Numbered from the stretch's first letter, positions 1 through 64,000 are shown. The stretch: 64,000 bases of DNA from Candidatus Aldehydirespiratoraceae bacterium (GCA_965198315.1 OZ240616.1:3465723-3529722), one strand, 5' to 3'. Notes: generated by a model from the sequence alone, not told the origin. Numbers and translations: made by a program.

Positions 1-370
1 GCTTCGACAACTCATCGTCAACTTGCCCAGCAGATGTCTTCCCAGCAGCTCCGACCGCGACCGCGGCGTGCTCTGCTGTGATCGCGCCTCCAGCCAACGC
101 TTCAGCCAGTCTGGGCATCTCAGCGAGTCCAGCAGCAGTCTTAGCGACTGTGTTCGCGGCACGAGTCGACATGCGCCCCGCCTCACGCAACACCGTCTTG
201 GAGTTCACCCCGCCGTCATCGAGAGCTTCGATCTCAGTCGCGCACCGCGTCTGCAACGAACTCAACGCCGCTACAACCCGCCCAGCACCCGCCACCAGAC
301 ACTCCAACTCGCCACGGCAAAGCCCAGAAGTCACCACCTCCCGGGTCTGTTGGATCATCGAATCGAACAT
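1..370 (-). CDS. DUF222 / HNH endonuclease (13E12-repeat-like) family protein, N-terminal part; runs off the window
   Basis: Open frame from ATG at 370 to the window edge (not in the ORF track): MFDSMIQQTREVV...LAEMPRLAEALAGGAITAEHAAVAV, typical of the DUF222 N-terminus (P..AEALAAG.IT.EHA). Confidence 0.7.
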   Translation of the reverse strand, partial: MFDSMIQQTREVVTSGLCRGELECLVAGAGRVVAALSSLQTRCATEIEALDDGGVNSKTVLREAGRMSTRAANTVAKTAAGLAEMPRLAEALAGGAITAEHAAVAVGAAGKTSAGQVDDELSK

Positions 371-376
371 GACCAC

Positions 377-398
377 AACCTAGTCAAAGGGTATGACA
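377..398 (-). promoter_or_regulatory. PafBC / RecA-NDp-type DNA-damage promoter, leaderless
   Basis: Minus strand TGTCAT-N10-TAGGTT, then 6 nt to the ATG; close to the TGTCGG-N10-TA-N3-T consensus. Confidence 0.55.
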
Positions 399-674
399 CA
401 ACATGAAATAGATCATCTCAGCACCTCATAGACCCAGACCCGTTCAACTTCAAAGCCACAAACGCCCACAGACCGTGGCGACCCCAGCGGCATCACGCGC
501 CAACAACCTCACGCGACCCGACACCGTCCCGCCACGGCGAGCAATGGTCAGGTTGAATGCGCTGCTGGTGACCGACTCTATTTGCAGCACCGAGTTGATG
601 CGCCGGTTACCGCTTCAAGGATTTCCGATTAGGGTTCCGCGGGACACCAACTGCACGAATGCACGACGCGCCCT

Positions 675-2414
675 ATGAAGAAATCAACCGTCACGATTCT
701 GTTGCTAGGTCTGTTCAGTTCGCTCGTAGTAACGCCAATCCAGACTGCTGGTGCCACAGGCGGCTATGTGGATGTTCCCGAAGGGGCGTACTACGCCGAC
801 GCTGTGGAATGGTCGGTTGAGGCCAACATCACCGGCATCACCAGCGACTATTTCGCGCCTGCGCAGCCCTCCTCACGCGGCGAGACGGCGGTGTGGCTAT
901 GGCGAATGGCTGGACAACAAAACGCGCCCGCTCACACGTTCACTGATCTACCGACGTGGCAATCACCTGCAGTGGCTTGGCTGCTCGACGAGGGGATCAC
1001 GACCGGTACCTCTCCCACTACGTTCTCTCCGTCTCGCACTCTTACCAGGGCGGAACTCGCAGCGTTCTTGTGGCGCTTGGCTGGCGAACCAGCCGCGGCC
1101 CCGCACTCTTTCAACGACATTGTGAAAGCATGGCAACAAAACGCGGTGTCCTGGCTCGCCACATCAGGGATCACCACCGGTACCTCAGCAACCACGTTCT
1201 CGCCGGCCCGCACCTTGTCACGAGCGGAACTCATCACCTTCCTTTACCGCTACAGCCAGCGATATCCGAGCACAGATGATGCGGAGACTGCAACGGTTGA
1301 AGAAGAGCCTGTGACATCAACGACAACGACTGTCGCGCCGACGCAGGCGTCAACCATCACGGTACCTCCCGACGCTCCCTCGGGACGCTGCGCAAGCGAG
1401 ATACCAACCGGTGTGTACGACTGGGAGGATTGTGCATGGCGGAGCTATCGGGAAAACCCTGGATTCAACTATTCGTTGTCAGACACAGAAGCCGCGACGC
1501 TCATCGAGCAGATCTGGGAAGAGGTGGATGTCGCTAACAAACCCAGACGTCCCCCTACCAATTCGCTTGTCCCCGCAGGTACGGACTGCGCGACCAGCAC
1601 CGCCACCGGATTCACAATCGGTTGTTACGAATCGGACCGGCATCACATACGCCGCCTCGACGCTTTCCTCGACACGCTGCTCCATGAAGTCGCTCACGCC
1701 CTCGTTATTGGTGACCCCACAGTGGTCGACTGTGTCAACAGCAGCACCGATGACGACTACCAAGCGTGTGTCCACAACGACATCTTCCGTTGCGTAGCGG
1801 ATCACCTCTACGAAACCTACGCCAACGTCCCGTCAGCGGGAGTGTGCGGAACTGCACCAGCCACCACAACCACCGGTCCCGTCACAAACCCTGGGACCAC
1901 GACAACAGCTTGGGTTGCTCCTTCGCGTAGCTCCACCGGCGAGCTGCTCACTGCGGTGGACGCTGACTGGCACAACAGAGAGTATCCCTATGATAGGGAT
2001 TGGGCGAGTTTGGTGGTCAGGTGCTCCACCAGCGGTTACGTAGACGTGTACTTCGTAGTGGAATCAGGCTACCTAGCTGGGCCATGGGATCTGGACGACC
2101 GAATCCCCGTCGTCAACCGGTTCCTTCCTGTCGGATGGCTGTCCTTGAGCGACGCGGCGCGGGACGCGTGGACCGACAACAACCCCGTAAGCGGTGAGTA
2201 TTGGTATGAATCAACGGACAACAAAGGGGCTTGGCAACCATGGGATCAGGTTGAAGGGTTCATCAACTCTCTCGTTGATAACACACACGAGGGTGTTCTT
2301 ACGAACGTGTACCAGTTTGACGACACTTTGTTCGGAGGGTTTCACTTCCCCACCACCGGGTCGTATGACCACATCCGCACCGTCACCGAAGAATGCGGAT
2401 GGACGTGGAGCTAA
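675..2414 (+). CDS. Secreted S-layer homology (3x SLH) protein with HEXXH zinc-metallopeptidase-like domain and unknown C-terminal domain
   Basis: Signal peptide ending AGA; SLH repeats (GITTGTSPTTFSP..TLTRAELAAFLWR); Thr-rich linkers; TLLHEVAHAL motif. Confidence 0.85.
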   Translation: MKKSTVTILLLGLFSSLVVTPIQTAGATGGYVDVPEGAYYADAVEWSVEANITGITSDYFAPAQPSSRGETAVWLWRMAGQQNAPAHTFTDLPTWQSPAVAWLLDEGITTGTSPTTFSPSRTLTRAELAAFLWRLAGEPAAAPHSFNDIVKAWQQNAVSWLATSGITTGTSATTFSPARTLSRAELITFLYRYSQRYPSTDDAETATVEEEPVTSTTTTVAPTQASTITVPPDAPSGRCASEIPTGVYDWEDCAWRSYRENPGFNYSLSDTEAATLIEQIWEEVDVANKPRRPPTNSLVPAGTDCATSTATGFTIGCYESDRHHIRRLDAFLDTLLHEVAHALVIGDPTVVDCVNSSTDDDYQACVHNDIFRCVADHLYETYANVPSAGVCGTAPATTTTGPVTNPGTTTTAWVAPSRSSTGELLTAVDADWHNREYPYDRDWASLVVRCSTSGYVDVYFVVESGYLAGPWDLDDRIPVVNRFLPVGWLSLSDAARDAWTDNNPVSGEYWYESTDNKGAWQPWDQVEGFINSLVDNTHEGVLTNVYQFDDTLFGGFHFPTTGSYDHIRTVTEECGWTWS

Positions 2415-2418
2415 CGAA

Positions 2419-2570
2419 TGGGCTTCCCCCCGAATCGTGGAGACATCGTCTATGAGGAGATGTTATGTCACAACCACGACGCGGGTACGACCCGGAGTTA
2501 AACGCGGGCGCTATGCGGATCGTTCGACGCGGAGGCTGATCGCTGAGGTCGCTCGCTAGTTCGGAATCGC
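2419..2570 (+). mobile_element. Degenerate IS3-family remnant (left end plus start of orfA)
   Basis: TG-initiated end tgggcttccccccgaatcgtggagaca, RBS gaggag, ATG 2465 MSQPRRGYDPELNAGAMRIV, then frameshifted IAEVAR*FGI (HTH of IS3 OrfA). Confidence 0.65.
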
Positions 2571-2830
2571 CCACTACCAACCCGAGACTGGCTCAAGTTC
2601 CATATCCCCATCGCCGTCTGGGTCGATCAGACGCCATCCGCAGCGCCGAGCGAGAAGTTCTCGCCTTTCATCGGGGCCGCTGGCAATCAATTCGTCCCCC
2701 GCCACGAGACGAGTGCGGCCACTGGGCCGATAAACGTATTGGCCGCCGCGCCGGAGATTGCGGTCTAGCGAAGCCTTCTACTCGTCCATTCCCATTTGCC
2801 CGTTGGAGTTCGAGCCGTCAAGCTAAGAGC

Positions 2831-4048
2831 ATGGCCGACAATTACACGGTGATTTCTGCTGATACCCACGCAGGTGCCAGCCACAGCGCATACCGCGAAT
2901 ATCTCGACTCCGCCTGGCATGAGGAGTTCGATGCTTGGCGCGGACGCTACAAGAACCCCTACAAGGACCTGGGCGACAATCGGCGACTGCGCAACTGGGA
3001 CAACGACATGCGCAACACCACACAACTCGGCGAGGGCGTCGTCGGCGAGGTCATCTTCCCCAACACGGTGCCCCCGTTCTTCCCCAGCTTCGTGCTCTTC
3101 GCCCAGCCCCCGAAACCCGAAGAATACGAGCGACGGCGAGCCGGCATCCACGCTCACAACCGCTGGCTCAAGGACTTCTGCGACGAGTTCCCCGAGCGAC
3201 GAGCGGGTGTCGGCCAGATCTTCTTGAACGATGTCGACGACGCCATAGAGGACGTCAAGTGGATCAAGGAGAACGGGTTGCGCGGCGGGATCCTGCTCCC
3301 CAACATCGCCCCCGACGTCAAATGGGTGAAGCCGCTGTACGACCCGGTCCATGACCCCCTCTGGGAAGTCATCGAAGACCTCGAAGTGCCGGTCAACATG
3401 CATTCGGGGACCGGCAATCCCGATTACGGCAAATACCCGATATCAATGCTCCTCTACATCAACGAAGTCGGCTTCTACACGCAACGCCCGCTGGTCCACA
3501 TGATCATGGGTGCGGTTTTCGAGCGCTTCGAGCGCCTCAACTTCATCCTCACCGAGATCGGCAGCGCCTGGATCCCGCCGCTGTTGAAACAGCTCGACGC
3601 CACCATCAAGACCATCCGCGCCACCGGCGAGACCGGGGAGATCAAATACGACAAGGGCGTGCTGCCATCAATGCTGGCAACCGAGATGTTCACCCGGAAC
3701 TGCTGGGTGGGGGTATCGGGCCCGAGCCGGGCCGACATCGAGTGCCGCCACGAGGTCGGATTGGACCATTTCATGTGGGGCAGCGACTACCCCCACGACG
3801 AGGGCACCAGCCCCCACACACGCGAGCACCTGCGGCGCCGTTTCGCAGCCCTCGACGAGGACGAATGCCGTCAGATGCTCGCCGGCAACGCCGCTAGACT
3901 CTACGGTTTCGACCTCGACGCGCTCGCCCCGCTGGCAGCTGAGCACGGCCCCTCATTCGAGGAGCTTCACACCCCGGTCGAGACACGGGAGCGTTCTCTG
4001 CTAGCCGGCGCCAAACTGAGCTCCGATATGGACGCAGCCGCCCTGTGA
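2831..4048 (+). CDS. Amidohydrolase family protein (Amidohydro_2)
   Basis: ISADTHAG N-terminus, PVNMHSG, MWGSDYPHDEGT, NAARLYGFD motifs. Confidence 0.9.
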   Translation: MADNYTVISADTHAGASHSAYREYLDSAWHEEFDAWRGRYKNPYKDLGDNRRLRNWDNDMRNTTQLGEGVVGEVIFPNTVPPFFPSFVLFAQPPKPEEYERRRAGIHAHNRWLKDFCDEFPERRAGVGQIFLNDVDDAIEDVKWIKENGLRGGILLPNIAPDVKWVKPLYDPVHDPLWEVIEDLEVPVNMHSGTGNPDYGKYPISMLLYINEVGFYTQRPLVHMIMGAVFERFERLNFILTEIGSAWIPPLLKQLDATIKTIRATGETGEIKYDKGVLPSMLATEMFTRNCWVGVSGPSRADIECRHEVGLDHFMWGSDYPHDEGTSPHTREHLRRRFAALDEDECRQMLAGNAARLYGFDLDALAPLAAEHGPSFEELHTPVETRERSLLAGAKLSSDMDAAAL

Positions 4049-4081
4049 CCGCTGCGCGGTGATCGCTGAGCGAACCGTCGT

Positions 4082-5974
4082 CTAGTTCGAGCCGTTGGAA
4101 CCCGCAGACGCAGGGACTCCCGCGGCCCACATTCTCGCGAAGTATCCGTCGGCGGCGATGAGTTCAGAGCGGGTGCCCGTTTCGGCCACCCCACCATCGG
4201 CGATCACCACAATGCGGTCGGCGCGCATTGTGGTTTGCAGTCGGTGGGCGATGATCACCGCGGTGCGGCCCGCCAGCACCACGTCGAGCGCCGCCTCGAC
4301 TGCCTGCTCGGTGCGCAGGTCAAGCGACGACGTCGCCTCGTCGAGAACCAGCAGGCGGGGCTGCGAAAGGAAAGCCCTGGCCAGCGCAAGCAGTTGCCGC
4401 TCACCCGCGGAGAGGGAGACGCCCCGCTCATGGCAGGGGGTGTCTAGCCCATCGGGCAGCCTTTCAAGCAGACGGCTGAGTCCGACCTGTTGACAGGCGT
4501 CGATCAAGGCTTCGTCGTGCACCCCACGGCATCCCAACAACAGGTTGTCCCGGATCGAACCGGCGAACAGGAACGGCTCCTGGGGGACGACACCGATCTG
4601 AGAGCGCAACGACTCGACGGTGACGTCCCGCAAGTCGTGCCCGTCGATGGTCACGGTCCCAACCCGCGGGTCGTAGAACCGGTTCAGCAGTTTGGCGATC
4701 GTCGACTTCCCTGCACCGGTCGGGCCGACCACGGCAATCGTCTCGCCCGGTTTGAACTCCAGGTTCACATCGGAGACCACCGGGTCGTCATCGTCGTAGC
4801 CGAAGGTCACGTCCTCGAGCCGGATATGGCCCTCGACCGCCGGCAGCTCATAGGCGTCGGGCGACTCGACCACACTCGGCTCGGTTCCGAACACCTCCCT
4901 CAGCTTCACCACCGAAGCACGGGCCTGCTGATAGATGTTGTAGAGGCCGACGAGTTCGGTGATCGGCGCGAAGAAGGCTGCCACGTAGAGCAGAAAGGCG
5001 CTCAACTCCCCGATCGTCACACGACCGTCGAGGACCAGCTTGCCGCCGACCACCAGCAGGATCATCTGCGACAGCGGACCCATCGCCTCGGCTCCCGGTC
5101 CGTACACGCCGTTGAGGAAGGCCGTTCGGTCGTTGGCGTCGAGGTACTCGCCCGCTTCGTTCTGATGCTCCACCACCACCCGCTCGCGGCGGTTGTGCGC
5201 GGTGACGATGCGGATTCCGGCAAGGCTCTCCTGCAGATGCGCCAGCACGTTGGCGATGGTGTCCCGTACTCGAATCTGTGCCAGTTGCGCCTGATGCCGA
5301 TACCACAGCGACATCAACAGCGTGCCGGGCACGACGACTACCAGAGTGATGACCGCCAACAGCGGATTGAGGACGAACAGCACCACAGTGATCGCAACGA
5401 GGGTCACCCCCTGCACCGCGAGTTGAACCAGGCCCTGCTGAAACAGTTGCTGCAGCGGTTCAAGGTCGCTGGTCATCCGGCTGAGCAGCCGGCCGGGGCG
5501 CTCGTTGGCGTAGTACTCGACACTGAGCCGCTGGAAGTGGGAGAACAGCGAGACGCGCAGCTTCGCCATGATGGTGGCGCCGACACGGCCCGCGGCCATC
5601 GTCTTGAGCGCCCCGATGGCGATCGACACCGGCACCAACAGACCGAAGATCACACCCATGGTGATGACCAGACCCCGGTCACCGGCTCGGATCCCGTCGT
5701 CGATCGTTATCTGCAACAGCACCGGACCGGCCTGACTGATCACGGCCTCCAGAGCAACCAGCAGGAACACTCCGAGCAGCGCCGCGCTGAAGGGCCGCAG
5801 AAAGTGCCGCATGGAGAACACATGGCGGTCGTAGCGACTGTGACTGAACGGCGGAGGGACTTCTGCTACTTCGGGAGGCCCCTCATCCATATAAGCCTCA
5901 ACTTGAGCTTGGACCTCCGGCGGTACGCCCGAGAATCCTGTGTCGGCGATCCCGCCCCATCCGGCCATGCTCAT
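4082..5974 (-). CDS. ABC exporter ATP-binding/permease subunit (heterodimer partner 2)
   Basis: Six TM segments; Walker A GPTGAGKST; degenerate signature LSAGERQ; LDEATS; translationally coupled to the upstream ABC gene. Confidence 0.93.
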   Translation of the reverse strand: MSMAGWGGIADTGFSGVPPEVQAQVEAYMDEGPPEVAEVPPPFSHSRYDRHVFSMRHFLRPFSAALLGVFLLVALEAVISQAGPVLLQITIDDGIRAGDRGLVITMGVIFGLLVPVSIAIGALKTMAAGRVGATIMAKLRVSLFSHFQRLSVEYYANERPGRLLSRMTSDLEPLQQLFQQGLVQLAVQGVTLVAITVVLFVLNPLLAVITLVVVVPGTLLMSLWYRHQAQLAQIRVRDTIANVLAHLQESLAGIRIVTAHNRRERVVVEHQNEAGEYLDANDRTAFLNGVYGPGAEAMGPLSQMILLVVGGKLVLDGRVTIGELSAFLLYVAAFFAPITELVGLYNIYQQARASVVKLREVFGTEPSVVESPDAYELPAVEGHIRLEDVTFGYDDDDPVVSDVNLEFKPGETIAVVGPTGAGKSTIAKLLNRFYDPRVGTVTIDGHDLRDVTVESLRSQIGVVPQEPFLFAGSIRDNLLLGCRGVHDEALIDACQQVGLSRLLERLPDGLDTPCHERGVSLSAGERQLLALARAFLSQPRLLVLDEATSSLDLRTEQAVEAALDVVLAGRTAVIIAHRLQTTMRADRIVVIADGGVAETGTRSELIAADGYFARMWAAGVPASAGSNGSN

Positions 5975-7842
5975 GGTCCGGCCTCCGCTGCGAGCGCGTG
6001 TTTGTCGTCGGCCTCGGAATCACCGGGCGACTCGTCATCGCTGGGTGACTCATCATCGAAGTGCTCCAGAAGGGCACCGTATTTCGGCTCGTCCACCAGC
6101 AGGTCCGCGTGGGTTCCGCTGGCCACGACCTGGCCGTGTTCAAGCAGCACCACCCGGTCCGCGAGGGCGATCGTCGACAATCGGTGGGCGATCACGATCA
6201 CTGTTCGGTCGACCATCGCCTGTCGAAGTGCCGAGTGGATCCTCTCCTCGACTCCGGCGTCTATGGCGCTGGTAGCGTCGTCGAGCACCAGGATCTGAGG
6301 GTCGTGCAACAAGGCCCGGGCCAACGAGATCCGCTGACGCTGGCCTCCCGACAGGGTGTATCCCCGCTCGCCGAGAACCTCGTCGAATCCGTGCTCCAAG
6401 TCTTCGATGAACTCCAGGGCCTGCGCTGCCAGCGCGGCCGCGCGCACCGACTCGTCTGAAGCAGTCGGATCGGCGAAGGCGATGTTGTCCCGAACCGACA
6501 TCGAGAACAGGAAGGGGTCGTCGAGCACCACCCCCACCGTGCGACGCAGACTGTCGAGCTTCGCGCTGCGGATATCAATCCCGTCAATCGACACCGACCC
6601 GCCACGCAGGTCATAGAACCGAGGCAGAAGCCGGGCCACCGTGGACTTGCCAGAAGCGGTCTCGCCAACGATGGCCACGGTCTCGCCCGGCTCGATATCG
6701 AGGCTGAAATCGCGCAGGACGTCGTGATCAGCGCCATAGCCGAATCGCACATCACGAAACTCGACCCGGCCCGGCCCGCCGTCGATATCCACGGCGTCGG
6801 GTGCCTCAACCACATCGATCGGCTGATCGAAGATCTCATAAACCCGCAACGCTGAGGCCTTGGCTCGCTGACCCATCTGGATCAGGTGGCCGATGAACCG
6901 GAAAGGGACCTGCAGAATCATCACGTAAGCGCTGAAGGCGATCAGCGCGCCGATCCCGATCTGCTCCTGCTCCGCCAAGAGTCCCCCATACAGCAGCACC
7001 ACAACAAGGCCGATGCGGGGCAGGTGCTCGAGCGCGGGAATGTAACGCGCCGACACATCGGCACCCTTCACCTGCGCCCAGCGGAGTTGATCGGCAACCC
7101 CTGCCATCCGGCGGACCTCGTGGCGTTCACCGGCGAAACTCTTCACCACACGCACACCGGCGATGTTCTCTTCGGTGAGCGTCGCCACATCGGCTTGGCG
7201 GGCCATCACCAACCACCACACCGGCAACTGGGGATGGCGGCTCTTGAGCCCGATGTAGGCAACCACAGGGACCGGCAGAACCGTGACCAGCGTCAAAGGA
7301 ACGCTGACCGCCAACATCAGTACTAGGGCGAACACCAAAGACGCCAACGACAGCATCATGAACGGTCCGAAGTTCAGGAACAGCTGCACGGCACGGATGT
7401 CGCCGTTGGCCCTCGCCAGGAGCTGGCCGGTCTCGCTGGTGTCGTAGAACGATGCTGAGAGCCGCGAGAGGTGGTCGAACACCGCGTGCCGCAGAGCAGT
7501 CTCGACCCGGAAGGCAACCTTGAACATCTGCACCCGCGCGGCGTAGCCGCTGGCGAATCCGATGACCGTCAAACCGGCCAGAGTCCAGGCATACGGGGCG
7601 ATCGGGCCTGACTGCTCGTCAAGCGCATTGTCCACCGCCAGCATCAGGACCGCGGGGATGACCGTGCGAACCAGCATCCCGATCGCGGTGCCTCCAACAG
7701 AAACGGCCATTCCCATCTTCATCGGCGCGACCACGGGCCACAAACGGCGCAGCCAGCCTTTGGAGGCGTTAGGACTGGGGCGACCCTGAGGGGTGACGTA
7801 GCGGGCCAGTTGCGGTGTGGCTACGGGTTCAACAGCAGTCAT
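5971..7842 (-). CDS. ABC exporter ATP-binding/permease subunit (heterodimer partner 1)
   Basis: TM domain; GETASGKST; LSGGQRQ; degenerate Walker B LDDATS; typical asymmetric heterodimeric exporter. Confidence 0.93.
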   Translation of the reverse strand: MTAVEPVATPQLARYVTPQGRPSPNASKGWLRRLWPVVAPMKMGMAVSVGGTAIGMLVRTVIPAVLMLAVDNALDEQSGPIAPYAWTLAGLTVIGFASGYAARVQMFKVAFRVETALRHAVFDHLSRLSASFYDTSETGQLLARANGDIRAVQLFLNFGPFMMLSLASLVFALVLMLAVSVPLTLVTVLPVPVVAYIGLKSRHPQLPVWWLVMARQADVATLTEENIAGVRVVKSFAGERHEVRRMAGVADQLRWAQVKGADVSARYIPALEHLPRIGLVVVLLYGGLLAEQEQIGIGALIAFSAYVMILQVPFRFIGHLIQMGQRAKASALRVYEIFDQPIDVVEAPDAVDIDGGPGRVEFRDVRFGYGADHDVLRDFSLDIEPGETVAIVGETASGKSTVARLLPRFYDLRGGSVSIDGIDIRSAKLDSLRRTVGVVLDDPFLFSMSVRDNIAFADPTASDESVRAAALAAQALEFIEDLEHGFDEVLGERGYTLSGGQRQRISLARALLHDPQILVLDDATSAIDAGVEERIHSALRQAMVDRTVIVIAHRLSTIALADRVVLLEHGQVVASGTHADLLVDEPKYGALLEHFDDESPSDDESPGDSEADDKHALAAEAGP

Positions 7843-7897
7843 CGCTTACAATGTCGGAGTCACAGCCGAAGCGCACAACATCACCAATACCATTGAT

Positions 7898-7927
7898 TGA
7901 GCGTGAAACCTGCATTCTGAGTCTCGC
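7898..7927 (+). repeat. Direct repeat copy A: relic 5' end of the 9498 gene
   Basis: tgagcgtgaaacctgcattctgagtctcgc, identical to 9499-9529 except one missing T. Confidence 0.9.
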
Positions 7928-8040
7928 GGGAAGAGCCGCATCTCTGCTAGCGTCTGGCTGCAGACATATGTCATCAAGATCAGGGTGCGCGAAATGATCT
8001 TGAGGAACCTTGAATTCGTCAACAATCCTGAGGGGTCGGA

Positions 8041-9477
8041 ATGCTCACGCGAATCGAGAATCAGTTCGAGCCGATGACCTCAACCTGGGGACAGCAATGG
8101 CTTGTCCGCCTGCGGACCGCCCTCGGAACCCTGTTGACGCTGAATTTTGTCGTGCTGTGGGCTGGCCCGTTCGTGATTCAAGGTCAGCTCTACAGACAAG
8201 GCTTGCATCGCGTATTGCGTCCCGTGCACCGTTTTCTGGACGGCTCACCCGCCCTACGGCGTTTCGCCGCCAAGCACATTTATCGCCGACCGGCACACGT
8301 CGACTATTTCGCAACGACGATTCTCTTTGTGTTCGCCTTCCTCGTGCCTCTCGGCGGCATATTCGCGCTGCAGATCGTCACCAAGTCGCTGCCGTGGTAC
8401 GTGGTCATTGCCTACTACTTCGTCTGGGTTGGACCGGGCGCGCGGTGTGTGGCGGCCGCATATACGTTCGCGCATCGTGAGGGACATTTGCCCGGCGGAA
8501 GGATGTACCGTCCTCGGATCGGGAACCGGGTTGGGAACGTTTTTGAGAACTGGATCGGCCCCTGGTACGGCACAGTCCCGTACAATTTCTCGACTTCCCA
8601 CCTCTTCCTGCATCACCGATTGAACGGTGGCAAGGGAGACCCGGTCTACCTATGGGACATTGACCGGACGAATTTCTGGGACCTAACGCGATACCAGTGG
8701 CGGTTCTTCCGATATATGACCGGCATCAGCAGCCTCGTGGAGTTTCGACGTGAGCGAGGAGTTCTGCCGGCTGTGGACCGGGCGCGCCGGACATTGATTC
8801 GAGGCATGGTCATCTACTGGGTTCTTGTGCCGGCAATCATTCTCACGCTATTGACGGCGACAGGGTCCAGCCTCTCCTCGGCTCTGCTCTTCCTGTTGCT
8901 CATTTACTTTCAACCCCTGTGCGCCATGTCCTCCTTCCTTTCGCTCATGAACCTCGGGTGGCATGGATTCCTCGAATTCGACGAAGCCGGACGGCATGTG
9001 AAACATGTAACCTCGGGGACGATTCTCGACGGGCCCGACGATTCCTACGGCGAGGACTACCACGTTGCCCATCATCATTTTCCCAGCATTGGTCACGACA
9101 GGCTGACCGAACACGTGGAGGCCGAACGGCAAGAATGGGGACGTTGCCATGGTTCGGTCTTTGAGAACACCACGATCCTGGAACTGGCTGTCATGATGAT
9201 TCTCGGCAGATTCGACTTCCTCATCCGCAACCACTACGTGGACTACTCGGAGGGGAACCTGTCCCAGGACGATCTCGCAGACTTGTTCGAACGTCGGGCG
9301 CAGCGCAAGGAGATGAGCTACGAGGAGTACGAGTTCGGTTATCTTCCGCGCTTGAGGGAGTCGGCTGAGGAACTCGTGAGCAGCGGAGTGTGCGTCAACG
9401 AGAACAGTGCGTACGTGTATCAAGCTCACCGCAACCTCCAGCGCGATCTGAGACTGCCGGCAGACACGTCTGCATAG
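8041..9477 (+). CDS. Membrane fatty-acid desaturase/hydroxylase superfamily protein
   Basis: Three His boxes HREGH, HLFLHH, YHVAHHH with intervening TM helices; RBS-like gagggg upstream. Confidence 0.8.
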   Translation: MLTRIENQFEPMTSTWGQQWLVRLRTALGTLLTLNFVVLWAGPFVIQGQLYRQGLHRVLRPVHRFLDGSPALRRFAAKHIYRRPAHVDYFATTILFVFAFLVPLGGIFALQIVTKSLPWYVVIAYYFVWVGPGARCVAAAYTFAHREGHLPGGRMYRPRIGNRVGNVFENWIGPWYGTVPYNFSTSHLFLHHRLNGGKGDPVYLWDIDRTNFWDLTRYQWRFFRYMTGISSLVEFRRERGVLPAVDRARRTLIRGMVIYWVLVPAIILTLLTATGSSLSSALLFLLLIYFQPLCAMSSFLSLMNLGWHGFLEFDEAGRHVKHVTSGTILDGPDDSYGEDYHVAHHHFPSIGHDRLTEHVEAERQEWGRCHGSVFENTTILELAVMMILGRFDFLIRNHYVDYSEGNLSQDDLADLFERRAQRKEMSYEEYEFGYLPRLRESAEELVSSGVCVNENSAYVYQAHRNLQRDLRLPADTSA

Positions 9478-9497
9478 CTGAGGAGCTTGCCCCAAGC

Positions 9498-10703
9498 GTG
9501 AGCGTGAAACCTGCATTTCTGAGTCTCGCCATTGTGGCGGCTCTGCTCGTTGGGGTCGCGGCCGGGACCGGCAGCTACCTGTTTCGCGATGAGCCACCTC
9601 TACCACCCTGTGACCTCCCGACATCAGCGGAACTGCATGAGGCGGTTGCTTCGAGCGCAGCGTGGATGGAACGCGCCCTCCAACCCAACAACCGGTTCTG
9701 GTACGAGTACGACCGCAGCACCGACACCTTTGCCAGCAACTACTTCGACGTTCGTCACGCCGGGGTGGTCATGTCGCTCTATCAGGTGGCCGCGACCGGT
9801 GATCTCAGTGTGCTCGAGACCGCGGACGGAGGCCTGCAGTACATCCTGGACAACCTCAACACAGTCGGGGACATCACCGCCTTCGACGACTATCGACGCG
9901 ATACCGATCTTGGATCAACCGCGCTGGCAGTCAACGCACTGGTGCACAGACGCATAGCCACCAACGACCAGGCATACGACGACCTGCTGCGAGCCATGGG
10001 GCGCTACATGCAATCGTTGCTGCGCCCCGACGGCGGCATGTGGTTCGGAGCGTTCAGCGATGGGCTCGAACCGATGGTGGGGCGCACGTCGACTTTCTAC
10101 ACAGGCGAAGCGTTCTGGGGGTTCGGGCTGTTGGCCAACCAGTTCCCAGGTGAAGGCTGGGACGACTCCGCCCGAGAAGTCGCCCACTATCTCGCAACGG
10201 CACGAGACGCAGAAGAAGGCATCGAGAACCCGCCGCTGGCCGACCAATGGGCTTCCTACGGATTCTCCGAGATGCGGACCTGGGGCGACCTCGCCGAGCC
10301 CGAACTCGCCTATGTCCGCTCGCTCAGCGAGGCTTACCACAAGCGCGTTGAACGCGAGATCCGGCGCGAGGCGTCCCGGGTGGGGGACGGAACCGAGCCA
10401 CCACGCGAGTCGGTTCGACAGTCCCGGGGGGCCGCCTTCGGCACCACTGTGGAGGCTCTCTCTGCTCTCTGGCGATTGAGCCGACAGGATCCCGGCATGG
10501 CCGACCTCGAGCCGCAACTGCGTCAGGACCTCCTCTGTGGCGCGGGGATCCTCGTCGCCCGCCAGTACGACACCGAACGGGCAGCGCCCTATGCTCGGCC
10601 CGACGTTGTCGAGGGCGCTTGGTACACCGACGATGTCACCCGCATGGACGATCAACAGCACGCCATGTCCGGTGTCGCTCTAGCTGTAGACGCGCTCGGC
10701 TAA
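9498..10703 (+). CDS. Membrane-anchored hypothetical protein, probable alpha/alpha-barrel fold
   Basis: GTG start after aggag; N-terminal TM anchor; conserved-looking motifs RHAGV, FYTGEA, RMDDQQHA. Confidence 0.7.
   Translation: MSVKPAFLSLAIVAALLVGVAAGTGSYLFRDEPPLPPCDLPTSAELHEAVASSAAWMERALQPNNRFWYEYDRSTDTFASNYFDVRHAGVVMSLYQVAATGDLSVLETADGGLQYILDNLNTVGDITAFDDYRRDTDLGSTALAVNALVHRRIATNDQAYDDLLRAMGRYMQSLLRPDGGMWFGAFSDGLEPMVGRTSTFYTGEAFWGFGLLANQFPGEGWDDSAREVAHYLATARDAEEGIENPPLADQWASYGFSEMRTWGDLAEPELAYVRSLSEAYHKRVEREIRREASRVGDGTEPPRESVRQSRGAAFGTTVEALSALWRLSRQDPGMADLEPQLRQDLLCGAGILVARQYDTERAAPYARPDVVEGAWYTDDVTRMDDQQHAMSGVALAVDALG
9499..9529 (+). repeat. Direct repeat copy B (functional 5' end of the 9498 gene)
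   Basis: tgagcgtgaaacctgcatttctgagtctcgc. Confidence 0.9.
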
Positions 10704-10715
10704 CCGGAACCTTCC

Positions 10716-11921
10716 CTAACCGGATCGATCGGAGACCAACTGGCGGTAGTACACCGCGCGAACCGCGAGCGCTTCACGGATCTCGCCGGTCATCTCCTCG
10801 GCGAACTCGGCTCGATATGAGGTGTCGGTCACGATCTGCACCGCGAACTGCAAGCCCGACAGAAGCCCGATGAAGACCGAGACCAGTACCAACTGTCGGC
10901 TGAATATGAGTTCAGCGCCCCACAGCGACCAACGTGACGCCCAGTCAGCGCTGCTTGTCAGCTCTGTCGCCGTGGTCCACTGCAACAACGTGTCCTCGCG
11001 AACTGTCAACAGACCGAACAACAAATAGAAGGCGGTGATCACCAACGCCACCAACAGGATTTGAATTGCTTGGGACGCGAACAGCAGCAGCGCAACGTTG
11101 TACTCGGCACGGCGGTGCAGCCTCGGCGCGTCGGGAGCGGGATCTTCATCGCTCGGCACCATCTGTTCGACCGGCGTGTCGACGCTGCGCACACGCACAT
11201 CGGACCAGCGTTCAAAACGAGCCAGATCGACTGTGAGCCGCCGCACCGACAGCATCACGAAACCCGAGCCGATGAACACGACCAGAACCGCTACCGCCGC
11301 AAAATACGGCAACGTGAAGTCGTTCGCCACCTGCCACATCTCCGCGTTCAGAAAGATGAAGGCCGAGAAGATCAACAGGATCGGCAACGACTTCATGGTC
11401 AGGTTCACAATGTCGCCGATCTGCGTCTTCAACTGCGAGACAGACCAGCGGACCATGGGCAGAAGCCCCCAGGAGGTCACCACGAAGGCGACGAGCAGAA
11501 CCAGCACATTGAAGACCACTACGACCAGAACGTTCTCCGCCACCGCGTTCTGCGAACCGATCGCAGTCGGGACTGCGGGCAACACCAGATACAGCACTAT
11601 CTCCAGCACTCCCACGCGGTCTGGGAGCTGAACCAGTCGACGTCCGCGGGTCCGGTTGATCAATGCGAACGCAGCAACTCCGAGGGCGACGCAACCGACG
11701 AAGACCGCGGCCTGCGCCCAGCCGGCCCAGCGGTCGCCGAATGCCAGGAACAACTCCAGGAACACCACGAATACGAGGAAGGGGAACATCCGGGTCAAGA
11801 CGTCTTCACGAACCGAATAGTGGTCGATCAGATGCGGAAGCCCGCGGCGTATGAACCAACGTTCGGTACGGTCACGATCCCGCTCAAGCTCGACGCTGCT
11901 CAATGAATCCTCACTAGCCAC
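10716..11921 (-). CDS. Integral membrane protein of unknown function
   Basis: Multiple TM helices, ERWFIRRGLPHLI motif; start placed at GTG 11921 just after the relic imuB stop (the ORF-track start at 12044 crosses the islet boundary). Confidence 0.75.
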   Translation of the reverse strand: MASEDSLSSVELERDRDRTERWFIRRGLPHLIDHYSVREDVLTRMFPFLVFVVFLELFLAFGDRWAGWAQAAVFVGCVALGVAAFALINRTRGRRLVQLPDRVGVLEIVLYLVLPAVPTAIGSQNAVAENVLVVVVFNVLVLLVAFVVTSWGLLPMVRWSVSQLKTQIGDIVNLTMKSLPILLIFSAFIFLNAEMWQVANDFTLPYFAAVAVLVVFIGSGFVMLSVRRLTVDLARFERWSDVRVRSVDTPVEQMVPSDEDPAPDAPRLHRRAEYNVALLLFASQAIQILLVALVITAFYLLFGLLTVREDTLLQWTTATELTSSADWASRWSLWGAELIFSRQLVLVSVFIGLLSGLQFAVQIVTDTSYRAEFAEEMTGEIREALAVRAVYYRQLVSDRSG

Positions 11922-11931
11922 TTCCGGCAAA

Positions 11932-11965
11932 GCTAATCCCAGATGGCGACAACACTCCATTGTCC
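11932..11965 (-). repeat. Direct repeat copy A: relic 3' end of imuB (GQWSVVAIWD*)
   Basis: gctaatcccagatggcgacaacactccattgtcc matches 13692-13725 at 32/34 positions. Confidence 0.92.
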
Positions 11966-12098
11966 GTCTGGCAAGACGGTCGAACGAGGCATACGCAGGA
12001 GCGCCGATTCCATCTTGATTACGCTCCTGCGCAAACTTGTGCATATGCGTAAATCGCCGGAATACCTTGTCCGGTCTTTCCCAGAGTTTGTCTGGCGG

Positions 12099-12124
12099 TG
12101 TCTGTCAGGCTAGACTGACAGACA
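12099..12124 (+). promoter_or_regulatory. Inverted-repeat operator overlapping a -10 box (TAGACT) and a leaderless start
   Basis: tgtctgtcag-gctaga-ctgacagaca with perfect 10-bp arms; TAGACT at 12111-12116; ATG at 12124. Confidence 0.75.
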
Positions 12125-12447
12125 TGAGCCTCCTAGCTCACGACCGCCTGCCGACAAAGCCGATCGAAGCACTGCGGGAGCTCGCGCTCGCCATCAACGA
12201 GTGCGACGATCTCAAGCGCCAGACGGTTGCTGCGGCCCGCGAGGCGGGCGCCACATGGGAGGCCATCGGTGAAGCCCTGGGCAGCACCCGACAGTCGGCT
12301 TGGGCGCTCTACTCAGCAGACGCTGCTGCTGCCAGTGCTGACCTCGCCGCGAGCGCATCGAGCAACGCAGACCTTTCTGAAGACGAAGCACTCGACATCG
12401 CTGTCGAGGAAGTACGCCAGGTCCGCAGAGCCCGCCGGGCACGCTGA
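12124..12447 (+). CDS. Putative HTH antitoxin
   Basis: AREAGATWEAIGEALGSTRQSAW helix-turn-helix; C-terminal LSEDEALDIAVEEVRQVR; directly upstream of a PIN gene. Confidence 0.75.
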   Translation: MSLLAHDRLPTKPIEALRELALAINECDDLKRQTVAAAREAGATWEAIGEALGSTRQSAWALYSADAAAASADLAASASSNADLSEDEALDIAVEEVRQVRRARRAR

Positions 12448-12456
12448 CCCAATCAG

Positions 12457-12876
12457 ATGCAAGTTGTGTTGGACGCGAACGTGTTCGTGTCCGCTGTGAT
12501 CACGGACGGCTCTCCGCACCGCATTCTCCAACGCTGGCTCCGACTCTCAGATTTTGAGATCATCGCTTGCCAACAGTTGCTGAGCGAAGTCCAGGAAGTC
12601 TTGACAACCCGACCTCGGGTGAGTCGGCGTGTCGACCAGAAACTCGCGAACAGGCTGATCTCGCACTTGACCACCGGAATCGGTCTCATGCCCGATCCCG
12701 CTGATGTTCAGCGGTGGACACGCGACGTCGACGACGACTACCTCGTAGCGCTCGCCAGAGAACACGGCGCCAACTACATCGTGAGCCGAGACAACGACCT
12801 CTTGGAATGGGAGGAGCAGGTACCCCCCGTGATCACTCCGTCAGAGTTCGAGATGATCTTGGGACCGATCCCCTAG
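12457..12876 (+). CDS. PIN-domain toxin (PIN_3 / putative TA toxin component)
   Basis: VVLDANVFVSA, RDVDDDYLVALA, IVSRDNDLL motifs. Confidence 0.88.
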   Translation: MQVVLDANVFVSAVITDGSPHRILQRWLRLSDFEIIACQQLLSEVQEVLTTRPRVSRRVDQKLANRLISHLTTGIGLMPDPADVQRWTRDVDDDYLVALAREHGANYIVSRDNDLLEWEEQVPPVITPSEFEMILGPIP

Positions 12877-12891
12877 CAATAGATCGCCAGT

Positions 12892-13014
12892 TCACTCAAG
12901 CAGCAGCGGCAGTTTGGGAGCGCAGGCGTGTTGCTGAGGAATCCCTGCAACTTGTGCCACGGCGCTGGCGTATCCCTCTATCTCGCCCTGGTTGTCGAGC
13001 ATGCGAAAGGTCAT
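12892..13014 (-). pseudogene. Truncated AbiEii-like nucleotidyltransferase toxin fragment
   Basis: ATGA-coupled to the upstream AbiEi-like gene; MTFRMLDNQGEIEGYASAVAQVAGIPQQH resembles an AbiEii N-terminus and breaks off before the expected EKD motif; stop after 40 codons. Confidence 0.55.
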
Positions 13015-13607
13015 GCTTGAAGCAACGCTTCCAGATGCTGCCAACGGGTGCGAGTGCCGACATGGTGTTCATCGTGAATCTGCTCAGCAATCGTGGGAAG
13101 CCGAATCTCGCCGTTTGCCACGAACTGCGCGAGAGCTGCCACGACACTGTCCCAGTCCGCCTCGACGAATCGGAGACCGTCGCGCAGCACTTCGATGACG
13201 GCGACTTCGAGGACGCGCAGCTTACGGATCCGACGCTCGACTGACCGCGCCACGAACTGGACACCTTGCGGGGGCGTCGGAGTGCGTCCTGGCACCGCGA
13301 CGACTTCCGTGGACGGAACCTGGCTGGTCAATCCCAGTGCCGCTGCGGCTGAGAACTCCGCCGGTCCGGCACCATCGCCTGCCACCTCCAGCCCGACCTG
13401 CATTGGCTGCGGGGCCGGAATGCCGGCTCGCGTACACAGCCCTTTCCAGTACAGCCCTTTGCGCACTCGCAACAGTTCGTTCCTCTCAACAAGACGCACG
13501 AATTCGCAGTCAACCGCATGTGGCGGTGCTTGCAGGTCGCTGCTGAATACAAACGAACGCGCTGGCATCTGCGCGACATGGTCACGAACTAGGCGGGCCG
13601 TGCTCAT
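13011..13607 (-). CDS. DUF6088 / AbiEi-like type IV TA antitoxin
   Basis: wHTH-like RLVERNELLRVRKGLYWKG, AAAALGLTSQVP motif; leaderless TACAAT -10. Confidence 0.75.
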   Translation of the reverse strand: MSTARLVRDHVAQMPARSFVFSSDLQAPPHAVDCEFVRLVERNELLRVRKGLYWKGLCTRAGIPAPQPMQVGLEVAGDGAGPAEFSAAAALGLTSQVPSTEVVAVPGRTPTPPQGVQFVARSVERRIRKLRVLEVAVIEVLRDGLRFVEADWDSVVAALAQFVANGEIRLPTIAEQIHDEHHVGTRTRWQHLEALLQA

Positions 13608-13691
13608 AAGAGGTTATTGTAGCGAAATCCTCTTAACTTCACCACGGCACGTTCGAGTACTTCGACGAAACGGGGATCTCAGACGGGCGAG

Positions 13692-13725
13692 GCTAATCCC
13701 AGATGGCGACAACGCTCCATTGGCC
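13692..13725 (-). repeat. Direct repeat copy B (functional 3' end of imuB)
   Basis: gctaatcccagatggcgacaacgctccattggcc. Confidence 0.92.
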
Positions 13726-15384
13726 TGACTCGAGAGCCACGAGGCGAGCCAGGCCGTCATCAGTGAGAAGTTGGAAGCGAGCCTGCCGACAACGTCGCTC
13801 ATCATCCCACCACCGCTCATAAACGGGCCACGGTCCGGCCCAGGCCACAACTTCACACGAGCGACCGTCGACCACCAACAAATGAGGAGCTGACGACACC
13901 CGTCCGCGGCCGCTGACCGCAACTGCTGAGCCGTCAGCGTCGAGCAACTCCACCGCACAAGGTGTCGACAGCACTCGAGCAGGTGAAGGGGCCGGAAGAG
14001 CCCCGGGCCAGGGAGCGACACCATCAGCACCTGCAGACCGCGGTGTGTCGGCCGCTGTCACCGACCTGCCCAGAAGCTCGACCTCAGCGGACGGAACCAA
14101 CCTCAGCTGCTCATTGTGATGGCGGCCACCGCCATACACAGGCACCAGAACCGCCTCAGCGCCCAGTTGTCCCTGCAGTCGAGCTGCAACACGCGCTGCC
14201 CGCCTGTCGATCTCGTTCGCGCTGCCGCTGCCCCAGAAGTCGAGTTGACAGCCGCCGGCCGCAACCACCTCCTGAGGCGCCAGAACCACTCGGGTAATAC
14301 CTCCGGTCGGCCGGTCTGTTGAACCACCTGCCCGTCCGCTCAGCCAACCATCGAGCTGCCATCTCACCCGGTCCGCTATCACCGCTGCCGACAACGCCCC
14401 TTCATGGCGCCAGACACGCACCATCGACTCGCCGTGCTCGGTCTCTGCCTCAATCGCGATACGGACACACTCCACCCCCTCTGATCTGAGCCGTTGATGA
14501 AGCTCGTCAGCCAACGAACGGGCACAGAAGGCAACCCGGTCGATGCGGTCTGCCGGAGGGTCGATCTCGCCGGCAACGGACCAGTCGGGTGGTGGCAGCC
14601 GTCCCTGCGGTGAGCGTTCGTCGAGGCCTCTGGCGAGACGATGGGCGCTCACCCCCTCATTGCCGAAGCGGGCCAGGACATCTGCAGTCTTCAGAGCAGC
14701 GAAAGCTCCGAGAGTGCCCAGGCCGAGCCGTGCCAATACCTCAGTCAACCCGGAGCCGTCAGCTGACCCGGAGCCATCAGACAGCCCAGAGCCACTGGAC
14801 AGCCCGGAGCCAAGTTCGCGACGACCCAGCACCGAGATCGGCATTGGTGCCAGAAACTCAGGGCTGTGGCCGGGTTCAACGATTCGTACCGGGTCGGCGG
14901 ATCGCGCCGCCAACGAAGCTGCAAACGGCCCATCAGCGATCCCCACACGAACCACACCCGCACACGCACCCTCTGGACCACTTGCGACTAGATCATCAAT
15001 GACTGCACCCGTTCGAGCAAGGACCAGCTCAACCAGCGCGACTTCACCCCCGAAATATCGGGCTGGACCACGGGTGACGAACGCACAGGTCCCCGGACGT
15101 GTGACCTCGACCCCCGGCGTCACATCGTCGAGTGCGCCAAGGACAGGCTCAAAGGTCCGCGCCTCGCGGTCCAGTTCACGTTCGCGAACCTTGAGTTCGA
15201 CACAGCGGGCCTGCGCCACCCGCCTACGGAGCCCGCGGACAACCCCATACTCTCTGGCCGCCGGCGAGGCGGCCACAACACGGTTGGCGTAAACCACCGC
15301 CACTGGTTCATCAAGCGGGCAACCCAGAGCAACCACCGGCCAATCAGGGCACCACACCACCAAAGTCCGCACAGCCACAGTCAC
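13693..15384 (-). CDS. imuB: ImuB, inactive Y-family DNA polymerase of the mutasome
   Basis: RTLVVWCPDWPVVA N-terminus, ARYFGGE, GIADGPFAA, DRVRWQLDGWL, QLDFW clamp-binding motif, WAGPWPVYERWW; GTG start at 15384. Confidence 0.9.
   Translation of the reverse strand: MTVAVRTLVVWCPDWPVVALGCPLDEPVAVVYANRVVAASPAAREYGVVRGLRRRVAQARCVELKVRERELDREARTFEPVLGALDDVTPGVEVTRPGTCAFVTRGPARYFGGEVALVELVLARTGAVIDDLVASGPEGACAGVVRVGIADGPFAASLAARSADPVRIVEPGHSPEFLAPMPISVLGRRELGSGLSSGSGLSDGSGSADGSGLTEVLARLGLGTLGAFAALKTADVLARFGNEGVSAHRLARGLDERSPQGRLPPPDWSVAGEIDPPADRIDRVAFCARSLADELHQRLRSEGVECVRIAIEAETEHGESMVRVWRHEGALSAAVIADRVRWQLDGWLSGRAGGSTDRPTGGITRVVLAPQEVVAAGGCQLDFWGSGSANEIDRRAARVAARLQGQLGAEAVLVPVYGGGRHHNEQLRLVPSAEVELLGRSVTAADTPRSAGADGVAPWPGALPAPSPARVLSTPCAVELLDADGSAVAVSGRGRVSSAPHLLVVDGRSCEVVAWAGPWPVYERWWDDERRCRQARFQLLTDDGLARLVALESGQWSVVAIWD
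14749..14812 (-). repeat. In-frame 18-bp tandem repeat (4 copies) in imuB encoding a Gly/Ser linker
   Basis: ccc(g/a)gagcc at 14749, 14767, 14785, 14803; GSGLSSGSGLSDGSGSADGSG. Confidence 0.85.
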
Positions 15385-15541
15385 ACCGCCGACGCATCGC
15401 AGTGCACAGCCACGGTCACACCGTCGGCACATCGGAGTGCACAGGCACATCGCACACCGCCGGCACATCGCAGTGCGCGGGCGTATCGCAGTGCACAGGC
15501 ACATCGCAGTGCACAGACACATCGCAGTGCGCGGGCGTATC
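15381..15541 (-). repeat. 18-bp tandem repeat array at the imuA'/imuB junction
   Basis: Unit about cacatcgcagtgcacagg; encodes DTPAHC DVSVHC DVPVHC DTPAHC DVPAVC DVPVHS; the GTGA junction is duplicated at 15419 and 15384. Confidence 0.9.
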
Positions 15542-16240
15542 AAGGAGCATCGGCGCACCATCGGGACCGGGGAGAAGAAACGAGACAGCTCTTGGTCTTG
15601 CGGCCGCGCCACGTCCTTGAGTGCACACCTCCACCCTCCTTGAACGCAGAAGGCCATGGCCGGATCCGAGCCCCGACCATTGCGATGCCACCACCCGAAC
15701 TCCGACATCAACGCCCGGCCCTCTGCTGGATCCGATCTGACTGGACTCAATCTGGCTGGACCCGATCTGTATCAGCACCGATCCGCTCTCCCGAAGACGA
15801 GCTGACAGACGACGAAGATCAGCGGGACGAAACCGCAGACCCGGCCCGACCATCACCACATCGACAGCACCGATGAGAGCCGCTACGACTCCGACGTTGG
15901 TCGAAGGATCAAGGGGACTGACGACCAGCAGTCGTTCAAGGGCGATTCCCGCCTCAGCTGCAGCCGCAAGCCCCAGCCCCTCAGCCCCCACAAGAGCAGT
16001 CCACGATCCGGCCTGCGAGGGACCCGCCGCCAGTACCAGAGACAGCGACGTTGCACCGATGCCGTTGACCGCGACCGTGGTCCCACGCTGAAGCGACCCA
16101 CCGACAAAGAGCTCGGAGACGGCCGGAAGAAGCGGCAATGTGCGTTGGTGAGCCAACGCCAGGGGTGCCACCCTGTCAGCGACGAGCTGCAGACGGGCTC
16201 GGCGATCAACCTGTGACTCTGCAGTTGCTGTTGCTGCCAT
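15416..16240 (-). CDS. imuA: ImuA' (RecA-like mutasome accessory protein)
   Basis: RTLPLLPAVSELFVGGSLQRGT, GLAAAAEAGIALERL, RRLSARLRESGSVL, WSGLGSGHGLLRSRRV; upstream of imuB, with SOS box. Confidence 0.88.
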   Translation of the reverse strand: MAATATAESQVDRRARLQLVADRVAPLALAHQRTLPLLPAVSELFVGGSLQRGTTVAVNGIGATSLSLVLAAGPSQAGSWTALVGAEGLGLAAAAEAGIALERLLVVSPLDPSTNVGVVAALIGAVDVVMVGPGLRFRPADLRRLSARLRESGSVLIQIGSSQIESSQIGSSRGPGVDVGVRVVASQWSGLGSGHGLLRSRRVEVCTQGRGAAARPRAVSFLLPGPDGAPMLLDTPAHCDVSVHCDVPVHCDTPAHCDVPAVCDVPVHSDVPTV

Positions 16241-16250
16241 CAGTTCAGTA

Positions 16251-16266
16251 TCGAACATATGTTCGT
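16251..16266. promoter_or_regulatory. LexA (SOS) box
   Basis: TCGAACATATGTTCGT versus actinobacterial consensus TCGAAC-N4-GTTCGA; 10 bp upstream of the imuA' ATG, overlapping a GATACT -10. Confidence 0.9.
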
Positions 16267-16336
16267 GTTCTGCAACTCGGCAAGCGCCAGAATGAGTCAA
16301 TCGACATTCTCTGAATAGTTAGATATACTCATTGTT

Positions 16337-16591
16337 GTGTCGAAACGACTGCAAGTGCTTGTGCCCGAGGATGAATACGTCGAGATCCAAGGCGCTGCAC
16401 GAGAGTGTCGCATGACGGTCGCGGAATGGGTCCGTCAGGCGATGCGCGAGGCACGGAGCGACTCGAACCGGCCCTCTGACTCCACTGACGCGAGGCTGCG
16501 AGCTATAGCAGCAGCATCGCAGCACGAATTCCCGACAGCAGACATCGACGACATGCTTCGTGACATCGACGCCGGCCGCACGGCCTCATGA
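16337..16591 (+). CDS. vapB: Ribbon-helix-helix (CopG-like) VapB antitoxin
   Basis: MSKRLQVLV...TVAEWVRQAMR...FPTADIDDML; leaderless TATACT; ATGA overlap with the PIN gene. Confidence 0.8.
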   Translation: MSKRLQVLVPEDEYVEIQGAARECRMTVAEWVRQAMREARSDSNRPSDSTDARLRAIAAASQHEFPTADIDDMLRDIDAGRTAS

Positions 16592-16983
16592 TCTTCGTGG
16601 ACTCCAACGTGCCGATGTATCTGGTCGGCGCCGCTCACCCGAACAAGGACCGGACGATCTCCGTGCTCACGCGTCTGGCGCTGTCCGGCACGACGCTCGT
16701 CACCGACATTGAGGTCTACCAGGAGATCCTTCACCGTTACGCCGCCATCGGCCGACTCGATGCGATTGAGCCTGCTTTCGCGAGCCTCGACGCTATCGTC
16801 GACGATGTCCTTGCGTTCGGTGTTGCCGAAGTTCGAGCGGCACGAACGCTGCTGGAGAGTGTCACCGGTCTCTCGGCACGCGACGCGTTGCACACAGCCG
16901 TCATGACGAACGCGGGCGTAACACGCATCTTCAGCTTTGACAGCGGCTTCGATGCTGTCGGAGGACTCGAAAGGCTGAGCTAG
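16588..16983 (+). CDS. vapC: VapC PIN-domain toxin
   Basis: IFVDSNVPMY, EVYQEILHRY, LSARDALHTAVM, IFSFDSGFD. Confidence 0.9.
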   Translation: MIFVDSNVPMYLVGAAHPNKDRTISVLTRLALSGTTLVTDIEVYQEILHRYAAIGRLDAIEPAFASLDAIVDDVLAFGVAEVRAARTLLESVTGLSARDALHTAVMTNAGVTRIFSFDSGFDAVGGLERLS

Positions 16984-17022
16984 CGCCTCGTCAGATGACG
17001 TGGGAACATCAACTGGGGACTT

Positions 17023-18132
17023 TCAGGAGTTGAGCACTACCGGCTGTGGTTCAATTTCAAGTCGTCCATGATTGAGTTCAGGCAATACGTAGCGAGCAAA
17101 CAAATCACATTCGGCAAGGTGGGGGTAACCCGACAGAATGAAGGCGCTCATTCCGGCCTCGGCCAGCTCAAGTATCGTGTCGCGCACCTGATCAGGGTTG
17201 CCCACGATTGCCGCTCCGGCCCCGGAACGGGCCCGACCGACTCCCGTCCACAGATGGCGCGAGGCATATCCCTCCTCGTCGGCACCCTCACGCAGTTCAG
17301 CCTGACGGGCAACACCGGCACTCTTCGAGTCGAGGGATCGAGCCCGGATCTCAGCACCGGTTGCATCATCGAGCTTGGACAAAAGACGCCGTGCCGCGGC
17401 CCGAGCTTCGTCCTCGGACTCCCTAACGATCACATGAGAGCGCCACCCATAAGCCAATGTGCGCCCATATGCGCCAGCACGGGCGTCCATGTCGGCCTTC
17501 ACCTTCTCTACGCCGGAGACAACATCGGGCCACATCAAAAAGACATCCGCGGCACGAGCCGCGCATTCCCGTGCCGCTTCGGACAGTCCCCCGAAGTAAT
17601 ACGGCGGACACCCCGAGCCCTCGCTGGCAATCCGTGGCGGATCCAGGGTCAGATCAAGGAACTCGCCGTGGAAATCGACAGGGCGGCCGTCGAGCAGTTC
17701 GCGGATCACGTGCATGTACTCGGTGCTGCGGCGGTAGCGGGGTTCAGACGCCATGGTCTCGCCGGGGAGGTCGCTGCTGATGATGTTGATCGTCAAACGA
17801 CCGGCCGCGATCTGCTGCAGCGTCGCCGCTTGGCGGACGACCTGAGGGGCGACGAACTCACCCATCCGAATGGCGAGCAGCAGGCGGATCTGTTCAGTGC
17901 GGGTGGCTATCGCCGCGGCGAAAGCGGCGTTGTCGATCCCGAGCGCATAGCCCGAGGGCAACAGGACGTTGTCGTAGCCGTGCCGGTCGGCGGCGGTGAC
18001 AATCGAGGCGCAATGGTCCCATGAACTCTGCAGCGTGGGGTCTGGAACGCCCAAGAACTCGTAATCGTCGTCGCACAACGCCGAGAACCATGCGACCTCG
18101 ATCGGCTCTTGGCCGGCAGTCGTCGAATTCAT
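17023..18132 (-). CDS. Luciferase-like flavin monooxygenase, probable sulfoquinovose monooxygenase (SmoC/SquD-like)
   Basis: EVAWFSALCDDDYEFLGVPD, NIISSDLPGE, SKLDD, LWTGVGRARSGAGAAIVG, FILSGYPHL match recalled SmoC/SquD motifs. Confidence 0.75.
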   Translation of the reverse strand: MNSTTAGQEPIEVAWFSALCDDDYEFLGVPDPTLQSSWDHCASIVTAADRHGYDNVLLPSGYALGIDNAAFAAAIATRTEQIRLLLAIRMGEFVAPQVVRQAATLQQIAAGRLTINIISSDLPGETMASEPRYRRSTEYMHVIRELLDGRPVDFHGEFLDLTLDPPRIASEGSGCPPYYFGGLSEAARECAARAADVFLMWPDVVSGVEKVKADMDARAGAYGRTLAYGWRSHVIVRESEDEARAAARRLLSKLDDATGAEIRARSLDSKSAGVARQAELREGADEEGYASRHLWTGVGRARSGAGAAIVGNPDQVRDTILELAEAGMSAFILSGYPHLAECDLFARYVLPELNHGRLEIEPQPVVLNS

Positions 18133-19046
18133 GGCAACCGAACTCCTTCGGACGCCTCAATGATCCGGTAACACTCGGCGCGGCTCAACGACACCTCTGC
18201 AGCGCCGGCTAGATCGGCCATGCGATCAGTGTTCTGGGTGCCGATCACGACCACCGGCGCGCACGGGTGAGCCAGCACGAAGGCCACCAGAATCACTGCC
18301 CTCGACACGCCGTGGTCCGAAGCCAGTTCATCGACGACCGCGAGCAGTGCGGCCTGTGTCCCTTCAGGTTCAGCAGATTCGGCGCCCGAAGCTGTCAAGC
18401 GACCACCCCCGAGAGGACTCCAGGCCACCGCCATGCGCTGGTCGCGCATGCACTGGTCGAGGGTGCCGTCGCGCAACGGCAACAGATGAGCAGCGGAGAA
18501 CTCGACCTGGTTGGCGGCCACAGGCACTCCCTCGGGCAGATGTGCCATCAGGGCGTCCACCTGGGCGACTGTGTGGTTCGATACGCCGATGGCCGCCAAC
18601 TTGCCCCTCGCGACCAACCCGGCCAGCGTGTCGGCGACATCGGCGGGGTGGGTGAGCATGTCGGGCCGGTGGACGTACCAGAGGTCGATGCGTTCAACCC
18701 CGAGTCGCGTCAACGAAGCGTCGATCGCCGATTCGAGATAAGCGGGGCTGCTGTCGTAGGGCACACCGGGGTCTATGCCGCCCTTGGTGGCCAGCACCAT
18801 CTCGTCCCGCAACCCCGGAGACTGCGCCAGCACCCGGCCAATGATTGTTTCGCTGAGACCGAATGCGCTGCCTCCCCAGTCGAGTCCGTAGACGTCAGCA
18901 GTGTCGATCATGTTCATTCCCAGCGACAACGCCGTCTCCGTACGGCGCCGGGCCTCGGAGACGTCGTCAGTGACCAGACGCCAACAACCCCATGACAGAG
19001 GGCCGACTCGTCGCCCGTCTGGTAACAATCTCGAATCAGTTTTCAT
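18129..19046 (-). CDS. Aldo/keto reductase, probable 6-dehydroglucose reductase (SmoB/SquF-like)
   Basis: DTADVYG, LATKGG, HRPD, GVSN, WSPLGGG; ATGA-coupled to the monooxygenase. Confidence 0.8.
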   Translation of the reverse strand: MKTDSRLLPDGRRVGPLSWGCWRLVTDDVSEARRRTETALSLGMNMIDTADVYGLDWGGSAFGLSETIIGRVLAQSPGLRDEMVLATKGGIDPGVPYDSSPAYLESAIDASLTRLGVERIDLWYVHRPDMLTHPADVADTLAGLVARGKLAAIGVSNHTVAQVDALMAHLPEGVPVAANQVEFSAAHLLPLRDGTLDQCMRDQRMAVAWSPLGGGRLTASGAESAEPEGTQAALLAVVDELASDHGVSRAVILVAFVLAHPCAPVVVIGTQNTDRMADLAGAAEVSLSRAECYRIIEASEGVRLP

Positions 19047-19068
19047 AGACCTTGCCTAGCATGAGCCG

Positions 19069-20211
19069 ATGACCGAAGCGACGAATCGCCCTGAGCTTGG
19101 TAACAACCATGGATCCGACCGTGACCACGATGTCGTGCGTTACGGCGTGATCGGTACGGGAATGATGGGTTGTGAACATATCGCCAACATCGGCGCGCTC
19201 AACGACGCCGTCGTCACCGCCATATGCGACCCCCACGAACCCTCACTGACAAAAGCAAGACAGGCCGCGGCCACCACCGGCAACGGCACCGCAAGTCCAG
19301 TCGAGTTCAGCGATGATCGGGCACTGATCGACAGTGGATTGTGCGACGCGGTTGTAATCGCCACACCCAACCATCGCCATGTCACTCCCCTGCTCGACGC
19401 AATGGCCGCCGGCCTGCATGTGCTGGTCGAGAAACCACTCTGCACCACGCTTGATGACTGTCGAGTTGTAGTCGAGGCCAGCCGCTCGCACGACGCAGTC
19501 GCCTGGGTGGGCCTGGAATATCGCTACATGCCGCCGGTGGCGCGACTTGTGCAGGAGGTTCGGGCAGGCACTGTGGGAGAGTTGAAGATGGTGTCGATCC
19601 GCGAGCATCGCTTTCCGTTCTTCGAGAAGGTCAACGATTGGAACCGTTTCAATGCCAACACCGGCGGCACCCTCGTCGAGAAATGCTGTCACTACTTCGA
19701 CTTGATGAACTTGCTGGTCGGGCAGCGGCCGACACGGGTCTTCGCATCGGGGGGTCAGGACGTGAACCACCTCGACGAGTACTACGACGGCAAGCGCTGC
19801 GACATCCTCGACAACGCCTTCGTCGTCGTCGACTACGCCAACGGTGTGCGCGGCATGGTCGATCTCTGCATGTTCGCCGACGCCACCAAGAACCAGGAGG
19901 AAGTCGTGGCTGTCGGCGATGCCGGCAAGGTTGAATCAATGCTCCCGGGCTCGACCATACGCGTGGGTCGCCGTGGCGAACATTGGGTGGGAGGTGTCGA
20001 AGAAGAGACCGTTGTGGACTCCAGGATCAAATACACCGGCGGCCACCACGGCGCGTCTTATATCGAACATCTCGGTTTCTTGGAGGCGATCCGGTCAGGA
20101 GGAGATCCCGCAGTGAGCCTCCAAGACGGCATGTGGGCCGTGGCTGTCGGAGTCGCTGCCCACAGATCAATCGAACAAGGCTGTGCCGTCGAGGTCAGCG
20201 TCGACGCCTGA
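19069..20211 (+). CDS. Gfo/Idh/MocA-fold protein, probable NAD+-dependent sulfoquinovosidase (GH188/SqgA-like)
   Basis: GTGMMG, EKP, LEYRY, REHRFPF..KVNDWNRFN..TGGTLVEKCCHYFDLM, HHGAS motifs. Confidence 0.72.
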   Translation: MTEATNRPELGNNHGSDRDHDVVRYGVIGTGMMGCEHIANIGALNDAVVTAICDPHEPSLTKARQAAATTGNGTASPVEFSDDRALIDSGLCDAVVIATPNHRHVTPLLDAMAAGLHVLVEKPLCTTLDDCRVVVEASRSHDAVAWVGLEYRYMPPVARLVQEVRAGTVGELKMVSIREHRFPFFEKVNDWNRFNANTGGTLVEKCCHYFDLMNLLVGQRPTRVFASGGQDVNHLDEYYDGKRCDILDNAFVVVDYANGVRGMVDLCMFADATKNQEEVVAVGDAGKVESMLPGSTIRVGRRGEHWVGGVEEETVVDSRIKYTGGHHGASYIEHLGFLEAIRSGGDPAVSLQDGMWAVAVGVAAHRSIEQGCAVEVSVDA

Positions 20212-20265
20212 AATACCCGATGAGCCTGTAGTGCTCATGCGCGCGTGATCGCGTACCCTGCGGGG

Positions 20266-20697
20266 ATGGACATACAAGAAATTTCGGACCACCTCGAAAT
20301 CCAGACGCTGGTTACACGCTACGGCAAGGCCGTCGACCGGAAAGACTGGGATCTGTACCGCTCGGTATTCACCGCCGATGCTTTCATCGATTACACGTCG
20401 GCTGGTGGGATCGCCAGTGGGGTGGAGGAAATGGTCACCTGGCTCGATGCGGCTCTCGCCCAGTTTCCAGCGACACAGCATCTCGTCGCCAACTTCGACA
20501 TCAACATCGACGGTGACAACGCGACGGCCGAAGTCATGTTCCACAATCCGATGGTCATGCCCGATAAATCAGCCTGGCAGACCGGCGGTTGGTACCACCA
20601 CGAACTCGTCCGCACGCCCGATGGGTGGCGCAGCCACAAACTCATAGAAGAATCGGCCTACTTCTCCGGTATGCCTGCCAACCTCACTACACCTTAG
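20266..20697 (+). CDS. SnoaL/NTF2-like family protein
   Basis: ISDHLEIQTLVTRYGKAVDRKDWD, TQHLVAN, GGWYHHELVRTPDGWR; leaderless TACCCT. Confidence 0.85.
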   Translation: MDIQEISDHLEIQTLVTRYGKAVDRKDWDLYRSVFTADAFIDYTSAGGIASGVEEMVTWLDAALAQFPATQHLVANFDINIDGDNATAEVMFHNPMVMPDKSAWQTGGWYHHELVRTPDGWRSHKLIEESAYFSGMPANLTTP

Positions 20698-20726
20698 GAA
20701 ACCGAGCCCTAGTGAACGGAGCCCCA

Positions 20727-21917
20727 ATGAGCGGACCACTCGACGGCATAAGAATCGTGGAATTGTCGGTGGCTTTGACCGGGCCGTTGGCTGTGGGAAT
20801 GCTGGTCGATCAAGGCGCTGAGGCGATCAAGATCGAACTGCCGGGTTTCGGTGATCAGGGCCGTTACGTGGGTGTCATGAAAGCGGGCATCTCGGCCATG
20901 TTCCAGGTCTGCAACCGAGGCAAGCGTGCGATAGCGGTTGACACCCACGACGAACGCGGACGCGACATCGTGCTCGACCTCGTGGCCGACGCCGACCTGT
21001 TCGTGCAGAACATGCGCCCCGGTGCCCTCGATCGGATGGGGCTCGGTGCCGACGCCCTGCACGCCCGCAACCCTGATCTGGTCATCGCCGCGCTGTCGGG
21101 ATTCGGCCAGACCGGGCCCTACGCCCATCGCCGCGTCTACGACTCGGTGGTGCAGGCTCAAGCGGGGCTGGCCGCCTCGCAGATGGGGTTGTACGACGAC
21201 GAGCCGGCCTTCCTTCGACAGGTCGCCGCCGACAAGATCACCGCCTACACCGCCTGTCAGGCCATCACCGCGGCGCTGTTGGCCCGTGAACGCGGCGCCG
21301 GTGGTCAAGTAGTCGAGTGTTCAATGCTCGACTCCGTCATCAGTTTCCTCTTCGCCGATGCCGCAGGCCACGAGATACTGCTCGACAACGACATGCCGCA
21401 TGTGTCGCAGTCCTTCTCGGCACAGCAGAAGGCGATGCGACTACTCGACGGGTTCATCGTGGTCACGCCGGTGACCGACGCCGAGTTCCACGGCATCGCC
21501 GCCTCATTCGACGTCGACTCATCAAATCCGCTGCTGGCCACGATGGCTGACCGGGTACAGAACAAAGAGGAGATGAGCGCCTTGATGCGCGAGGTGTACG
21601 CCTCAGCTGCGACGAGAACGCTGGCGGAAGCGACCGCAGCGATGGAGTCCAACGACGTGCCCTTCGGTGTGGTGCTCGGCGTGGACGAGGTCGCCGACGA
21701 CCCCCAGGTCGTGCACAACGAGACCTTCGTGACCCACCAGAGCCCACTGTTGGGGAAAGTTCAACAGCCGCGTCCCCCGGCGCGTTTCAACGGGACCCCA
21801 GCAGAGATCCGTTCGCCCGAAGCACCTGTGCTCGGTGCCCACACAGACGAGGTCCTGACCGAGTACGGCTGGAGCGACCGCCTCGACGAACTCCGTGAGG
21901 CCGGTGTGATCCAATGA
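20727..21917 (+). CDS. CaiB/BaiF family CoA-transferase
   Basis: GPLDGIRIVEL, NRGKRAIAVD, NMRPG, GFGQTGPY..RRVYD, APVLGAHTDEVL. Confidence 0.92.
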   Translation: MSGPLDGIRIVELSVALTGPLAVGMLVDQGAEAIKIELPGFGDQGRYVGVMKAGISAMFQVCNRGKRAIAVDTHDERGRDIVLDLVADADLFVQNMRPGALDRMGLGADALHARNPDLVIAALSGFGQTGPYAHRRVYDSVVQAQAGLAASQMGLYDDEPAFLRQVAADKITAYTACQAITAALLARERGAGGQVVECSMLDSVISFLFADAAGHEILLDNDMPHVSQSFSAQQKAMRLLDGFIVVTPVTDAEFHGIAASFDVDSSNPLLATMADRVQNKEEMSALMREVYASAATRTLAEATAAMESNDVPFGVVLGVDEVADDPQVVHNETFVTHQSPLLGKVQQPRPPARFNGTPAEIRSPEAPVLGAHTDEVLTEYGWSDRLDELREAGVIQ

Positions 21918-21997
21918 GCACTGTCTGATGAGCACAGCCCGATGAGCACAGCCCGATGAGCACTGTTTGATGAGCACTGTCTGATGAGCACCGTCCG
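21914..21997 (+). repeat. 14-bp tandem repeat, 6 copies, each starting ATGAGCAC
   Basis: atgagcactgtctg / atgagcacagcccg x2 / atgagcactgtttg / atgagcactgtctg / atgagcaccgtccg, followed by the NUDIX ATG at 21998. Confidence 0.95.
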
Positions 21998-22792
21998 ATG
22001 AGCGCCGACGATCGAGTTGCTGCGGACCGCGCCCGCTTTCGTGAATGGGCCCGTTTCGCCCACGAGCACGGCGACTCCCCGGCCATCGCCGCGGCCACGG
22101 TCGTGCTGCTGCGCAACAGCGACGACGGCCTTGAGACTCTGATGTTGCGCAAGAACTCGAGGATCGCTTTCGGGGGCATGTGGGTCTTTCCGGGCGGTCG
22201 GATAGACGACAGCGACCGCGTCGGGGCCAATAATGCTGCCCTGGACGATCTGGCCACTGCCCGCAATGCTGCAGCCCGCGAGGCCCACGAGGAGGCAGAG
22301 ATCGAAGTCGATCCCGATTCCATGGTGATCTTCGCTCACTGGATTCCGCCGGCTGTCGCTCCGAAACGTTATGCCACCTGGTTCTTCGCAGCCCATGTCA
22401 ACGACCGGAGCGAGAATGAGAGCGACGTGAAGATTGATGAGGGCGAGATCGTCGAGGGCGAATGGATGACTCCAAAAACCTGCCTGCAACGGCATCACGA
22501 AGGCGAGATCGAGCTCGCACCACCGACTTGGGTGACCCTCGCCACGCTTCGCGATCACCACAGCGCGCAATCGGCCCTGGCCTACCTGAAAGCTCGCCCA
22601 CCCCGGCACCACGCAACCCGCATCGGCGACTCCGAGCATGGGCCCATCGCCATGTGGGCAGGCGACGCCGGCTACGAGGCCCACGATGTGACCATGCAGG
22701 GCCCCCGGCATCGACTGGAGATGTTCCCCGACGGCTACCGCTACCTCGACACGCTTGCACAGGAAACACCAGAACAAGATGCGAGACTCTGA
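21998..22792 (+). CDS. NUDIX hydrolase (NUDT19-like)
   Basis: AATVVLLR, FGGMWVFPGGRID, AAAREAHEEA, HWIPP..PKRYATWFF. Confidence 0.88.
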   Translation: MSADDRVAADRARFREWARFAHEHGDSPAIAAATVVLLRNSDDGLETLMLRKNSRIAFGGMWVFPGGRIDDSDRVGANNAALDDLATARNAAAREAHEEAEIEVDPDSMVIFAHWIPPAVAPKRYATWFFAAHVNDRSENESDVKIDEGEIVEGEWMTPKTCLQRHHEGEIELAPPTWVTLATLRDHHSAQSALAYLKARPPRHHATRIGDSEHGPIAMWAGDAGYEAHDVTMQGPRHRLEMFPDGYRYLDTLAQETPEQDARL

Positions 22793-25106
22793 GACCGTGA
22801 TCAGTGGACTCACCACTGCCCAAGTCGAGGAACGGGTCGCCAAGGGACTCATCAACGACGTGCCGGATGCCCCTGTCCGGTCTTTTGGTGAGATCGTCAA
22901 GGCCAACGTCCTGACACCGGTCAACGGCATCATCGCCACCCTGCTGGCACTTATTCTGATCGCCGGGTTCCCCGCTGACGCGTTGTTCGCCGGTGTGGTG
23001 GTGAGCAACAGCGTGATCGGCATCGCCCAGGAACTGCAGGCCCGCCGCACCCTCAACGCTCTGGCTGTCCTGTCCGCCCCCAAGGCCCGGGTCCGCCGTG
23101 ATTCAGAGAGCTCCGAGATTGCGATCAGCGGTGTGGTGGCTGACGACGTGCTGGAACTCGCACCCGGCGATCAGGTTGTCGTCGACGGTGAGGTGATCTC
23201 CGCTCTGGGCCTGGAAATCGACGAGTCGCTGCTCACCGGGGAGGCGGACCCGGTCGAGAAGACCACCGGAAGCGAGGTGTTGTCGGGTTCGTTCGTCTCT
23301 GCGGGTTCGGGAATCTACCGGGCCACTCGTGTGGGTGCGGACTCCTACGCTGCCAAGTTGTCAGAGGACGCCCGCCGTTTCGAGCTGGCGCACAGTGAAC
23401 TGCGGCGGGGAGTCAATGTCATTCTGCGATGGCTGTCGTTCATCATCCCGCCGACGGCCCTGCTGTTGCTGGCGCGTCAGTTGGATGCCCTCGATGCTTG
23501 GCAGGACGCCCTGCAGGGAACCGTCGCCGCGGCGGTAGCCATGGTTCCCGACGGTCTGGTGCTGCTCACCTCGTTGAGTTTCGTCACCGGTGTGATCGCT
23601 CTGGCGCGTCGCCGTGCGCTTGCCAAAGAACTCGCTTCGGTTGAGCTGCTGGCCCGTGTCGACACCCTGTGTCTCGACAAGACCGGCACGATCACGACCG
23701 GAGAGATCTCCTTAGGTTCGGTCGAGCCGCTCGGTTCGTTCAGCGCGCAGCATGTGTCCGAGGCCCTCGGGGCACTTGCAGCAGCCGATCCCGCACCCAA
23801 CGCCACCCTCGCCGCAATCGCCGCGAACCACGCAGAGCCGCAGGACTGGACGCTGACGGAGAGCCTGCCGTTCTCGTCGGCCCGCAAGTGGGCTGCGGCG
23901 TCGTTCGCAGACCGCGGCTGCTATTTCCTCGGCGCGCCCGACATCGTGTTCAACGAGAGCGACACCGCTGGTCGAGACCGGGCCGCCGAGATCGCCGCGA
24001 GCGGAACCAGGGTGCTCCTGGTAGCGCGTTCAGAGGAGCCTTGGAACGATGAGACCCTGCCGTCGACAGTCGAAGGCGTGGCATTGGTGCATCTTGAAGA
24101 CACCGTGCGCAGCGACGCCCCGGAGATACTTGCGTTCTTTCGTGATCAGGGGGTTGCGCTCAAGGTCATCTCCGGCGACAACCCTGCGACCGTTGCTGCG
24201 GTCGCCCGCCGCGCCGGGATCAGCGGAGCCGACTCCTTCATCGACGCTCGCTCGTTGCCGAGCGAACCCGGCGACCTCGCCGACACCCTCGAGGCCAACA
24301 CCGTGTTCGGCCGGGTCACGCCGTATCAGAAGCGGGCGATGGTCCACGCGCTGCAGCAGAGAGGACGGACTGTGGCGATGACCGGCGACGGTGTCAACGA
24401 CGTGCTGGCGCTCAAGGATGCCGACATGGGCATCGCCATGGGTTCAGGGTCGTCGTCGACCCGCGCCGTCGCGCAGCTGGTCCTGCTCGACAACAAGTTC
24501 TCGACACTTCCGAGGGTTCTGGCCGAGGGCCGCCGAGTCATCAACAACATCGAGCGGGTCGCCAACCTGTTCATCACCAAAGCCGCCTACGCGGTGCTGC
24601 TCACCGCCCTGGCGAGCATTGGTGGCTCGCCCTTCCCGTTCCTTCCCCGCCAACTCACCCTGATCGGCACCTTCTCGATCGGCGTCCCGGGGTTCTTCCT
24701 GGCGCTGGCTCACAATGATGCCCTGGTCCGCCCCGGTTTTCTGAGACGGGTGCTGCGCTTCTCGCTGCCCGCCGGGTTCATTACCGGTGCGGTGACCTAT
24801 GTGTTGTACGAGGTCGTGAGACACATGGACGAGGTGTCGCTGGCCGAGGCCCGAACGGCCTCCACCGCTACTCTGCTGGCGATCGTGCTGGTGATCCTGG
24901 TGCTCGTCAGCCTGCCCCTGAAGCCGGCCAAGATCGCCCTGCCGATAGCGATGACCGGGGTCTACCTGCTGACGTTGTTCTGGTCGTTCTCACGCGACTA
25001 CTTCAAGTTGGACCTGCCTCCGAACCCGGCCTGGGTGGCGGTGGTCATCGCCTCGGTGATCGGCGCTGTGGCTGTGACCATCACCACCCACCTCCTCGAC
25101 GAATGA
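22779..25106 (+). CDS. Cation-transporting P-type ATPase (CtpE-like)
   Basis: DESLLTGEA, VPDGL, DKTGTIT, ISGDN, MTGDGVND. Confidence 0.92.
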   Translation: MRDSETVISGLTTAQVEERVAKGLINDVPDAPVRSFGEIVKANVLTPVNGIIATLLALILIAGFPADALFAGVVVSNSVIGIAQELQARRTLNALAVLSAPKARVRRDSESSEIAISGVVADDVLELAPGDQVVVDGEVISALGLEIDESLLTGEADPVEKTTGSEVLSGSFVSAGSGIYRATRVGADSYAAKLSEDARRFELAHSELRRGVNVILRWLSFIIPPTALLLLARQLDALDAWQDALQGTVAAAVAMVPDGLVLLTSLSFVTGVIALARRRALAKELASVELLARVDTLCLDKTGTITTGEISLGSVEPLGSFSAQHVSEALGALAAADPAPNATLAAIAANHAEPQDWTLTESLPFSSARKWAAASFADRGCYFLGAPDIVFNESDTAGRDRAAEIAASGTRVLLVARSEEPWNDETLPSTVEGVALVHLEDTVRSDAPEILAFFRDQGVALKVISGDNPATVAAVARRAGISGADSFIDARSLPSEPGDLADTLEANTVFGRVTPYQKRAMVHALQQRGRTVAMTGDGVNDVLALKDADMGIAMGSGSSSTRAVAQLVLLDNKFSTLPRVLAEGRRVINNIERVANLFITKAAYAVLLTALASIGGSPFPFLPRQLTLIGTFSIGVPGFFLALAHNDALVRPGFLRRVLRFSLPAGFITGAVTYVLYEVVRHMDEVSLAEARTASTATLLAIVLVILVLVSLPLKPAKIALPIAMTGVYLLTLFWSFSRDYFKLDLPPNPAWVAVVIASVIGAVAVTITTHLLDE

Positions 25107-25294
25107 CGTTCAGCGACACGGCTGCCTGAACGGTCGGAGTGCGAGTTGACGGACTGCGTTCATCAGCGTCCGGCACCGGAATTCTGACGCTCCGATGAGA
25201 TGACGTTCGCACACACATGGTCGTGAAGCGGACGTGTCGCCTCGCTACGGCACTGGATTCTGTAGCCGAACCGCTCGGCCTCTAGAGTCGGCGC

Positions 25295-26140
25295 ATGGCA
25301 GAAACCAAGCGGCTCGCCGGGAGGCGGGCGATCATTACCGGGGCTAGTCGAGGGATCGGGGCCGGTGCGGCGGAACGCATCGCTGCGGAAGGCGCCTCGG
25401 TGGCGCTGGTGGCGCGCACGCTCGACGAGCATCCGGATCTTCCGGGTTCGCTCGAAGAAACCGCCGACAAATGCCGACAGCTCGGCGCCGAAGCGGCGTT
25501 GATCGTCGCCGATCTCACCGACGACTCCGACCGCGCCAGAGTCGTGCCGGAGGCGACCGCGGCCCTCGGCGGACCCATCGACATCCTGGTCAACAACGCA
25601 GCCGGGGCGATCTACCAGCCGATGGAGGACTACCCGTTGAAGCGTCGGCGACTCATGGTCGAACTCAACGTCCACTGCCCTGTCGATCTCTCCCAAGCGG
25701 TGATCCCCTCGATGACACAACGCGGCGAGGGATGGATCATCAACCTCTCGAGCGCAACGGCGAACCATCCTCAGGGTCCGCCCTACGACCTCAGCGGAGT
25801 TAAGGGGGTCTACGGCTACTACGGGGCGTCCAAAGCAATGCTCAACCGGGTCACAACCGCAATGGCCTCAGAACTGCACGGCACCGGGATTCGCCTCAAC
25901 ACCGTGGAACCCGCCGCCGCGGTCATGTCCGAGGGCGCCGACAAGATAGTCGGGCACCTGCTGTCTGAAGACCAGATCGAGTCGATGGAAGCGATGTGCG
26001 AGGCAATCCTCTGGTTGTGTGACTGCAGTGCAGACCACACCGGGGAGATCGAGTCGAGCCTTGACCTTCTCGAACGGGAACAGCTCACCGTCATGAGCCT
26101 CGACGGCACCCGGCCCCACCCAGGAGGTTACCGCCGGTGA
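25295..26140 (+). CDS. Short-chain dehydrogenase/reductase
   Basis: TGASRGIG, NNAA, YGASK; leaderless TAGAGT. Confidence 0.9.
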   Translation: MAETKRLAGRRAIITGASRGIGAGAAERIAAEGASVALVARTLDEHPDLPGSLEETADKCRQLGAEAALIVADLTDDSDRARVVPEATAALGGPIDILVNNAAGAIYQPMEDYPLKRRRLMVELNVHCPVDLSQAVIPSMTQRGEGWIINLSSATANHPQGPPYDLSGVKGVYGYYGASKAMLNRVTTAMASELHGTGIRLNTVEPAAAVMSEGADKIVGHLLSEDQIESMEAMCEAILWLCDCSADHTGEIESSLDLLEREQLTVMSLDGTRPHPGGYRR

Positions 26141-26997
26141 GTATCGCCGAACTGGCCGAGTCCGCCGAACTCGTCGACCTTTCGGCAACACTCCGCGACC
26201 GCGTAGCGGTGCTGACGCTGAACCGGCCTGAGAGCCTCAATGCGTTCTCTTCGGCCATGGGCCGCTCACTCACCGCGGCCCTGCGCGCCTGCGATGCCGA
26301 CGACGAGGTGCGCTCGGTCGTGATCACCGGCGCGGGAAGGGCGTTCTGCGCCGGTGCCGACTTCTCAGGCGGGGCCGGAGTGTTCGGCACGCCCGACGAC
26401 ACCGATGCCACGGGGCACAAGAAACCGCCCTTCTCCTCAGACCCGCTCGACGACTTCCATCCATGGGACGTTCGCAAACCTGTGATCGCCGCAATCAACG
26501 GCCACGCCGTCGGGATCGGCCTGACCATGACGCTGCAATGCGATATCCGGATAGTCGCCGACGAGGCGAAACTCGGCATCGTGCAAGTCCGACGGGGAAT
26601 AATGCCCGACCTCCACTCGCACTGGACACTCCCCCGTCTAGTCGGCTACGCCAAAGCCACAGAGTTGATGCTCACAGGCCGAATGTTCAGCGGTACCGAA
26701 GCCGCTCAATGGGGTCTGGCGTCGGAGAGCGTGCCGGCGCCCGAGGTGCTCGAACGGGCCACCGAACTTGCCCGCGATCTGGCAATCAACACCGCGCCCC
26801 TGTCGGTCGGGGTGTCGAAACGACTTCTGTGGATGTCTGCGCCGACACCTACCGAGATCAACACCTTGGAGCGCGAACTGCACCTGCATCTGATGGGTAC
26901 CGCTGATTCCAAAGAAGGCGTGATGTCGTTCATGGAAGAACGCGAACCCGACTGGACCTTGAGAATCTCCCAAGACTGGCCGGAGTGGCTCCGATGA
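26137..26997 (+). CDS. Enoyl-CoA hydratase/isomerase family protein
   Basis: LNRPESLNA, AFCAGAD, AINGHAVGIG, GIMPD. Confidence 0.92.
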   Translation: MSIAELAESAELVDLSATLRDRVAVLTLNRPESLNAFSSAMGRSLTAALRACDADDEVRSVVITGAGRAFCAGADFSGGAGVFGTPDDTDATGHKKPPFSSDPLDDFHPWDVRKPVIAAINGHAVGIGLTMTLQCDIRIVADEAKLGIVQVRRGIMPDLHSHWTLPRLVGYAKATELMLTGRMFSGTEAAQWGLASESVPAPEVLERATELARDLAINTAPLSVGVSKRLLWMSAPTPTEINTLERELHLHLMGTADSKEGVMSFMEEREPDWTLRISQDWPEWLR

Positions 26998-27665
26998 CCT
27001 CTGGGGAGTCGCGTACCGCGCTGGTCGTCGGCAGCGGTGATCCCGCCGACTCGGTGGGGGTAGGCCTGGTTGCCGCGGGTTGGAGCCTCCTGCGACTGGG
27101 TGACGATCCGATCAACGACGACACGGTCGCCGCGGCCTTCCCTGCCTTGGAGCACCTGGACCTGGTAGTACACGCCCGCTATCCGAGTCTGTGCCGGAGG
27201 CGTCTGGACCTCTGCGACCTGACCGCACAACAATGGCACGAGGCCTGCGACGAACCGCTCGAAGCGGGAATCCGCCTCGCCCGCGGCGCGTATGAGCCGT
27301 TGCGCGCCGCGGGAGGAACGATCGTGTACCTGGTGCCGCTGATGGCCTCTGCCGGAGGCGACGGGTTCACCGCCTTCGCCGGAGCCGCGGAAGGACTTCG
27401 TGTGTTGGCCAAATCGCTCGCCAAGACCTGGGGTGAAGACGGTATCCGCGCCCACGCCATCACCCTTGATCCGAGCGCTTTCCTGGCACCAGACGACGCT
27501 GCGGGCATGGCCGAGGCCAACTCGCTGCACGACCCTCCGCTCGGGAGGGTCCCCGACCTCAGCGACGAAGTCTCCCTCGTAGTCGATGCCCTCACCACCA
27601 ACGCGTTCGCCGCGCTGACCGGCGCTTCCCTGGTGGTTGACGGCGGTCTCTGGATGCCGGGATGA
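26994..27665 (+). CDS. Atypical SDR-fold protein lacking canonical catalytic motifs
   Basis: SDR C-terminal signature (KSLAKTWGEDGIR, PLGR, TGASLVVDGG) but no TGxxxGxG and FAGAA in place of YxxxK. Confidence 0.75.
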   Translation: MTSGESRTALVVGSGDPADSVGVGLVAAGWSLLRLGDDPINDDTVAAAFPALEHLDLVVHARYPSLCRRRLDLCDLTAQQWHEACDEPLEAGIRLARGAYEPLRAAGGTIVYLVPLMASAGGDGFTAFAGAAEGLRVLAKSLAKTWGEDGIRAHAITLDPSAFLAPDDAAGMAEANSLHDPPLGRVPDLSDEVSLVVDALTTNAFAALTGASLVVDGGLWMPG

Positions 27666-28426
27666 GCGGACTTCTCGAAGACCAGGTGGCGATCGTCACC
27701 GGTGCCGGTCAAGGAGTCGGCGAGGGGATTGCTGCGGCTATGGCGCAAGCCGGTGCCCGCGTGATTATCGCCGCTCGCCGCTCCGCCAATGGTGAACCTG
27801 CGGCGCAGGCGATCCGCGACCGGGGAGGCCAAGCACTGTTCTGCCGCTGTGACGTGACCCGACGCGAGGAGGTGGACGCTGCCGTGGCGTTCTCGTTGGA
27901 ACACTGGGGTCGTCTGGATGCGATGGTCCACAACGCGGTGTCACCACCAGGGCCGCCACGCCCGATTCAAGAAGTCGACGACGAGACCATCGCCTTGCAG
28001 ATCACTACAAGCACCACAGCGACCTTCCACTGCGCCCAAGCGGCGTTCCCGGAGCTCCGATCCAGTGGCGGGACGCTCATTCTCCTCACGTCGCCGTCCG
28101 GCATTGAGGGGTCGGGGCATCTGCCTCTCTACGGTGCTGTCAAGGGCGCCCAGCGGGGACTGCTGAAGAGCCTCGCCCGCGAATGGGGGCCCCACGGGGT
28201 GAGGGTCAATGCCATCGCACCCGTGGCGTGGACACCGGCAATGGACGTAGCCATCGAAGCCAACCCGACACTGGAAGCCCGTCTGATCGGGCGGACCCCG
28301 CTCGGCCGCATCGGTGATCCAGCCTCAGACATCGGTCCGGTAGCCGTGTTCTTGGCATCGGGTCTGGCGCGCCACATGACCGGACAGACCCTGGCCGTCG
28401 ACGGAGGCCGCTACCTGGGTCTCTAA
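27662..28426 (+). CDS. Short-chain dehydrogenase/reductase
   Basis: TGAGQGVG, HNA, YGAVK, TGQTLAVDGG. Confidence 0.92.
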   Translation: MSGLLEDQVAIVTGAGQGVGEGIAAAMAQAGARVIIAARRSANGEPAAQAIRDRGGQALFCRCDVTRREEVDAAVAFSLEHWGRLDAMVHNAVSPPGPPRPIQEVDDETIALQITTSTTATFHCAQAAFPELRSSGGTLILLTSPSGIEGSGHLPLYGAVKGAQRGLLKSLAREWGPHGVRVNAIAPVAWTPAMDVAIEANPTLEARLIGRTPLGRIGDPASDIGPVAVFLASGLARHMTGQTLAVDGGRYLGL

Positions 28427-28434
28427 CGTTGTCT

Positions 28435-28540
28435 TCGCCGGGCGTAGCCGGAGCCGCGCGGTGCTTTCGCCGGGCGCAACCGGAGCCGCGCGGTGCTTCG
28501 CCGGGCGTAACCGGAGCCGCGCGGTGCTGTCGCCGGGCGT
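28435..28540. repeat. 31-32 bp intergenic tandem repeat (about 3.3 copies) between convergent genes
   Basis: Unit tcgccgggcgtagccggagccgcgcggtgctt starting at 28435, 28467, 28498, 28530. Confidence 0.9.
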
Positions 28541-28550
28541 CAACGAGAGA

Positions 28551-29468
28551 TCAAGTTGCGGGATCGGCGGCGATGCGGATTCCCATGTTGGCGGTGCATG
28601 TGTCGGGCGTGTTGAACGACCGGGCACCAACGCGGTAACGGTTGCAGTAGGAGTCATGGCAGAGGTACGACCCGCCCTTGATCACTCTGGAACGCCCCTT
28701 GTCGAACCAGTCAGAGCACCACTCCCAGACGTTGCCCGCAGTGTCGTACAACCCGAACCCGTTGGGCGGATAGCTTCCGACGGGCGACGTCGCATACCAT
28801 CGGTCATCGAGCGTGTTGCTCGACGGGAACGTGCCCTGCCAGATGTTGCACTGGTGGACTCCGTCGGGCGTGAGTTCATCGCCCCAGCCATAGGTTGCCT
28901 GCTCGAGCCCGCCGCGGGCCGCCCGTTCCCATTCGGCTTCTGTGGGGAGCCGGCCTCCGGCCCAGGCGGCATAGGCCGCCGCCTCGTGCCAGGTCACATG
29001 CACGACAGGATGATCACCCAAGCCTTCGAGGTCGCTGTGCGGGCCGGCCGGGTGCCGCCAGTCCACCCCCTCAACAACACGCCACCACTCTGCGCCGACT
29101 ACTCCACGGGTATCACAGAAGTCGTCGGGCAGGGCTCCGGCAAAAACAAAAGACCAGCCGTCAGACTCGGCCAACGTGATCAAACCCGTGGCTTTCACGA
29201 AACCCGCGAACTCATCGTTGGTGACAAGATGCGAAGCGATTTGATACCGCTCTGTTGCGACCTCGCGTACCGGACCCTCGCGATCTGCTGGGAAGCGGCC
29301 GTCCGCGGTACCCATAAGGAACGAACCAGCCGGAATCTCGACCATCTGTGGGAGCGAACCCCCACCGCCACGGTCACCACCGACACCGGCACCTGAATCA
29401 GGCCCACCCAGATCAGTCGCCTCCGAACCACCGGCACGCGAAGGAGTGCAGCAGGCGTCGTCGGTCAC
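28551..29468 (-). CDS. Formylglycine-generating enzyme (SUMF1/FGE)
   Basis: HPVVHVTW, RLPTEAEWE, GNVWEW, KGGSYLCHDSYCNRYR with both catalytic Cys. Confidence 0.92.
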   Translation of the reverse strand: MTDDACCTPSRAGGSEATDLGGPDSGAGVGGDRGGGGSLPQMVEIPAGSFLMGTADGRFPADREGPVREVATERYQIASHLVTNDEFAGFVKATGLITLAESDGWSFVFAGALPDDFCDTRGVVGAEWWRVVEGVDWRHPAGPHSDLEGLGDHPVVHVTWHEAAAYAAWAGGRLPTEAEWERAARGGLEQATYGWGDELTPDGVHQCNIWQGTFPSSNTLDDRWYATSPVGSYPPNGFGLYDTAGNVWEWCSDWFDKGRSRVIKGGSYLCHDSYCNRYRVGARSFNTPDTCTANMGIRIAADPAT

Positions 29469-29520
29469 CTCTCAAGTATGGCGTTGGATACCGCTGTGCG
29501 TGCCGCGTGATACGCGCCGG

Positions 29521-29859
29521 CTAGGAAGCGCTCTTCATGGCGTCGCGGGCCCGCTGCTCGGCCACGCGTTTGCGGCCGATGATCGGAGTCGTGGGAGCGA
29601 ACCCCGCGGCCGCCCGTTCCGATTCGCTCTCGCCGCCCCAGAACCCCAGCTCCCGGTTCTTCCGGGCGTAGTCGCGGCACTCGATGAGTGACACACAAGA
29701 ATTGCAGATTCTCTCCGCCGCGGTCTCACGACGAACCCTCGCCTCAGGACGCTCGGCAAAGGGGGCGAAGAACAGATCACCGTGACCGCTGCACGCCGGA
29801 TCGCTCATCCACGAAGTCGACCCGATCGGGCCGGCCAGGTTCTCGGAGAGTTGAGTCAT
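29521..29859 (-). CDS. whiB: WhiB-family Fe-S transcriptional regulator
   Basis: Four Cys (AC...ICNSC...EC) and GFWGG motif; start uncertain (29859-29874). Confidence 0.88.
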   Translation of the reverse strand: MTQLSENLAGPIGSTSWMSDPACSGHGDLFFAPFAERPEARVRRETAAERICNSCVSLIECRDYARKNRELGFWGGESESERAAAGFAPTTPIIGRKRVAEQRARDAMKSAS

Positions 29860-30085
29860 GTCAAGCATAAACACCCGCTTGGATGGAGCCCTTCACCCCA
29901 TGCGAGGATGCGGCTTACGGTGCCCCTTTCGGCTAGCGGTTTCAACTTAGGAAACCAGCCGACAATTGTCGCACGAAGTGTCATAATTCTTCGCGTTGGA
30001 AACTATCGCTAAAACAGATAGCCGACTCTTGCCTGATAACGAGCAGGTTTTTAGGTTTGACCCCGCATTCCGACGTCGATCAGGG

Positions 30086-33000
30086 TCACCCGTCTGTCGC
30101 AGGCAACACCCGAACAATGTTGATGTATTGGTCCGGGTCGAAGATCGCCGCGGCCAGAGCTATCACATCTGCCAGTTCCAGCTGCTGCAGTTCTGCAATG
30201 AGACGCTGCGGAGTGGGGAGTTGATCGTCTGCGGCGTTAGCCCGTCGAGCTAGCGGTCGCATCAGGTCTGCATTCCCGAGCCCCGCGTAGTTGAATCCGG
30301 CAACAGCAACCGCGCTGTCGAATTCGTCAGCGAGGACATTGCCGCCGGCAACATCGGCAAGGATGCGGAAGATCTCGGCTTCAATCTCATCCATCCGTTC
30401 GGGATCGCCCGAAGCCGTGAGAGTGGACTGTATTCCCTGCTCGGGTGTGAAGTACGACGAGAGCCCCACCGATACGGAGTAGGTGGCACCGATGTCCTCG
30501 CGGACGTCGTTGACCAGTCTGGCGTCCAGAATGACGTCGAGTACCTCGAGAGCGACCTCGACGGCAGGGTCTATATCCATCAGCACCTCGTGGTACAGCT
30601 CGAGCGCGGTGGCTTGGGAATCTGGACCGAGTTCCACCTCTTGGCGCACGGTCTCGGCGGGTGCGGGCGGTCGACGGTTCACATAGCTGTCCGGTTCTCC
30701 CGCAGGCAGAGTTCCCACATAGGTGCGAGCCAACCGCTCAATCGTCTCGCGGTCGACGTCGCCGGCGACGACCACCACCAGATCGTCGACGCTGGCGAAC
30801 CGCTGCTTATAGCGTTCGAGCAGAGACTCTGCAGTGAGAGCGTCGAGCGTCTCCTGCGAAGCGACCGGGTTGAACCACTCGAATTCGGCGCCATAGCGGG
30901 CTTGGTTGTATGCCACCCATGCCTTCCAGCCAGGATCGACTTGAGACAGGTTGAGGAGAATCTCCCCGACGTTGACGACTTCTGCGAAGGCTTGGTCGTC
31001 CACCCGTGGCGCGGTGAACAACAGGTGCATCAACTGGAACATCGTTTCCACATCGGCGGTGCTGGCCGCGCCTGACACGCCCTGGGTCGTCTCACCGATG
31101 AACGGTTGCGCCGCGGCGTTGATACCGTCGAGGTAGCGCGACAACTGAGCGGGGCTGAGGTTCCCGAGTCCGCTCTGGCGCACCGCTCGGGTGGCCAGCC
31201 TGCCCGTCAACATACGGTCTGCCGGTTCGCCGGCGGACCATCCACCTTCAGAGACTGCCTGGAGGTTGACCTGGTTCTCGGCTATTTTAGAGTTGACGAA
31301 CATAACCCGGGCACCGTTGGCGAAAGTCCACTCGTACGTGTCGCCGAATCTGTCGCCATAGATCTCGGCCGAGTCGTCGAGGAAGTCGAGTTCACCGGAT
31401 TCCACCGGCTCGACAGGGTCGGGCACGGCTAGCAACTCATCAGCGTCGGCAATCGAAGCAGGCAGCTCGCCGACTTCCGAACTCGATATCGCCGCGGACA
31501 GTTCCTCGACGGTGGGCAGGTCGGCGGGGTCGGCAGCAACGCCGATCACCAACAGGCCACTTTGATCCATTATCTCTTGGAGACGTGTGCTCAACTCTTC
31601 GGGAGTGATTTCGTCCAACAGGGCCGACACCCGTGTCAACCGGTCAGTGGCCGTGCCGATGTCGCCTCCCTGCAGGAATTTTGCAACGTAGAGGTTGGCG
31701 TAGCTGCGATCCTGGGTCGTGGCGGCAGCTTCAACGCCGAACTCCAATCCTGACTTGATCGCCGTGACTGCCCGAGCAAGGTCCGCCTCGACGAAGCCAT
31801 GGGCTTCGAGGGTCAACATCATCGACCAGAAGTCGTTGAGAGCAGTCTCGTAATCGACGGCTCGCAGGTTGGAGCCGTAGAAGCGCAAACCACGGGTATG
31901 GCCGAACGAACTCCAGTGGGTCGGATCGGTCTGTGAGAGATAACCCTGCTCGTAAGCGTCCTGCAGGCGGTTCCCGAGCATGATCGAGATGAGCTGCTCA
32001 ATCCACAACTGTCGTTCGCCTTCGACAGTATTGCGGTCCCAGGACGGAAGGCGGATGTCCAGGGACAGATAGGAGTACCCCTGCCCCGGCGAAGTGGCGA
32101 TATCGTACCTCGGTTCCGGGTCGAGCTCTGAAAACGTGTCGGGAGCGGTCGGTTCTTCGCCCGCGGGGATCGCGTCGAAGTGCTTCTCGACCAGATCCTC
32201 CAGTGTGTCGAGCGGCAGATGACCAACAGCTATCACCGCCATGTTGGAGGGCACATACCACTTCTCGTAGAAGTCGCGCAGATCTTGCGCGGTGATCCCT
32301 GCGATTCCTTCAGCCGAACCGATCGGCAAGCGACCCTCATAGGGTGTCCCCCTGTCGTACATGCGGGGGAATGCCACTCTGACAACGCCATCGGCGGTTT
32401 CATATCCGAGGCGGTATTCGTCGCGCACGACTCCGCGTTCGTCTTCGACATCATCGGGGTTGATCGTGGCTGCATGGGCCCATTGCGCCAGAACATCGAA
32501 CGCAAGATTCACGGCCTCTTCATCCTCGGTTCGCAACGCAAGTTCATAGACGGTCTCGTCGTAGGACGTGTAGGCGTTGATGTCGGGACCGAACTCGACG
32601 CCGATGCTCTGCAGGACTTTGGTCAGCTCATTGCCGGGGTACTTCTCGGTGCCGTTGAACAACATGTGCTCGAGGAAGTGGGCCACTCCGCTGCCCGCTT
32701 CAGCTTCATTGAGCGATCCGGCGTTCACGGCCAGACGCAACTCCAGGCTCTGTCCGGGGCTGTCGTTGCAGCGGAGGTAGTAGGTCAGGCCGTTGTCCAA
32801 CGTGCCGATCCGCACCGTCGGGTCCACCGGCAGCAAGCCTTCTTCGGTACCTGTGGCTTCGTCGTCGGCGGCTTCCACGTCCTCGCATTCGACAGCGGCG
32901 ATCTCTTCGTCTTCGGTGTCTTCAGGTTCTTCGGCGGTGGGGTCGCAGTGTGGGGTTGCGGGGTTGAGGGTTACGTCCGGTTCGCCCTGATAGCGGTACA

Positions 33001-33604
33001 GGAACGTGATCAGTTGGCCACGTGTCAACGTGTCTTCGGGTGCGAAGGTGGTCGGTGTAGTACCGGTGGTGATACCGGTGTGGGCCATCCAGGACACACT
33101 GTCTTGTTGCCAGGACGCGACCACATCGCTGAAGCCGTGCGGGGGCGCGGAGGGCTCACCAGCCAGACGATGCAGAAACGCTGCGGCCTGGCCACGTTTC
33201 GACGTCTCATCAGGAGCGAACGTGGTCGGTGAAGTGCCAGTGGTGATGCCAGTGTTGGCCATCCATGAGATTGCATACTTCAAAGACGCGTCGGTCACAT
33301 CGTTGAACGGATGGGGGTCCCCCGCATCTGGCTGATCCTCCATGTTGTAGATCCACACCGCCGTCTCACCACGCGACACCGGAACATCGGGTCCAAAACA
33401 AGGCCCCGCATTATCGGTGATCCCATTGTCAACCGACCATTGCACCGCATCGCTGTACCAAGTGCCCGCGGGCACGTCGCCATACCCTGCCGCAGCCCCA
33501 GCAGGTGACGGCGACGCCACCAACAACGCTGCCGTCAACGCAACAACCAACCCGACCCGGCTCAACCCGGCCATCAAACGAGAACATGAATGAGTCATAG
33601 GCAC
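30086..33604 (-). CDS. Secreted SLH-domain M16 (insulinase/PqqL-like) zinc peptidase
   Basis: Signal peptide; 3 SLH repeats; acidic linker; GTLDNGLTYY, HFLEHMLFNGT (HXXEH), NAYTSYDETVY; second M16 half with FANGARV and VREDIGATYSV. Confidence 0.92.
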   Translation of the reverse strand: MPMTHSCSRLMAGLSRVGLVVALTAALLVASPSPAGAAAGYGDVPAGTWYSDAVQWSVDNGITDNAGPCFGPDVPVSRGETAVWIYNMEDQPDAGDPHPFNDVTDASLKYAISWMANTGITTGTSPTTFAPDETSKRGQAAAFLHRLAGEPSAPPHGFSDVVASWQQDSVSWMAHTGITTGTTPTTFAPEDTLTRGQLITFLYRYQGEPDVTLNPATPHCDPTAEEPEDTEDEEIAAVECEDVEAADDEATGTEEGLLPVDPTVRIGTLDNGLTYYLRCNDSPGQSLELRLAVNAGSLNEAEAGSGVAHFLEHMLFNGTEKYPGNELTKVLQSIGVEFGPDINAYTSYDETVYELALRTEDEEAVNLAFDVLAQWAHAATINPDDVEDERGVVRDEYRLGYETADGVVRVAFPRMYDRGTPYEGRLPIGSAEGIAGITAQDLRDFYEKWYVPSNMAVIAVGHLPLDTLEDLVEKHFDAIPAGEEPTAPDTFSELDPEPRYDIATSPGQGYSYLSLDIRLPSWDRNTVEGERQLWIEQLISIMLGNRLQDAYEQGYLSQTDPTHWSSFGHTRGLRFYGSNLRAVDYETALNDFWSMMLTLEAHGFVEADLARAVTAIKSGLEFGVEAAATTQDRSYANLYVAKFLQGGDIGTATDRLTRVSALLDEITPEELSTRLQEIMDQSGLLVIGVAADPADLPTVEELSAAISSSEVGELPASIADADELLAVPDPVEPVESGELDFLDDSAEIYGDRFGDTYEWTFANGARVMFVNSKIAENQVNLQAVSEGGWSAGEPADRMLTGRLATRAVRQSGLGNLSPAQLSRYLDGINAAAQPFIGETTQGVSGAASTADVETMFQLMHLLFTAPRVDDQAFAEVVNVGEILLNLSQVDPGWKAWVAYNQARYGAEFEWFNPVASQETLDALTAESLLERYKQRFASVDDLVVVVAGDVDRETIERLARTYVGTLPAGEPDSYVNRRPPAPAETVRQEVELGPDSQATALELYHEVLMDIDPAVEVALEVLDVILDARLVNDVREDIGATYSVSVGLSSYFTPEQGIQSTLTASGDPERMDEIEAEIFRILADVAGGNVLADEFDSAVAVAGFNYAGLGNADLMRPLARRANAADDQLPTPQRLIAELQQLELADVIALAAAIFDPDQYINIVRVLPATDG

Positions 33605-33699
33605 GCAATTTACCCCCTACAGCCCATTTTTGAACACCAAGTCAGATTGGGACGCAGTGACGGCACCGTGGGCACGCCGTCATCAACCGAGTTGCCTGC

Positions 33700-34896
33700 T
33701 CAGGCGACTGTGCCGTTGGCCCGCAACGACCCAATCTCAGCGGTCGTCAACCCGAGATCGTCCGCCAGAATCTCTTCGGTGTGCTCTCCCAAACGCGGGG
33801 CGGACGTTGGTTCCATAGCAAGCGTTCCGTCGAAGGCCAGCGGTGAACCCGGTGTCAGGTAAGTGCCGATCTGTGGCTGGTCCACTTCCCGAAACAATCC
33901 ACCGTCGACCGAACACCTCGGGTCATCATCCACAAGTTGTTTGAAGGTCTGGTACCGACCCCAGCAGACACCCAGTTCATCGAAGCGAGCGGCCACTTCG
34001 GCAACCGTCCGGTTTGCGATCCAAGGGCGAATGGCGGCCGATACTTCAGCGCGGGCCTCGAAACGATCGCCTTCGTTGCCAAAGTCAAGTCTTTTGGCCT
34101 CGGCGATGGCTGACACGGCAGCGGTGGACTCAGTTGCCTCCAACAGGTTTGACCATTGCTTCGGGCTGATTCCCGCTACGTAAACCCGCGCCCCGTCGGC
34201 GGTTGTGAACTCGGCTCCGTAAGCGCCGTAAAGGTCATTTCCGAAACGCCCGCGCTCAGTGCCGTTGATCTGTGCTTCGGCGACATGGCCCAGGGCCGCT
34301 ACCGCGGCGAGCGCCACGTCGCTGAGCGCCAAGCTCATCAAAGTCCCCTCCCCGCTCTGCAAGCGGCGGCGGTCAGCGGCCAACAAACCCAGCGCGGCGG
34401 TCTGACCACAGATCAAATCCCATGCCGGCAGCACATGATTGACGGGTTCGGACGACTCGACCGGGCCAGTCGCCAGCGGATAACCCATCGCTGCGTTGAC
34501 GGTGTAATCAAGCGCCGTGGATCCATCGCGGTTGCCGGTCACCGCCAGCATCACCAGATCGGCGCGACGTTTCTGCAACGCCGAATATGACATCCAGCCC
34601 CGCGCCGGAAAGTTGGTAAGAAACGTTCCCGTGATGCCAATCAGTTCGGTCAACAACTCCTGTGCACGCTCGGAGCGCAAATCAACAGCGATTGATCGTT
34701 TCCCCTTGTTGAGTCCGGCCCAATACAGCGACTCACCCTCGGCAGTGAGCGGCCAGCGGCGCGCATCGAGACCTCCGCCAATCTGATCGAAACGGATGAC
34801 ATCGGCCCCAAGCTGAGCCAGCGCCATGCCTCCCGAAGGGGCCGCGACAAAAGCCGAACCCTCGATTATCCGAAAGCCGTCAAGTGGCGGGATCAT
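33700..34896 (-). CDS. mct: Class III CoA-transferase, mesaconyl-CoA C1:C4 transferase-like
   Basis: EGSAFVAAPSGGMALAQLGADVIRFDQIGGGLD..RWP, WAGLNKGKRS, DYTVN, NHVLPAWD are characteristic of the Mct subfamily. Confidence 0.8.
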   Translation of the reverse strand: MIPPLDGFRIIEGSAFVAAPSGGMALAQLGADVIRFDQIGGGLDARRWPLTAEGESLYWAGLNKGKRSIAVDLRSERAQELLTELIGITGTFLTNFPARGWMSYSALQKRRADLVMLAVTGNRDGSTALDYTVNAAMGYPLATGPVESSEPVNHVLPAWDLICGQTAALGLLAADRRRLQSGEGTLMSLALSDVALAAVAALGHVAEAQINGTERGRFGNDLYGAYGAEFTTADGARVYVAGISPKQWSNLLEATESTAAVSAIAEAKRLDFGNEGDRFEARAEVSAAIRPWIANRTVAEVAARFDELGVCWGRYQTFKQLVDDDPRCSVDGGLFREVDQPQIGTYLTPGSPLAFDGTLAMEPTSAPRLGEHTEEILADDLGLTTAEIGSLRANGTVA

Positions 34897-34935
34897 CGAC
34901 TATCCCAACGTCGTCAACGGCAACCGCCAAGATCA

Positions 34936-36402
34936 TCAACCCATCCAGTTGATCGACTGCAACTCGCTGTACGCCTCAATGCCCCACTTGCCACGGTCGC
35001 GACCCACACCACTCATCTTGAAGCCACCAAACGGCGCCTCCATGTGGGGTTGAATCAAGTTGATCCCCACACAGCCCGATTCGAGCTGCGAGGCGAGAGC
35101 GTAGGCGCGTTTCGTGTCACCCGAGAAGACATAACTGTAGAGCCCGTAGTCAGAGTCGTTGGCAAGTTGTACTGCCTCTTCTTCGTCACCGTAGGGCATG
35201 ACCACGATGACCGGGCCAAAAGCCTCTTCACGAACCACATGCATGTCCGGGGTGCAATCGGCAAGCAGGGTCGGCGCGATGAAATAGCCGGGAAGGTCGG
35301 GGCGGTCTCCGCCGCAAACCAACCTCGCCCCGGCGTCGACACCGGATTGGATGAACTGCTCGACGCGGTCGCGGTGAAGTTCGGTGATGACCGGGCCGAT
35401 GATCGTGGATCGATCTGTCGGATCACCAACCTTCATGAATCCCGAAAATGTGTTGAGCGTCTCAACTAGTTGGTCGTAGACATCGCGATGGGCGATCACC
35501 CGGGTCGGCGCAGTGCATATCTGGCCTGCGTGGAAACCCCAGACCGTAGCTATCGCTTGCGCCGCTGTCCCCAAATCGGCGTCTTCGGTGACGATCGCGG
35601 CACCCTTGCCTCCAAGCTCCATCAACAGACGCTTCATGGTCTTGCCACCGTTCTCCATGATCTTGGCACCCACCGGGGACGAACCCGTGAACGAGATCAT
35701 GTTGACGTCTGTCGAGTCGACCAGGGCGGCGGGCACATCGGGGCGAGAACCGTTGACGATGTTGATCACACCGGCGGGGAAACCGGCGGCTTGAGCAGCT
35801 TCGCCGACTAACAGGATTCCGAGCGGGTCCTGCGGCGCCGGTTTGATAACGGTGGTGCATCCCGCAGCCAACGCCGGAGCGATCTTGCCTGCGACGTTGG
35901 TGACAGGAAAGTTGTAGGGCGTGATAGCAGCGACAACACCGACGGGCTGGCGCTTGACTTGGGCGCTCAACAGCCCGGCGGGACCCAGCGGACTTTCTGC
36001 GGTAGGGATCGGCGCCAGGCTCTCGTCGAGATTGATGGGCTTGGCGTAATAACGGAAACGATCGACTGCGGGTCCTCCGACCTGCAGAGTCTCGGTGGTG
36101 CCGATGGTGGCGCCGGTCTCTGCTTGAACCGTTGCGACCCAATCTGGTGACCGCTTCTCAATCTCTTCACCGAGTCGACCAATACAGGCGCAGCGTTCTT
36201 CGCGGCTGAGCTTCTTCCAAGCGGGTAGCGCCGCTTTGGCCGCAGCGGCCGCATCGTCAGCCTGCGCGACGCTAGCTTCGGGCGCCCGCCCAACCACTTT
36301 GGTGGTGTGCGGGTCGATTATGTCGTAGTGCCCCGCACCGGGTTCGACCCATCCTCCGTTGATCAACAACCGCCAGTTCTTGTCGACATCAATCATGCTC
36401 AT
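34936..36402 (-). CDS. Aldehyde dehydrogenase
   Basis: ITPYNFP, FTGS, MELGGK, GQICTA, EEAFGPV, PFGGFKMSG. Confidence 0.93.
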   Translation of the reverse strand: MSMIDVDKNWRLLINGGWVEPGAGHYDIIDPHTTKVVGRAPEASVAQADDAAAAAKAALPAWKKLSREERCACIGRLGEEIEKRSPDWVATVQAETGATIGTTETLQVGGPAVDRFRYYAKPINLDESLAPIPTAESPLGPAGLLSAQVKRQPVGVVAAITPYNFPVTNVAGKIAPALAAGCTTVIKPAPQDPLGILLVGEAAQAAGFPAGVINIVNGSRPDVPAALVDSTDVNMISFTGSSPVGAKIMENGGKTMKRLLMELGGKGAAIVTEDADLGTAAQAIATVWGFHAGQICTAPTRVIAHRDVYDQLVETLNTFSGFMKVGDPTDRSTIIGPVITELHRDRVEQFIQSGVDAGARLVCGGDRPDLPGYFIAPTLLADCTPDMHVVREEAFGPVIVVMPYGDEEEAVQLANDSDYGLYSYVFSGDTKRAYALASQLESGCVGINLIQPHMEAPFGGFKMSGVGRDRGKWGIEAYSELQSINWMG

Positions 36403-36576
36403 GGCCCCAAACGTTACCTTCGACGTCCCCCACACCCCTAAGTGAGTCCTCGGTGGCCCGTTGGCAGATCCTCAAGCTTGTTAGATCCTGTCCCAATGTC
36501 GTGAGTCGTTGTGGTCACGTCTAGCCTCAGCAACAGTCCAATTTGTCCAACAGCCAGTCTGTTCAGAGGAACCGCA

Positions 36577-37776
36577 ATGCCTGAAGCCGTAATCGTCGCC
36601 ACTTCCCGTACACCTATCGGTCGGGCCAACAAGGGTTCGCTCATCGACGCTCGCCCCGACGACATGTCGTCGTTCATCCTCAGTGATGTTATGAGCAAGG
36701 CTGGAGTCGAGGCTTCCGACGTCGAAGACGTGATCTGGGGGATCGGCCAACCTGGGGGCGAGGGGGGTTACAACATCGCCCGGGTCATCTCCGCCATGGG
36801 CGGCCTCGACATTCCAGGCGTCACTGTCAACCGTTACTGCTCCTCCTCACTGCAGACGATTCGCATGGCCGCGCACGCGATCAAGGCCGGTGAGGGCGAT
36901 TGTTTCGTGGCAGGCGGGGTGGAGACCGTGAGCCGCTACATGTTTGGCGCCGCGGATTCCGGCCCCCACAATGAGAAGTTCGCTGACGCCGAGGAACGCA
37001 GCGCGTCCCGCACCGGCGAGGGGTCAGCGACTTGGACCCCGCCTGAGGGGCTCCCCGACATCTACATCGCCATGGGCCAGACTGCCGAGAACGTGGTGCA
37101 GGCGACCGGGATCAGCCGTCAACGCCAGGACGAATGGGGTGTCAGTTCCCAGAACCGGGCCGAAGCCGCTCTGAACCGCGGCTTCTTTGAACGTGAGATC
37201 ACCCCGTACACGCTGCCCGACGGAACAGTTGTAGCCAAAGACGACAGTATCCGCGCCGAGACGACCATCGAGAAGGTGTCGCAGCTCAAGCCGGTGTTCC
37301 GGCCCGACGGCACAGTCACTGCGGGCAATGCCTGCCCGCTCAACGACGGCGCGGCCGCGGTGGTCGTCATGAGCGACACCAAGGCAAGGGCGATGGGCAT
37401 CGAGCCCCTTGCTCGCATCGTCTCGAGCGGCGTGTCGGCGCTGCATCCCGAAATCATGGGCCTCGGTCCGATCGACGCTTGTCGCCAGGCCTTGGGTCGT
37501 GCCCAGATGACCATCGACGACATCGACCATGTGGAGATCAACGAGGCGTTCGCCGTGCAGGTTCTAGGTTCAGCCGACGAACTCGGTATCGACCTCGACG
37601 TCCTCAATCCCAACGGTGGAGCGATTGCGCTCGGTCACCCGTTCGGGATGACCGGCAGCCGCATCATGACCACCCTGCTCAACGGCCTCGAAGACTCCGA
37701 CTCCACGATCGGCATGGAGTCGATGTGCGTCGGCGGCGGTCAGGGCATGGCCATGATCGTTGAACGACTCAACTGA
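36577..37776 (+). CDS. Acetyl-CoA C-acyltransferase (thiolase)
   Basis: NRYCSSS, NEAFA, GHPFGMTG, CVGGGQG; RBS gagga. Confidence 0.93.
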   Translation: MPEAVIVATSRTPIGRANKGSLIDARPDDMSSFILSDVMSKAGVEASDVEDVIWGIGQPGGEGGYNIARVISAMGGLDIPGVTVNRYCSSSLQTIRMAAHAIKAGEGDCFVAGGVETVSRYMFGAADSGPHNEKFADAEERSASRTGEGSATWTPPEGLPDIYIAMGQTAENVVQATGISRQRQDEWGVSSQNRAEAALNRGFFEREITPYTLPDGTVVAKDDSIRAETTIEKVSQLKPVFRPDGTVTAGNACPLNDGAAAVVVMSDTKARAMGIEPLARIVSSGVSALHPEIMGLGPIDACRQALGRAQMTIDDIDHVEINEAFAVQVLGSADELGIDLDVLNPNGGAIALGHPFGMTGSRIMTTLLNGLEDSDSTIGMESMCVGGGQGMAMIVERLN

Positions 37777-37813
37777 ACCGAACTGAACAAGCTGCGCACA
37801 GGAGGGCACAACC

Positions 37814-38887
37814 ATGTCAGAGAACGTTGCACTACCAGGAAAGCTCGGTGATCCGGCCCGGACTCTGGGAACAGATCCCCGCGCGGATTCACGCATGGTG
37901 GCCGCACTGGCACAGCTGGGGATGGCGGGTGAGCCCGAGCCGCTTCCGCTCACCGCTGATGCATCGGCTACCGAGATCTACGACTTCACCGCGGTTATCG
38001 AACCGGGTTTCGAGATGTTGTTCGACATGATCTACGCAGACCTCCCGGCTGTGCAGGGTGTGGAGTCACGTACGGAGGTCATTTCCGGGGTTGACGGCAA
38101 CGACATCAGCCTCTACATCCATCAGCCGGTTGGCGGCAGCGGCGATCCAAGGCCCTGCATTCTGCACATCCACGGCGGGGGCATGGTGATCCTCAAGGCC
38201 TCCGGAGCCTCCTACCGGCGCTGGCGCGACGAACTCGCCGCTCTTGACCTTGTGGTCGTCGGCGTGGAGTTCCGCAACGCCGGCGGCGCGCTGGGCCCCC
38301 ACCCGTTTCCGGCGGGATTGAACGACTGCACCTCGGCGCTGGAGTGGGTGCATGCCAACGCCGCTGAACTGGGAGTGTCGAAGATCGTGGTGTCCGGCGA
38401 GTCCGGAGGGGGGAACCTGACGCTGGCCACGACGCTCAGAGCCAGTCGCGAGGGGCGCCTGCACATGATCGACGGCGTCTACGCGCAGTGTCCATACATC
38501 TCCGGCGCCTACGGGAACCCGCCCATGGAGTTGACCTCGCTCCACGAGAACGACGGGTACTTTCTGGGCAGCGAGATGATGGACGTCATGGTGCGCGCCT
38601 ACGACCCGAGCGGCGAGAACCTCGCGAATCCGCTGGCCTGGCCGCTGAACGCCGAGATCGAAGACCTCGAGGGTCTGCCCCCGCACGTGATCTCTGTGAA
38701 CGAACTCGATCCCCTCCGCGACGAGGGTCTGGCCTACTTCCGCAAGCTCACGAAGGCGGGTGTGACGGCCAACAGCCGCACGGTCAACGGTACCTGCCAC
38801 GCGGGCGACGTGATCTTCCGGGGAGCGATCCCCGAGGTCTACGCGGCCTCAGCGCGCGACCTCTCAGCCTTCGCCCACAACTGTTAG
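37814..38887 (+). CDS. Alpha/beta hydrolase (HSL-family esterase)
   Basis: HGGG, GESGG, DPLRDEG, catalytic His in TCH; RBS aggagg. Confidence 0.9.
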   Translation: MSENVALPGKLGDPARTLGTDPRADSRMVAALAQLGMAGEPEPLPLTADASATEIYDFTAVIEPGFEMLFDMIYADLPAVQGVESRTEVISGVDGNDISLYIHQPVGGSGDPRPCILHIHGGGMVILKASGASYRRWRDELAALDLVVVGVEFRNAGGALGPHPFPAGLNDCTSALEWVHANAAELGVSKIVVSGESGGGNLTLATTLRASREGRLHMIDGVYAQCPYISGAYGNPPMELTSLHENDGYFLGSEMMDVMVRAYDPSGENLANPLAWPLNAEIEDLEGLPPHVISVNELDPLRDEGLAYFRKLTKAGVTANSRTVNGTCHAGDVIFRGAIPEVYAASARDLSAFAHNC

Positions 38888-38905
38888 CGCCGAGAACGCT
38901 GGGGT

Positions 38906-39502
38906 TCAGTCGGCGGGATGGTTGACCAGGTGCATGGCGGCGTTGTCGAAGTGATCGAACATGGCGTCCCGTATTTCGGCCGGTAAGGGGCGGTCCGTAC
39001 CGTCGGCGAGAGTGGCGACGCCGAGCGATGCTGTCATGTGCTTCATCCAGGCATCGCGTTCGGCTATTCCGATGACGAAGGGCATGTGGCGCATCCCCAG
39101 ACGGGGATGGCCCCGCTGCTCGCTGTAGTGCGCAGGCCCTCCCCAGTACTGCGCCAGGAAACCGGCGAGGCGCTGGCGGGACGGACCCATGTCGGCTGGA
39201 TACATCGGCCGCAGCAGCGCGTCGGTCTCCACCGCGTCGTAGAACCGGCCGACCAACTCGTCGAAGAAGCGCTGCCCGCCGACTGCTTCATAGACCGTCG
39301 GCGGGGCCTGAACGGCTTCACGCATGGCACCCTTCAGGCTCACCGTTCCCGGCGACACCCAGCGTCGCCGGCCTCGATCCCCGGAGTCCACCGATTCTGT
39401 GGAGTCGACGGTGTGCCCCGAGTCGATGTCATTGACGAATTTCTCAGAGTGATCCCCCGAATCGAACCAAGATTGTTCGGCGTTCGGCGATCCTTTGGTC
39501 AC
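38906..39502 (-). CDS. glbO: Group II truncated hemoglobin with N-terminal low-complexity extension
   Basis: YEAVGG..FFDELVGRFY, FLAQYWGGP..YSEQRGHPRLGMRH, ERDAW. Confidence 0.85.
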   Translation of the reverse strand: MTKGSPNAEQSWFDSGDHSEKFVNDIDSGHTVDSTESVDSGDRGRRRWVSPGTVSLKGAMREAVQAPPTVYEAVGGQRFFDELVGRFYDAVETDALLRPMYPADMGPSRQRLAGFLAQYWGGPAHYSEQRGHPRLGMRHMPFVIGIAERDAWMKHMTASLGVATLADGTDRPLPAEIRDAMFDHFDNAAMHLVNHPAD

Positions 39503-39739
39503 ATCCTCAGGCTAGACGCCAATTACTCTTGAGCACACTCGGACATGGCCGGTTGAGGACCGGACCAGCCGACTCAATGGATGTCAAGACAGGGAATCCA
39601 GAAGCAAACAACGACAATGCCACACCAGGGCCACCAACAAGGCAAAGGGGCACCTCACACTAGTGGTGCGTCGACTTCCTCGCTGACCACGCAGCCGGCC
39701 AACAGGACTAGCGCTGCAACGCACGCTGGTAACCTGGGG

Positions 39740-39997
39740 TCACGCACCAGTCGAGACCGGTTCGCTTGTCGCGGCCTGCTCCGCTCGCCAACGACGCTTA
39801 GCCCGAAAATGCAGCACCACCGTAACAGCCAAAACGGCGAGGCTCACCCCGAGAATCAGACGCTGTGTAAAGGGTGAAACTCTTGGAATCACCACAACGA
39901 ACGCCGCGCCCCACGCGGCGAGCTCAAGATGTTCGCGCAAAGGGCGCTTTAGGATCGGGCGCGTGTCAAAGAACTTGGGTTCACTGTCGCTAGTCAT
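39740..39997 (-). CDS. Small two-TM membrane protein (hypothetical; possible immunity partner)
   Basis: TAATG-coupled to the upstream secreted gene; two hydrophobic segments followed by a basic tail. Confidence 0.6.
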   Translation of the reverse strand: MTSDSEPKFFDTRPILKRPLREHLELAAWGAAFVVVIPRVSPFTQRLILGVSLAVLAVTVVLHFRAKRRWRAEQAATSEPVSTGA

Positions 39998-40536
39998 TAG
40001 TCATAGGGCCCCGGGATAAGATAAACAACTGTATCCTCAGTGTGGCACCGCTGCTGAATGTCTATCTCACCTGCGCCAACACCCGTTAAAGCGGCAGCCA
40101 CTCTTGCGGCCCGAGTGGTAGGGAAGTAACCGAGGGAAAAACCACCGGCCCTAACGAACCACCTGCAGACCGTTTCATTGACGTGGTAATGCGGGTTGGG
40201 CGCTGTGGGGCGTCTCCATTCCGTATGGCACACCTCTTCTTGGTCCCATCGCCAACCGTAGACGGGCCATGGCCCAACCACCCATCGAGGCTCGGGCTCG
40301 GCGTTCGGGAAGTAACGCGAAGTCTCCCAGTCAACGATCTTGTAAACATAATTCCATTCGAGGGTGCAAACACTCACTGGGATTAGAGGGACATTCAGCG
40401 TCACTGTCAGAGGGTGCGCGCTGGCTTCTTCGACCTCCAGGCTGAGAAGCGCTGGAACCCCCGCCGTTGGTGCCAGCGCCAACGACATGGCGATAACAAC
40501 CGCTGCGAGCGGAACGGCCAAAATCTTCCGAAACAT
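39997..40536 (-). CDS. Secreted hypothetical protein (Trp/Tyr/Pro-rich, 4 Cys, Gly/Ala-rich C-terminal segment)
   Basis: Strong RBS gaaggag; signal peptide with probable ASA-H cleavage site. Confidence 0.7.
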   Translation of the reverse strand: MFRKILAVPLAAVVIAMSLALAPTAGVPALLSLEVEEASAHPLTVTLNVPLIPVSVCTLEWNYVYKIVDWETSRYFPNAEPEPRWVVGPWPVYGWRWDQEEVCHTEWRRPTAPNPHYHVNETVCRWFVRAGGFSLGYFPTTRAARVAAALTGVGAGEIDIQQRCHTEDTVVYLIPGPYD

Positions 40537-40859
40537 GAATTTCTCCTTCGATTATGTGAGTAATCGGAGGTCTGGCCTTATGCCCGTGCTGAACATCTGT
40601 GTCCACACCGGGGAACACCCAGCAGCGGTCCTCGCCGTCGCGCTGAACCGCTCACGATTGTCCGACAATGCCGCTTGCCGAATGGCCGTTGCGGTGACCT
40701 GTTGCTTGGACCGACGAAGGAGGGTGACAGTCGATGGTGGAGTTTCTGACACCGAATCTAGTTCACGTCGCAAAACTGGGTGCGTCGCAACAGGTCCAGT
40801 GACGGAGACTCAGTTCTACCGGAACGCGGTGGGCGGGGATGTCGAGGATCATCCAACGA

Positions 40860-41666
40860 TCAGGGATCGAACCAGAGGCGGGCAGTGGTTCCCCCCAGGA
40901 CGGCTGCTCGGGTGGCTGCGTCGAGTCCGCTGAGCGCGTCGCCGACAAGGGTGACCAGTTCGGGGTAGGCGCGATAATGCACTTGGGGGTGGTCCGATCC
41001 CCAAACAATGCGCTCGGCACCGAACAAGTCGACCAGTCGCAATACCGCTGAGCCCGGGGACAGGGCGGCAGCGTCGAATACTCCGGTGCTCAGCTTGACG
41101 ACCAGATTCTCGTAGCCGGCTAAATCAGCGAGCGCACGATCTTCACCCCCGAGAGACACAAAACCACAGTGTTCGAGCGCTATCTCACAGTCGGGCACCG
41201 CCGCGGCAATACGGGCGACCGCCGGCAGTTCCTCGGCGAAACAGCAGACGCTCGGGCCGACGCCCGAGTCTGCGCAGTGCTGCACCAGATCCACGGCAAC
41301 ATCGCTGTCAAGCCAAGGGTCGGAGATCGAGAACAACCTCAGTCCCGAGGCCCCCTGCGCCACAGCCCCCTCCAGCAGGCTCAGCGGGTCTTCAACCGTC
41401 GAACCCACCGCGACCATGGCCCGCCAGTCGTCCCCGAGCGCCTCAGCCGCTCGCAGAACCAGCGAGTTGTCAAAACCGTGCGCGCCAACTGCCTGGACCA
41501 GCACGCCACCGGAGACACCCGCTGCGGTTACTCGGCCTGCTACCGCCTCCGGCCCACAGTCGAACTCCGTCCACCAGCGGGCGTTGGGGTTGCCCGTCAG
41601 GTCGTCCACACACGTCTCGCGGTCGACCACGTGCAGGTGTGCGTCCAGCACACGGTTCACAGTCAC
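40860..41666 (-). CDS. Amidohydrolase family protein (lactonase-like)
   Basis: LDAHLHV, VLVQ, LEHCG, VKLS, WGSDHP; start uncertain (ORF-track start at 41981 overlaps relB). Confidence 0.82.
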   Translation of the reverse strand: MTVNRVLDAHLHVVDRETCVDDLTGNPNARWWTEFDCGPEAVAGRVTAAGVSGGVLVQAVGAHGFDNSLVLRAAEALGDDWRAMVAVGSTVEDPLSLLEGAVAQGASGLRLFSISDPWLDSDVAVDLVQHCADSGVGPSVCCFAEELPAVARIAAAVPDCEIALEHCGFVSLGGEDRALADLAGYENLVVKLSTGVFDAAALSPGSAVLRLVDLFGAERIVWGSDHPQVHYRAYPELVTLVGDALSGLDAATRAAVLGGTTARLWFDP

Positions 41667-41763
41667 CAGGTCATCATCGGCATCACCCACCACCAAACCG
41701 TACCCAAGACCCTCCCGGTAGCATTCTTGGAGCGACCGGACTCGAGGGCGCGTGCTGACTGAT

Positions 41764-41806
41764 ACTCCAGATCGGGTCCGCTTGGGCCCGACAGGTCTCG
41801 CAGCCC
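41764..41806 (+). repeat. Direct repeat copy A: relic 5' end of the MFS gene
   Basis: 43 bp actccagatcgggtccgcttgggcccgacaggtctcgcagccc, identical to 42290-42332. Confidence 0.95.
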
Positions 41807-41877
41807 CGCCCGACAAACCTTCCCTTGAGTGTTCCTCATTTGTGGTACACTCTCGGGTCAACACAGGAGGGCACAGG

Positions 41878-42132
41878 ATGGCCAAAACCGAAATGATCCG
41901 AGCCCGTGTAGAGCCAGATCTGAAGGTGCAAGCCGAGCGCGTCCTTCGTGAACTCGGTTTGTCGGCCACCGACGCGATCACCCTGTTCTACAAGCAGGTA
42001 GTCCTACGCCAAGGTGTTCCTTTTGATCTCAGCATCCCCAACGCTGAAACCGTCGAAGCCCTGCGCCAGGCGCGGGAGCCCGATGAATTGACCGAGTATC
42101 CGAGCATCAACGAACTCAAAGCCGCCCTGTAG
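41878..42132 (+). CDS. dinJ: RelB/DinJ family antitoxin
   Basis: MAKTEMIRARVEPDLKVQAERVLRELGLSATDAITLFYKQV...PFDLSIPNAET; RBS aggagg; extended -10 TGgTACACT at 41843-41851. Confidence 0.9.
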   Translation: MAKTEMIRARVEPDLKVQAERVLRELGLSATDAITLFYKQVVLRQGVPFDLSIPNAETVEALRQAREPDELTEYPSINELKAAL

Positions 42133-42137
42133 CCCCG

Positions 42138-42182
42138 GTGATTCTCCGGACAACGAATCGCTTCAAGAAGGTCAGACGCTGA
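42138..42182 (+). pseudogene. Truncated YafQ/RelE toxin 5' fragment
   Basis: GTG 5 nt after the antitoxin stop: (M)ILRTTNRFKKVRR*, resembling the YafQ N-terminus (TxxFKKD). Confidence 0.55.
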
Positions 42183-42289
42183 TGCTTGCATCACATGCGA
42201 CCATGTCACCGACGGCCCGTCGGCAAGGTTGCTCGACAGACCGTTAGCATTCTCAAGGTGCCAGAACTCGCGGGTGCCTTCTGACTGAA

Positions 42290-42332
42290 ACTCCAGATCG
42301 GGTCCGCTTGGGCCCGACAGGTCTCGCAGCCC
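42290..42332 (+). repeat. Direct repeat copy B (contains TTG start of the MFS ORF)
   Basis: Identical to 41764-41806. Confidence 0.95.
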
Positions 42333-43585
42333 GTTTCATCCGCTCGGACATGGGCCGCGGGTTCATCGCGTTCAGACACAAGGCCTACCGCTGGATATAC
42401 GCCAGCTTCGTCATCCAGCAGATCGGCTTCTGGATGAGTCACCTCACGCTGCAGGGACTGATCGAGGAGCGGAGCGATGGCGACACACTGGCAATCACCG
42501 CGCTGTTCACAGCCCTCTTTGCACCTGCTTTGTTCGTGGGTCCGTTCGGAGGCGTGCTTGCCGACCGTGTCGAACGCAAACTGGTCGTAACCTGGTCCTA
42601 CTATGCCTCCGCGGCTGCCGCCGCGGGTCTAGCACTGCTCGCTGGTATCAACGGCGCTCCCCCACTGTGGTCGATCTACGCTCTTGCGTTCATTCTCGGG
42701 ACGACGTTCTCCCTACTGGGTCCCTCGGCTGGAGCCCTAGTAGTCAATTCGGTTACCAGCGAGGCTGTACAAAGCGCGATTTCAATGCAGGCTGCGGTGC
42801 AGAACCTGACTCGAGTGGTAGGGCCGATCATGGCAATCGAAGTCATCGGCTCGGGTCGCTTCCATATTGGTTTCACCGCATTCGCGGTGGCATCTGCGCT
42901 GGCTGGTCTCATGATTACCAGAGTTGTTGTCGACGCCCACGACGTTGCCACGGACGGATTGGGTGTATTCGGACGCATCCGTGACGGTTTCCACCACGCT
43001 CGTGAACGAAAACCCGCCCTGCTGGCGATCGCAACTACCGCTGTGACATCGGTCTTCGGGGTCTCCCACACGGCTCTGGTCCCGAGTTTCACTCGCGAGA
43101 TTCTTGAACAGGAACCCGGGCAGTTCGCCAAGATCATTGCTGCCACCGGTCTTGGCGCCATCGTTGGGGCGCTTACCGTCGGGTACAGCAAGGTCGAACC
43201 CAGTCTGCAGAGAGCTTCGATATCGCTGCTGGTCTACGGCATATGCCTGGTTGGATTCACCGCTTCGGAACAGCTTGAGACGGCGCTGGCCTGGCAGTTG
43301 GGGGTCGGCTTCTGCTATTTCACCACCATGACGACGCTGCAGACTCTGTTGCAGCAGGTGGTGGCTGACTCTGCCCGTGGCCGGGTCATGTCACTGTTCG
43401 TCATTTCCTGGGCCGGAGTGGTCTGGATAGGCACCCTCATTCTCGGAGCCATCGCGGACTCTGATGGGTTGAACCTCGGGGTGCGGACGACGCTGCTTCT
43501 GACCTCTGGCGTCATCATCTGCTACGGCCTGATCGTCACCATTATTTCCAAAGGGATGCCGACCGGCTCCGATTACCCCAACTGA
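42308..43585 (+). CDS. MFS transporter (MFS_3/DHA3-like)
   Basis: About 12 TM; GGVLADRVERK motif A; RGRVMSL. Confidence 0.9.
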   Translation: MGPTGLAARFIRSDMGRGFIAFRHKAYRWIYASFVIQQIGFWMSHLTLQGLIEERSDGDTLAITALFTALFAPALFVGPFGGVLADRVERKLVVTWSYYASAAAAAGLALLAGINGAPPLWSIYALAFILGTTFSLLGPSAGALVVNSVTSEAVQSAISMQAAVQNLTRVVGPIMAIEVIGSGRFHIGFTAFAVASALAGLMITRVVVDAHDVATDGLGVFGRIRDGFHHARERKPALLAIATTAVTSVFGVSHTALVPSFTREILEQEPGQFAKIIAATGLGAIVGALTVGYSKVEPSLQRASISLLVYGICLVGFTASEQLETALAWQLGVGFCYFTTMTTLQTLLQQVVADSARGRVMSLFVISWAGVVWIGTLILGAIADSDGLNLGVRTTLLLTSGVIICYGLIVTIISKGMPTGSDYPN

Positions 43586-43609
43586 GAGGCTGCGCGTAGG
43601 GTACGCCGC

Positions 43610-44818
43610 ATGGAACTCATTGATCCGCGTCCGCTCGACATCCTCGACGGTGACTTCTACGTCAATGACCCCTACCCGCGCTATGGCTGGCTCCGCGAGC
43701 ATTCCCCGCTGCACTGGGACGACATCAACGAACTGTGGGTGGCGACGCGTTATGACGACATCGTTGAGATCGAGAAGAACAAGACGGTCTTCATCAGTTC
43801 CGACAAGGTGAAGGGCGGCTCCCGGCCCAACATCCCAGGAGACAGTTCGATCATCAACCTCGACGACCCGCTTCATCAGACCCGGAGACTGCTGGTCGCC
43901 CGCCGCTTCACTCCGCGTGCCGTGCGCAACTGGGAGGACCACGTCACGGACACGGTCAACGAGTTGTTGGACGCCGCCCTGGAGAAGGGGCAGGCCGAGA
44001 TTGTGGGCGAGCTTGCGGCGCCGCTGCCTGCCATGATGATCGGTCTCTTGCTCGGTTTCCCCGACGAGCTTTGGCCCAAGCTCCAGCACTGGTCGGAGAC
44101 GACGATCGCGCTCGGTGGCGGCCCCCGCTACGCGAACGACGAAGGTTTCAAATCTGCCATGGAATTCGCTGTTGCGGCTTCGCAACTCTACGAGGACCGC
44201 AAGGGTTGCCCGGCCACCGACGTCATGTCGCGCTGGGTATCGGTGGAACAGGAGAACGACGGGGTCATCGGAGGTGCACCTTTCGGGCACGACCAGATCC
44301 TCTCGGACTGTCTGCTGGTGCTCGACGGTGGAGCGGAGACGACCCGCACCGTCATCGCCCGAACCCTGCTGGCGCTGGCCGACCACCCAGAGCAGTGGGA
44401 AGCGCTCCAAGCAGGCACCGACATGACGGTCGCCACCGAAGAGTTCATCCGCTGGGTCACCCCGATCCACAACATGTGCCGGGTGGCCGCACAGGACCAC
44501 GAGATGCACGGCCAGACCATCAAAGCAGGCCGACAGGTGTTGCTCGCCTATACCGCTGCCAACCGTGATCCAGCACAGTTCGACGATCCCGAGTCGTTCG
44601 ATGTGACGCGCACCCCGAACCACCATGTCGCCTTCGGCTTCGGAACCCACTTCTGTCTGGGAGCGTCGTTGGCCCGCCTGGAGATCCAGACCTTCTTCGA
44701 ACAGTTGGTGGCGCGGGTCTCAGAGCTCAGACGGATACCGGAACTGCCCCACGTCGAGATGCCCAACGCCTTCGTCTTCGGCCTCAAGGAGGCCCACATG
44801 GCCTTTACTCTCAAGTAG
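43610..44818 (+). CDS. Cytochrome P450 (CYP142/steroid-like)
   Basis: GGAETT, EEFIRW, HVAFGFGTHFCLGA; leaderless TAGGGT. Confidence 0.92.
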   Translation: MELIDPRPLDILDGDFYVNDPYPRYGWLREHSPLHWDDINELWVATRYDDIVEIEKNKTVFISSDKVKGGSRPNIPGDSSIINLDDPLHQTRRLLVARRFTPRAVRNWEDHVTDTVNELLDAALEKGQAEIVGELAAPLPAMMIGLLLGFPDELWPKLQHWSETTIALGGGPRYANDEGFKSAMEFAVAASQLYEDRKGCPATDVMSRWVSVEQENDGVIGGAPFGHDQILSDCLLVLDGGAETTRTVIARTLLALADHPEQWEALQAGTDMTVATEEFIRWVTPIHNMCRVAAQDHEMHGQTIKAGRQVLLAYTAANRDPAQFDDPESFDVTRTPNHHVAFGFGTHFCLGASLARLEIQTFFEQLVARVSELRRIPELPHVEMPNAFVFGLKEAHMAFTLK

Positions 44819-44882
44819 GCACGGCACCCTGAAATAGACCTCTGGCACACTGGAATAGACCTGATCTGCAACTCTGAAGTAG
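44807..44882 (+). repeat. Four stacked copies of the P450 terminal codons
   Basis: ACT CTC AAG TAG (44807), ACC CTG AAA TAG (44826), ACA CTG GAA TAG (44847), ACT CTG AAG TAG (44871). Confidence 0.8.
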
Positions 44883-44929
44883 ACCGTAAGCGGGCCGCAC
44901 AAGCACCGAGAAATTCCACTGGAGGAGCC

Positions 44930-45748
44930 ATGTCTGATTTGTTTAGCTATGCCGGAAAACGCGTTGTGTTGACCGGGGGTACCAGCGGTCTCGGAGCCGC
45001 GGCAGTTGAACTGCTCGCCGATCTTGGCTGTAGCGACCTCACCGTGCTCGATATCGCTGAGCCGACAGGACCGGCGACCCGGTACATCCCCACCGATATG
45101 TCGGATCCGTCCTCTGTCGACAAGGCTGTCGCAGACATCGGCGGGGGTGTAGACGTGTTGTTCAACAACGCCGGTGTGGCGGCAACCCACGCGCCTGACT
45201 TCGTGATTCGGGTCAACTACCTGGGTCTTCGTCGACTCACCGAGGGCCTCCTCCCCACCATGAACGAAGGCGGGGCTATCGTCAACACCGCCTCAATCGC
45301 AGGACAGGGCTGGCCACAAAACCTGGCCAAGATCTCCGAGTTGATCGCCATCGACGGATGGGACGAAGCGCTCGGCTGGCTCGCCGACAACGACGAACTC
45401 GTCAGTGCCGATTCCTACGGTTTCTCCAAACAGCTCGCCCAGGTGTGGACGATGCACAGTTCGGCCCGCACCCGCAACGAGTTCGGCGTGCGCACCAACT
45501 CGGTGTGCCCCGGACCGGTCGACACGCCGCTGATGGACGACTTCATCAAGACCATGACCGAGCAGGTCATTCAATGGACGGTCGACCAGACCGGCGGCAC
45601 TATGCTCTCGGCCAACGACATAGCGCGCACGCTGGTCATGCTCGGCAGCGACGCTTCGATTGCCATGAACGGCCACAACACCGTCGCCGACAACGGCTTC
45701 AGTGCTTTCATAACCACCGGCCAAGTCGATTTCTCTGGCCTCGGATAG
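44930..45748 (+). CDS. SDR, 3-alpha-hydroxysteroid/coniferyl-alcohol dehydrogenase-like
   Basis: TGGTSGLG, NNAGV, VNYLG, YGFSK; RBS ggagga. Confidence 0.88.
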   Translation: MSDLFSYAGKRVVLTGGTSGLGAAAVELLADLGCSDLTVLDIAEPTGPATRYIPTDMSDPSSVDKAVADIGGGVDVLFNNAGVAATHAPDFVIRVNYLGLRRLTEGLLPTMNEGGAIVNTASIAGQGWPQNLAKISELIAIDGWDEALGWLADNDELVSADSYGFSKQLAQVWTMHSSARTRNEFGVRTNSVCPGPVDTPLMDDFIKTMTEQVIQWTVDQTGGTMLSANDIARTLVMLGSDASIAMNGHNTVADNGFSAFITTGQVDFSGLG

Positions 45749-45788
45749 CCCGCACTCTTCGCCGCGACAGGCGTAGGGTTCTCCGTTA

Positions 45789-48233
45789 GTGACTGACACA
45801 GCCACACTCATAGAGCTGACTCCCAGCAGAACCGACGAGGAATCGTTGCTCGAAGCCATCTTGGATTGGGCTGATGGGCGCGGCGTGGAACCGTACCCTC
45901 ATCAAGAAGACGCCATCTTGTCGCTGCTGGCCGGAGACAACGTGGTGTTGGCCACCCCGACCGGATCGGGCAAGTCCCTGGTGGCCGTCACCGGCGCTTT
46001 CGCGATGCTCGCCAACAACAAACGAACCGTCTACACCGCGCCGATCAAAGCCCTGGTCAGTGAGAAGTTCTTCGAACTTGTCAGCGAGTTGGGTGCCGGT
46101 AATGTAGGCATGGTGACCGGTGACGCGGCTGTCAACGCTGACGCTCCGGTAGTCGTCTGCACCGCCGAGATTCTGGCCAACCGGGCGCTGCGCGAGGGGC
46201 CGAACCTGGATGTCGATCTGGTGGTGATGGACGAGTTCCACTACTACGGCGACCGCGACCGTGGTTGGGCCTGGCAAGTGCCGTTACTGGAACTGCCTCA
46301 TCCGAGTTTTCTGCTGATGTCGGCCACGCTGGGCGACACCAGCGACCTGCGCACCGACCTCAGCGCCCGCACAGGCCGAGACACCGTGCTCATCGACCAG
46401 GCGCCACGGCCTGTGCCGCTCGACTTCGAATATCGTGAGACTCCCCTGCTGGAGACACTCGGCGATCTCCTCAAGATCAAAAAGACGCCCGTCTACATCG
46501 TTCATTTCACTCAACGGGAAGCGACCGCGCGAGCCCAGAGCCTCACCAGCCTTGATGTGCTCAGCAAGGACGAGAAGGCCGCCGTGAACGAGGCGATCGG
46601 TGGCTTTCGGTTTGACACCCCGATCGGCAAAGACGTGCAACGCTTCGTGCGGGCCGGCATCGGCGTTCACCACGCTGGTCTTCTTCCGAAGTACCGGCTG
46701 CTCGTTGAGAAACTCGCGCAGCAGGGTTTGCTCAAACTGATTTGCGGCACCGACACCTTGGGGGTCGGGGTCAATGTGCCGATTCGCACCGTGTTGTTCA
46801 CTCAGCTCTGCAAGTACGACGGTCGAAAAGTGCGGGTGCTTTCGGTGCGTGAGTTCAATCAAATAGCGGGACGTGCAGGTCGGCGAGGGTTCGATACCGC
46901 TGGCAGCATCGTCGTGCAGGCCCCCGAACACGTCATTGACAACAAGCGGGCGGAGGCCAAGGCCCTCACCGATCCAAAAAAGAAGAAGAAACTCGTCAAG
47001 AGGAGACCCCCGGAGCGTGGCTATGTCCATTGGGACGGCGACACCCTCGCTCGTCTCAGCGGAGGCACACCCGAGACACTCAAGTCAAGTTTCTCGCTGA
47101 GCCACGCCATGTTGCTCAACGTGCTCGACCGCCCCGGCGACGGCTGCGCTGCCATGAAGCGCCTGCTCACCGACAATCACGAACCCCGCAGCGCCCAACG
47201 ACGCCACATACGCCGGGCCATTGCGGTGTACCGATCTCTGCTTGAGGCGCAGATCGTCGAACTCGACCCGCTGCGGATCAACATTGATCTACAGGATGAC
47301 TTCCGTCTCAATCAACCGCTTTCGCTGTTCGTGGTTGAGGCAGTCGAGGCACTCGATCCAGAGGTGCCCGATCACCATCTTCAGGTGCTCAGCCTGGTGG
47401 AGTCCGTGCTGGAAGATCCGATGGTGGTGCTGATTGCTCAAAAGGACAAGTTGAAAGACGAGTTGGTTAGCGAGATGAAGGCTTCGGGCGTTGAATACGA
47501 GGAGCGCATGGATCGCCTTGAGCAGGTCACCTGGCCCAAACCCGAAGCAGAGTTCATTGAACCTGCCTTTGCTATCTTCGCCCGGCATCATCCTTGGGTC
47601 GGGCGTGACACGGTCAGCCCCAAAGGAGTGGTCCGCGAGATGCTCGAATTCGCGGAGACCTTCAGCCAATTCGTGACTCGCTTCGGGATCAAGCGCTCCG
47701 AAGGGCAGCTTCTCCGTTATCTGACGGACTGCTACAAGACCCTGATCCAGACGGTGCCCTCAGCACACTTGACCGACGATCTTGAAGATGTGATCGAATG
47801 GCTCGGCGCCATGATTCGGCGGGTTGATTCGAGCCTCATTGATGAGTGGGAACGCCTTCGCGATCCCGACATCGTTGAGGTGGAACCAACACAGCCCGTT
47901 GACTTCGACATCACCGCCAATGAGCGGGCCTTCGGGGTGCTGGTGCGCAACGAATTGTTTCGTACGGTCACCTCGCTGGCCACCCGCCGTCAGATCACGC
48001 CGGAGATTGAGGGCATTGAGGCGTACTTCTCCGACCATGAAGCAATTGAGATCGACGCCGACGCCCGCAGCAGCCGCTGGGTTGTGATCGATCTGCAGCG
48101 TGGGTTGGCCACCCAGACGCTGTGCGATCCCGAGCGTTACATGGAATGGGTGCTCGAGGCCGAAATCGACCTCGCCGCGTCTCGCCTTGAGGATCGCGCG
48201 GTCGTGACCCCTATCCGGGTCAAGCGGCTCTGA
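45789..48233 (+). CDS. DEAD/DEAH-box (Ski2-like) helicase with DUF3516
   Basis: TPTGSGKS, DEFH, MSAT, HHAG, QIAGRAGRRG, RSEGQLLRYLTD, VDSSLIDEWE. Confidence 0.92.
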   Translation: MTDTATLIELTPSRTDEESLLEAILDWADGRGVEPYPHQEDAILSLLAGDNVVLATPTGSGKSLVAVTGAFAMLANNKRTVYTAPIKALVSEKFFELVSELGAGNVGMVTGDAAVNADAPVVVCTAEILANRALREGPNLDVDLVVMDEFHYYGDRDRGWAWQVPLLELPHPSFLLMSATLGDTSDLRTDLSARTGRDTVLIDQAPRPVPLDFEYRETPLLETLGDLLKIKKTPVYIVHFTQREATARAQSLTSLDVLSKDEKAAVNEAIGGFRFDTPIGKDVQRFVRAGIGVHHAGLLPKYRLLVEKLAQQGLLKLICGTDTLGVGVNVPIRTVLFTQLCKYDGRKVRVLSVREFNQIAGRAGRRGFDTAGSIVVQAPEHVIDNKRAEAKALTDPKKKKKLVKRRPPERGYVHWDGDTLARLSGGTPETLKSSFSLSHAMLLNVLDRPGDGCAAMKRLLTDNHEPRSAQRRHIRRAIAVYRSLLEAQIVELDPLRINIDLQDDFRLNQPLSLFVVEAVEALDPEVPDHHLQVLSLVESVLEDPMVVLIAQKDKLKDELVSEMKASGVEYEERMDRLEQVTWPKPEAEFIEPAFAIFARHHPWVGRDTVSPKGVVREMLEFAETFSQFVTRFGIKRSEGQLLRYLTDCYKTLIQTVPSAHLTDDLEDVIEWLGAMIRRVDSSLIDEWERLRDPDIVEVEPTQPVDFDITANERAFGVLVRNELFRTVTSLATRRQITPEIEGIEAYFSDHEAIEIDADARSSRWVVIDLQRGLATQTLCDPERYMEWVLEAEIDLAASRLEDRAVVTPIRVKRL

Positions 48234-48311
48234 CCCCGATCAAGATCAGTCAGGCACGGACACGACTCTGGAAGTGATTCTGGGGGCGCATGGCCGATAA
48301 GGTGCCGCGTC

Positions 48312-49154
48312 ATGGGATCAATCGAAGGTTTTGCGACGCTCATCACCGGTGGTGGAAGCGGTATCGGAGAAGCGTCTGCGGCGAGGCTCGCCGCTGACGG
48401 CTCGCACGTCACCATCTGCGGACGCACGGAACAGAAACTGCTCGATGCGGTCGACCGCATCGCTGGTGTCGCGGCTGAGGGAGTGACAGTGCAACACATA
48501 GTTGCCGATGTGACCCAAGAGGCCGACGTAACCGCGGCTGTAGCGGCCGCGGCGGGCATCACCGGGCGGCTGGACGGGTTGTTTGCTTGCGCTGGTGGTT
48601 CTACCTGTATGGGTCCTCTCGTTCTGGCTGACGTGGACGACATCCGCTCGACGATGGAGCTCAACTACATCGGCACGTTCCTGTGCCTCAAAGCTGGTGG
48701 AGCTCAGATGGCTCAACAGGGTGGCGGCGGATCAATCGTGGGTTGTTCGTCCCATGCCGGCCAGGATTCGATGCGCTGCCTCGGCGCTTACGGTGCCGCC
48801 AAAGCCGCTCTTGATCATCTGTGTCGGGTTGGTGCCGACGAGATGGGCCGATTTGGGATCAGGGTCAACTCTGTGCAGCCAGGCATCGTGGCCACCGAGT
48901 TGATGACGCCGATTACCAGCGGCGGTGCACTGCTCGACAACTATCTGCCTGCGATTCCGCTGGGTCGTGTCGGTGAACCCTCAGAGATTGCCGACATGGT
49001 GAGGTTCTTGATCGGCCCCGAATCTTCATGGATCACCGGGCAGGCTTTCGCCGTGGACGGCGGTCAGAACCTGCGTCGAGGTGCCGACTACGGCACGCTG
49101 TTGCGAGAGTTCGGACCCGACCCCCTGGACAGCCTCGCGCCCTCCACCGACTGA
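48312..49154 (+). CDS. Short-chain dehydrogenase/reductase
   Basis: TGGGSGIG, YGAAK, WITGQAFAVDGG. Confidence 0.9.
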   Translation: MGSIEGFATLITGGGSGIGEASAARLAADGSHVTICGRTEQKLLDAVDRIAGVAAEGVTVQHIVADVTQEADVTAAVAAAAGITGRLDGLFACAGGSTCMGPLVLADVDDIRSTMELNYIGTFLCLKAGGAQMAQQGGGGSIVGCSSHAGQDSMRCLGAYGAAKAALDHLCRVGADEMGRFGIRVNSVQPGIVATELMTPITSGGALLDNYLPAIPLGRVGEPSEIADMVRFLIGPESSWITGQAFAVDGGQNLRRGADYGTLLREFGPDPLDSLAPSTD

Positions 49155-49187
49155 TGGCCACTGACTGACGGCCGTGGCCCGTTAGCG

Positions 49188-49964
49188 CTATTCGCTTGCT
49201 GTTTTGGACTTGTCGGGAACTATTGAGGACTTTTGCAGCAACTCGGTGAGCCCGGGATAGCCGGGGATCGGCTGGAGTTTGTGGTCGATATAGATCAGTC
49301 CCGCAGTGATGGCGATGAACCCCAGGGCGAAGTTGACACCGAAGCGAGTGAGCACGAAGAGGTTCACCCCGGTGTTGTTGTAGAGGTAGATGTCCCAGAC
49401 AGCGGTCAGGATCTCGAAGGCGACAATGAACCAGGTAGCCGTCGCCATTGTGCGCACAAAACGACGGTCTTGGGCCATACCGTCCGGCAATCGCAGGAGT
49501 CTCTCGGCAATCCATGCCATAAAGGATCGACCCCTGAAGATGGTGATCGCCAATACCACGCCAACCAGAATCTTTGTTGCGAAGCCGATCCCGAAGTACA
49601 CCGCCTCGGTACTGATCCCGAAATCGACGAGCTCACGCTCAGCCGCAATAGTGACCGCGCTGCGCAATAGTAGATAGGCGGTGACGCTCGGCAGCATCAG
49701 CCCGATGTTGAGGCCTCGACGACGCCTGCTAACAGCGGCCTTGAACGACCAGATCGTTGAAGCAACGACAGCCGCTTCAATGCTGACGAAGTTGTAGAAC
49801 CCGAGAAACAGCAGCACGGGCATCAACTGGTCCAACGTTCCGCCTCCACCGAAACGCGGTTTCTTACCGGGCATTGAGTCACTGCCGGTCCCAGAATCCC
49901 CGCCAGACCCAGCGTCTTCGTCGGTCCCAGCATCACTGCCGGTGATGGTGTCTCTGTTAGTCAC
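49188..49964 (-). CDS. Membrane protein (DUF3159/VC0807-like)
   Basis: About 6 TM helices; GTGA-coupled to the upstream gene. Confidence 0.7.
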   Translation of the reverse strand: MTNRDTITGSDAGTDEDAGSGGDSGTGSDSMPGKKPRFGGGGTLDQLMPVLLFLGFYNFVSIEAAVVASTIWSFKAAVSRRRRGLNIGLMLPSVTAYLLLRSAVTIAAERELVDFGISTEAVYFGIGFATKILVGVVLAITIFRGRSFMAWIAERLLRLPDGMAQDRRFVRTMATATWFIVAFEILTAVWDIYLYNNTGVNLFVLTRFGVNFALGFIAITAGLIYIDHKLQPIPGYPGLTELLQKSSIVPDKSKTASE

Positions 49965-50686
49965 GGTGATAGAGCCATCCACTGGGTTGCTACCTCGACA
50001 TCGCCGAAGATCTGAAGCCCGTCAAGCGTCCGCCTGCCCCAGGCGCACAAGAATAGTTCTTCGCCGCCGGCGCGAACCGCGGCGTCTCCCTTTGCATGTT
50101 CGTGGGTCACAGTGATCGCTCCGTCGGCGGCTCGCAACATGAACTCCCCGTCGCCATCGGTCTGATGCAGATGCAGTGAACCGGAAGGCGTCGTTCGTGC
50201 CCGCCCGGCCAGCACCTCGGTAAAGAGCTCGTCAACACCGTCGATTCCGTCGGCTGCGGGAACTGGCGTCGGGTCATTGGCTGCCTGTTCCGCGTCGACG
50301 CGGTGGATCGCAGTCTCAAGATGGGCTCTCCTTATGAAGAACTCAACTGTCTGGTTAGCGCCCCAAGTCCACAATTGCGTTAGAGGATCAGCTTCGCTCA
50401 GCACCGCCACCAATTGGTCCAGCGCTTCGACGGGCGTTTGATCGGGAAGATCTTTCCATGCAATCGGCGCTGCGGCACGCTGCTCAACCTGTGCGGCAAT
50501 AGCGCTCCACACAACGGCCATGTGCGAAAGCAGATCTTCGTTGGCCCACCCAGGACATGCCGGAACCGTGGCGGAAAGGTCACGGGAGGCAACATCGAGC
50601 AGCCTTTGCCCGTCCGCGGCTAGCCGACTGATGCGGTACTCAGGGTCCATTTGCGGCGAGTTGGGCTGGGAATGCGAAGAGTCCAT
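49961..50686 (-). CDS. Maleylpyruvate isomerase (MDMPI/DinB-like) family protein
   Basis: VPACPGW..DLLSH, RRAHLETAIHRVD, DGIDGVDE; alternative start at 50650. Confidence 0.85.
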   Translation of the reverse strand: MDSSHSQPNSPQMDPEYRISRLAADGQRLLDVASRDLSATVPACPGWANEDLLSHMAVVWSAIAAQVEQRAAAPIAWKDLPDQTPVEALDQLVAVLSEADPLTQLWTWGANQTVEFFIRRAHLETAIHRVDAEQAANDPTPVPAADGIDGVDELFTEVLAGRARTTPSGSLHLHQTDGDGEFMLRAADGAITVTHEHAKGDAAVRAGGEELFLCAWGRRTLDGLQIFGDVEVATQWMALSP

Positions 50687-50724
50687 TTGCTTAGTGTGGC
50701 GCGGTTGAACGATCATCGTGCGCC

Positions 50725-51528
50725 GTGAGCACATACGCGATTAGCGGGTCCGCATCCGGCATGGGTGCAGCCACCCGCAAAAACTTAGAAAATGATGGCC
50801 ATACCGTGATCGGTATTGATTTGCGAGACGCCGAAGTCATCGCCGATCTCTCCACCGATGAGGGCAGATCCAGCGCCGTAAGCGAGACCTTGCAGCGCTG
50901 CAACGGCAGGCTCGACGGTCTGGTGACCGCTGCTGGCTTGGGTCCGCCCGTCCGCGGGGAGTTGATCGCCAAGGTCAACTATTTCGGATCTGTGGCATTG
51001 CTTGAGGGTCTGCGCCCAGCTCTGGCCGAAGCCGACAATGCTCAGGTCGTACAGATCGGCTCGAACTCTTCGACCACATCACCAAACCTGCCTGCCGAAC
51101 TAGTTGAGGCTTACCTGAGCGGTGATGAATCCGAAGCGATCCGGCTCGTGAATCTCACACCGGAGCCTTTCGACGGTGCAATCGCCTACGGCGCTTCCAA
51201 GCTCGCTGTTTCTCGCTGGTGTCGTCGAGCGGCCGTGAGCGACGACTGGATTGGCCAAGGGATCACACTCAACGTGATCGCTCCCGGGCCCGTACAAACC
51301 CCCCTGTTCCAGATGGGCAAGGACGACGACGACTACGGACCGCTGCTGGAGGGCTTCCCGGTCCCTGCCGGGGACCCCGCGACCGCTGATCTGCTCGCAG
51401 ATTGGATCGTGTTTCTACTCTCCCCGGCGGCTCGTTTCGCCTGCGGTTCAGTGATCTTCGTCGATGGCGGTACCGACGCCCTGCTCAGAGCCGATGCCTG
51501 GCCCGAGACGTTCGTGATGGAGTTTTAG
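50725..51528 (+). CDS. SDR, 3-alpha-HSD-like
   Basis: SGSASGMG, VNYFG, YGASK, FVDGGTDA. Confidence 0.88.
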   Translation: MSTYAISGSASGMGAATRKNLENDGHTVIGIDLRDAEVIADLSTDEGRSSAVSETLQRCNGRLDGLVTAAGLGPPVRGELIAKVNYFGSVALLEGLRPALAEADNAQVVQIGSNSSTTSPNLPAELVEAYLSGDESEAIRLVNLTPEPFDGAIAYGASKLAVSRWCRRAAVSDDWIGQGITLNVIAPGPVQTPLFQMGKDDDDYGPLLEGFPVPAGDPATADLLADWIVFLLSPAARFACGSVIFVDGGTDALLRADAWPETFVMEF

Positions 51529-51568
51529 GCTCTATGGAGTTTTAGGCACGAGGGAGTTCTGAGAAGCT

Positions 51569-52747
51569 TCAGGCGGAATGGCTCAGGACAAGAGCGTCTC
51601 CTTGTCCACCGCCGCCGCACAGCGCGGCTGCACCCAGCGAAGCGCCGCTGGTTCGAAGCTGTTGCATCACCGTGAGCGCGAGCCTGCTACCGCTGCAACC
51701 CAGTGGATGACCCATAGCAATCGCGCCTCCGAATTTGTTCGGGAACATGGGATCGATGCCTAGCTCGTCAGACGATGCAAGCGATACCGCAGCGAACGCC
51801 TCGTTGATTTCGAGCACATCAAGGTCACCAACCTCATGGTCCGCAGCCGCGAGAGCGCGCAGCAGGGCTCGCGCTGGTTGGTGGAGCAACGATGTGTTCT
51901 CCGGCCCCGCTACCTGACCGTATCCAGCGACCCGGATGTCGTCAGCCAGCCCTCGTTCAGCGGCCGTGTCTGCACGCATCATGACAATTGCCGAGGCGCC
52001 ATCGCTCAGTTGCGAGGCGTTCCCGGCGGTGATAGTCCCATCAAGTTCAAATGCCGGACGTAGCTTCGCCAACTGTTCGACACTCGTCGTTGGTCGCACA
52101 CCCTCATCGCGATCAAGGAAACCTCTGTCGCCCGGATTCCCAACGGCCACGATCTCAGCTGAGAACAGATCATTGTTCTGGGCTTCGCTGGCCCTGTGGT
52201 GTGACGAGAACGCAAGCTCGTCCTGTGCCTCGCGGGTTATAGCAGCCTGACGCGTGTAGTGATCGGTGTCGCTGCCCATGTGCCGATCCTCGAACGCGCA
52301 CCAGAGGCCGTCGTGGATCATTGAGTCGATCGCCGCCGCGTGACCCATCTTCATCCCGGCGCGGCCACCGGGGAGAAGATACGGGGCGTTGCTCATGGAT
52401 TCCATCCCGCCGGCGATCACCACATTCACATCGCCCGCGGCCAACATCAGCGCGCCCACATAGATCGTCGAAAGACCAGAAAGGCACACTTTGTTGATTG
52501 TGGTGGCCGGGGTACTCATCGGAATGCCTGCCGCGTCCGCGGCCTGACGCGCAGTGATCTGTCCCTGCCCGGCCTGCAGAACGTGGCCCATAAGCACATG
52601 ATCAACATCACCCGCCGCGACCTCAGCGCGTTCCAATGCCGCGGCAATAGCGATTCCACCCAATTCCATCGCGGTTCGAGACCTCAGCGTCCCGTTGAAC
52701 TTGCCGATGGGAGTGCGGGCCCCCGCGATCAGCGCTACATCTTCCAC
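51569..52747 (-). CDS. Acetyl-CoA C-acetyltransferase (thiolase)
   Basis: NKVCLSG, GGMESMS, NEAFA, GHPLGCSG, CGGGGQG; GTG start after aaggag. Confidence 0.92.
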   Translation of the reverse strand: MEDVALIAGARTPIGKFNGTLRSRTAMELGGIAIAAALERAEVAAGDVDHVLMGHVLQAGQGQITARQAADAAGIPMSTPATTINKVCLSGLSTIYVGALMLAAGDVNVVIAGGMESMSNAPYLLPGGRAGMKMGHAAAIDSMIHDGLWCAFEDRHMGSDTDHYTRQAAITREAQDELAFSSHHRASEAQNNDLFSAEIVAVGNPGDRGFLDRDEGVRPTTSVEQLAKLRPAFELDGTITAGNASQLSDGASAIVMMRADTAAERGLADDIRVAGYGQVAGPENTSLLHQPARALLRALAAADHEVGDLDVLEINEAFAAVSLASSDELGIDPMFPNKFGGAIAMGHPLGCSGSRLALTVMQQLRTSGASLGAAALCGGGGQGDALVLSHSA

Positions 52748-52795
52748 ATCGTCTCCTTGTCTTGGTGGCGACCTCAAAGCTACAGCAGGTCGAGT

Positions 52796-54157
52796 TCAGT
52801 CCAGAATGCCGCCCTGGCCGCGAGATTGGCCGAGGGCTTGAGATCGCTCCGCTTCGTCGAGCATTTCTTGGGTGACTCCGAAGGTGTCGCCGAGACCGGC
52901 GTCGACAATTTGTTTGGGAATGGCTTTGATCCGATAGTCGTCTGCCACTGGCTCGGGATCAGCAGGACGCCTGGCCAGCGCCGCGGCAACGATCGGTTCC
53001 CATGAAGCCGCCAACGCACCAGCGTTCGCTATATCTCGCTCCTTGAACTCGGGCAGGATTTCGGTGCCGAAGCGGTGCAGCGATTCCATGATGTCTTCGT
53101 GGCGATTCTTGCCTGCCTGCATCACGAATATCAGTTGATCCACGCCAGCCTCTTCGTAACGGCGGCAGAACTCGCGGATTTGTTCTGGCGTTCCAACCGC
53201 TCCACGTAGTCCCTGACGGTCACCGACCGCTGTCTTGGCAGCGAGTGAGCCTTGCTGCGCGAGCGCCGCATCGGGGTCGTAACCGTGCTCGGTGCGTTTG
53301 GCTTGGAACTCCTGCCACACGTCGGTCACACCCGGCTGATGTTCTCCGAACAGGTAGTAGTGAGCCAACGAGTAACCGAAGAAGTTGCCTCCTTCAAGCC
53401 CCATGCGCATTGCCACCGATTCGTCGGGGTGGCACATCATCGGGGTGACGCAGGCAAGATTCGGGTTCACCGCCTTGCCGACCGGCACACATTCTTCGGC
53501 CATGATCCGGCGGTAGTCGTTGACCCACCCTTTGGCGTCTTCCGGGTCGATGAATGCGAAGGTGAGCGCTCCAATGCCCTTTTGGGCTGCGAGTTTGATG
53601 GTCTCATGGCGAGAACAGGCAACCCACAGCGGTGGATGGGGCAACTGCTGGGGCTTGGGCACGACGTTGCGAGCGGGCATCGACACAAACTCTCCCTCGT
53701 GACCCCCGAACGGTGTTTCGGTCAGGCAACGAAGCGACACTTCGAGACCTTCGAGCCAGGCGTCGCGCTTGCGTTCATAGGGAATGCCGAAGCCGCCGAG
53801 TTCGGCCTCCGAAGAAGACTCGCCGGAGCCGAACTCCACCCGTCCGTCAGACAAGAGGTCGAGCGTTGCGATCCGCTCCGCCACCCGTGCCGGATGGTTG
53901 AACTGAGGTGCCGTGAGACAGATGCCGTGCCCCAGCCGGATTTGACTGGTGCGCTGAGAACACGCCGCCAAGAACAGTTCGGGCGCAGACGAGTGCGAAT
54001 ACTCCTCCAAGAAGTGGTGCTCCACCTCCCAGAGGTACTCAAAGCCAAGCGAGTCGGCCAGCTCAACCTGTTCAAGAGCATCGCGCAACAGCTCGGCTTC
54101 ACTGCGCTCATCCCACGGTCGAGGCAGTTGATGCTCGTAGAAAATTCCGAATTTCAT
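52796..54157 (-). CDS. Luciferase-like (LLM) flavin-dependent oxidoreductase
   Basis: MKFGIFYEHQLPRPW, VEHHFLEEYSHSSAPE, HPARVAERIATLDLLSDGR. Confidence 0.9.
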   Translation of the reverse strand: MKFGIFYEHQLPRPWDERSEAELLRDALEQVELADSLGFEYLWEVEHHFLEEYSHSSAPELFLAACSQRTSQIRLGHGICLTAPQFNHPARVAERIATLDLLSDGRVEFGSGESSSEAELGGFGIPYERKRDAWLEGLEVSLRCLTETPFGGHEGEFVSMPARNVVPKPQQLPHPPLWVACSRHETIKLAAQKGIGALTFAFIDPEDAKGWVNDYRRIMAEECVPVGKAVNPNLACVTPMMCHPDESVAMRMGLEGGNFFGYSLAHYYLFGEHQPGVTDVWQEFQAKRTEHGYDPDAALAQQGSLAAKTAVGDRQGLRGAVGTPEQIREFCRRYEEAGVDQLIFVMQAGKNRHEDIMESLHRFGTEILPEFKERDIANAGALAASWEPIVAAALARRPADPEPVADDYRIKAIPKQIVDAGLGDTFGVTQEMLDEAERSQALGQSRGQGGILD

Positions 54158-54181
54158 ATCCGGCGACTATATGCGGGGCGG

Positions 54182-54871
54182 CTAATAAGCAAGCGATATC
54201 ACCAAAAGGGTGTGGCAAACGACCGCGACCACGACATGCACATGCCATACTTCGTGGTAACCGAACGTGTCGGGCCATGGGTCGGGACGACGAGCGCCTA
54301 CCACAACCGCTCCCAACGTGTAGGCGGCACCCCCACCGAACAGCAGGATCGACTCCGGGATCGACAACGACGTGACGAGCCAGGGGGTGAAGACGATCAT
54401 TGACCAGCCGAAGCCCAGATAGGCACCGTTCATGAACCCTGCCCGTGGATGCAGGGGCAACCATTCGGCTGCGATTCCCAGTAGCGTTCCGGTCCAGGCG
54501 ACGGCGATCAGCAGCCCCGACACCGGTGGGTCCAAGCCCAGCAAGGCAATGGGCGTGGCACAGGTACCGAACATCAAGAAGATCACCGAATGGTCGATTC
54601 GTACCAGCAGTTCCACTCTTTCTGCGGACCAGTCTCGCCCGTGAACGACCGCGCTAACCCCGAGCATCGCGGTGATTCCAAACGAATAGAGCAACATCGA
54701 GAACTGTGCTCGCATTCCTTCGGCGAATACCGTCAGTGTCACGCCTAGCGGAATCGCAGCCAACGCCGCCCAACGATGCAGGTAACCGCGATAGCGGGGC
54801 CGGGGGCGACGAAGCAACCGAACCGCCGCGGCCGAAAGCTGCCCGTCTCCAGCGTGGTAAGGACTTGGCAC
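54182..54871 (-). CDS. Hemolysin III / PAQR family membrane protein
   Basis: RGYLH, DHSVIF, FGYHEVWH; 7 TM. Confidence 0.9.
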   Translation of the reverse strand: MPSPYHAGDGQLSAAAVRLLRRPRPRYRGYLHRWAALAAIPLGVTLTVFAEGMRAQFSMLLYSFGITAMLGVSAVVHGRDWSAERVELLVRIDHSVIFLMFGTCATPIALLGLDPPVSGLLIAVAWTGTLLGIAAEWLPLHPRAGFMNGAYLGFGWSMIVFTPWLVTSLSIPESILLFGGGAAYTLGAVVVGARRPDPWPDTFGYHEVWHVHVVVAVVCHTLLVISLAY

Positions 54872-54936
54872 AACCTCAAGAATAGACGCTCTAGTTCGTC
54901 TCTGTGAGGAACGGTAGACTCTCCGTTCGGCCCTCT

Positions 54937-56442
54937 ATGACGACCATCTCGACTACCTCGGTATGTGACAGCGCCGAATTACAGCAGCGTCGGCAACCCC
55001 GCACAGATATCGTGGCCGAAGCTCCAAGTGGCACGGACCGCTGGAGCAGTCGTGAGGGGCCCTTTCGCGAGTACCAACGCACTCTGGTTGCCCAGCCAGA
55101 CGGTGAAGGCCGCTACGAAGTCACAGAGAAGACGACATACAAGTTGGCTGTTCCCGTTTGGGCTTGGTTGTTTCATTTTCCGGTGCGCCATGCAATGGAG
55201 AATCGAAAGGAGCGGTACGGCTACTGGTGGGCACCGCCCGATCGTCTCGATCAACGGGCCGCTACAGTGCTCGGTCTGCTCGCGGGAATACAGCTTGTCG
55301 ATGGGTACCTCGGTACCGTTCTGACCCAGACGATCACCTTCGCCGTCGACGAGTTCGGTCACGGCAATCAGGCCCAGGGTTGGGTGCTTGGCGTGGTTCG
55401 GGCGGGTGTGTTGATCGCGCTGGTGACCGCCGCTCTGGCTGATAAACGGGGCCGGCGCTCGTTGTTGATCGGTGCTGGGATTGCCAGTTGTGCCTTCACT
55501 GTGCTGGGTGGTCTAGCACCGAACTTGTGGGTACTGGGAGGTTCGCAGCTAGTGGCGCGGGGTCTCTCGACCGCGCTCGGGATTCTGATTGTCATTGTGG
55601 CCGTCGAGGAGATGCCCTACAGGTCAAGGGCCTGGGCTGCTTCGGTTCTCACCCTCAGCGCCGGACTCGGCTCCGGCATGGCCGTGTGGATTCTGCCCGT
55701 CGCTGATCTCAGCGAACGGGGTTGGCGGGCGATCTACCTTGTCGCTATTGCCGGTGTTGCGGTTGTGGCATTGTTGGGCCGACGGTTGCCCGAGAGCCGA
55801 CGTTTCATTGAGGCCACACCCATCGCGACCCCTGCCGAACCCTTGCGGACCCGGCGCAGAAGTCGCTTTGTGTTGTTGGCAACATCGGCCTTCCTGCTGG
55901 CCATGTACTGGGCCCCGGCATCAGGATTCCGCAACGATTTCCTCAAAGACGAGCGGGGATTCTCGGGGACGGATATCTCCTTGTTCACGGTCACGACGGC
56001 AACCCCGATTGGTATCGGGATCCTGTTGGGCGGCTACCTCGCCGAACGGCACGGTCGTCGCCGCGTCGGGGCTTTGGGAGTTGTGCTCGGCGCCACTTCA
56101 ACCAGCGCCTCGTTTTTCGCCCATGGGGTCACCCTCTGGTCATTTACCCTGCTGGGAGGTGTGCTGGGCGGGCTCGCGGTGCCGGCGTTGGCCGTCTACG
56201 GTCCAGAACTCTTCGGCACCTACAGCCGCGGGCAAAGCAACGGGGCCATCGTCACGGTGGGTGTGCTCGGGAGCGCTATCGGACTGATTTTCGTCGGCGA
56301 GCTTTCGGATCGTATGTCTGCTGTGGGACCCGCTCTCGCCATTCTCACCACCGGTCCACTGATTGTCGCTGGATTGATCCTCGCCCGCTTCCCCGAAACC
56401 GCCGGATTAGAACTCGAAGAAATCAACCCGGAGGACGCCTAG
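54937..56442 (+). CDS. MFS transporter with soluble N-terminal extension
   Basis: LADKRGRR and LAERHGRR motifs, EEMP..SRA, PELF, FPET. Confidence 0.88.
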   Translation: MTTISTTSVCDSAELQQRRQPRTDIVAEAPSGTDRWSSREGPFREYQRTLVAQPDGEGRYEVTEKTTYKLAVPVWAWLFHFPVRHAMENRKERYGYWWAPPDRLDQRAATVLGLLAGIQLVDGYLGTVLTQTITFAVDEFGHGNQAQGWVLGVVRAGVLIALVTAALADKRGRRSLLIGAGIASCAFTVLGGLAPNLWVLGGSQLVARGLSTALGILIVIVAVEEMPYRSRAWAASVLTLSAGLGSGMAVWILPVADLSERGWRAIYLVAIAGVAVVALLGRRLPESRRFIEATPIATPAEPLRTRRRSRFVLLATSAFLLAMYWAPASGFRNDFLKDERGFSGTDISLFTVTTATPIGIGILLGGYLAERHGRRRVGALGVVLGATSTSASFFAHGVTLWSFTLLGGVLGGLAVPALAVYGPELFGTYSRGQSNGAIVTVGVLGSAIGLIFVGELSDRMSAVGPALAILTTGPLIVAGLILARFPETAGLELEEINPEDA

Positions 56443-56553
56443 CCAAGTACTTGGTTGCCAAGACTCAAACCGCAGAGTGCATCGTTCCTTTTGGCAAACA
56501 ATCGAATCTCCGATCCCTGTCACGGAAATCCGCCAACGGGAACTCCGATGATA

Positions 56554-56567
56554 TAGTAACGTTGCTA
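56554..56567. promoter_or_regulatory. Palindromic TA operator overlapping -10 (TATAGT)
   Basis: tagtaac-gttgcta, one mismatch from a perfect palindrome, upstream of the Phd antitoxin. Confidence 0.6.
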
Positions 56568-56584
56568 CTTGAAGGGAGTCGTCG

Positions 56585-56848
56585 ATGAATCGATCAGTCC
56601 GCAGCATGAGCAGCAGAGAGTTCAACCAGGGAACCGGTTCCGCGAAGGTAGCGGCTCTTGACGGACCCGTCTATGTCACGGACCGGGGTAAGCCCTCCCA
56701 TGTGCTGCTGAGCTACGAAGACTACCGCCAACTCGTGAAGGACGATCAGAGCCTCGCCGAGGTGTTGTGCAACACACCGGGCGCGGGCGACATCGACCTT
56801 GAGGTCCCCGACCGCGGCGCGCCGGCCCGACCCGCTGTCTTCGGCTGA
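56585..56848 (+). CDS. Phd/YefM family antitoxin
   Basis: SSREFNQ..AK.AA..GPVYVTDRGKPSHVLLSYEDY. Confidence 0.9.
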   Translation: MNRSVRSMSSREFNQGTGSAKVAALDGPVYVTDRGKPSHVLLSYEDYRQLVKDDQSLAEVLCNTPGAGDIDLEVPDRGAPARPAVFG

Positions 56849-56921
56849 TAAACACGTCACCTTCGACGCTGAACCCCTCATCGGCGGCCAACTCTCACTC
56901 CCGTCCGGTTATGTTCGACTG

Positions 56922-57353
56922 ATGTACTTGCTCGACACCAACGTGGTCTCCGAGATCCGCAAGATCAACTCCGGGAGAGCCGATGCGAACGTGGCAGATT
57001 GGGCCTGCGCTGTCGATGCCAACCAGACCTACATGTCGGCGATCACGATCCAAGAACTTGAACACGGCGTGCTGTTGGCCGAGCGCCGCGACCCCCACAC
57101 CGCAACAGTTCTTCGGACCTGGTTCGAAAACGATGTGTGCCATGAGTTCGAGCAACAGATCCTTCCGGTCGACACCAGAGTGGCCCGGTTGGCCGCGACG
57201 CTGCATGTACCCGACCCGGCCCCCATCGCCGATGCCCTGATCGCCGCGACCGCCATCGTCAACAAGATGGTGGTTGTGACCCGCAACGTTCACGACTTCG
57301 AACGCTTCACCCATCTCAAGATCCTCAACCCCTGGAACCCACCTTCGCCATAA
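56922..57353 (+). CDS. vapC: VapC PIN-domain toxin
   Basis: MYLLDTNVVSEIRK, ELEHG, DALIAATA, VVTRNVHDF, LNPW. Confidence 0.92.
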   Translation: MYLLDTNVVSEIRKINSGRADANVADWACAVDANQTYMSAITIQELEHGVLLAERRDPHTATVLRTWFENDVCHEFEQQILPVDTRVARLAATLHVPDPAPIADALIAATAIVNKMVVVTRNVHDFERFTHLKILNPWNPPSP

Positions 57354-57396
57354 ATACACCGTTCACGTCAGCACGGGCGTGTCACCAATATCAGGG

Positions 57397-58581
57397 TTAG
57401 CGGCGGCGGAGGAGAGATTTGAGGCGGCCGTTGGTGGAAGCTTTCAGGGCTTCGAGTTCGGTTTCGTCCACTTCAGTAACACCCGGTCGCCAACGCGGAT
57501 GCAGCACCGTGTAGAGAGCCAGCGCAAAAGCCGCAATACCGATCGGGACGAAGGCGTCGCCCTCTCCGGTGTAGGTCGGGTACAGCACAAAGGCCGACAG
57601 CAAGGCCGTCCACATCCACAGAATGAGCACGGCTCGCCCATGGCCATGACCGATCCGCATGAGCTGGTGGTGAAGGTGTTCCTTGTCTGCCGCATGAACC
57701 GCACCGCCACGCGCCGCTCTGCGCACAATAGCGAAGAGGGTGTCGAGAATCGGCACACCCAAAATGACCAGCGGAATGAAGATCGGGGCGAAGAAGAAGA
57801 ACGCCTGACCAGAGAACTCCTGGGTGGTTCGGCCGCCCACCGACATGGTTGAGACCGCCATCAACAAACCCAGCAGCAGCGCTCCCCCGTCGCCCATGAA
57901 GATCCTGGCGGGATGCACGTTGTGGGGCAGAAACCCAACGCAGACACCCAGGGTGATGCAAGCCCACAGCGCTCCAGGATTGTTCGGGCCGATGACATCG
58001 GCGTCGCTCAATCGCAAGGCGTAGAGCAGGAAAGTTCCCGAGGCTATGGCAACGGTGCCACCGGCGAGCCCATCGAGGCCATCGATCAAATTGACCGCTG
58101 TCGCCATACCCAGAACCCACAGAACTGTCACCAACGCTGACCAATCGGCCGACAGGAACAACAGATCAAAGAACGGCACGCGGAACACCAGGATTGACAC
58201 GCCTGTCATCGACAGCACACCTCCCGCCAGCACCATTCCGGCGACTTTCGCCGGGGCGGAAATCTCGCGCACATCATCGACGAACCCGACGCTCCAGATC
58301 ACCGCCGCGGCAACAACCACTCCGAGCATCTCCGTACGCGCAGACATGACATCTGCAAAGTCATCCATGAATGCAGCTACGCAAAACGCACCCACGACCC
58401 CCACAAGCATTGCCGCACCACCACCGCGAGGTGTTGCCACTGTGTGAACGTGGCGCTCATCAGGAGGAGCGACCGCGCCGAGACGAACCGACAAGCGGCG
58501 TACCAGAGGTGTTGCCGCAAAGGTGACAACGGCCGCGACGGCAGCAACCAACAGATACGCCGACAGCGATGGTGCCGGCAT
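57397..58581 (-). CDS. wecA: MraY/WecA-like UDP-GlcNAc:polyprenyl-phosphate GlcNAc-1-phosphate transferase
   Basis: TPRGGG, GFVDD, NLIDGLDGL, IFMGDGG, DKEHLHHQL; follows glyA. Confidence 0.88.
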   Translation of the reverse strand: MPAPSLSAYLLVAAVAAVVTFAATPLVRRLSVRLGAVAPPDERHVHTVATPRGGGAAMLVGVVGAFCVAAFMDDFADVMSARTEMLGVVVAAAVIWSVGFVDDVREISAPAKVAGMVLAGGVLSMTGVSILVFRVPFFDLLFLSADWSALVTVLWVLGMATAVNLIDGLDGLAGGTVAIASGTFLLYALRLSDADVIGPNNPGALWACITLGVCVGFLPHNVHPARIFMGDGGALLLGLLMAVSTMSVGGRTTQEFSGQAFFFFAPIFIPLVILGVPILDTLFAIVRRAARGGAVHAADKEHLHHQLMRIGHGHGRAVLILWMWTALLSAFVLYPTYTGEGDAFVPIGIAAFALALYTVLHPRWRPGVTEVDETELEALKASTNGRLKSLLRRR

Positions 58582-58603
58582 CTCTGCTACCTCAACTCGC
58601 CGT

Positions 58604-59857
58604 TCATACCCCGAGATCGGGGTAGGGGCAGAACCTCGAACAGAGTTCTGCCACGTCGGCTTTGACCGAACCAACCACGCTGTCATCGTCACGTCCGCTC
58701 AGCGTTCTGGCAATGAGTTCGGCGATGGTGGCCATCTCATCGGGGCCCATGCCCTGAGTGGATACCGCGGGCGTGCCAACCCGTATTCCTGAGGTCACGA
58801 AAGGTGAGCGCGGGTCATCGGGGATTGTGTTCTTGTTGAGGCTGATACCAGCGGAATCAAGCACAGCCTGAGCTTCCTTGCCGGTTAGATCGGGATCAAA
58901 GGTCCGCAGATCAATCAGCAGAAGGTGATTATCGGTCCCGCCGCTCACCAACCTGAACCCGTGGCCCGCCAGCGCCTTTGCGAGAGCCGCAGCGTTGGCA
59001 ACAATCGACGCCGCATAGTCGGCGAACTCCGGGGTTGATGCTTCTGCGAACGCGATCGCCTTGGCTCCGATTGCGTTCTCGAGCGGGCCTCCCTGGATGC
59101 CCGGGAACATCGCCTTGTCGATGGCCGCGGCGTACTGCTCGGAGCTGAGAACGCACCCGCCTCTGGGACCGCGCAGTGTCTTGTGCGTTGTAAAGGTGAC
59201 GATGTCGGCAATACCCACCGGGTTGGGGTGAACGCCACCCGCTATCAAGCCGGCGATGTGCGCCGCGTCAAACATCAGCAGCGCGCCGACTTCATCGGCG
59301 ATCTCTCGCAGTGGATTCGGATCGATGATGCGTGGGTAAGCAGTGGCTCCGGCCACGATCAGTTTCGGTTCTTCGGCATGGGCCTTGCTGGCCATGTCCT
59401 CGAAGTCGATGCGCTCGTCGCTGGCCGTCACCCCATAGGAGACGAAGCGGTATTGCCGACCCGAGAAGTTGACCGGCGAACCGTGGGTCAGATGCCCACC
59501 GTGATCCAGGCTCATTCCCAGCACCGTGTCGCCCGGCTCAAGTACTGCCTGGTACACCGCCATGTTGGCGATCGCCCCGGCATGGGGCTGCACGTTGGCG
59601 TGATCGGCACCGAACAAGGCGCACACTCGGCGTCGAGCCTCGTCCTCAATCTCGTCGATGACCATGTTGCCGCCGTAGTAACGCCTGTACGGGTAACCCT
59701 CGGAGTATTTGTTGGTCAGAACCGAGCCGGTAGCGGCCATAACCGCTGGGGAGGCGAAGTTCTCCGAGGCGATCAACTGAAGGGTGGAGTTCTGGCGGAT
59801 CTCCTCTCGAACAATCATCTCCAGAACTGGATCATCGGCAACGTGGGGCCACGACAT
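58604..59857 (-). CDS. glyA: Serine hydroxymethyltransferase
   Basis: [45 protein letters not shown]. Confidence 0.97.
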
Positions 59858-59946
59858 TCAAGTGCTCCTAGCTTGGTCGACGTCCGGGACTCTATATGGA
59901 GGAAATAAGGCCGAACAGCGGAATCGTAGCGTCCGTTGGCAAGCGC

Positions 59947-60393
59947 TCAGACGGATTCGTCGTCAAGGTTGCCGAGCTTTTCTATTCGCGCCACATGGCG
60001 ACCGCCTTCAAACTCGGAGTCAAGCCATGCCTGCATCGCTTGGGCGGCCACCTCGGGGCCGACGAACCGCTCACCGACGCAGATCACATTCGCATCGTTG
60101 TGCTCACGAGCCGAACGTGCAGATGTGGCATCCCACACCGTCGCCGCGCGCACTCCCGCGATCTTGTTAGCCGCCATACCGATCCCGATTCCGCTTCCAC
60201 AAACACACACACCGCCCTCGGCGCCACCGCTTACCACCGCCCTGCCGACGGCCGCACCGAAGTCTGGATAGTCGACCCGCTCAGTCGAGTAGGTACCACA
60301 ATCAACTACATCGTGACCCAAGTCCCGTAATCGCTGCGCTAGCGACTCCTTCATCGAGAACCCGGCATGATCGGAACCGACCGCTATACGCAT
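59947..60393 (-). CDS. rpiB: Ribose-5-phosphate isomerase B
   Basis: GSDHAG, VDYPD, CGSGIG, AREHNDAN, FEGGRH. Confidence 0.96.
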   Translation of the reverse strand: MRIAVGSDHAGFSMKESLAQRLRDLGHDVVDCGTYSTERVDYPDFGAAVGRAVVSGGAEGGVCVCGSGIGIGMAANKIAGVRAATVWDATSARSAREHNDANVICVGERFVGPEVAAQAMQAWLDSEFEGGRHVARIEKLGNLDDESV

Positions 60394-60402
60394 GCCGCCA
60401 GT

Positions 60403-60990
60403 TTAGGTTCTTGCGCTCAGCTCCGCGTTGATATTCGCCATTGAAACGGGGCCTTGACGTAATAGCACCGGAGCACCGTCGACGATCGACACTACGGTGC
60501 TCGCCGAACCCTGCCGAGGGCCGCCGTCGACCACGATCTGTACCGTGTCGAAGAGCTCGGCAGCGTCAGAGCACAGCTCGGGGGTTGGCTGACCATGAAG
60601 GTTGGCGCTGCTAGCGGCCAACGGCCCAACAATAGAGGCGACTGAACGAACGAATTCGTCGTCAGGGCAGCGAACTCCGAGCGTCGAATCGGTTCCCGCG
60701 GCGACCGCTCCGTTGTCAATACGGTTCGCAACAATGGTGAGAGCGCCTGGCCAGAAACGCTCGGCTAGGGCGTTTCCGTCGGCACCAAGATTTACATAGC
60801 TCGCAGCCTGAGCAGTATCTGCAACAAGTACCGCCACCGAGGTATCGACCGGACGCTGCTTAAGAGCAAAAACCGCAGCGAGGGCGGCGCTGTTCGTGGC
60901 CATCACTGCCAAGCCATAAACCGTGTCGGTCGGAAGCAGCACAATTTGACCTTCCTGCAGCGCGGCAACAACGCGATCAAGATCGCTCAT
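60403..60990 (-). CDS. tsaC: Threonylcarbamoyl-AMP synthase (Sua5/YrdC)
   Basis: PTDTVYGL, KQRP, FWPGALT, SSANLHG, STVV, LRQG. Confidence 0.92.
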   Translation of the reverse strand: MSDLDRVVAALQEGQIVLLPTDTVYGLAVMATNSAALAAVFALKQRPVDTSVAVLVADTAQAASYVNLGADGNALAERFWPGALTIVANRIDNGAVAAGTDSTLGVRCPDDEFVRSVASIVGPLAASSANLHGQPTPELCSDAAELFDTVQIVVDGGPRQGSASTVVSIVDGAPVLLRQGPVSMANINAELSART

Positions 60991-61910
60991 CTGCGTGCCA
61001 TCACAGCCCGGGGACGGCCGCTGAGATCTTCATGGATCGTCGCCTGCCAGCCAAGATCACGACACCATTGCTGCACCCTGGAAGTCTGGGCCGGTGACAT
61101 CTCAAGCACGATCACTCCGCGAGGCGCCAACCACTGCGGCGCTTCAGTCACGATGCCGCGCAGATCGGCGAACCCTTCGGATTTGGCCCACAGCGCGGTT
61201 GCGGGCTCCCAGTCGGCCACCACCGCGGGTAGCGCTTCGCTCTGGGCGACATAAGGAGGATTCGAAACCACAACATCAAGGGTGCCTCGCAACTCGTCGG
61301 GCAACGCTTCGAACCAATCTCCGTGATGCAAGCTGACCGAAGTTGCCGCAGACCCGATCCCCGCCAGATTCGCCCGAGCCACCGCAAGAGCATCTCGGGA
61401 CACATCCGTGGCGTATACCCGGCAGCCCTTACATTCGACCGCTACTGACAAGGCAATCGCACCCGAGCCGGTACCAAGATCAGCCACGGTCACAATACCC
61501 TCAGTACCGCCACTGGTTCGGCTCTTTTTTTTGCGCACCTCGTCAATGGCGTCAATGGCGAGACCGGCAACGATCTCTGTCTCGGGCCGAGGAATGAGTA
61601 CCCGCTGATCGACCATCAGATCAAGGGTTCGGAACCCCCAACGACCCAACACATATTGCAACGGTTCGCCTTGAACGCGGCGTTCCACCAACTCGTCAAA
61701 GCGTGCCATCGCCTTGGTCGTGACGCAATCTTCAAGAACGCGGTGCACCCCCGATTGCCGCGCGCCGGTTATCTCCTCAACCACCCGCCGAGCATCGATT
61801 TGTGCCGTGTCGATACCTGCATGCTCGAAACGAGCTACTGCTTCAGCGAGAAGTTCCGACCACCTGACCGTGCCAGCAGCGTTGACTGTGCCAGAGGTGC
61901 ACTCAGACAT
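60987..61910 (-). CDS. prmC: Release factor glutamine methyltransferase
   Basis: GEPLQY, VLIPRPETE, DLGTGSGAI, SNPPY. Confidence 0.96.
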   Translation of the reverse strand: MSECTSGTVNAAGTVRWSELLAEAVARFEHAGIDTAQIDARRVVEEITGARQSGVHRVLEDCVTTKAMARFDELVERRVQGEPLQYVLGRWGFRTLDLMVDQRVLIPRPETEIVAGLAIDAIDEVRKKKSRTSGGTEGIVTVADLGTGSGAIALSVAVECKGCRVYATDVSRDALAVARANLAGIGSAATSVSLHHGDWFEALPDELRGTLDVVVSNPPYVAQSEALPAVVADWEPATALWAKSEGFADLRGIVTEAPQWLAPRGVIVLEMSPAQTSRVQQWCRDLGWQATIHEDLSGRPRAVMARR

Positions 61911-62967
61911 CGTCTTGGAGTTGCAGTTGGCGCTCCTCGGCTACCAGGGCGTCGCTGATGTCGTCCAACTCGCCGGCCAAGACCCGATCGAGTTTGTGGA
62001 CTGTGAGTCCGATCCGATGATCGGTCAGGCGGTTCTCTTTGAAGTTGTAGGTGCGGATCTTCTCAGAGCGGTCGCCCATCGAAACCTGTCCCTTGCGCAG
62101 ATCCGACGCCTCGGCATCCGCACGTTCCTTTTCGAGTTGCCCGAGACGCGCTCGCAGCACCCGCATAGCTTTGTTCTTGTTCTTGAGCTGGCTCTTCTCG
62201 TCCTGCATGGTGACCACCAAACCTGTCGGCTCATGAACGATCCTCACTGCTGAATCCATGGTGTTGACCGACTGACCACCGTGGCCCGATGCCCGATAGG
62301 TGTCGACGCGCAGGTCGTTGTCGTCAATGTGGACCTCAACCTCTTCAGGCTCCGGCAACACCATCATCGTGGCCGACGATGTGTGGACCCGCCCCTGCGA
62401 TTCAGTCACCGGCACCCGTTGCACCCGGTGAGTCCCGGCCTCGTGCTTCATCCTGGTCCACACCGATGGACCCGATAGCAGTGCCGTTACCTCCGACAGT
62501 CCTCCGAGTTCGGTGGGCGACGAACTGAGCACTTCCATGCGCCAGTTCATTCGCTTCGCAAACGCCTCGTACATGACAAGCAGATCTCGGGCAAAGAGGT
62601 TGGCTTCATCACCACCGGCCGCCCCTCTGATCTCAATGATGACGTTGCGTCCATCGTTTGGATCGGAGGGCAACATCAGAACACGGAGCTGCTCAGCGCT
62701 CTGCGCGACAAGGGCTTCGAGTTCTACGACTTCTGCGCGCATCTCGGTTCGTTCAGCACCTTGAGCGTCTCGCAGCATCTCATTGGCGACCTCCAAGTCT
62801 TCGACCGCACAACGCCAGCTCAAGCCCGCAGAAACGATCTCTTCAAGTTGCTTGAAACGGCGACCGAGGTCCGCTAGCTGAGACGCGTCTGCCTGCACCG
62901 CTGGATCACCGAGACGGATCTCAACGTCACGAAGCTCTTGTTGGAGGCGTTCAACGCGGTCCCACAT
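61903..62967 (-). CDS. prfA: Peptide chain release factor 1
   Basis: GGDEA, HRVQRVPVTE (PxT motif), GGQ, DRSEKIRTYNF; leaderless TAGCCT start MWDRVERL. Confidence 0.96.
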   Translation of the reverse strand: MWDRVERLQQELRDVEIRLGDPAVQADASQLADLGRRFKQLEEIVSAGLSWRCAVEDLEVANEMLRDAQGAERTEMRAEVVELEALVAQSAEQLRVLMLPSDPNDGRNVIIEIRGAAGGDEANLFARDLLVMYEAFAKRMNWRMEVLSSSPTELGGLSEVTALLSGPSVWTRMKHEAGTHRVQRVPVTESQGRVHTSSATMMVLPEPEEVEVHIDDNDLRVDTYRASGHGGQSVNTMDSAVRIVHEPTGLVVTMQDEKSQLKNKNKAMRVLRARLGQLEKERADAEASDLRKGQVSMGDRSEKIRTYNFKENRLTDHRIGLTVHKLDRVLAGELDDISDALVAEERQLQLQDDV

Positions 62968-63017
62968 GAGATTGAGGCTAAGAGGCCGAGCGGATTGATC
63001 CTCAAAACGGCCGCTCT

Positions 63018-63581
63018 TTAGAGTGAGGCCAGGAATCGGCTCACGACGGTGATGATCTCGGGGTCGCATTCCGGCTTGGGATTGTGGCCTTGGCCTTCCA
63101 ACCAGTGCATCGTGACAGGTCCCGCGATGGCACCAATGTGGGCAGCTACTTCGTCTGGAGTGCCGAAAGGGTCACGGTCGCCGTTCACAAACAACGTCGG
63201 CACTGACAGATCACCAAAGTGCTCAACACGAAGGCGGTCGGGTTTCCCGACCGGATGCAAAGGGTAGCTGAGCGCCACCAAGCCGACAGCAGCCATCCCT
63301 TGGGCCATGGCTATTGAGCAGATGCGCCCACCCATCGAACGCCCGCCAAACGCCATGGACTCGGGATCCACACCAAGCGTTTCAGACGCAAGCTCCACCT
63401 CGGCTAGCAGAGCGTCGATCAGTTTGGGAGCACGATCCGGGAACCTGCGCCCCTCCTTGCGGTAGGGGAAGTCCATGCGCCACACCGGCAGGTCCAGTTG
63501 ATCCTGCAGTGCTACCAACAAACGGTGCGAAGAGTCACCACCCGCACCATGGGTCAAAAGCAGCGCTGAAGGGGCCGTCAT
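63018..63581 (-). CDS. Alpha/beta hydrolase (KANL3/Tex30-like)
   Basis: THGAGG, GRSMGG, YPLHPVGKP, GDRDPFG. Confidence 0.88.
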   Translation of the reverse strand: MTAPSALLLTHGAGGDSSHRLLVALQDQLDLPVWRMDFPYRKEGRRFPDRAPKLIDALLAEVELASETLGVDPESMAFGGRSMGGRICSIAMAQGMAAVGLVALSYPLHPVGKPDRLRVEHFGDLSVPTLFVNGDRDPFGTPDEVAAHIGAIAGPVTMHWLEGQGHNPKPECDPEIITVVSRFLASL

Positions 63582-64000
63582 TTCTGGGCCAGCAAGATTC
63601 GACGCGCTTCAGCAATATCAGCGATGCGCTCAGCGGCGCTCGCGACTTCACCGCCGTGGTCGGGGTGTACGGTCAACAAGGCATCACGGTAACCCTGCTG
63701 GATCAGGCCCTTGTTGAGTCGGTCAGCGACAGCGGAAAGACCGAGCACACGCATTGCCCAGTCGACATTGTCGCTCATCGCCCCATGTTGCACTGCAGAC
63801 CTCAAGAACGACGAGGAAGCCCCACCCGCCAGGTACGCCAAGAACCCGAGGTTGATCTCACCACGCCACGCCAGAGCACGGCGAATGTTCGCGAATACGC
63901 CTGTTCTGATATTCGACGGCAGCCTCCCGGCAGCATAAACAGCGCCCAGAACGTGCTGAGACGGCGCACCCTTGTCGGTCGTGAACTGCAGTCGCAGTTC
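63578..64000 (-). CDS. Protein with C-terminal J-domain-like region; 5' part outside the window
   Basis: Frame open from the window edge; YRDALLTVHPDHGG...AEARRIL with HPD motif; ATGA overlap with the next gene. Confidence 0.7.
   Translation of the reverse strand, partial: ELRLQFTTDKGAPSQHVLGAVYAAGRLPSNIRTGVFANIRRALAWRGEINLGFLAYLAGGASSSFLRSAVQHGAMSDNVDWAMRVLGLSAVADRLNKGLIQQGYRDALLTVHPDHGGEVASAAERIADIAEARRILLAQK

Follow-up and report, generated by a model that had tools for sequence, protein, structure and literature searches.

The window analysed here is a 64,000-nucleotide stretch of the genome of a Candidatus Aldehydirespiratoraceae bacterium (GCA_965198315.1 OZ240616.1:3465723-3529722; hereafter G000), which we compare with congeneric MAGs titled Candidatus Aldehydirespiratoraceae (Acidimicrobiia). 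It contains three small islets of accessory genes, each bracketed by a pair of direct repeats (Table 1). Gene calls, including the start of the amidohydrolase gene, come from a crude codon-usage caller.

Table 1. Features of the three islets and their neighbouring genes, with positions counted from the first nucleotide of the window.
Feature	Position	Strand	Basis
ABC transporter gene, left neighbour of islet 1	5971..7842	-	PF00664, PF00005
Relic of the opening 31 nt of the 9498-10703 gene	7898..7927	+	sequence alignment
Cargo 1, one fatty-acid-desaturase-family gene (8041-9477)	7928..9497	+	PF00487
Target gene of islet 1, intact and without a Pfam family; contains repeat copy 9499-9529	9498..10703	+	gene call
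Downstream neighbour of ImuB-like gene, no Pfam/PADLOC family; holds repeat copy 11926-11965	10716..12044	-	gene call
Cargo 2	11966..13685	both strands	PF13470/PF01850 and PADLOC matches
107-aa ORF, cargo 2	12124-12447	+	gene call
PIN/VapC-like toxin, cargo 2	12457-12876	+	PF13470/PF01850
Orphan AbiEi antitoxin, cargo 2	13011-13607	-	PADLOC AbiEi, E 1e-43
IMS (ImuB-like) gene, reading frame proper 13693-15750; repeat copy 13686-13725 comprises its final 10 codons and stop	13686..15750	-	PF00817
Amidohydrolase gene, left neighbour of islet 3	40860..41696	-	PF04909
Left copy of 92-nt intergenic repeat (A1 41715-41763, B1 41764-41806)	41715..41806	.	alignment
Cargo 3, RelB/DinJ antitoxin (41878-42132) and truncated YafQ toxin (42138-42182)	41807..42240	+	PF04221
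Right copy of 92-nt repeat (A2 42241-42289, B2 42290-42332)	42241..42332	.	alignment
MFS transporter gene, right neighbour of islet 3	42308..43585	+	PF05977/PF07690

All three direct-repeat pairs of the original prediction are real, but the third had been understated. Over 31 positions, the copies of pair 1 differ by a single one-base indel, leaving 30 matches in exact stretches of 19 and 11, and extension beyond 31 nt is not significant (score 14; shuffle mean 15.3). Pair 2 spans 40 nt at 90% identity, with a 31 nt core at 97%. Pair 3, claimed at 43 nt, is 92 nt long (85% identity), and its final 43 nt (41764-41806 and 42290-42332) are perfect. Comparison of all three pairs bears out that they are mutually unrelated in sequence. 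The idea that each repeat is the extreme end of a gene holds broadly: repeat 1 is the initial 31 nt of the gene at 9498-10703, and repeat 2 ends the IMS/ImuB-like gene, with its other copy in the 5' part of the gene that follows. Repeat 3, however, is the entire divergent intergenic region between the amidohydrolase and MFS genes and reaches 25 nt into the MFS reading frame. The architecture is not an assembly artefact, as the independent assemblies G001, G016 and G017 show it as well and contigs from public runs, which may be the source sample, cross the junctions. Related genomes provide a single-copy empty site for every one of the three islets, as had been anticipated.

The position of the islet 1 relic is the true gene start in the empty-site genomes; in G000, a one-base deletion in the relic leads to a stop after 7 codons. 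Along with the desaturase gene, the cargo supplies that gene's upstream region and, for the downstream gene, a GAGGAG ribosome-binding site. Eight of 17 congeners (G003, G009, G010, G011, G012, G013, G015, G017) have the empty site with a single repeat copy. The desaturase cargo is present in 3 of 18 genomes (G000, G001, G016) and missing from all five nearest relatives by rpoBC, and the case of G007 indicates that it can be lost. The next-best relatives of the desaturase lie outside the genus, in other phyla, at 54-67% identity, so the founding insertion could not use homology.

The sequence after the left relic is common to G000, G001 and G016, and the relic region itself is only ~66% identical among them. 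G000 belongs to clade A by rpoBC. On the ABC transporter side (6800-7800) it is 93-100% identical to G001 of clade C, and its identity to the clade-A relative G013 is 99% over 10700-10800 and 100% from 10800 on. Judged from these identities, islet 1 entered G000 within a homologous tract of >3 kb from a distant clade.

Islet 2 occupies a hot spot. The gene that holds its left repeat copy has an uncertain start (ATG 12044, ATG 11960 or TTG 11930), and this copy together with ~80-100 nt further is conserved in most congeners. The empty site, with one repeat copy, was found in G016 and in one public-run contig (run X4). Other relatives carry different cargo here: GmrSD, a DUF4143 ATPase with a 1388-aa protein, AbiEii, and a DNA methylase. 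G000 and G013 differ in cargo though their flanks are 97-100% identical, and the cargo of G013, G012, G017, G003 and G009 measures 6-15 kb. Three repeat copies occur in G003 and G009, with relics of 40-211 nt. The ImuB-end relic of G009 is closest to the gene of G009 itself (93%) and is uninformative on the donor.

In cargo 3 of G000, YafQ retains its first 11 codons, and a 235-nt deletion cuts it at 42171; the G017 copy is intact (88 aa, PF15738 match at E 1.6e-33). At least nine genomes (G002, G005, G006, G009, G010, G012, G013, G015, G016) have the empty site with one repeat copy. The cargo junctions are identical across the aligned occupied genomes (G000, G017, G001 and contig C4 of G003), with G007 more diverged, and the cargo is 95-98% identical between genomes whose rpoBC is only 87% identical. 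Within the left repeat copy, segment A1 resembles the empty-site genomes and B1 is identical to B2. The right copy begins with A2, a segment of clade-C type that shares 71% identity with A1 and accompanies the cargo in every occupied genome; B2, a perfect copy, extends into the MFS reading frame, and the MFS gene is of native type from ~42321 on by sliding identity, which places the right-hand breakpoint within B2. A single crossover within the conserved 43-nt core would give these breakpoints. The amidohydrolase flank of G000 and G017 is unlike that of other clade-A genomes (85-88%), and since this left flank is itself atypical, an unsampled donor with two flank crossovers would fit equally. 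The proposal that small circles insert by single crossover is compatible with islet 3 as far as a core crossover goes, but so are flank crossovers, and the assembled contigs of the public runs contain no circle, back-joint or tandem junction (parts of run X4 that lack cover and the small-share runs X1-X7 were given no weight).

Could the cargo be ancestral and every empty site a deletion between direct repeats, with no insertion at all? Deletion between 30-90 nt repeats leaves one copy, as in the empty sites, and G007 illustrates loss of cargo 1. This reading leaves the origin of the repeats unexplained, however, and it sits poorly with a cargo 1 so sparsely distributed, lacking in the closest rpoBC relatives and with its nearest relatives in other phyla, and with a cargo 3 far more alike across clades than core genes are. 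We regard it as very unlikely as a general account; some of the empty sites could be secondary deletions between repeats.

The islets had also been noted to lack an integrase, transposase, terminal inverted repeat or tRNA, and profile, tRNA and end-alignment searches agree. A genome-wide map of PF00589 (tyrosine integrase) places none in or near the three islets, and none was found in the 6-15 kb islet-2-site cargo of the five relatives listed above. PF00239 (serine recombinase), searched in G000, gives no match near the islets. Pfam and PADLOC scans detect no mobility gene in the cargo (inserts of 0.43-1.7 kb), and there is no tRNA in the 64-kb window. The cargo ends show no terminal inverted repeats (scores 13-14 against shuffle means of 12.7-13.0, with the score reached by 149-246 of 500 shuffles). 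A reverse-transcriptase route was considered and set aside: the single RVT_1 match lies far from the islets, and a polarity of one fixed and one variable end misfits simple target-primed reverse transcription. The genome has a ComEC-like gene, which says nothing on competence.

These searches bear on the possibility that the islets are decayed integrase-borne islands or non-autonomous elements mobilised in trans, with the repeats as attL/attR that rebuild the gene end and the toxin-antitoxin genes kept as deletion-resistant. The repeat lengths are within the range of att duplications. Elsewhere in G000 tyrosine integrase genes do occur with repeats, one beside a 49-nt pair and one within a 353-nt pair, and in other genomes two of the cassettes described below (AbiE and RelE-like) lie 45-150 nt from tRNA 3' ends. 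Set against this are the missing recombinases and the tRNA-free window, repeats that share no sequence, relics that range from 40 to 211 nt at one site, and a single cassette that sits at three sites with three duplications. We consider an origin from integrase islands distinctly improbable.

A staggered break with both ends filled in duplicates the segment between the nicks, and Ku/LigD end joining that captured a foreign fragment at such a double-strand break would in this way account for the repeats. The Ku domain (PF02735) gives no match in the 96.6%-complete genome, and a control genome with Ku scored; overhangs of 30-175 nt would also far exceed those known for the pathway. This explanation is extremely unlikely. 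The result removes classical end joining, and it does not point to template switching.

The pattern extends beyond the window. In excess of chance, the genome has 54 isolated close direct repeats of at least 22 nt, versus 7 inverted. The proposed genome-wide scan for enrichment at gene ends finds it: at least one arm touches a gene end in 28 of the 60 isolated pairs, compared with 16.4 expected, and both arms do so in 10, compared with 1.9 expected. Single-copy empty sites were found for six of seven islets tested. The evidence supports a pattern that recurs, lacks integrases, is independent of target sequence and preserves the neighbouring genes. Metabolic operons are also bracketed by such repeats (the repeats alone were checked). 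A DUF4143 islet with a 63-nt repeat is not a clean case; its left copy is part of a 105-nt sequence repeated elsewhere.

Two other cassettes recur across sites and genomes. An AbiE cassette is found at three sites, each with its own duplication (124, 71 and 175 nt); at the G001 site, G000 is empty. Its promoter-side end is nucleotide-identical in 4 of 5 contexts, and that of a 569-nt RelE-like cassette is identical in at least 4 contexts; the 3' sides of both are nested or variable. Cassettes adjoin exactly in one array (427-430 kb). No repeat flanks the RelE-like cassette within 1.5 kb at nine other loci in eight other genomes.

From these observations one may propose that toxin-antitoxin and defence cassettes are discrete mobile units with a fixed promoter-side end and a variable end, inserted at unrelated gene boundaries by an unrecognised host-driven or trans-acting system that needs no recombinase encoded in cis and whose chemistry would duplicate 30-175 nt each time. 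The fixed ends, the exact abutment in the array and the one cassette at three sites with three duplications favour such a system. It comes without a candidate enzyme, though, and no motif is common to the ends of different cassettes. A CGACAG-like string tried as a shared end motif occurs at the cargo 3 ends and the AbiE left end only, is absent from the other cassettes and is taken as chance. Some contexts may reflect later insertions beside a fixed junction; an IS481-family end abuts one of these. The RelE-like cassette is free of repeats at its other loci. We think this system unlikely. If it did exist, it would constitute a new pathway akin to transposition and might account for long target duplication, a puzzle of 25 years' standing.

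The reading that we favour, and hold to be reasonably probable, is a two-stage history in which a founding illegitimate insertion is followed by spread among species by homologous recombination. We infer the first stage: it would be a rare illegitimate event at a replicating chromosome, most likely a template switch onto foreign DNA and back, re-entering the chromosome a few tens of bases short of where it had left. An equivalent route would join the fragment to two sister copies with breaks at offset positions. Selection would retain only the outcomes that duplicate the boundary, not those that delete it. Against the two-stage reading, some cassettes share a promoter-side end to the nucleotide in four contexts, which random illegitimate joining does not predict. 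The original prediction had offered homology-anchored uptake with one illegitimate junction. On its own, this route cannot duplicate a segment within a single recipient molecule, and the copies found here do not require it.

In the second stage, the islet and its relic copy move among congeneric species by ordinary homologous recombination, with crossovers in long flanks or in the conserved core of the repeat; in the latter case a repeat-cargo unit that had circularised would integrate by a Campbell-type single crossover. The outcome is presence/absence polymorphism, swapping and stacking of cargo at hot spots, and later decay such as loss of a toxin. As far as sequence comparison can tell, passage of formed islets between species, with breakpoints in the repeats or in the flanks, is largely established. 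For annotation, this history would explain the short 'orphan' copies of gene starts and gene ends found beside accessory genes.

The islets can be set beside several known systems. DDE transposons, including the IS1634 family, have terminal inverted repeats and their own transposase, and the three islets have neither. Integrase islands resemble them in having direct repeats at a gene terminus and an intact target gene; they differ in that here there is no integrase in the occupants examined, no tRNA target and no common core. An integron cassette array would have IntI, and there is no PF00589 match near the islets or near the array at 427-430 kb. Campbell-type integration gives a homologous segment, the cargo and a second homologous segment, with both copies chimeric. 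Islet 3 would fit this with its donor-type A2, different A1, identical B core and right breakpoint in B2, but no circle occurs in the contigs and flank crossovers from an unsampled donor fit equally. Such integration needs homology on the incoming DNA and therefore cannot found a new site.

Integrase-free defence hot spots exchange accessory genes between core genes, and the 'minimal mobile elements' of Neisseria, reportedly described by Saunders & Snyder in 2002, are said to be recombination-driven hot spots of accessory genes between core genes. The islet-2 site is similar, with different defence cargo between flanks that are 97-100% identical. To our knowledge, descriptions of minimal mobile elements and defence hot spots do not include duplicated gene ends that bracket each cassette. 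Insertion with long target duplication was reportedly first set out for restriction-modification genes, by Nobusato et al. in 2000.

The islet phenomenon is already published under that name (Furuta, Abe & Kobayashi 2010, PMC2853133), so the predicted general route of gene acquisition is recurrent and sequence-independent but not new. That paper describes inserts of <20 kb with no mobility gene, flanked by direct repeats whose length ranges from 30 bp up to several hundred and which both match the one copy present at the empty site of a related genome. The published repeats occur nowhere else in their genomes and extend over the 3' ends of genes, the cases come from many phyla, including an actinobacterium, and the mechanism is stated to be unknown; a figure legend refers to a Mycoplasma transposon with long repeats. 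All three islets have a relative without the insert to which both flanks align, and none exceeds 20 kb or holds a mobility gene. Repeats of 40 nt and 92 nt, with one copy at the empty site, exceed the 30 bp of the published definition, and pair 1 is borderline (30/31 nt, one indel).

The cargo differs. The published cases are restriction-modification systems, which served there as a screen criterion, not as a mechanism, and the authors link the event to DNA breakage by those enzymes (PMC2853133). The islets carry a desaturase, PIN and AbiEi, and RelB with a YafQ remnant, which cut no DNA. The same scars around toxin-antitoxin, defence, desaturase and metabolic genes argue for a process independent of DNA-cutting cargo. 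A full-text search found no description of toxin-antitoxin cargo with such repeats among the titles listed, though the cases in Figure S7 of PMC2853133 may include examples other than restriction-modification. What is new here is these cargo types (toxin-antitoxin, defence, metabolic) and the evidence for homologous transfer between species, which, with stacking at one hot spot, goes beyond the published cases of long target duplication. The genus supplies many dated, comparable events, among them a cassette at three sites, stacked relics and breakpoints inside repeats, and junction analysis at pangenome scale could separate template switching, staggered joining and homology-driven integration as the source of long target duplications.

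All three islets of the original prediction are confirmed in this genome (GCA_965198315.1, 4.21 Mb, 61% G+C), and the direct-repeat pairs that bracket them are present at the positions proposed (see table). The third repeat had been described as 43 nt long; the repeat is real, and its length is 92 nt at 85% identity, the first 49 nt (A) being ~71% alike between copies and the last 43 nt (B) identical. The pair 1 copies differ by a one-base indel and agree at 30 of 31 positions, and comparison of the flanking sequence found no extension of similarity past 31 nt. Pair 2 spans 40 nt at 90% identity, with a 31-nt core at 97%. Repeat 1 is the opening 31 nt of its target gene; upstream, the other copy survives as a relic with a stop after 7 codons. 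One copy of repeat 2 ends the IMS/ImuB-like gene and the second falls within the 5′ region of the gene next to it. Repeat 3 comprises the entire amidohydrolase-MFS intergenic region and 25 nt of the MFS reading frame.

Coordinates of repeat pairs, neighboring genes, and cargo in the window
Feature	Position	Strand	Remarks
Repeat pair 1	7898-7927 / 9499-9529		
Repeat pair 2	11926-11965 / 13686-13725		
Repeat pair 3	41715-41806 / 42241-42332		
Pair 3, part A (A1 / A2)	41715-41763 / 42241-42289		
Pair 3, part B (B1 / B2)	41764-41806 / 42290-42332		
ABC-transporter gene, left of islet 1	5971-7842	-	divergent; faces gene 9498-10703
Target gene of islet 1	9498-10703		no known family match
Cargo 1	8041-9477		single fatty-acid-desaturase-family gene, between pair 1 copies
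IMS/ImuB-like gene	13693-15750	-	last 10 codons and stop are repeat 2
Cargo 2			107-aa ORF, PIN toxin, orphan AbiEi antitoxin (AbiEi by PADLOC, E 1e-43)
Cargo 3			RelB/DinJ antitoxin and first 11 codons of YafQ toxin

The orphan AbiEi of islet 2 (window 12929-13755) is 91-92% identical to copies in the congeners G001 and G003 that are followed by an AbiEii toxin gene; the toxin partner is lost in islet 2, as in islet 3. Relatives carry a version of cargo 3 that is 235 nt longer, with YafQ intact at 88 aa. An 11-nt direct near-repeat (9/11) at the ends of cargo 3 (41807-41818 and 42229-42240) is also similar to a string within the B core and is likely due to chance.

The claim that the islets are integrase-free also held. 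The genome has 15 PF00589 and 6 PF00239 matches, all of them distant from both the three islets and those validated elsewhere. The 64-kb window contains no tRNA genes, and none of the three cargoes has terminal inverted repeats at its ends. Ku was not detected in the genome, and PF00589 is absent from the islet 2 site cargo of G013, G012, G017, G003, and G009. Elsewhere on contig C1, 4.75 kb of sequence is flanked by a perfect 64-nt direct repeat (1831802-1831865 / 1836554-1836617) with the appearance of a 5′ tRNA gene half; this arrangement recalls a classical tRNA-targeted island, with which the islets can usefully be contrasted. An integrase-type element in this same genome is marked by a direct repeat of 353 nt (85%) at C1 3973379-3976515, which has a tyrosine integrase match just inside (3973734-3974120). 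Downstream of rpoC (L065:160-298, C1 ~917960-918098) is a dispersed repeat of ~135 nt with a ~50-nt core of up to 100% identity; it is multicopy in all genomes of the genus, and this copy is missing in the five closest relatives, where the flanks are contiguous.

We searched 17 congeners, all MAGs titled Candidatus Aldehydirespiratoraceae, for occupied and empty sites. By rpoBC identity they fall into clade A (G013, G015, G017, G012, G011; 97-98%), an intermediate set (G002, G010, G006, G005; 89-92%), clade C (G016, G001, G007, G009, G003, G014; 85-87%), and the more distant G004 and G008. As predicted, single-copy alleles occur for islets 1, 2, and 3. Islet 1 has an empty site in eight genomes (G003, G009, G010, G011, G012, G013, G015, G017), where the single copy is the true gene start; cargo 1 is carried by G001 and G016 of the 17 (six were left uncalled), and G007 keeps both repeat copies with the cargo deleted. 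Islet 3 is occupied in G017, G001, G007, and contig C4 of G003, and single-copy empty sites align in nine genomes. By coordinates alone G014 and contig C1 of G003 look empty too; G003 is 10% contaminated and both states occur in it. The islet 2 site is single-copy in G016, and a 3.1-kb contig from a public run connects 11954 to 13715. In G011 the two copies are merely ~197 nt apart.

Most other genomes hold 6-15 kb of different cargo between the repeat copies at the islet 2 site, including GmrSD, a DUF4143 ATPase with a 1388-aa protein, AbiEii, and a DNA methylase. The flanks of this site in the genome under study are 97-100% identical to those of G013, yet the cargo differs. G003 (locus L056) and G009 (L058) have three ImuB-end repeat copies at this site (window 11926-13725), with relics 40 to 211 nt long. 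The site is a defence hot spot with stacked insertions. The three copies in G003 and G009 divide the defence cargo into two blocks, with relics of 127 and 211 nt.

Across the genome there are 54 isolated close direct repeats (≥22 nt, spacing 100-6000 nt), short-period intragenic repeats included, vs 7 inverted. The predicted enrichment at gene ends was found: at ≥25 nt and 300-6000 nt spacing, 28 of 60 isolated pairs touch a gene end (16.4 expected) and 10 do so with both arms (1.9 expected), based on 2000 random placements and a crude in-house gene caller. Further cargo between repeat pairs includes AbiEi/AbiEii, a cluster of three small toxin-antitoxin units (75-nt repeat), Fic, another PIN, an OLD/Gabija-like ATPase, a two-component system with ferric reductase, and a hydroxylase/GH3/racemase operon. 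Of the seven islets tested, six have single-copy empty sites, including an MttB/MFS islet and those that hold AbiE and the toxin-antitoxin cluster; the remaining one, with DUF4143, gave an ambiguous result.

The AbiE cassette recurs at different sites, with copies 87-89% identical. In the genome under study its neighbors are genes for a methyltransferase and a Leu/Phe-tRNA transferase (124-nt duplication); it occupies a different locus in G001 (71 nt), where our genome has a single-copy target, and a third locus in G007 (175 nt). Its promoter-side end is base-identical in four of five contexts and the opposite end shifts by 10-60 nt; a 569-nt RelE-like cassette likewise has a fixed promoter-side end and a variable other end. 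At C1 427735-429756 (L041:11735-13756), three toxin-antitoxin cassettes stand head to tail, two without spacer, with fixed promoter-side ends and nested 3′ sides; each occurs singly at other loci in relatives (93-98% identity). An IS481-family insertion sequence (rve, LZ_Tnp_IS481; L041:5601-6948, C1 421601-422948) is bounded by perfect 22-nt terminal inverted repeats and is present in at least nine copies in the genome; in G017 and G011, one of its ends adjoins a toxin-antitoxin cassette.

Identity to clade-C G001 is 93-100% over 6800-7800 and 82-95% across cargo 1; identity to clade-A G013 is 99% over 10700-10800 and 100% from there on. Given this change from G001-like to G013-like sequence, islet 1 entered this genome within a homologous tract of >3 kb, donated by a lineage already carrying it. 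The relic region is just ~66% identical to G001 and G016, which points to an old scar. Cargo 3 shows 98% identity with G017 and 95% with G001, vs 87% for rpoBC. The A2 relic is the same in every occupied genome and is similar to the native A of clade C, and A1 is similar to the empty-site genomes; on the right, donor-like sequence gives way to native-like sequence inside B2. This pattern would be expected if a circular cargo-A2-B unit entered by a single crossover within the conserved B core. A donor outside the sample, with crossovers in the flanks, would also account for it, since the amidohydrolase flank shared with G017 is itself unusual; no back-joint (cargo end-repeat-cargo start, as in a circle or tandem) was listed among the assembled run contigs.

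In three runs containing the stretch, compared as assembled contigs, contig depth at flanks is 2-3x that of cargo, a sign that strains with empty sites or other cargo may co-occur. The higher depth at islets 1 and 2 covers 7717-7933, 11623-12056, and 13576-14000 (runs X8-X10). At 11976 and 13664, run contigs part from the reference and continue in different sequence, which would be expected of co-occurring strains holding other cargo.

For the founding step we favor a replication-linked illegitimate event whose outcomes were filtered by selection; that a dedicated, hitherto unrecognised cassette-insertion process acts is improbable. Insertion with long target duplication was reportedly treated by Nobusato et al. 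in 2000. Furuta, Abe and Kobayashi define it for restriction-modification genes: inserts are <20 kb without mobility genes, repeats of >30 bp to ~400 bp align to one empty-site copy and overlap gene 3′ ends, many phyla are represented, and a link to DNA breakage is suggested with no mechanism known (PMC2853133). A review restates this (PMC3874152). The proposed general, integrase-free, gene-preserving route is real but already named (PMC2853133). Among the titles listed by full-text searches of articles, none was found to describe toxin-antitoxin cargo in such duplications. New here, relative to that known class, are cargo without DNA-cutting activity, one cassette recurring at three sites, the stacking of insertions at a single hot spot, and evidence that finished islets pass between species by homologous recombination.
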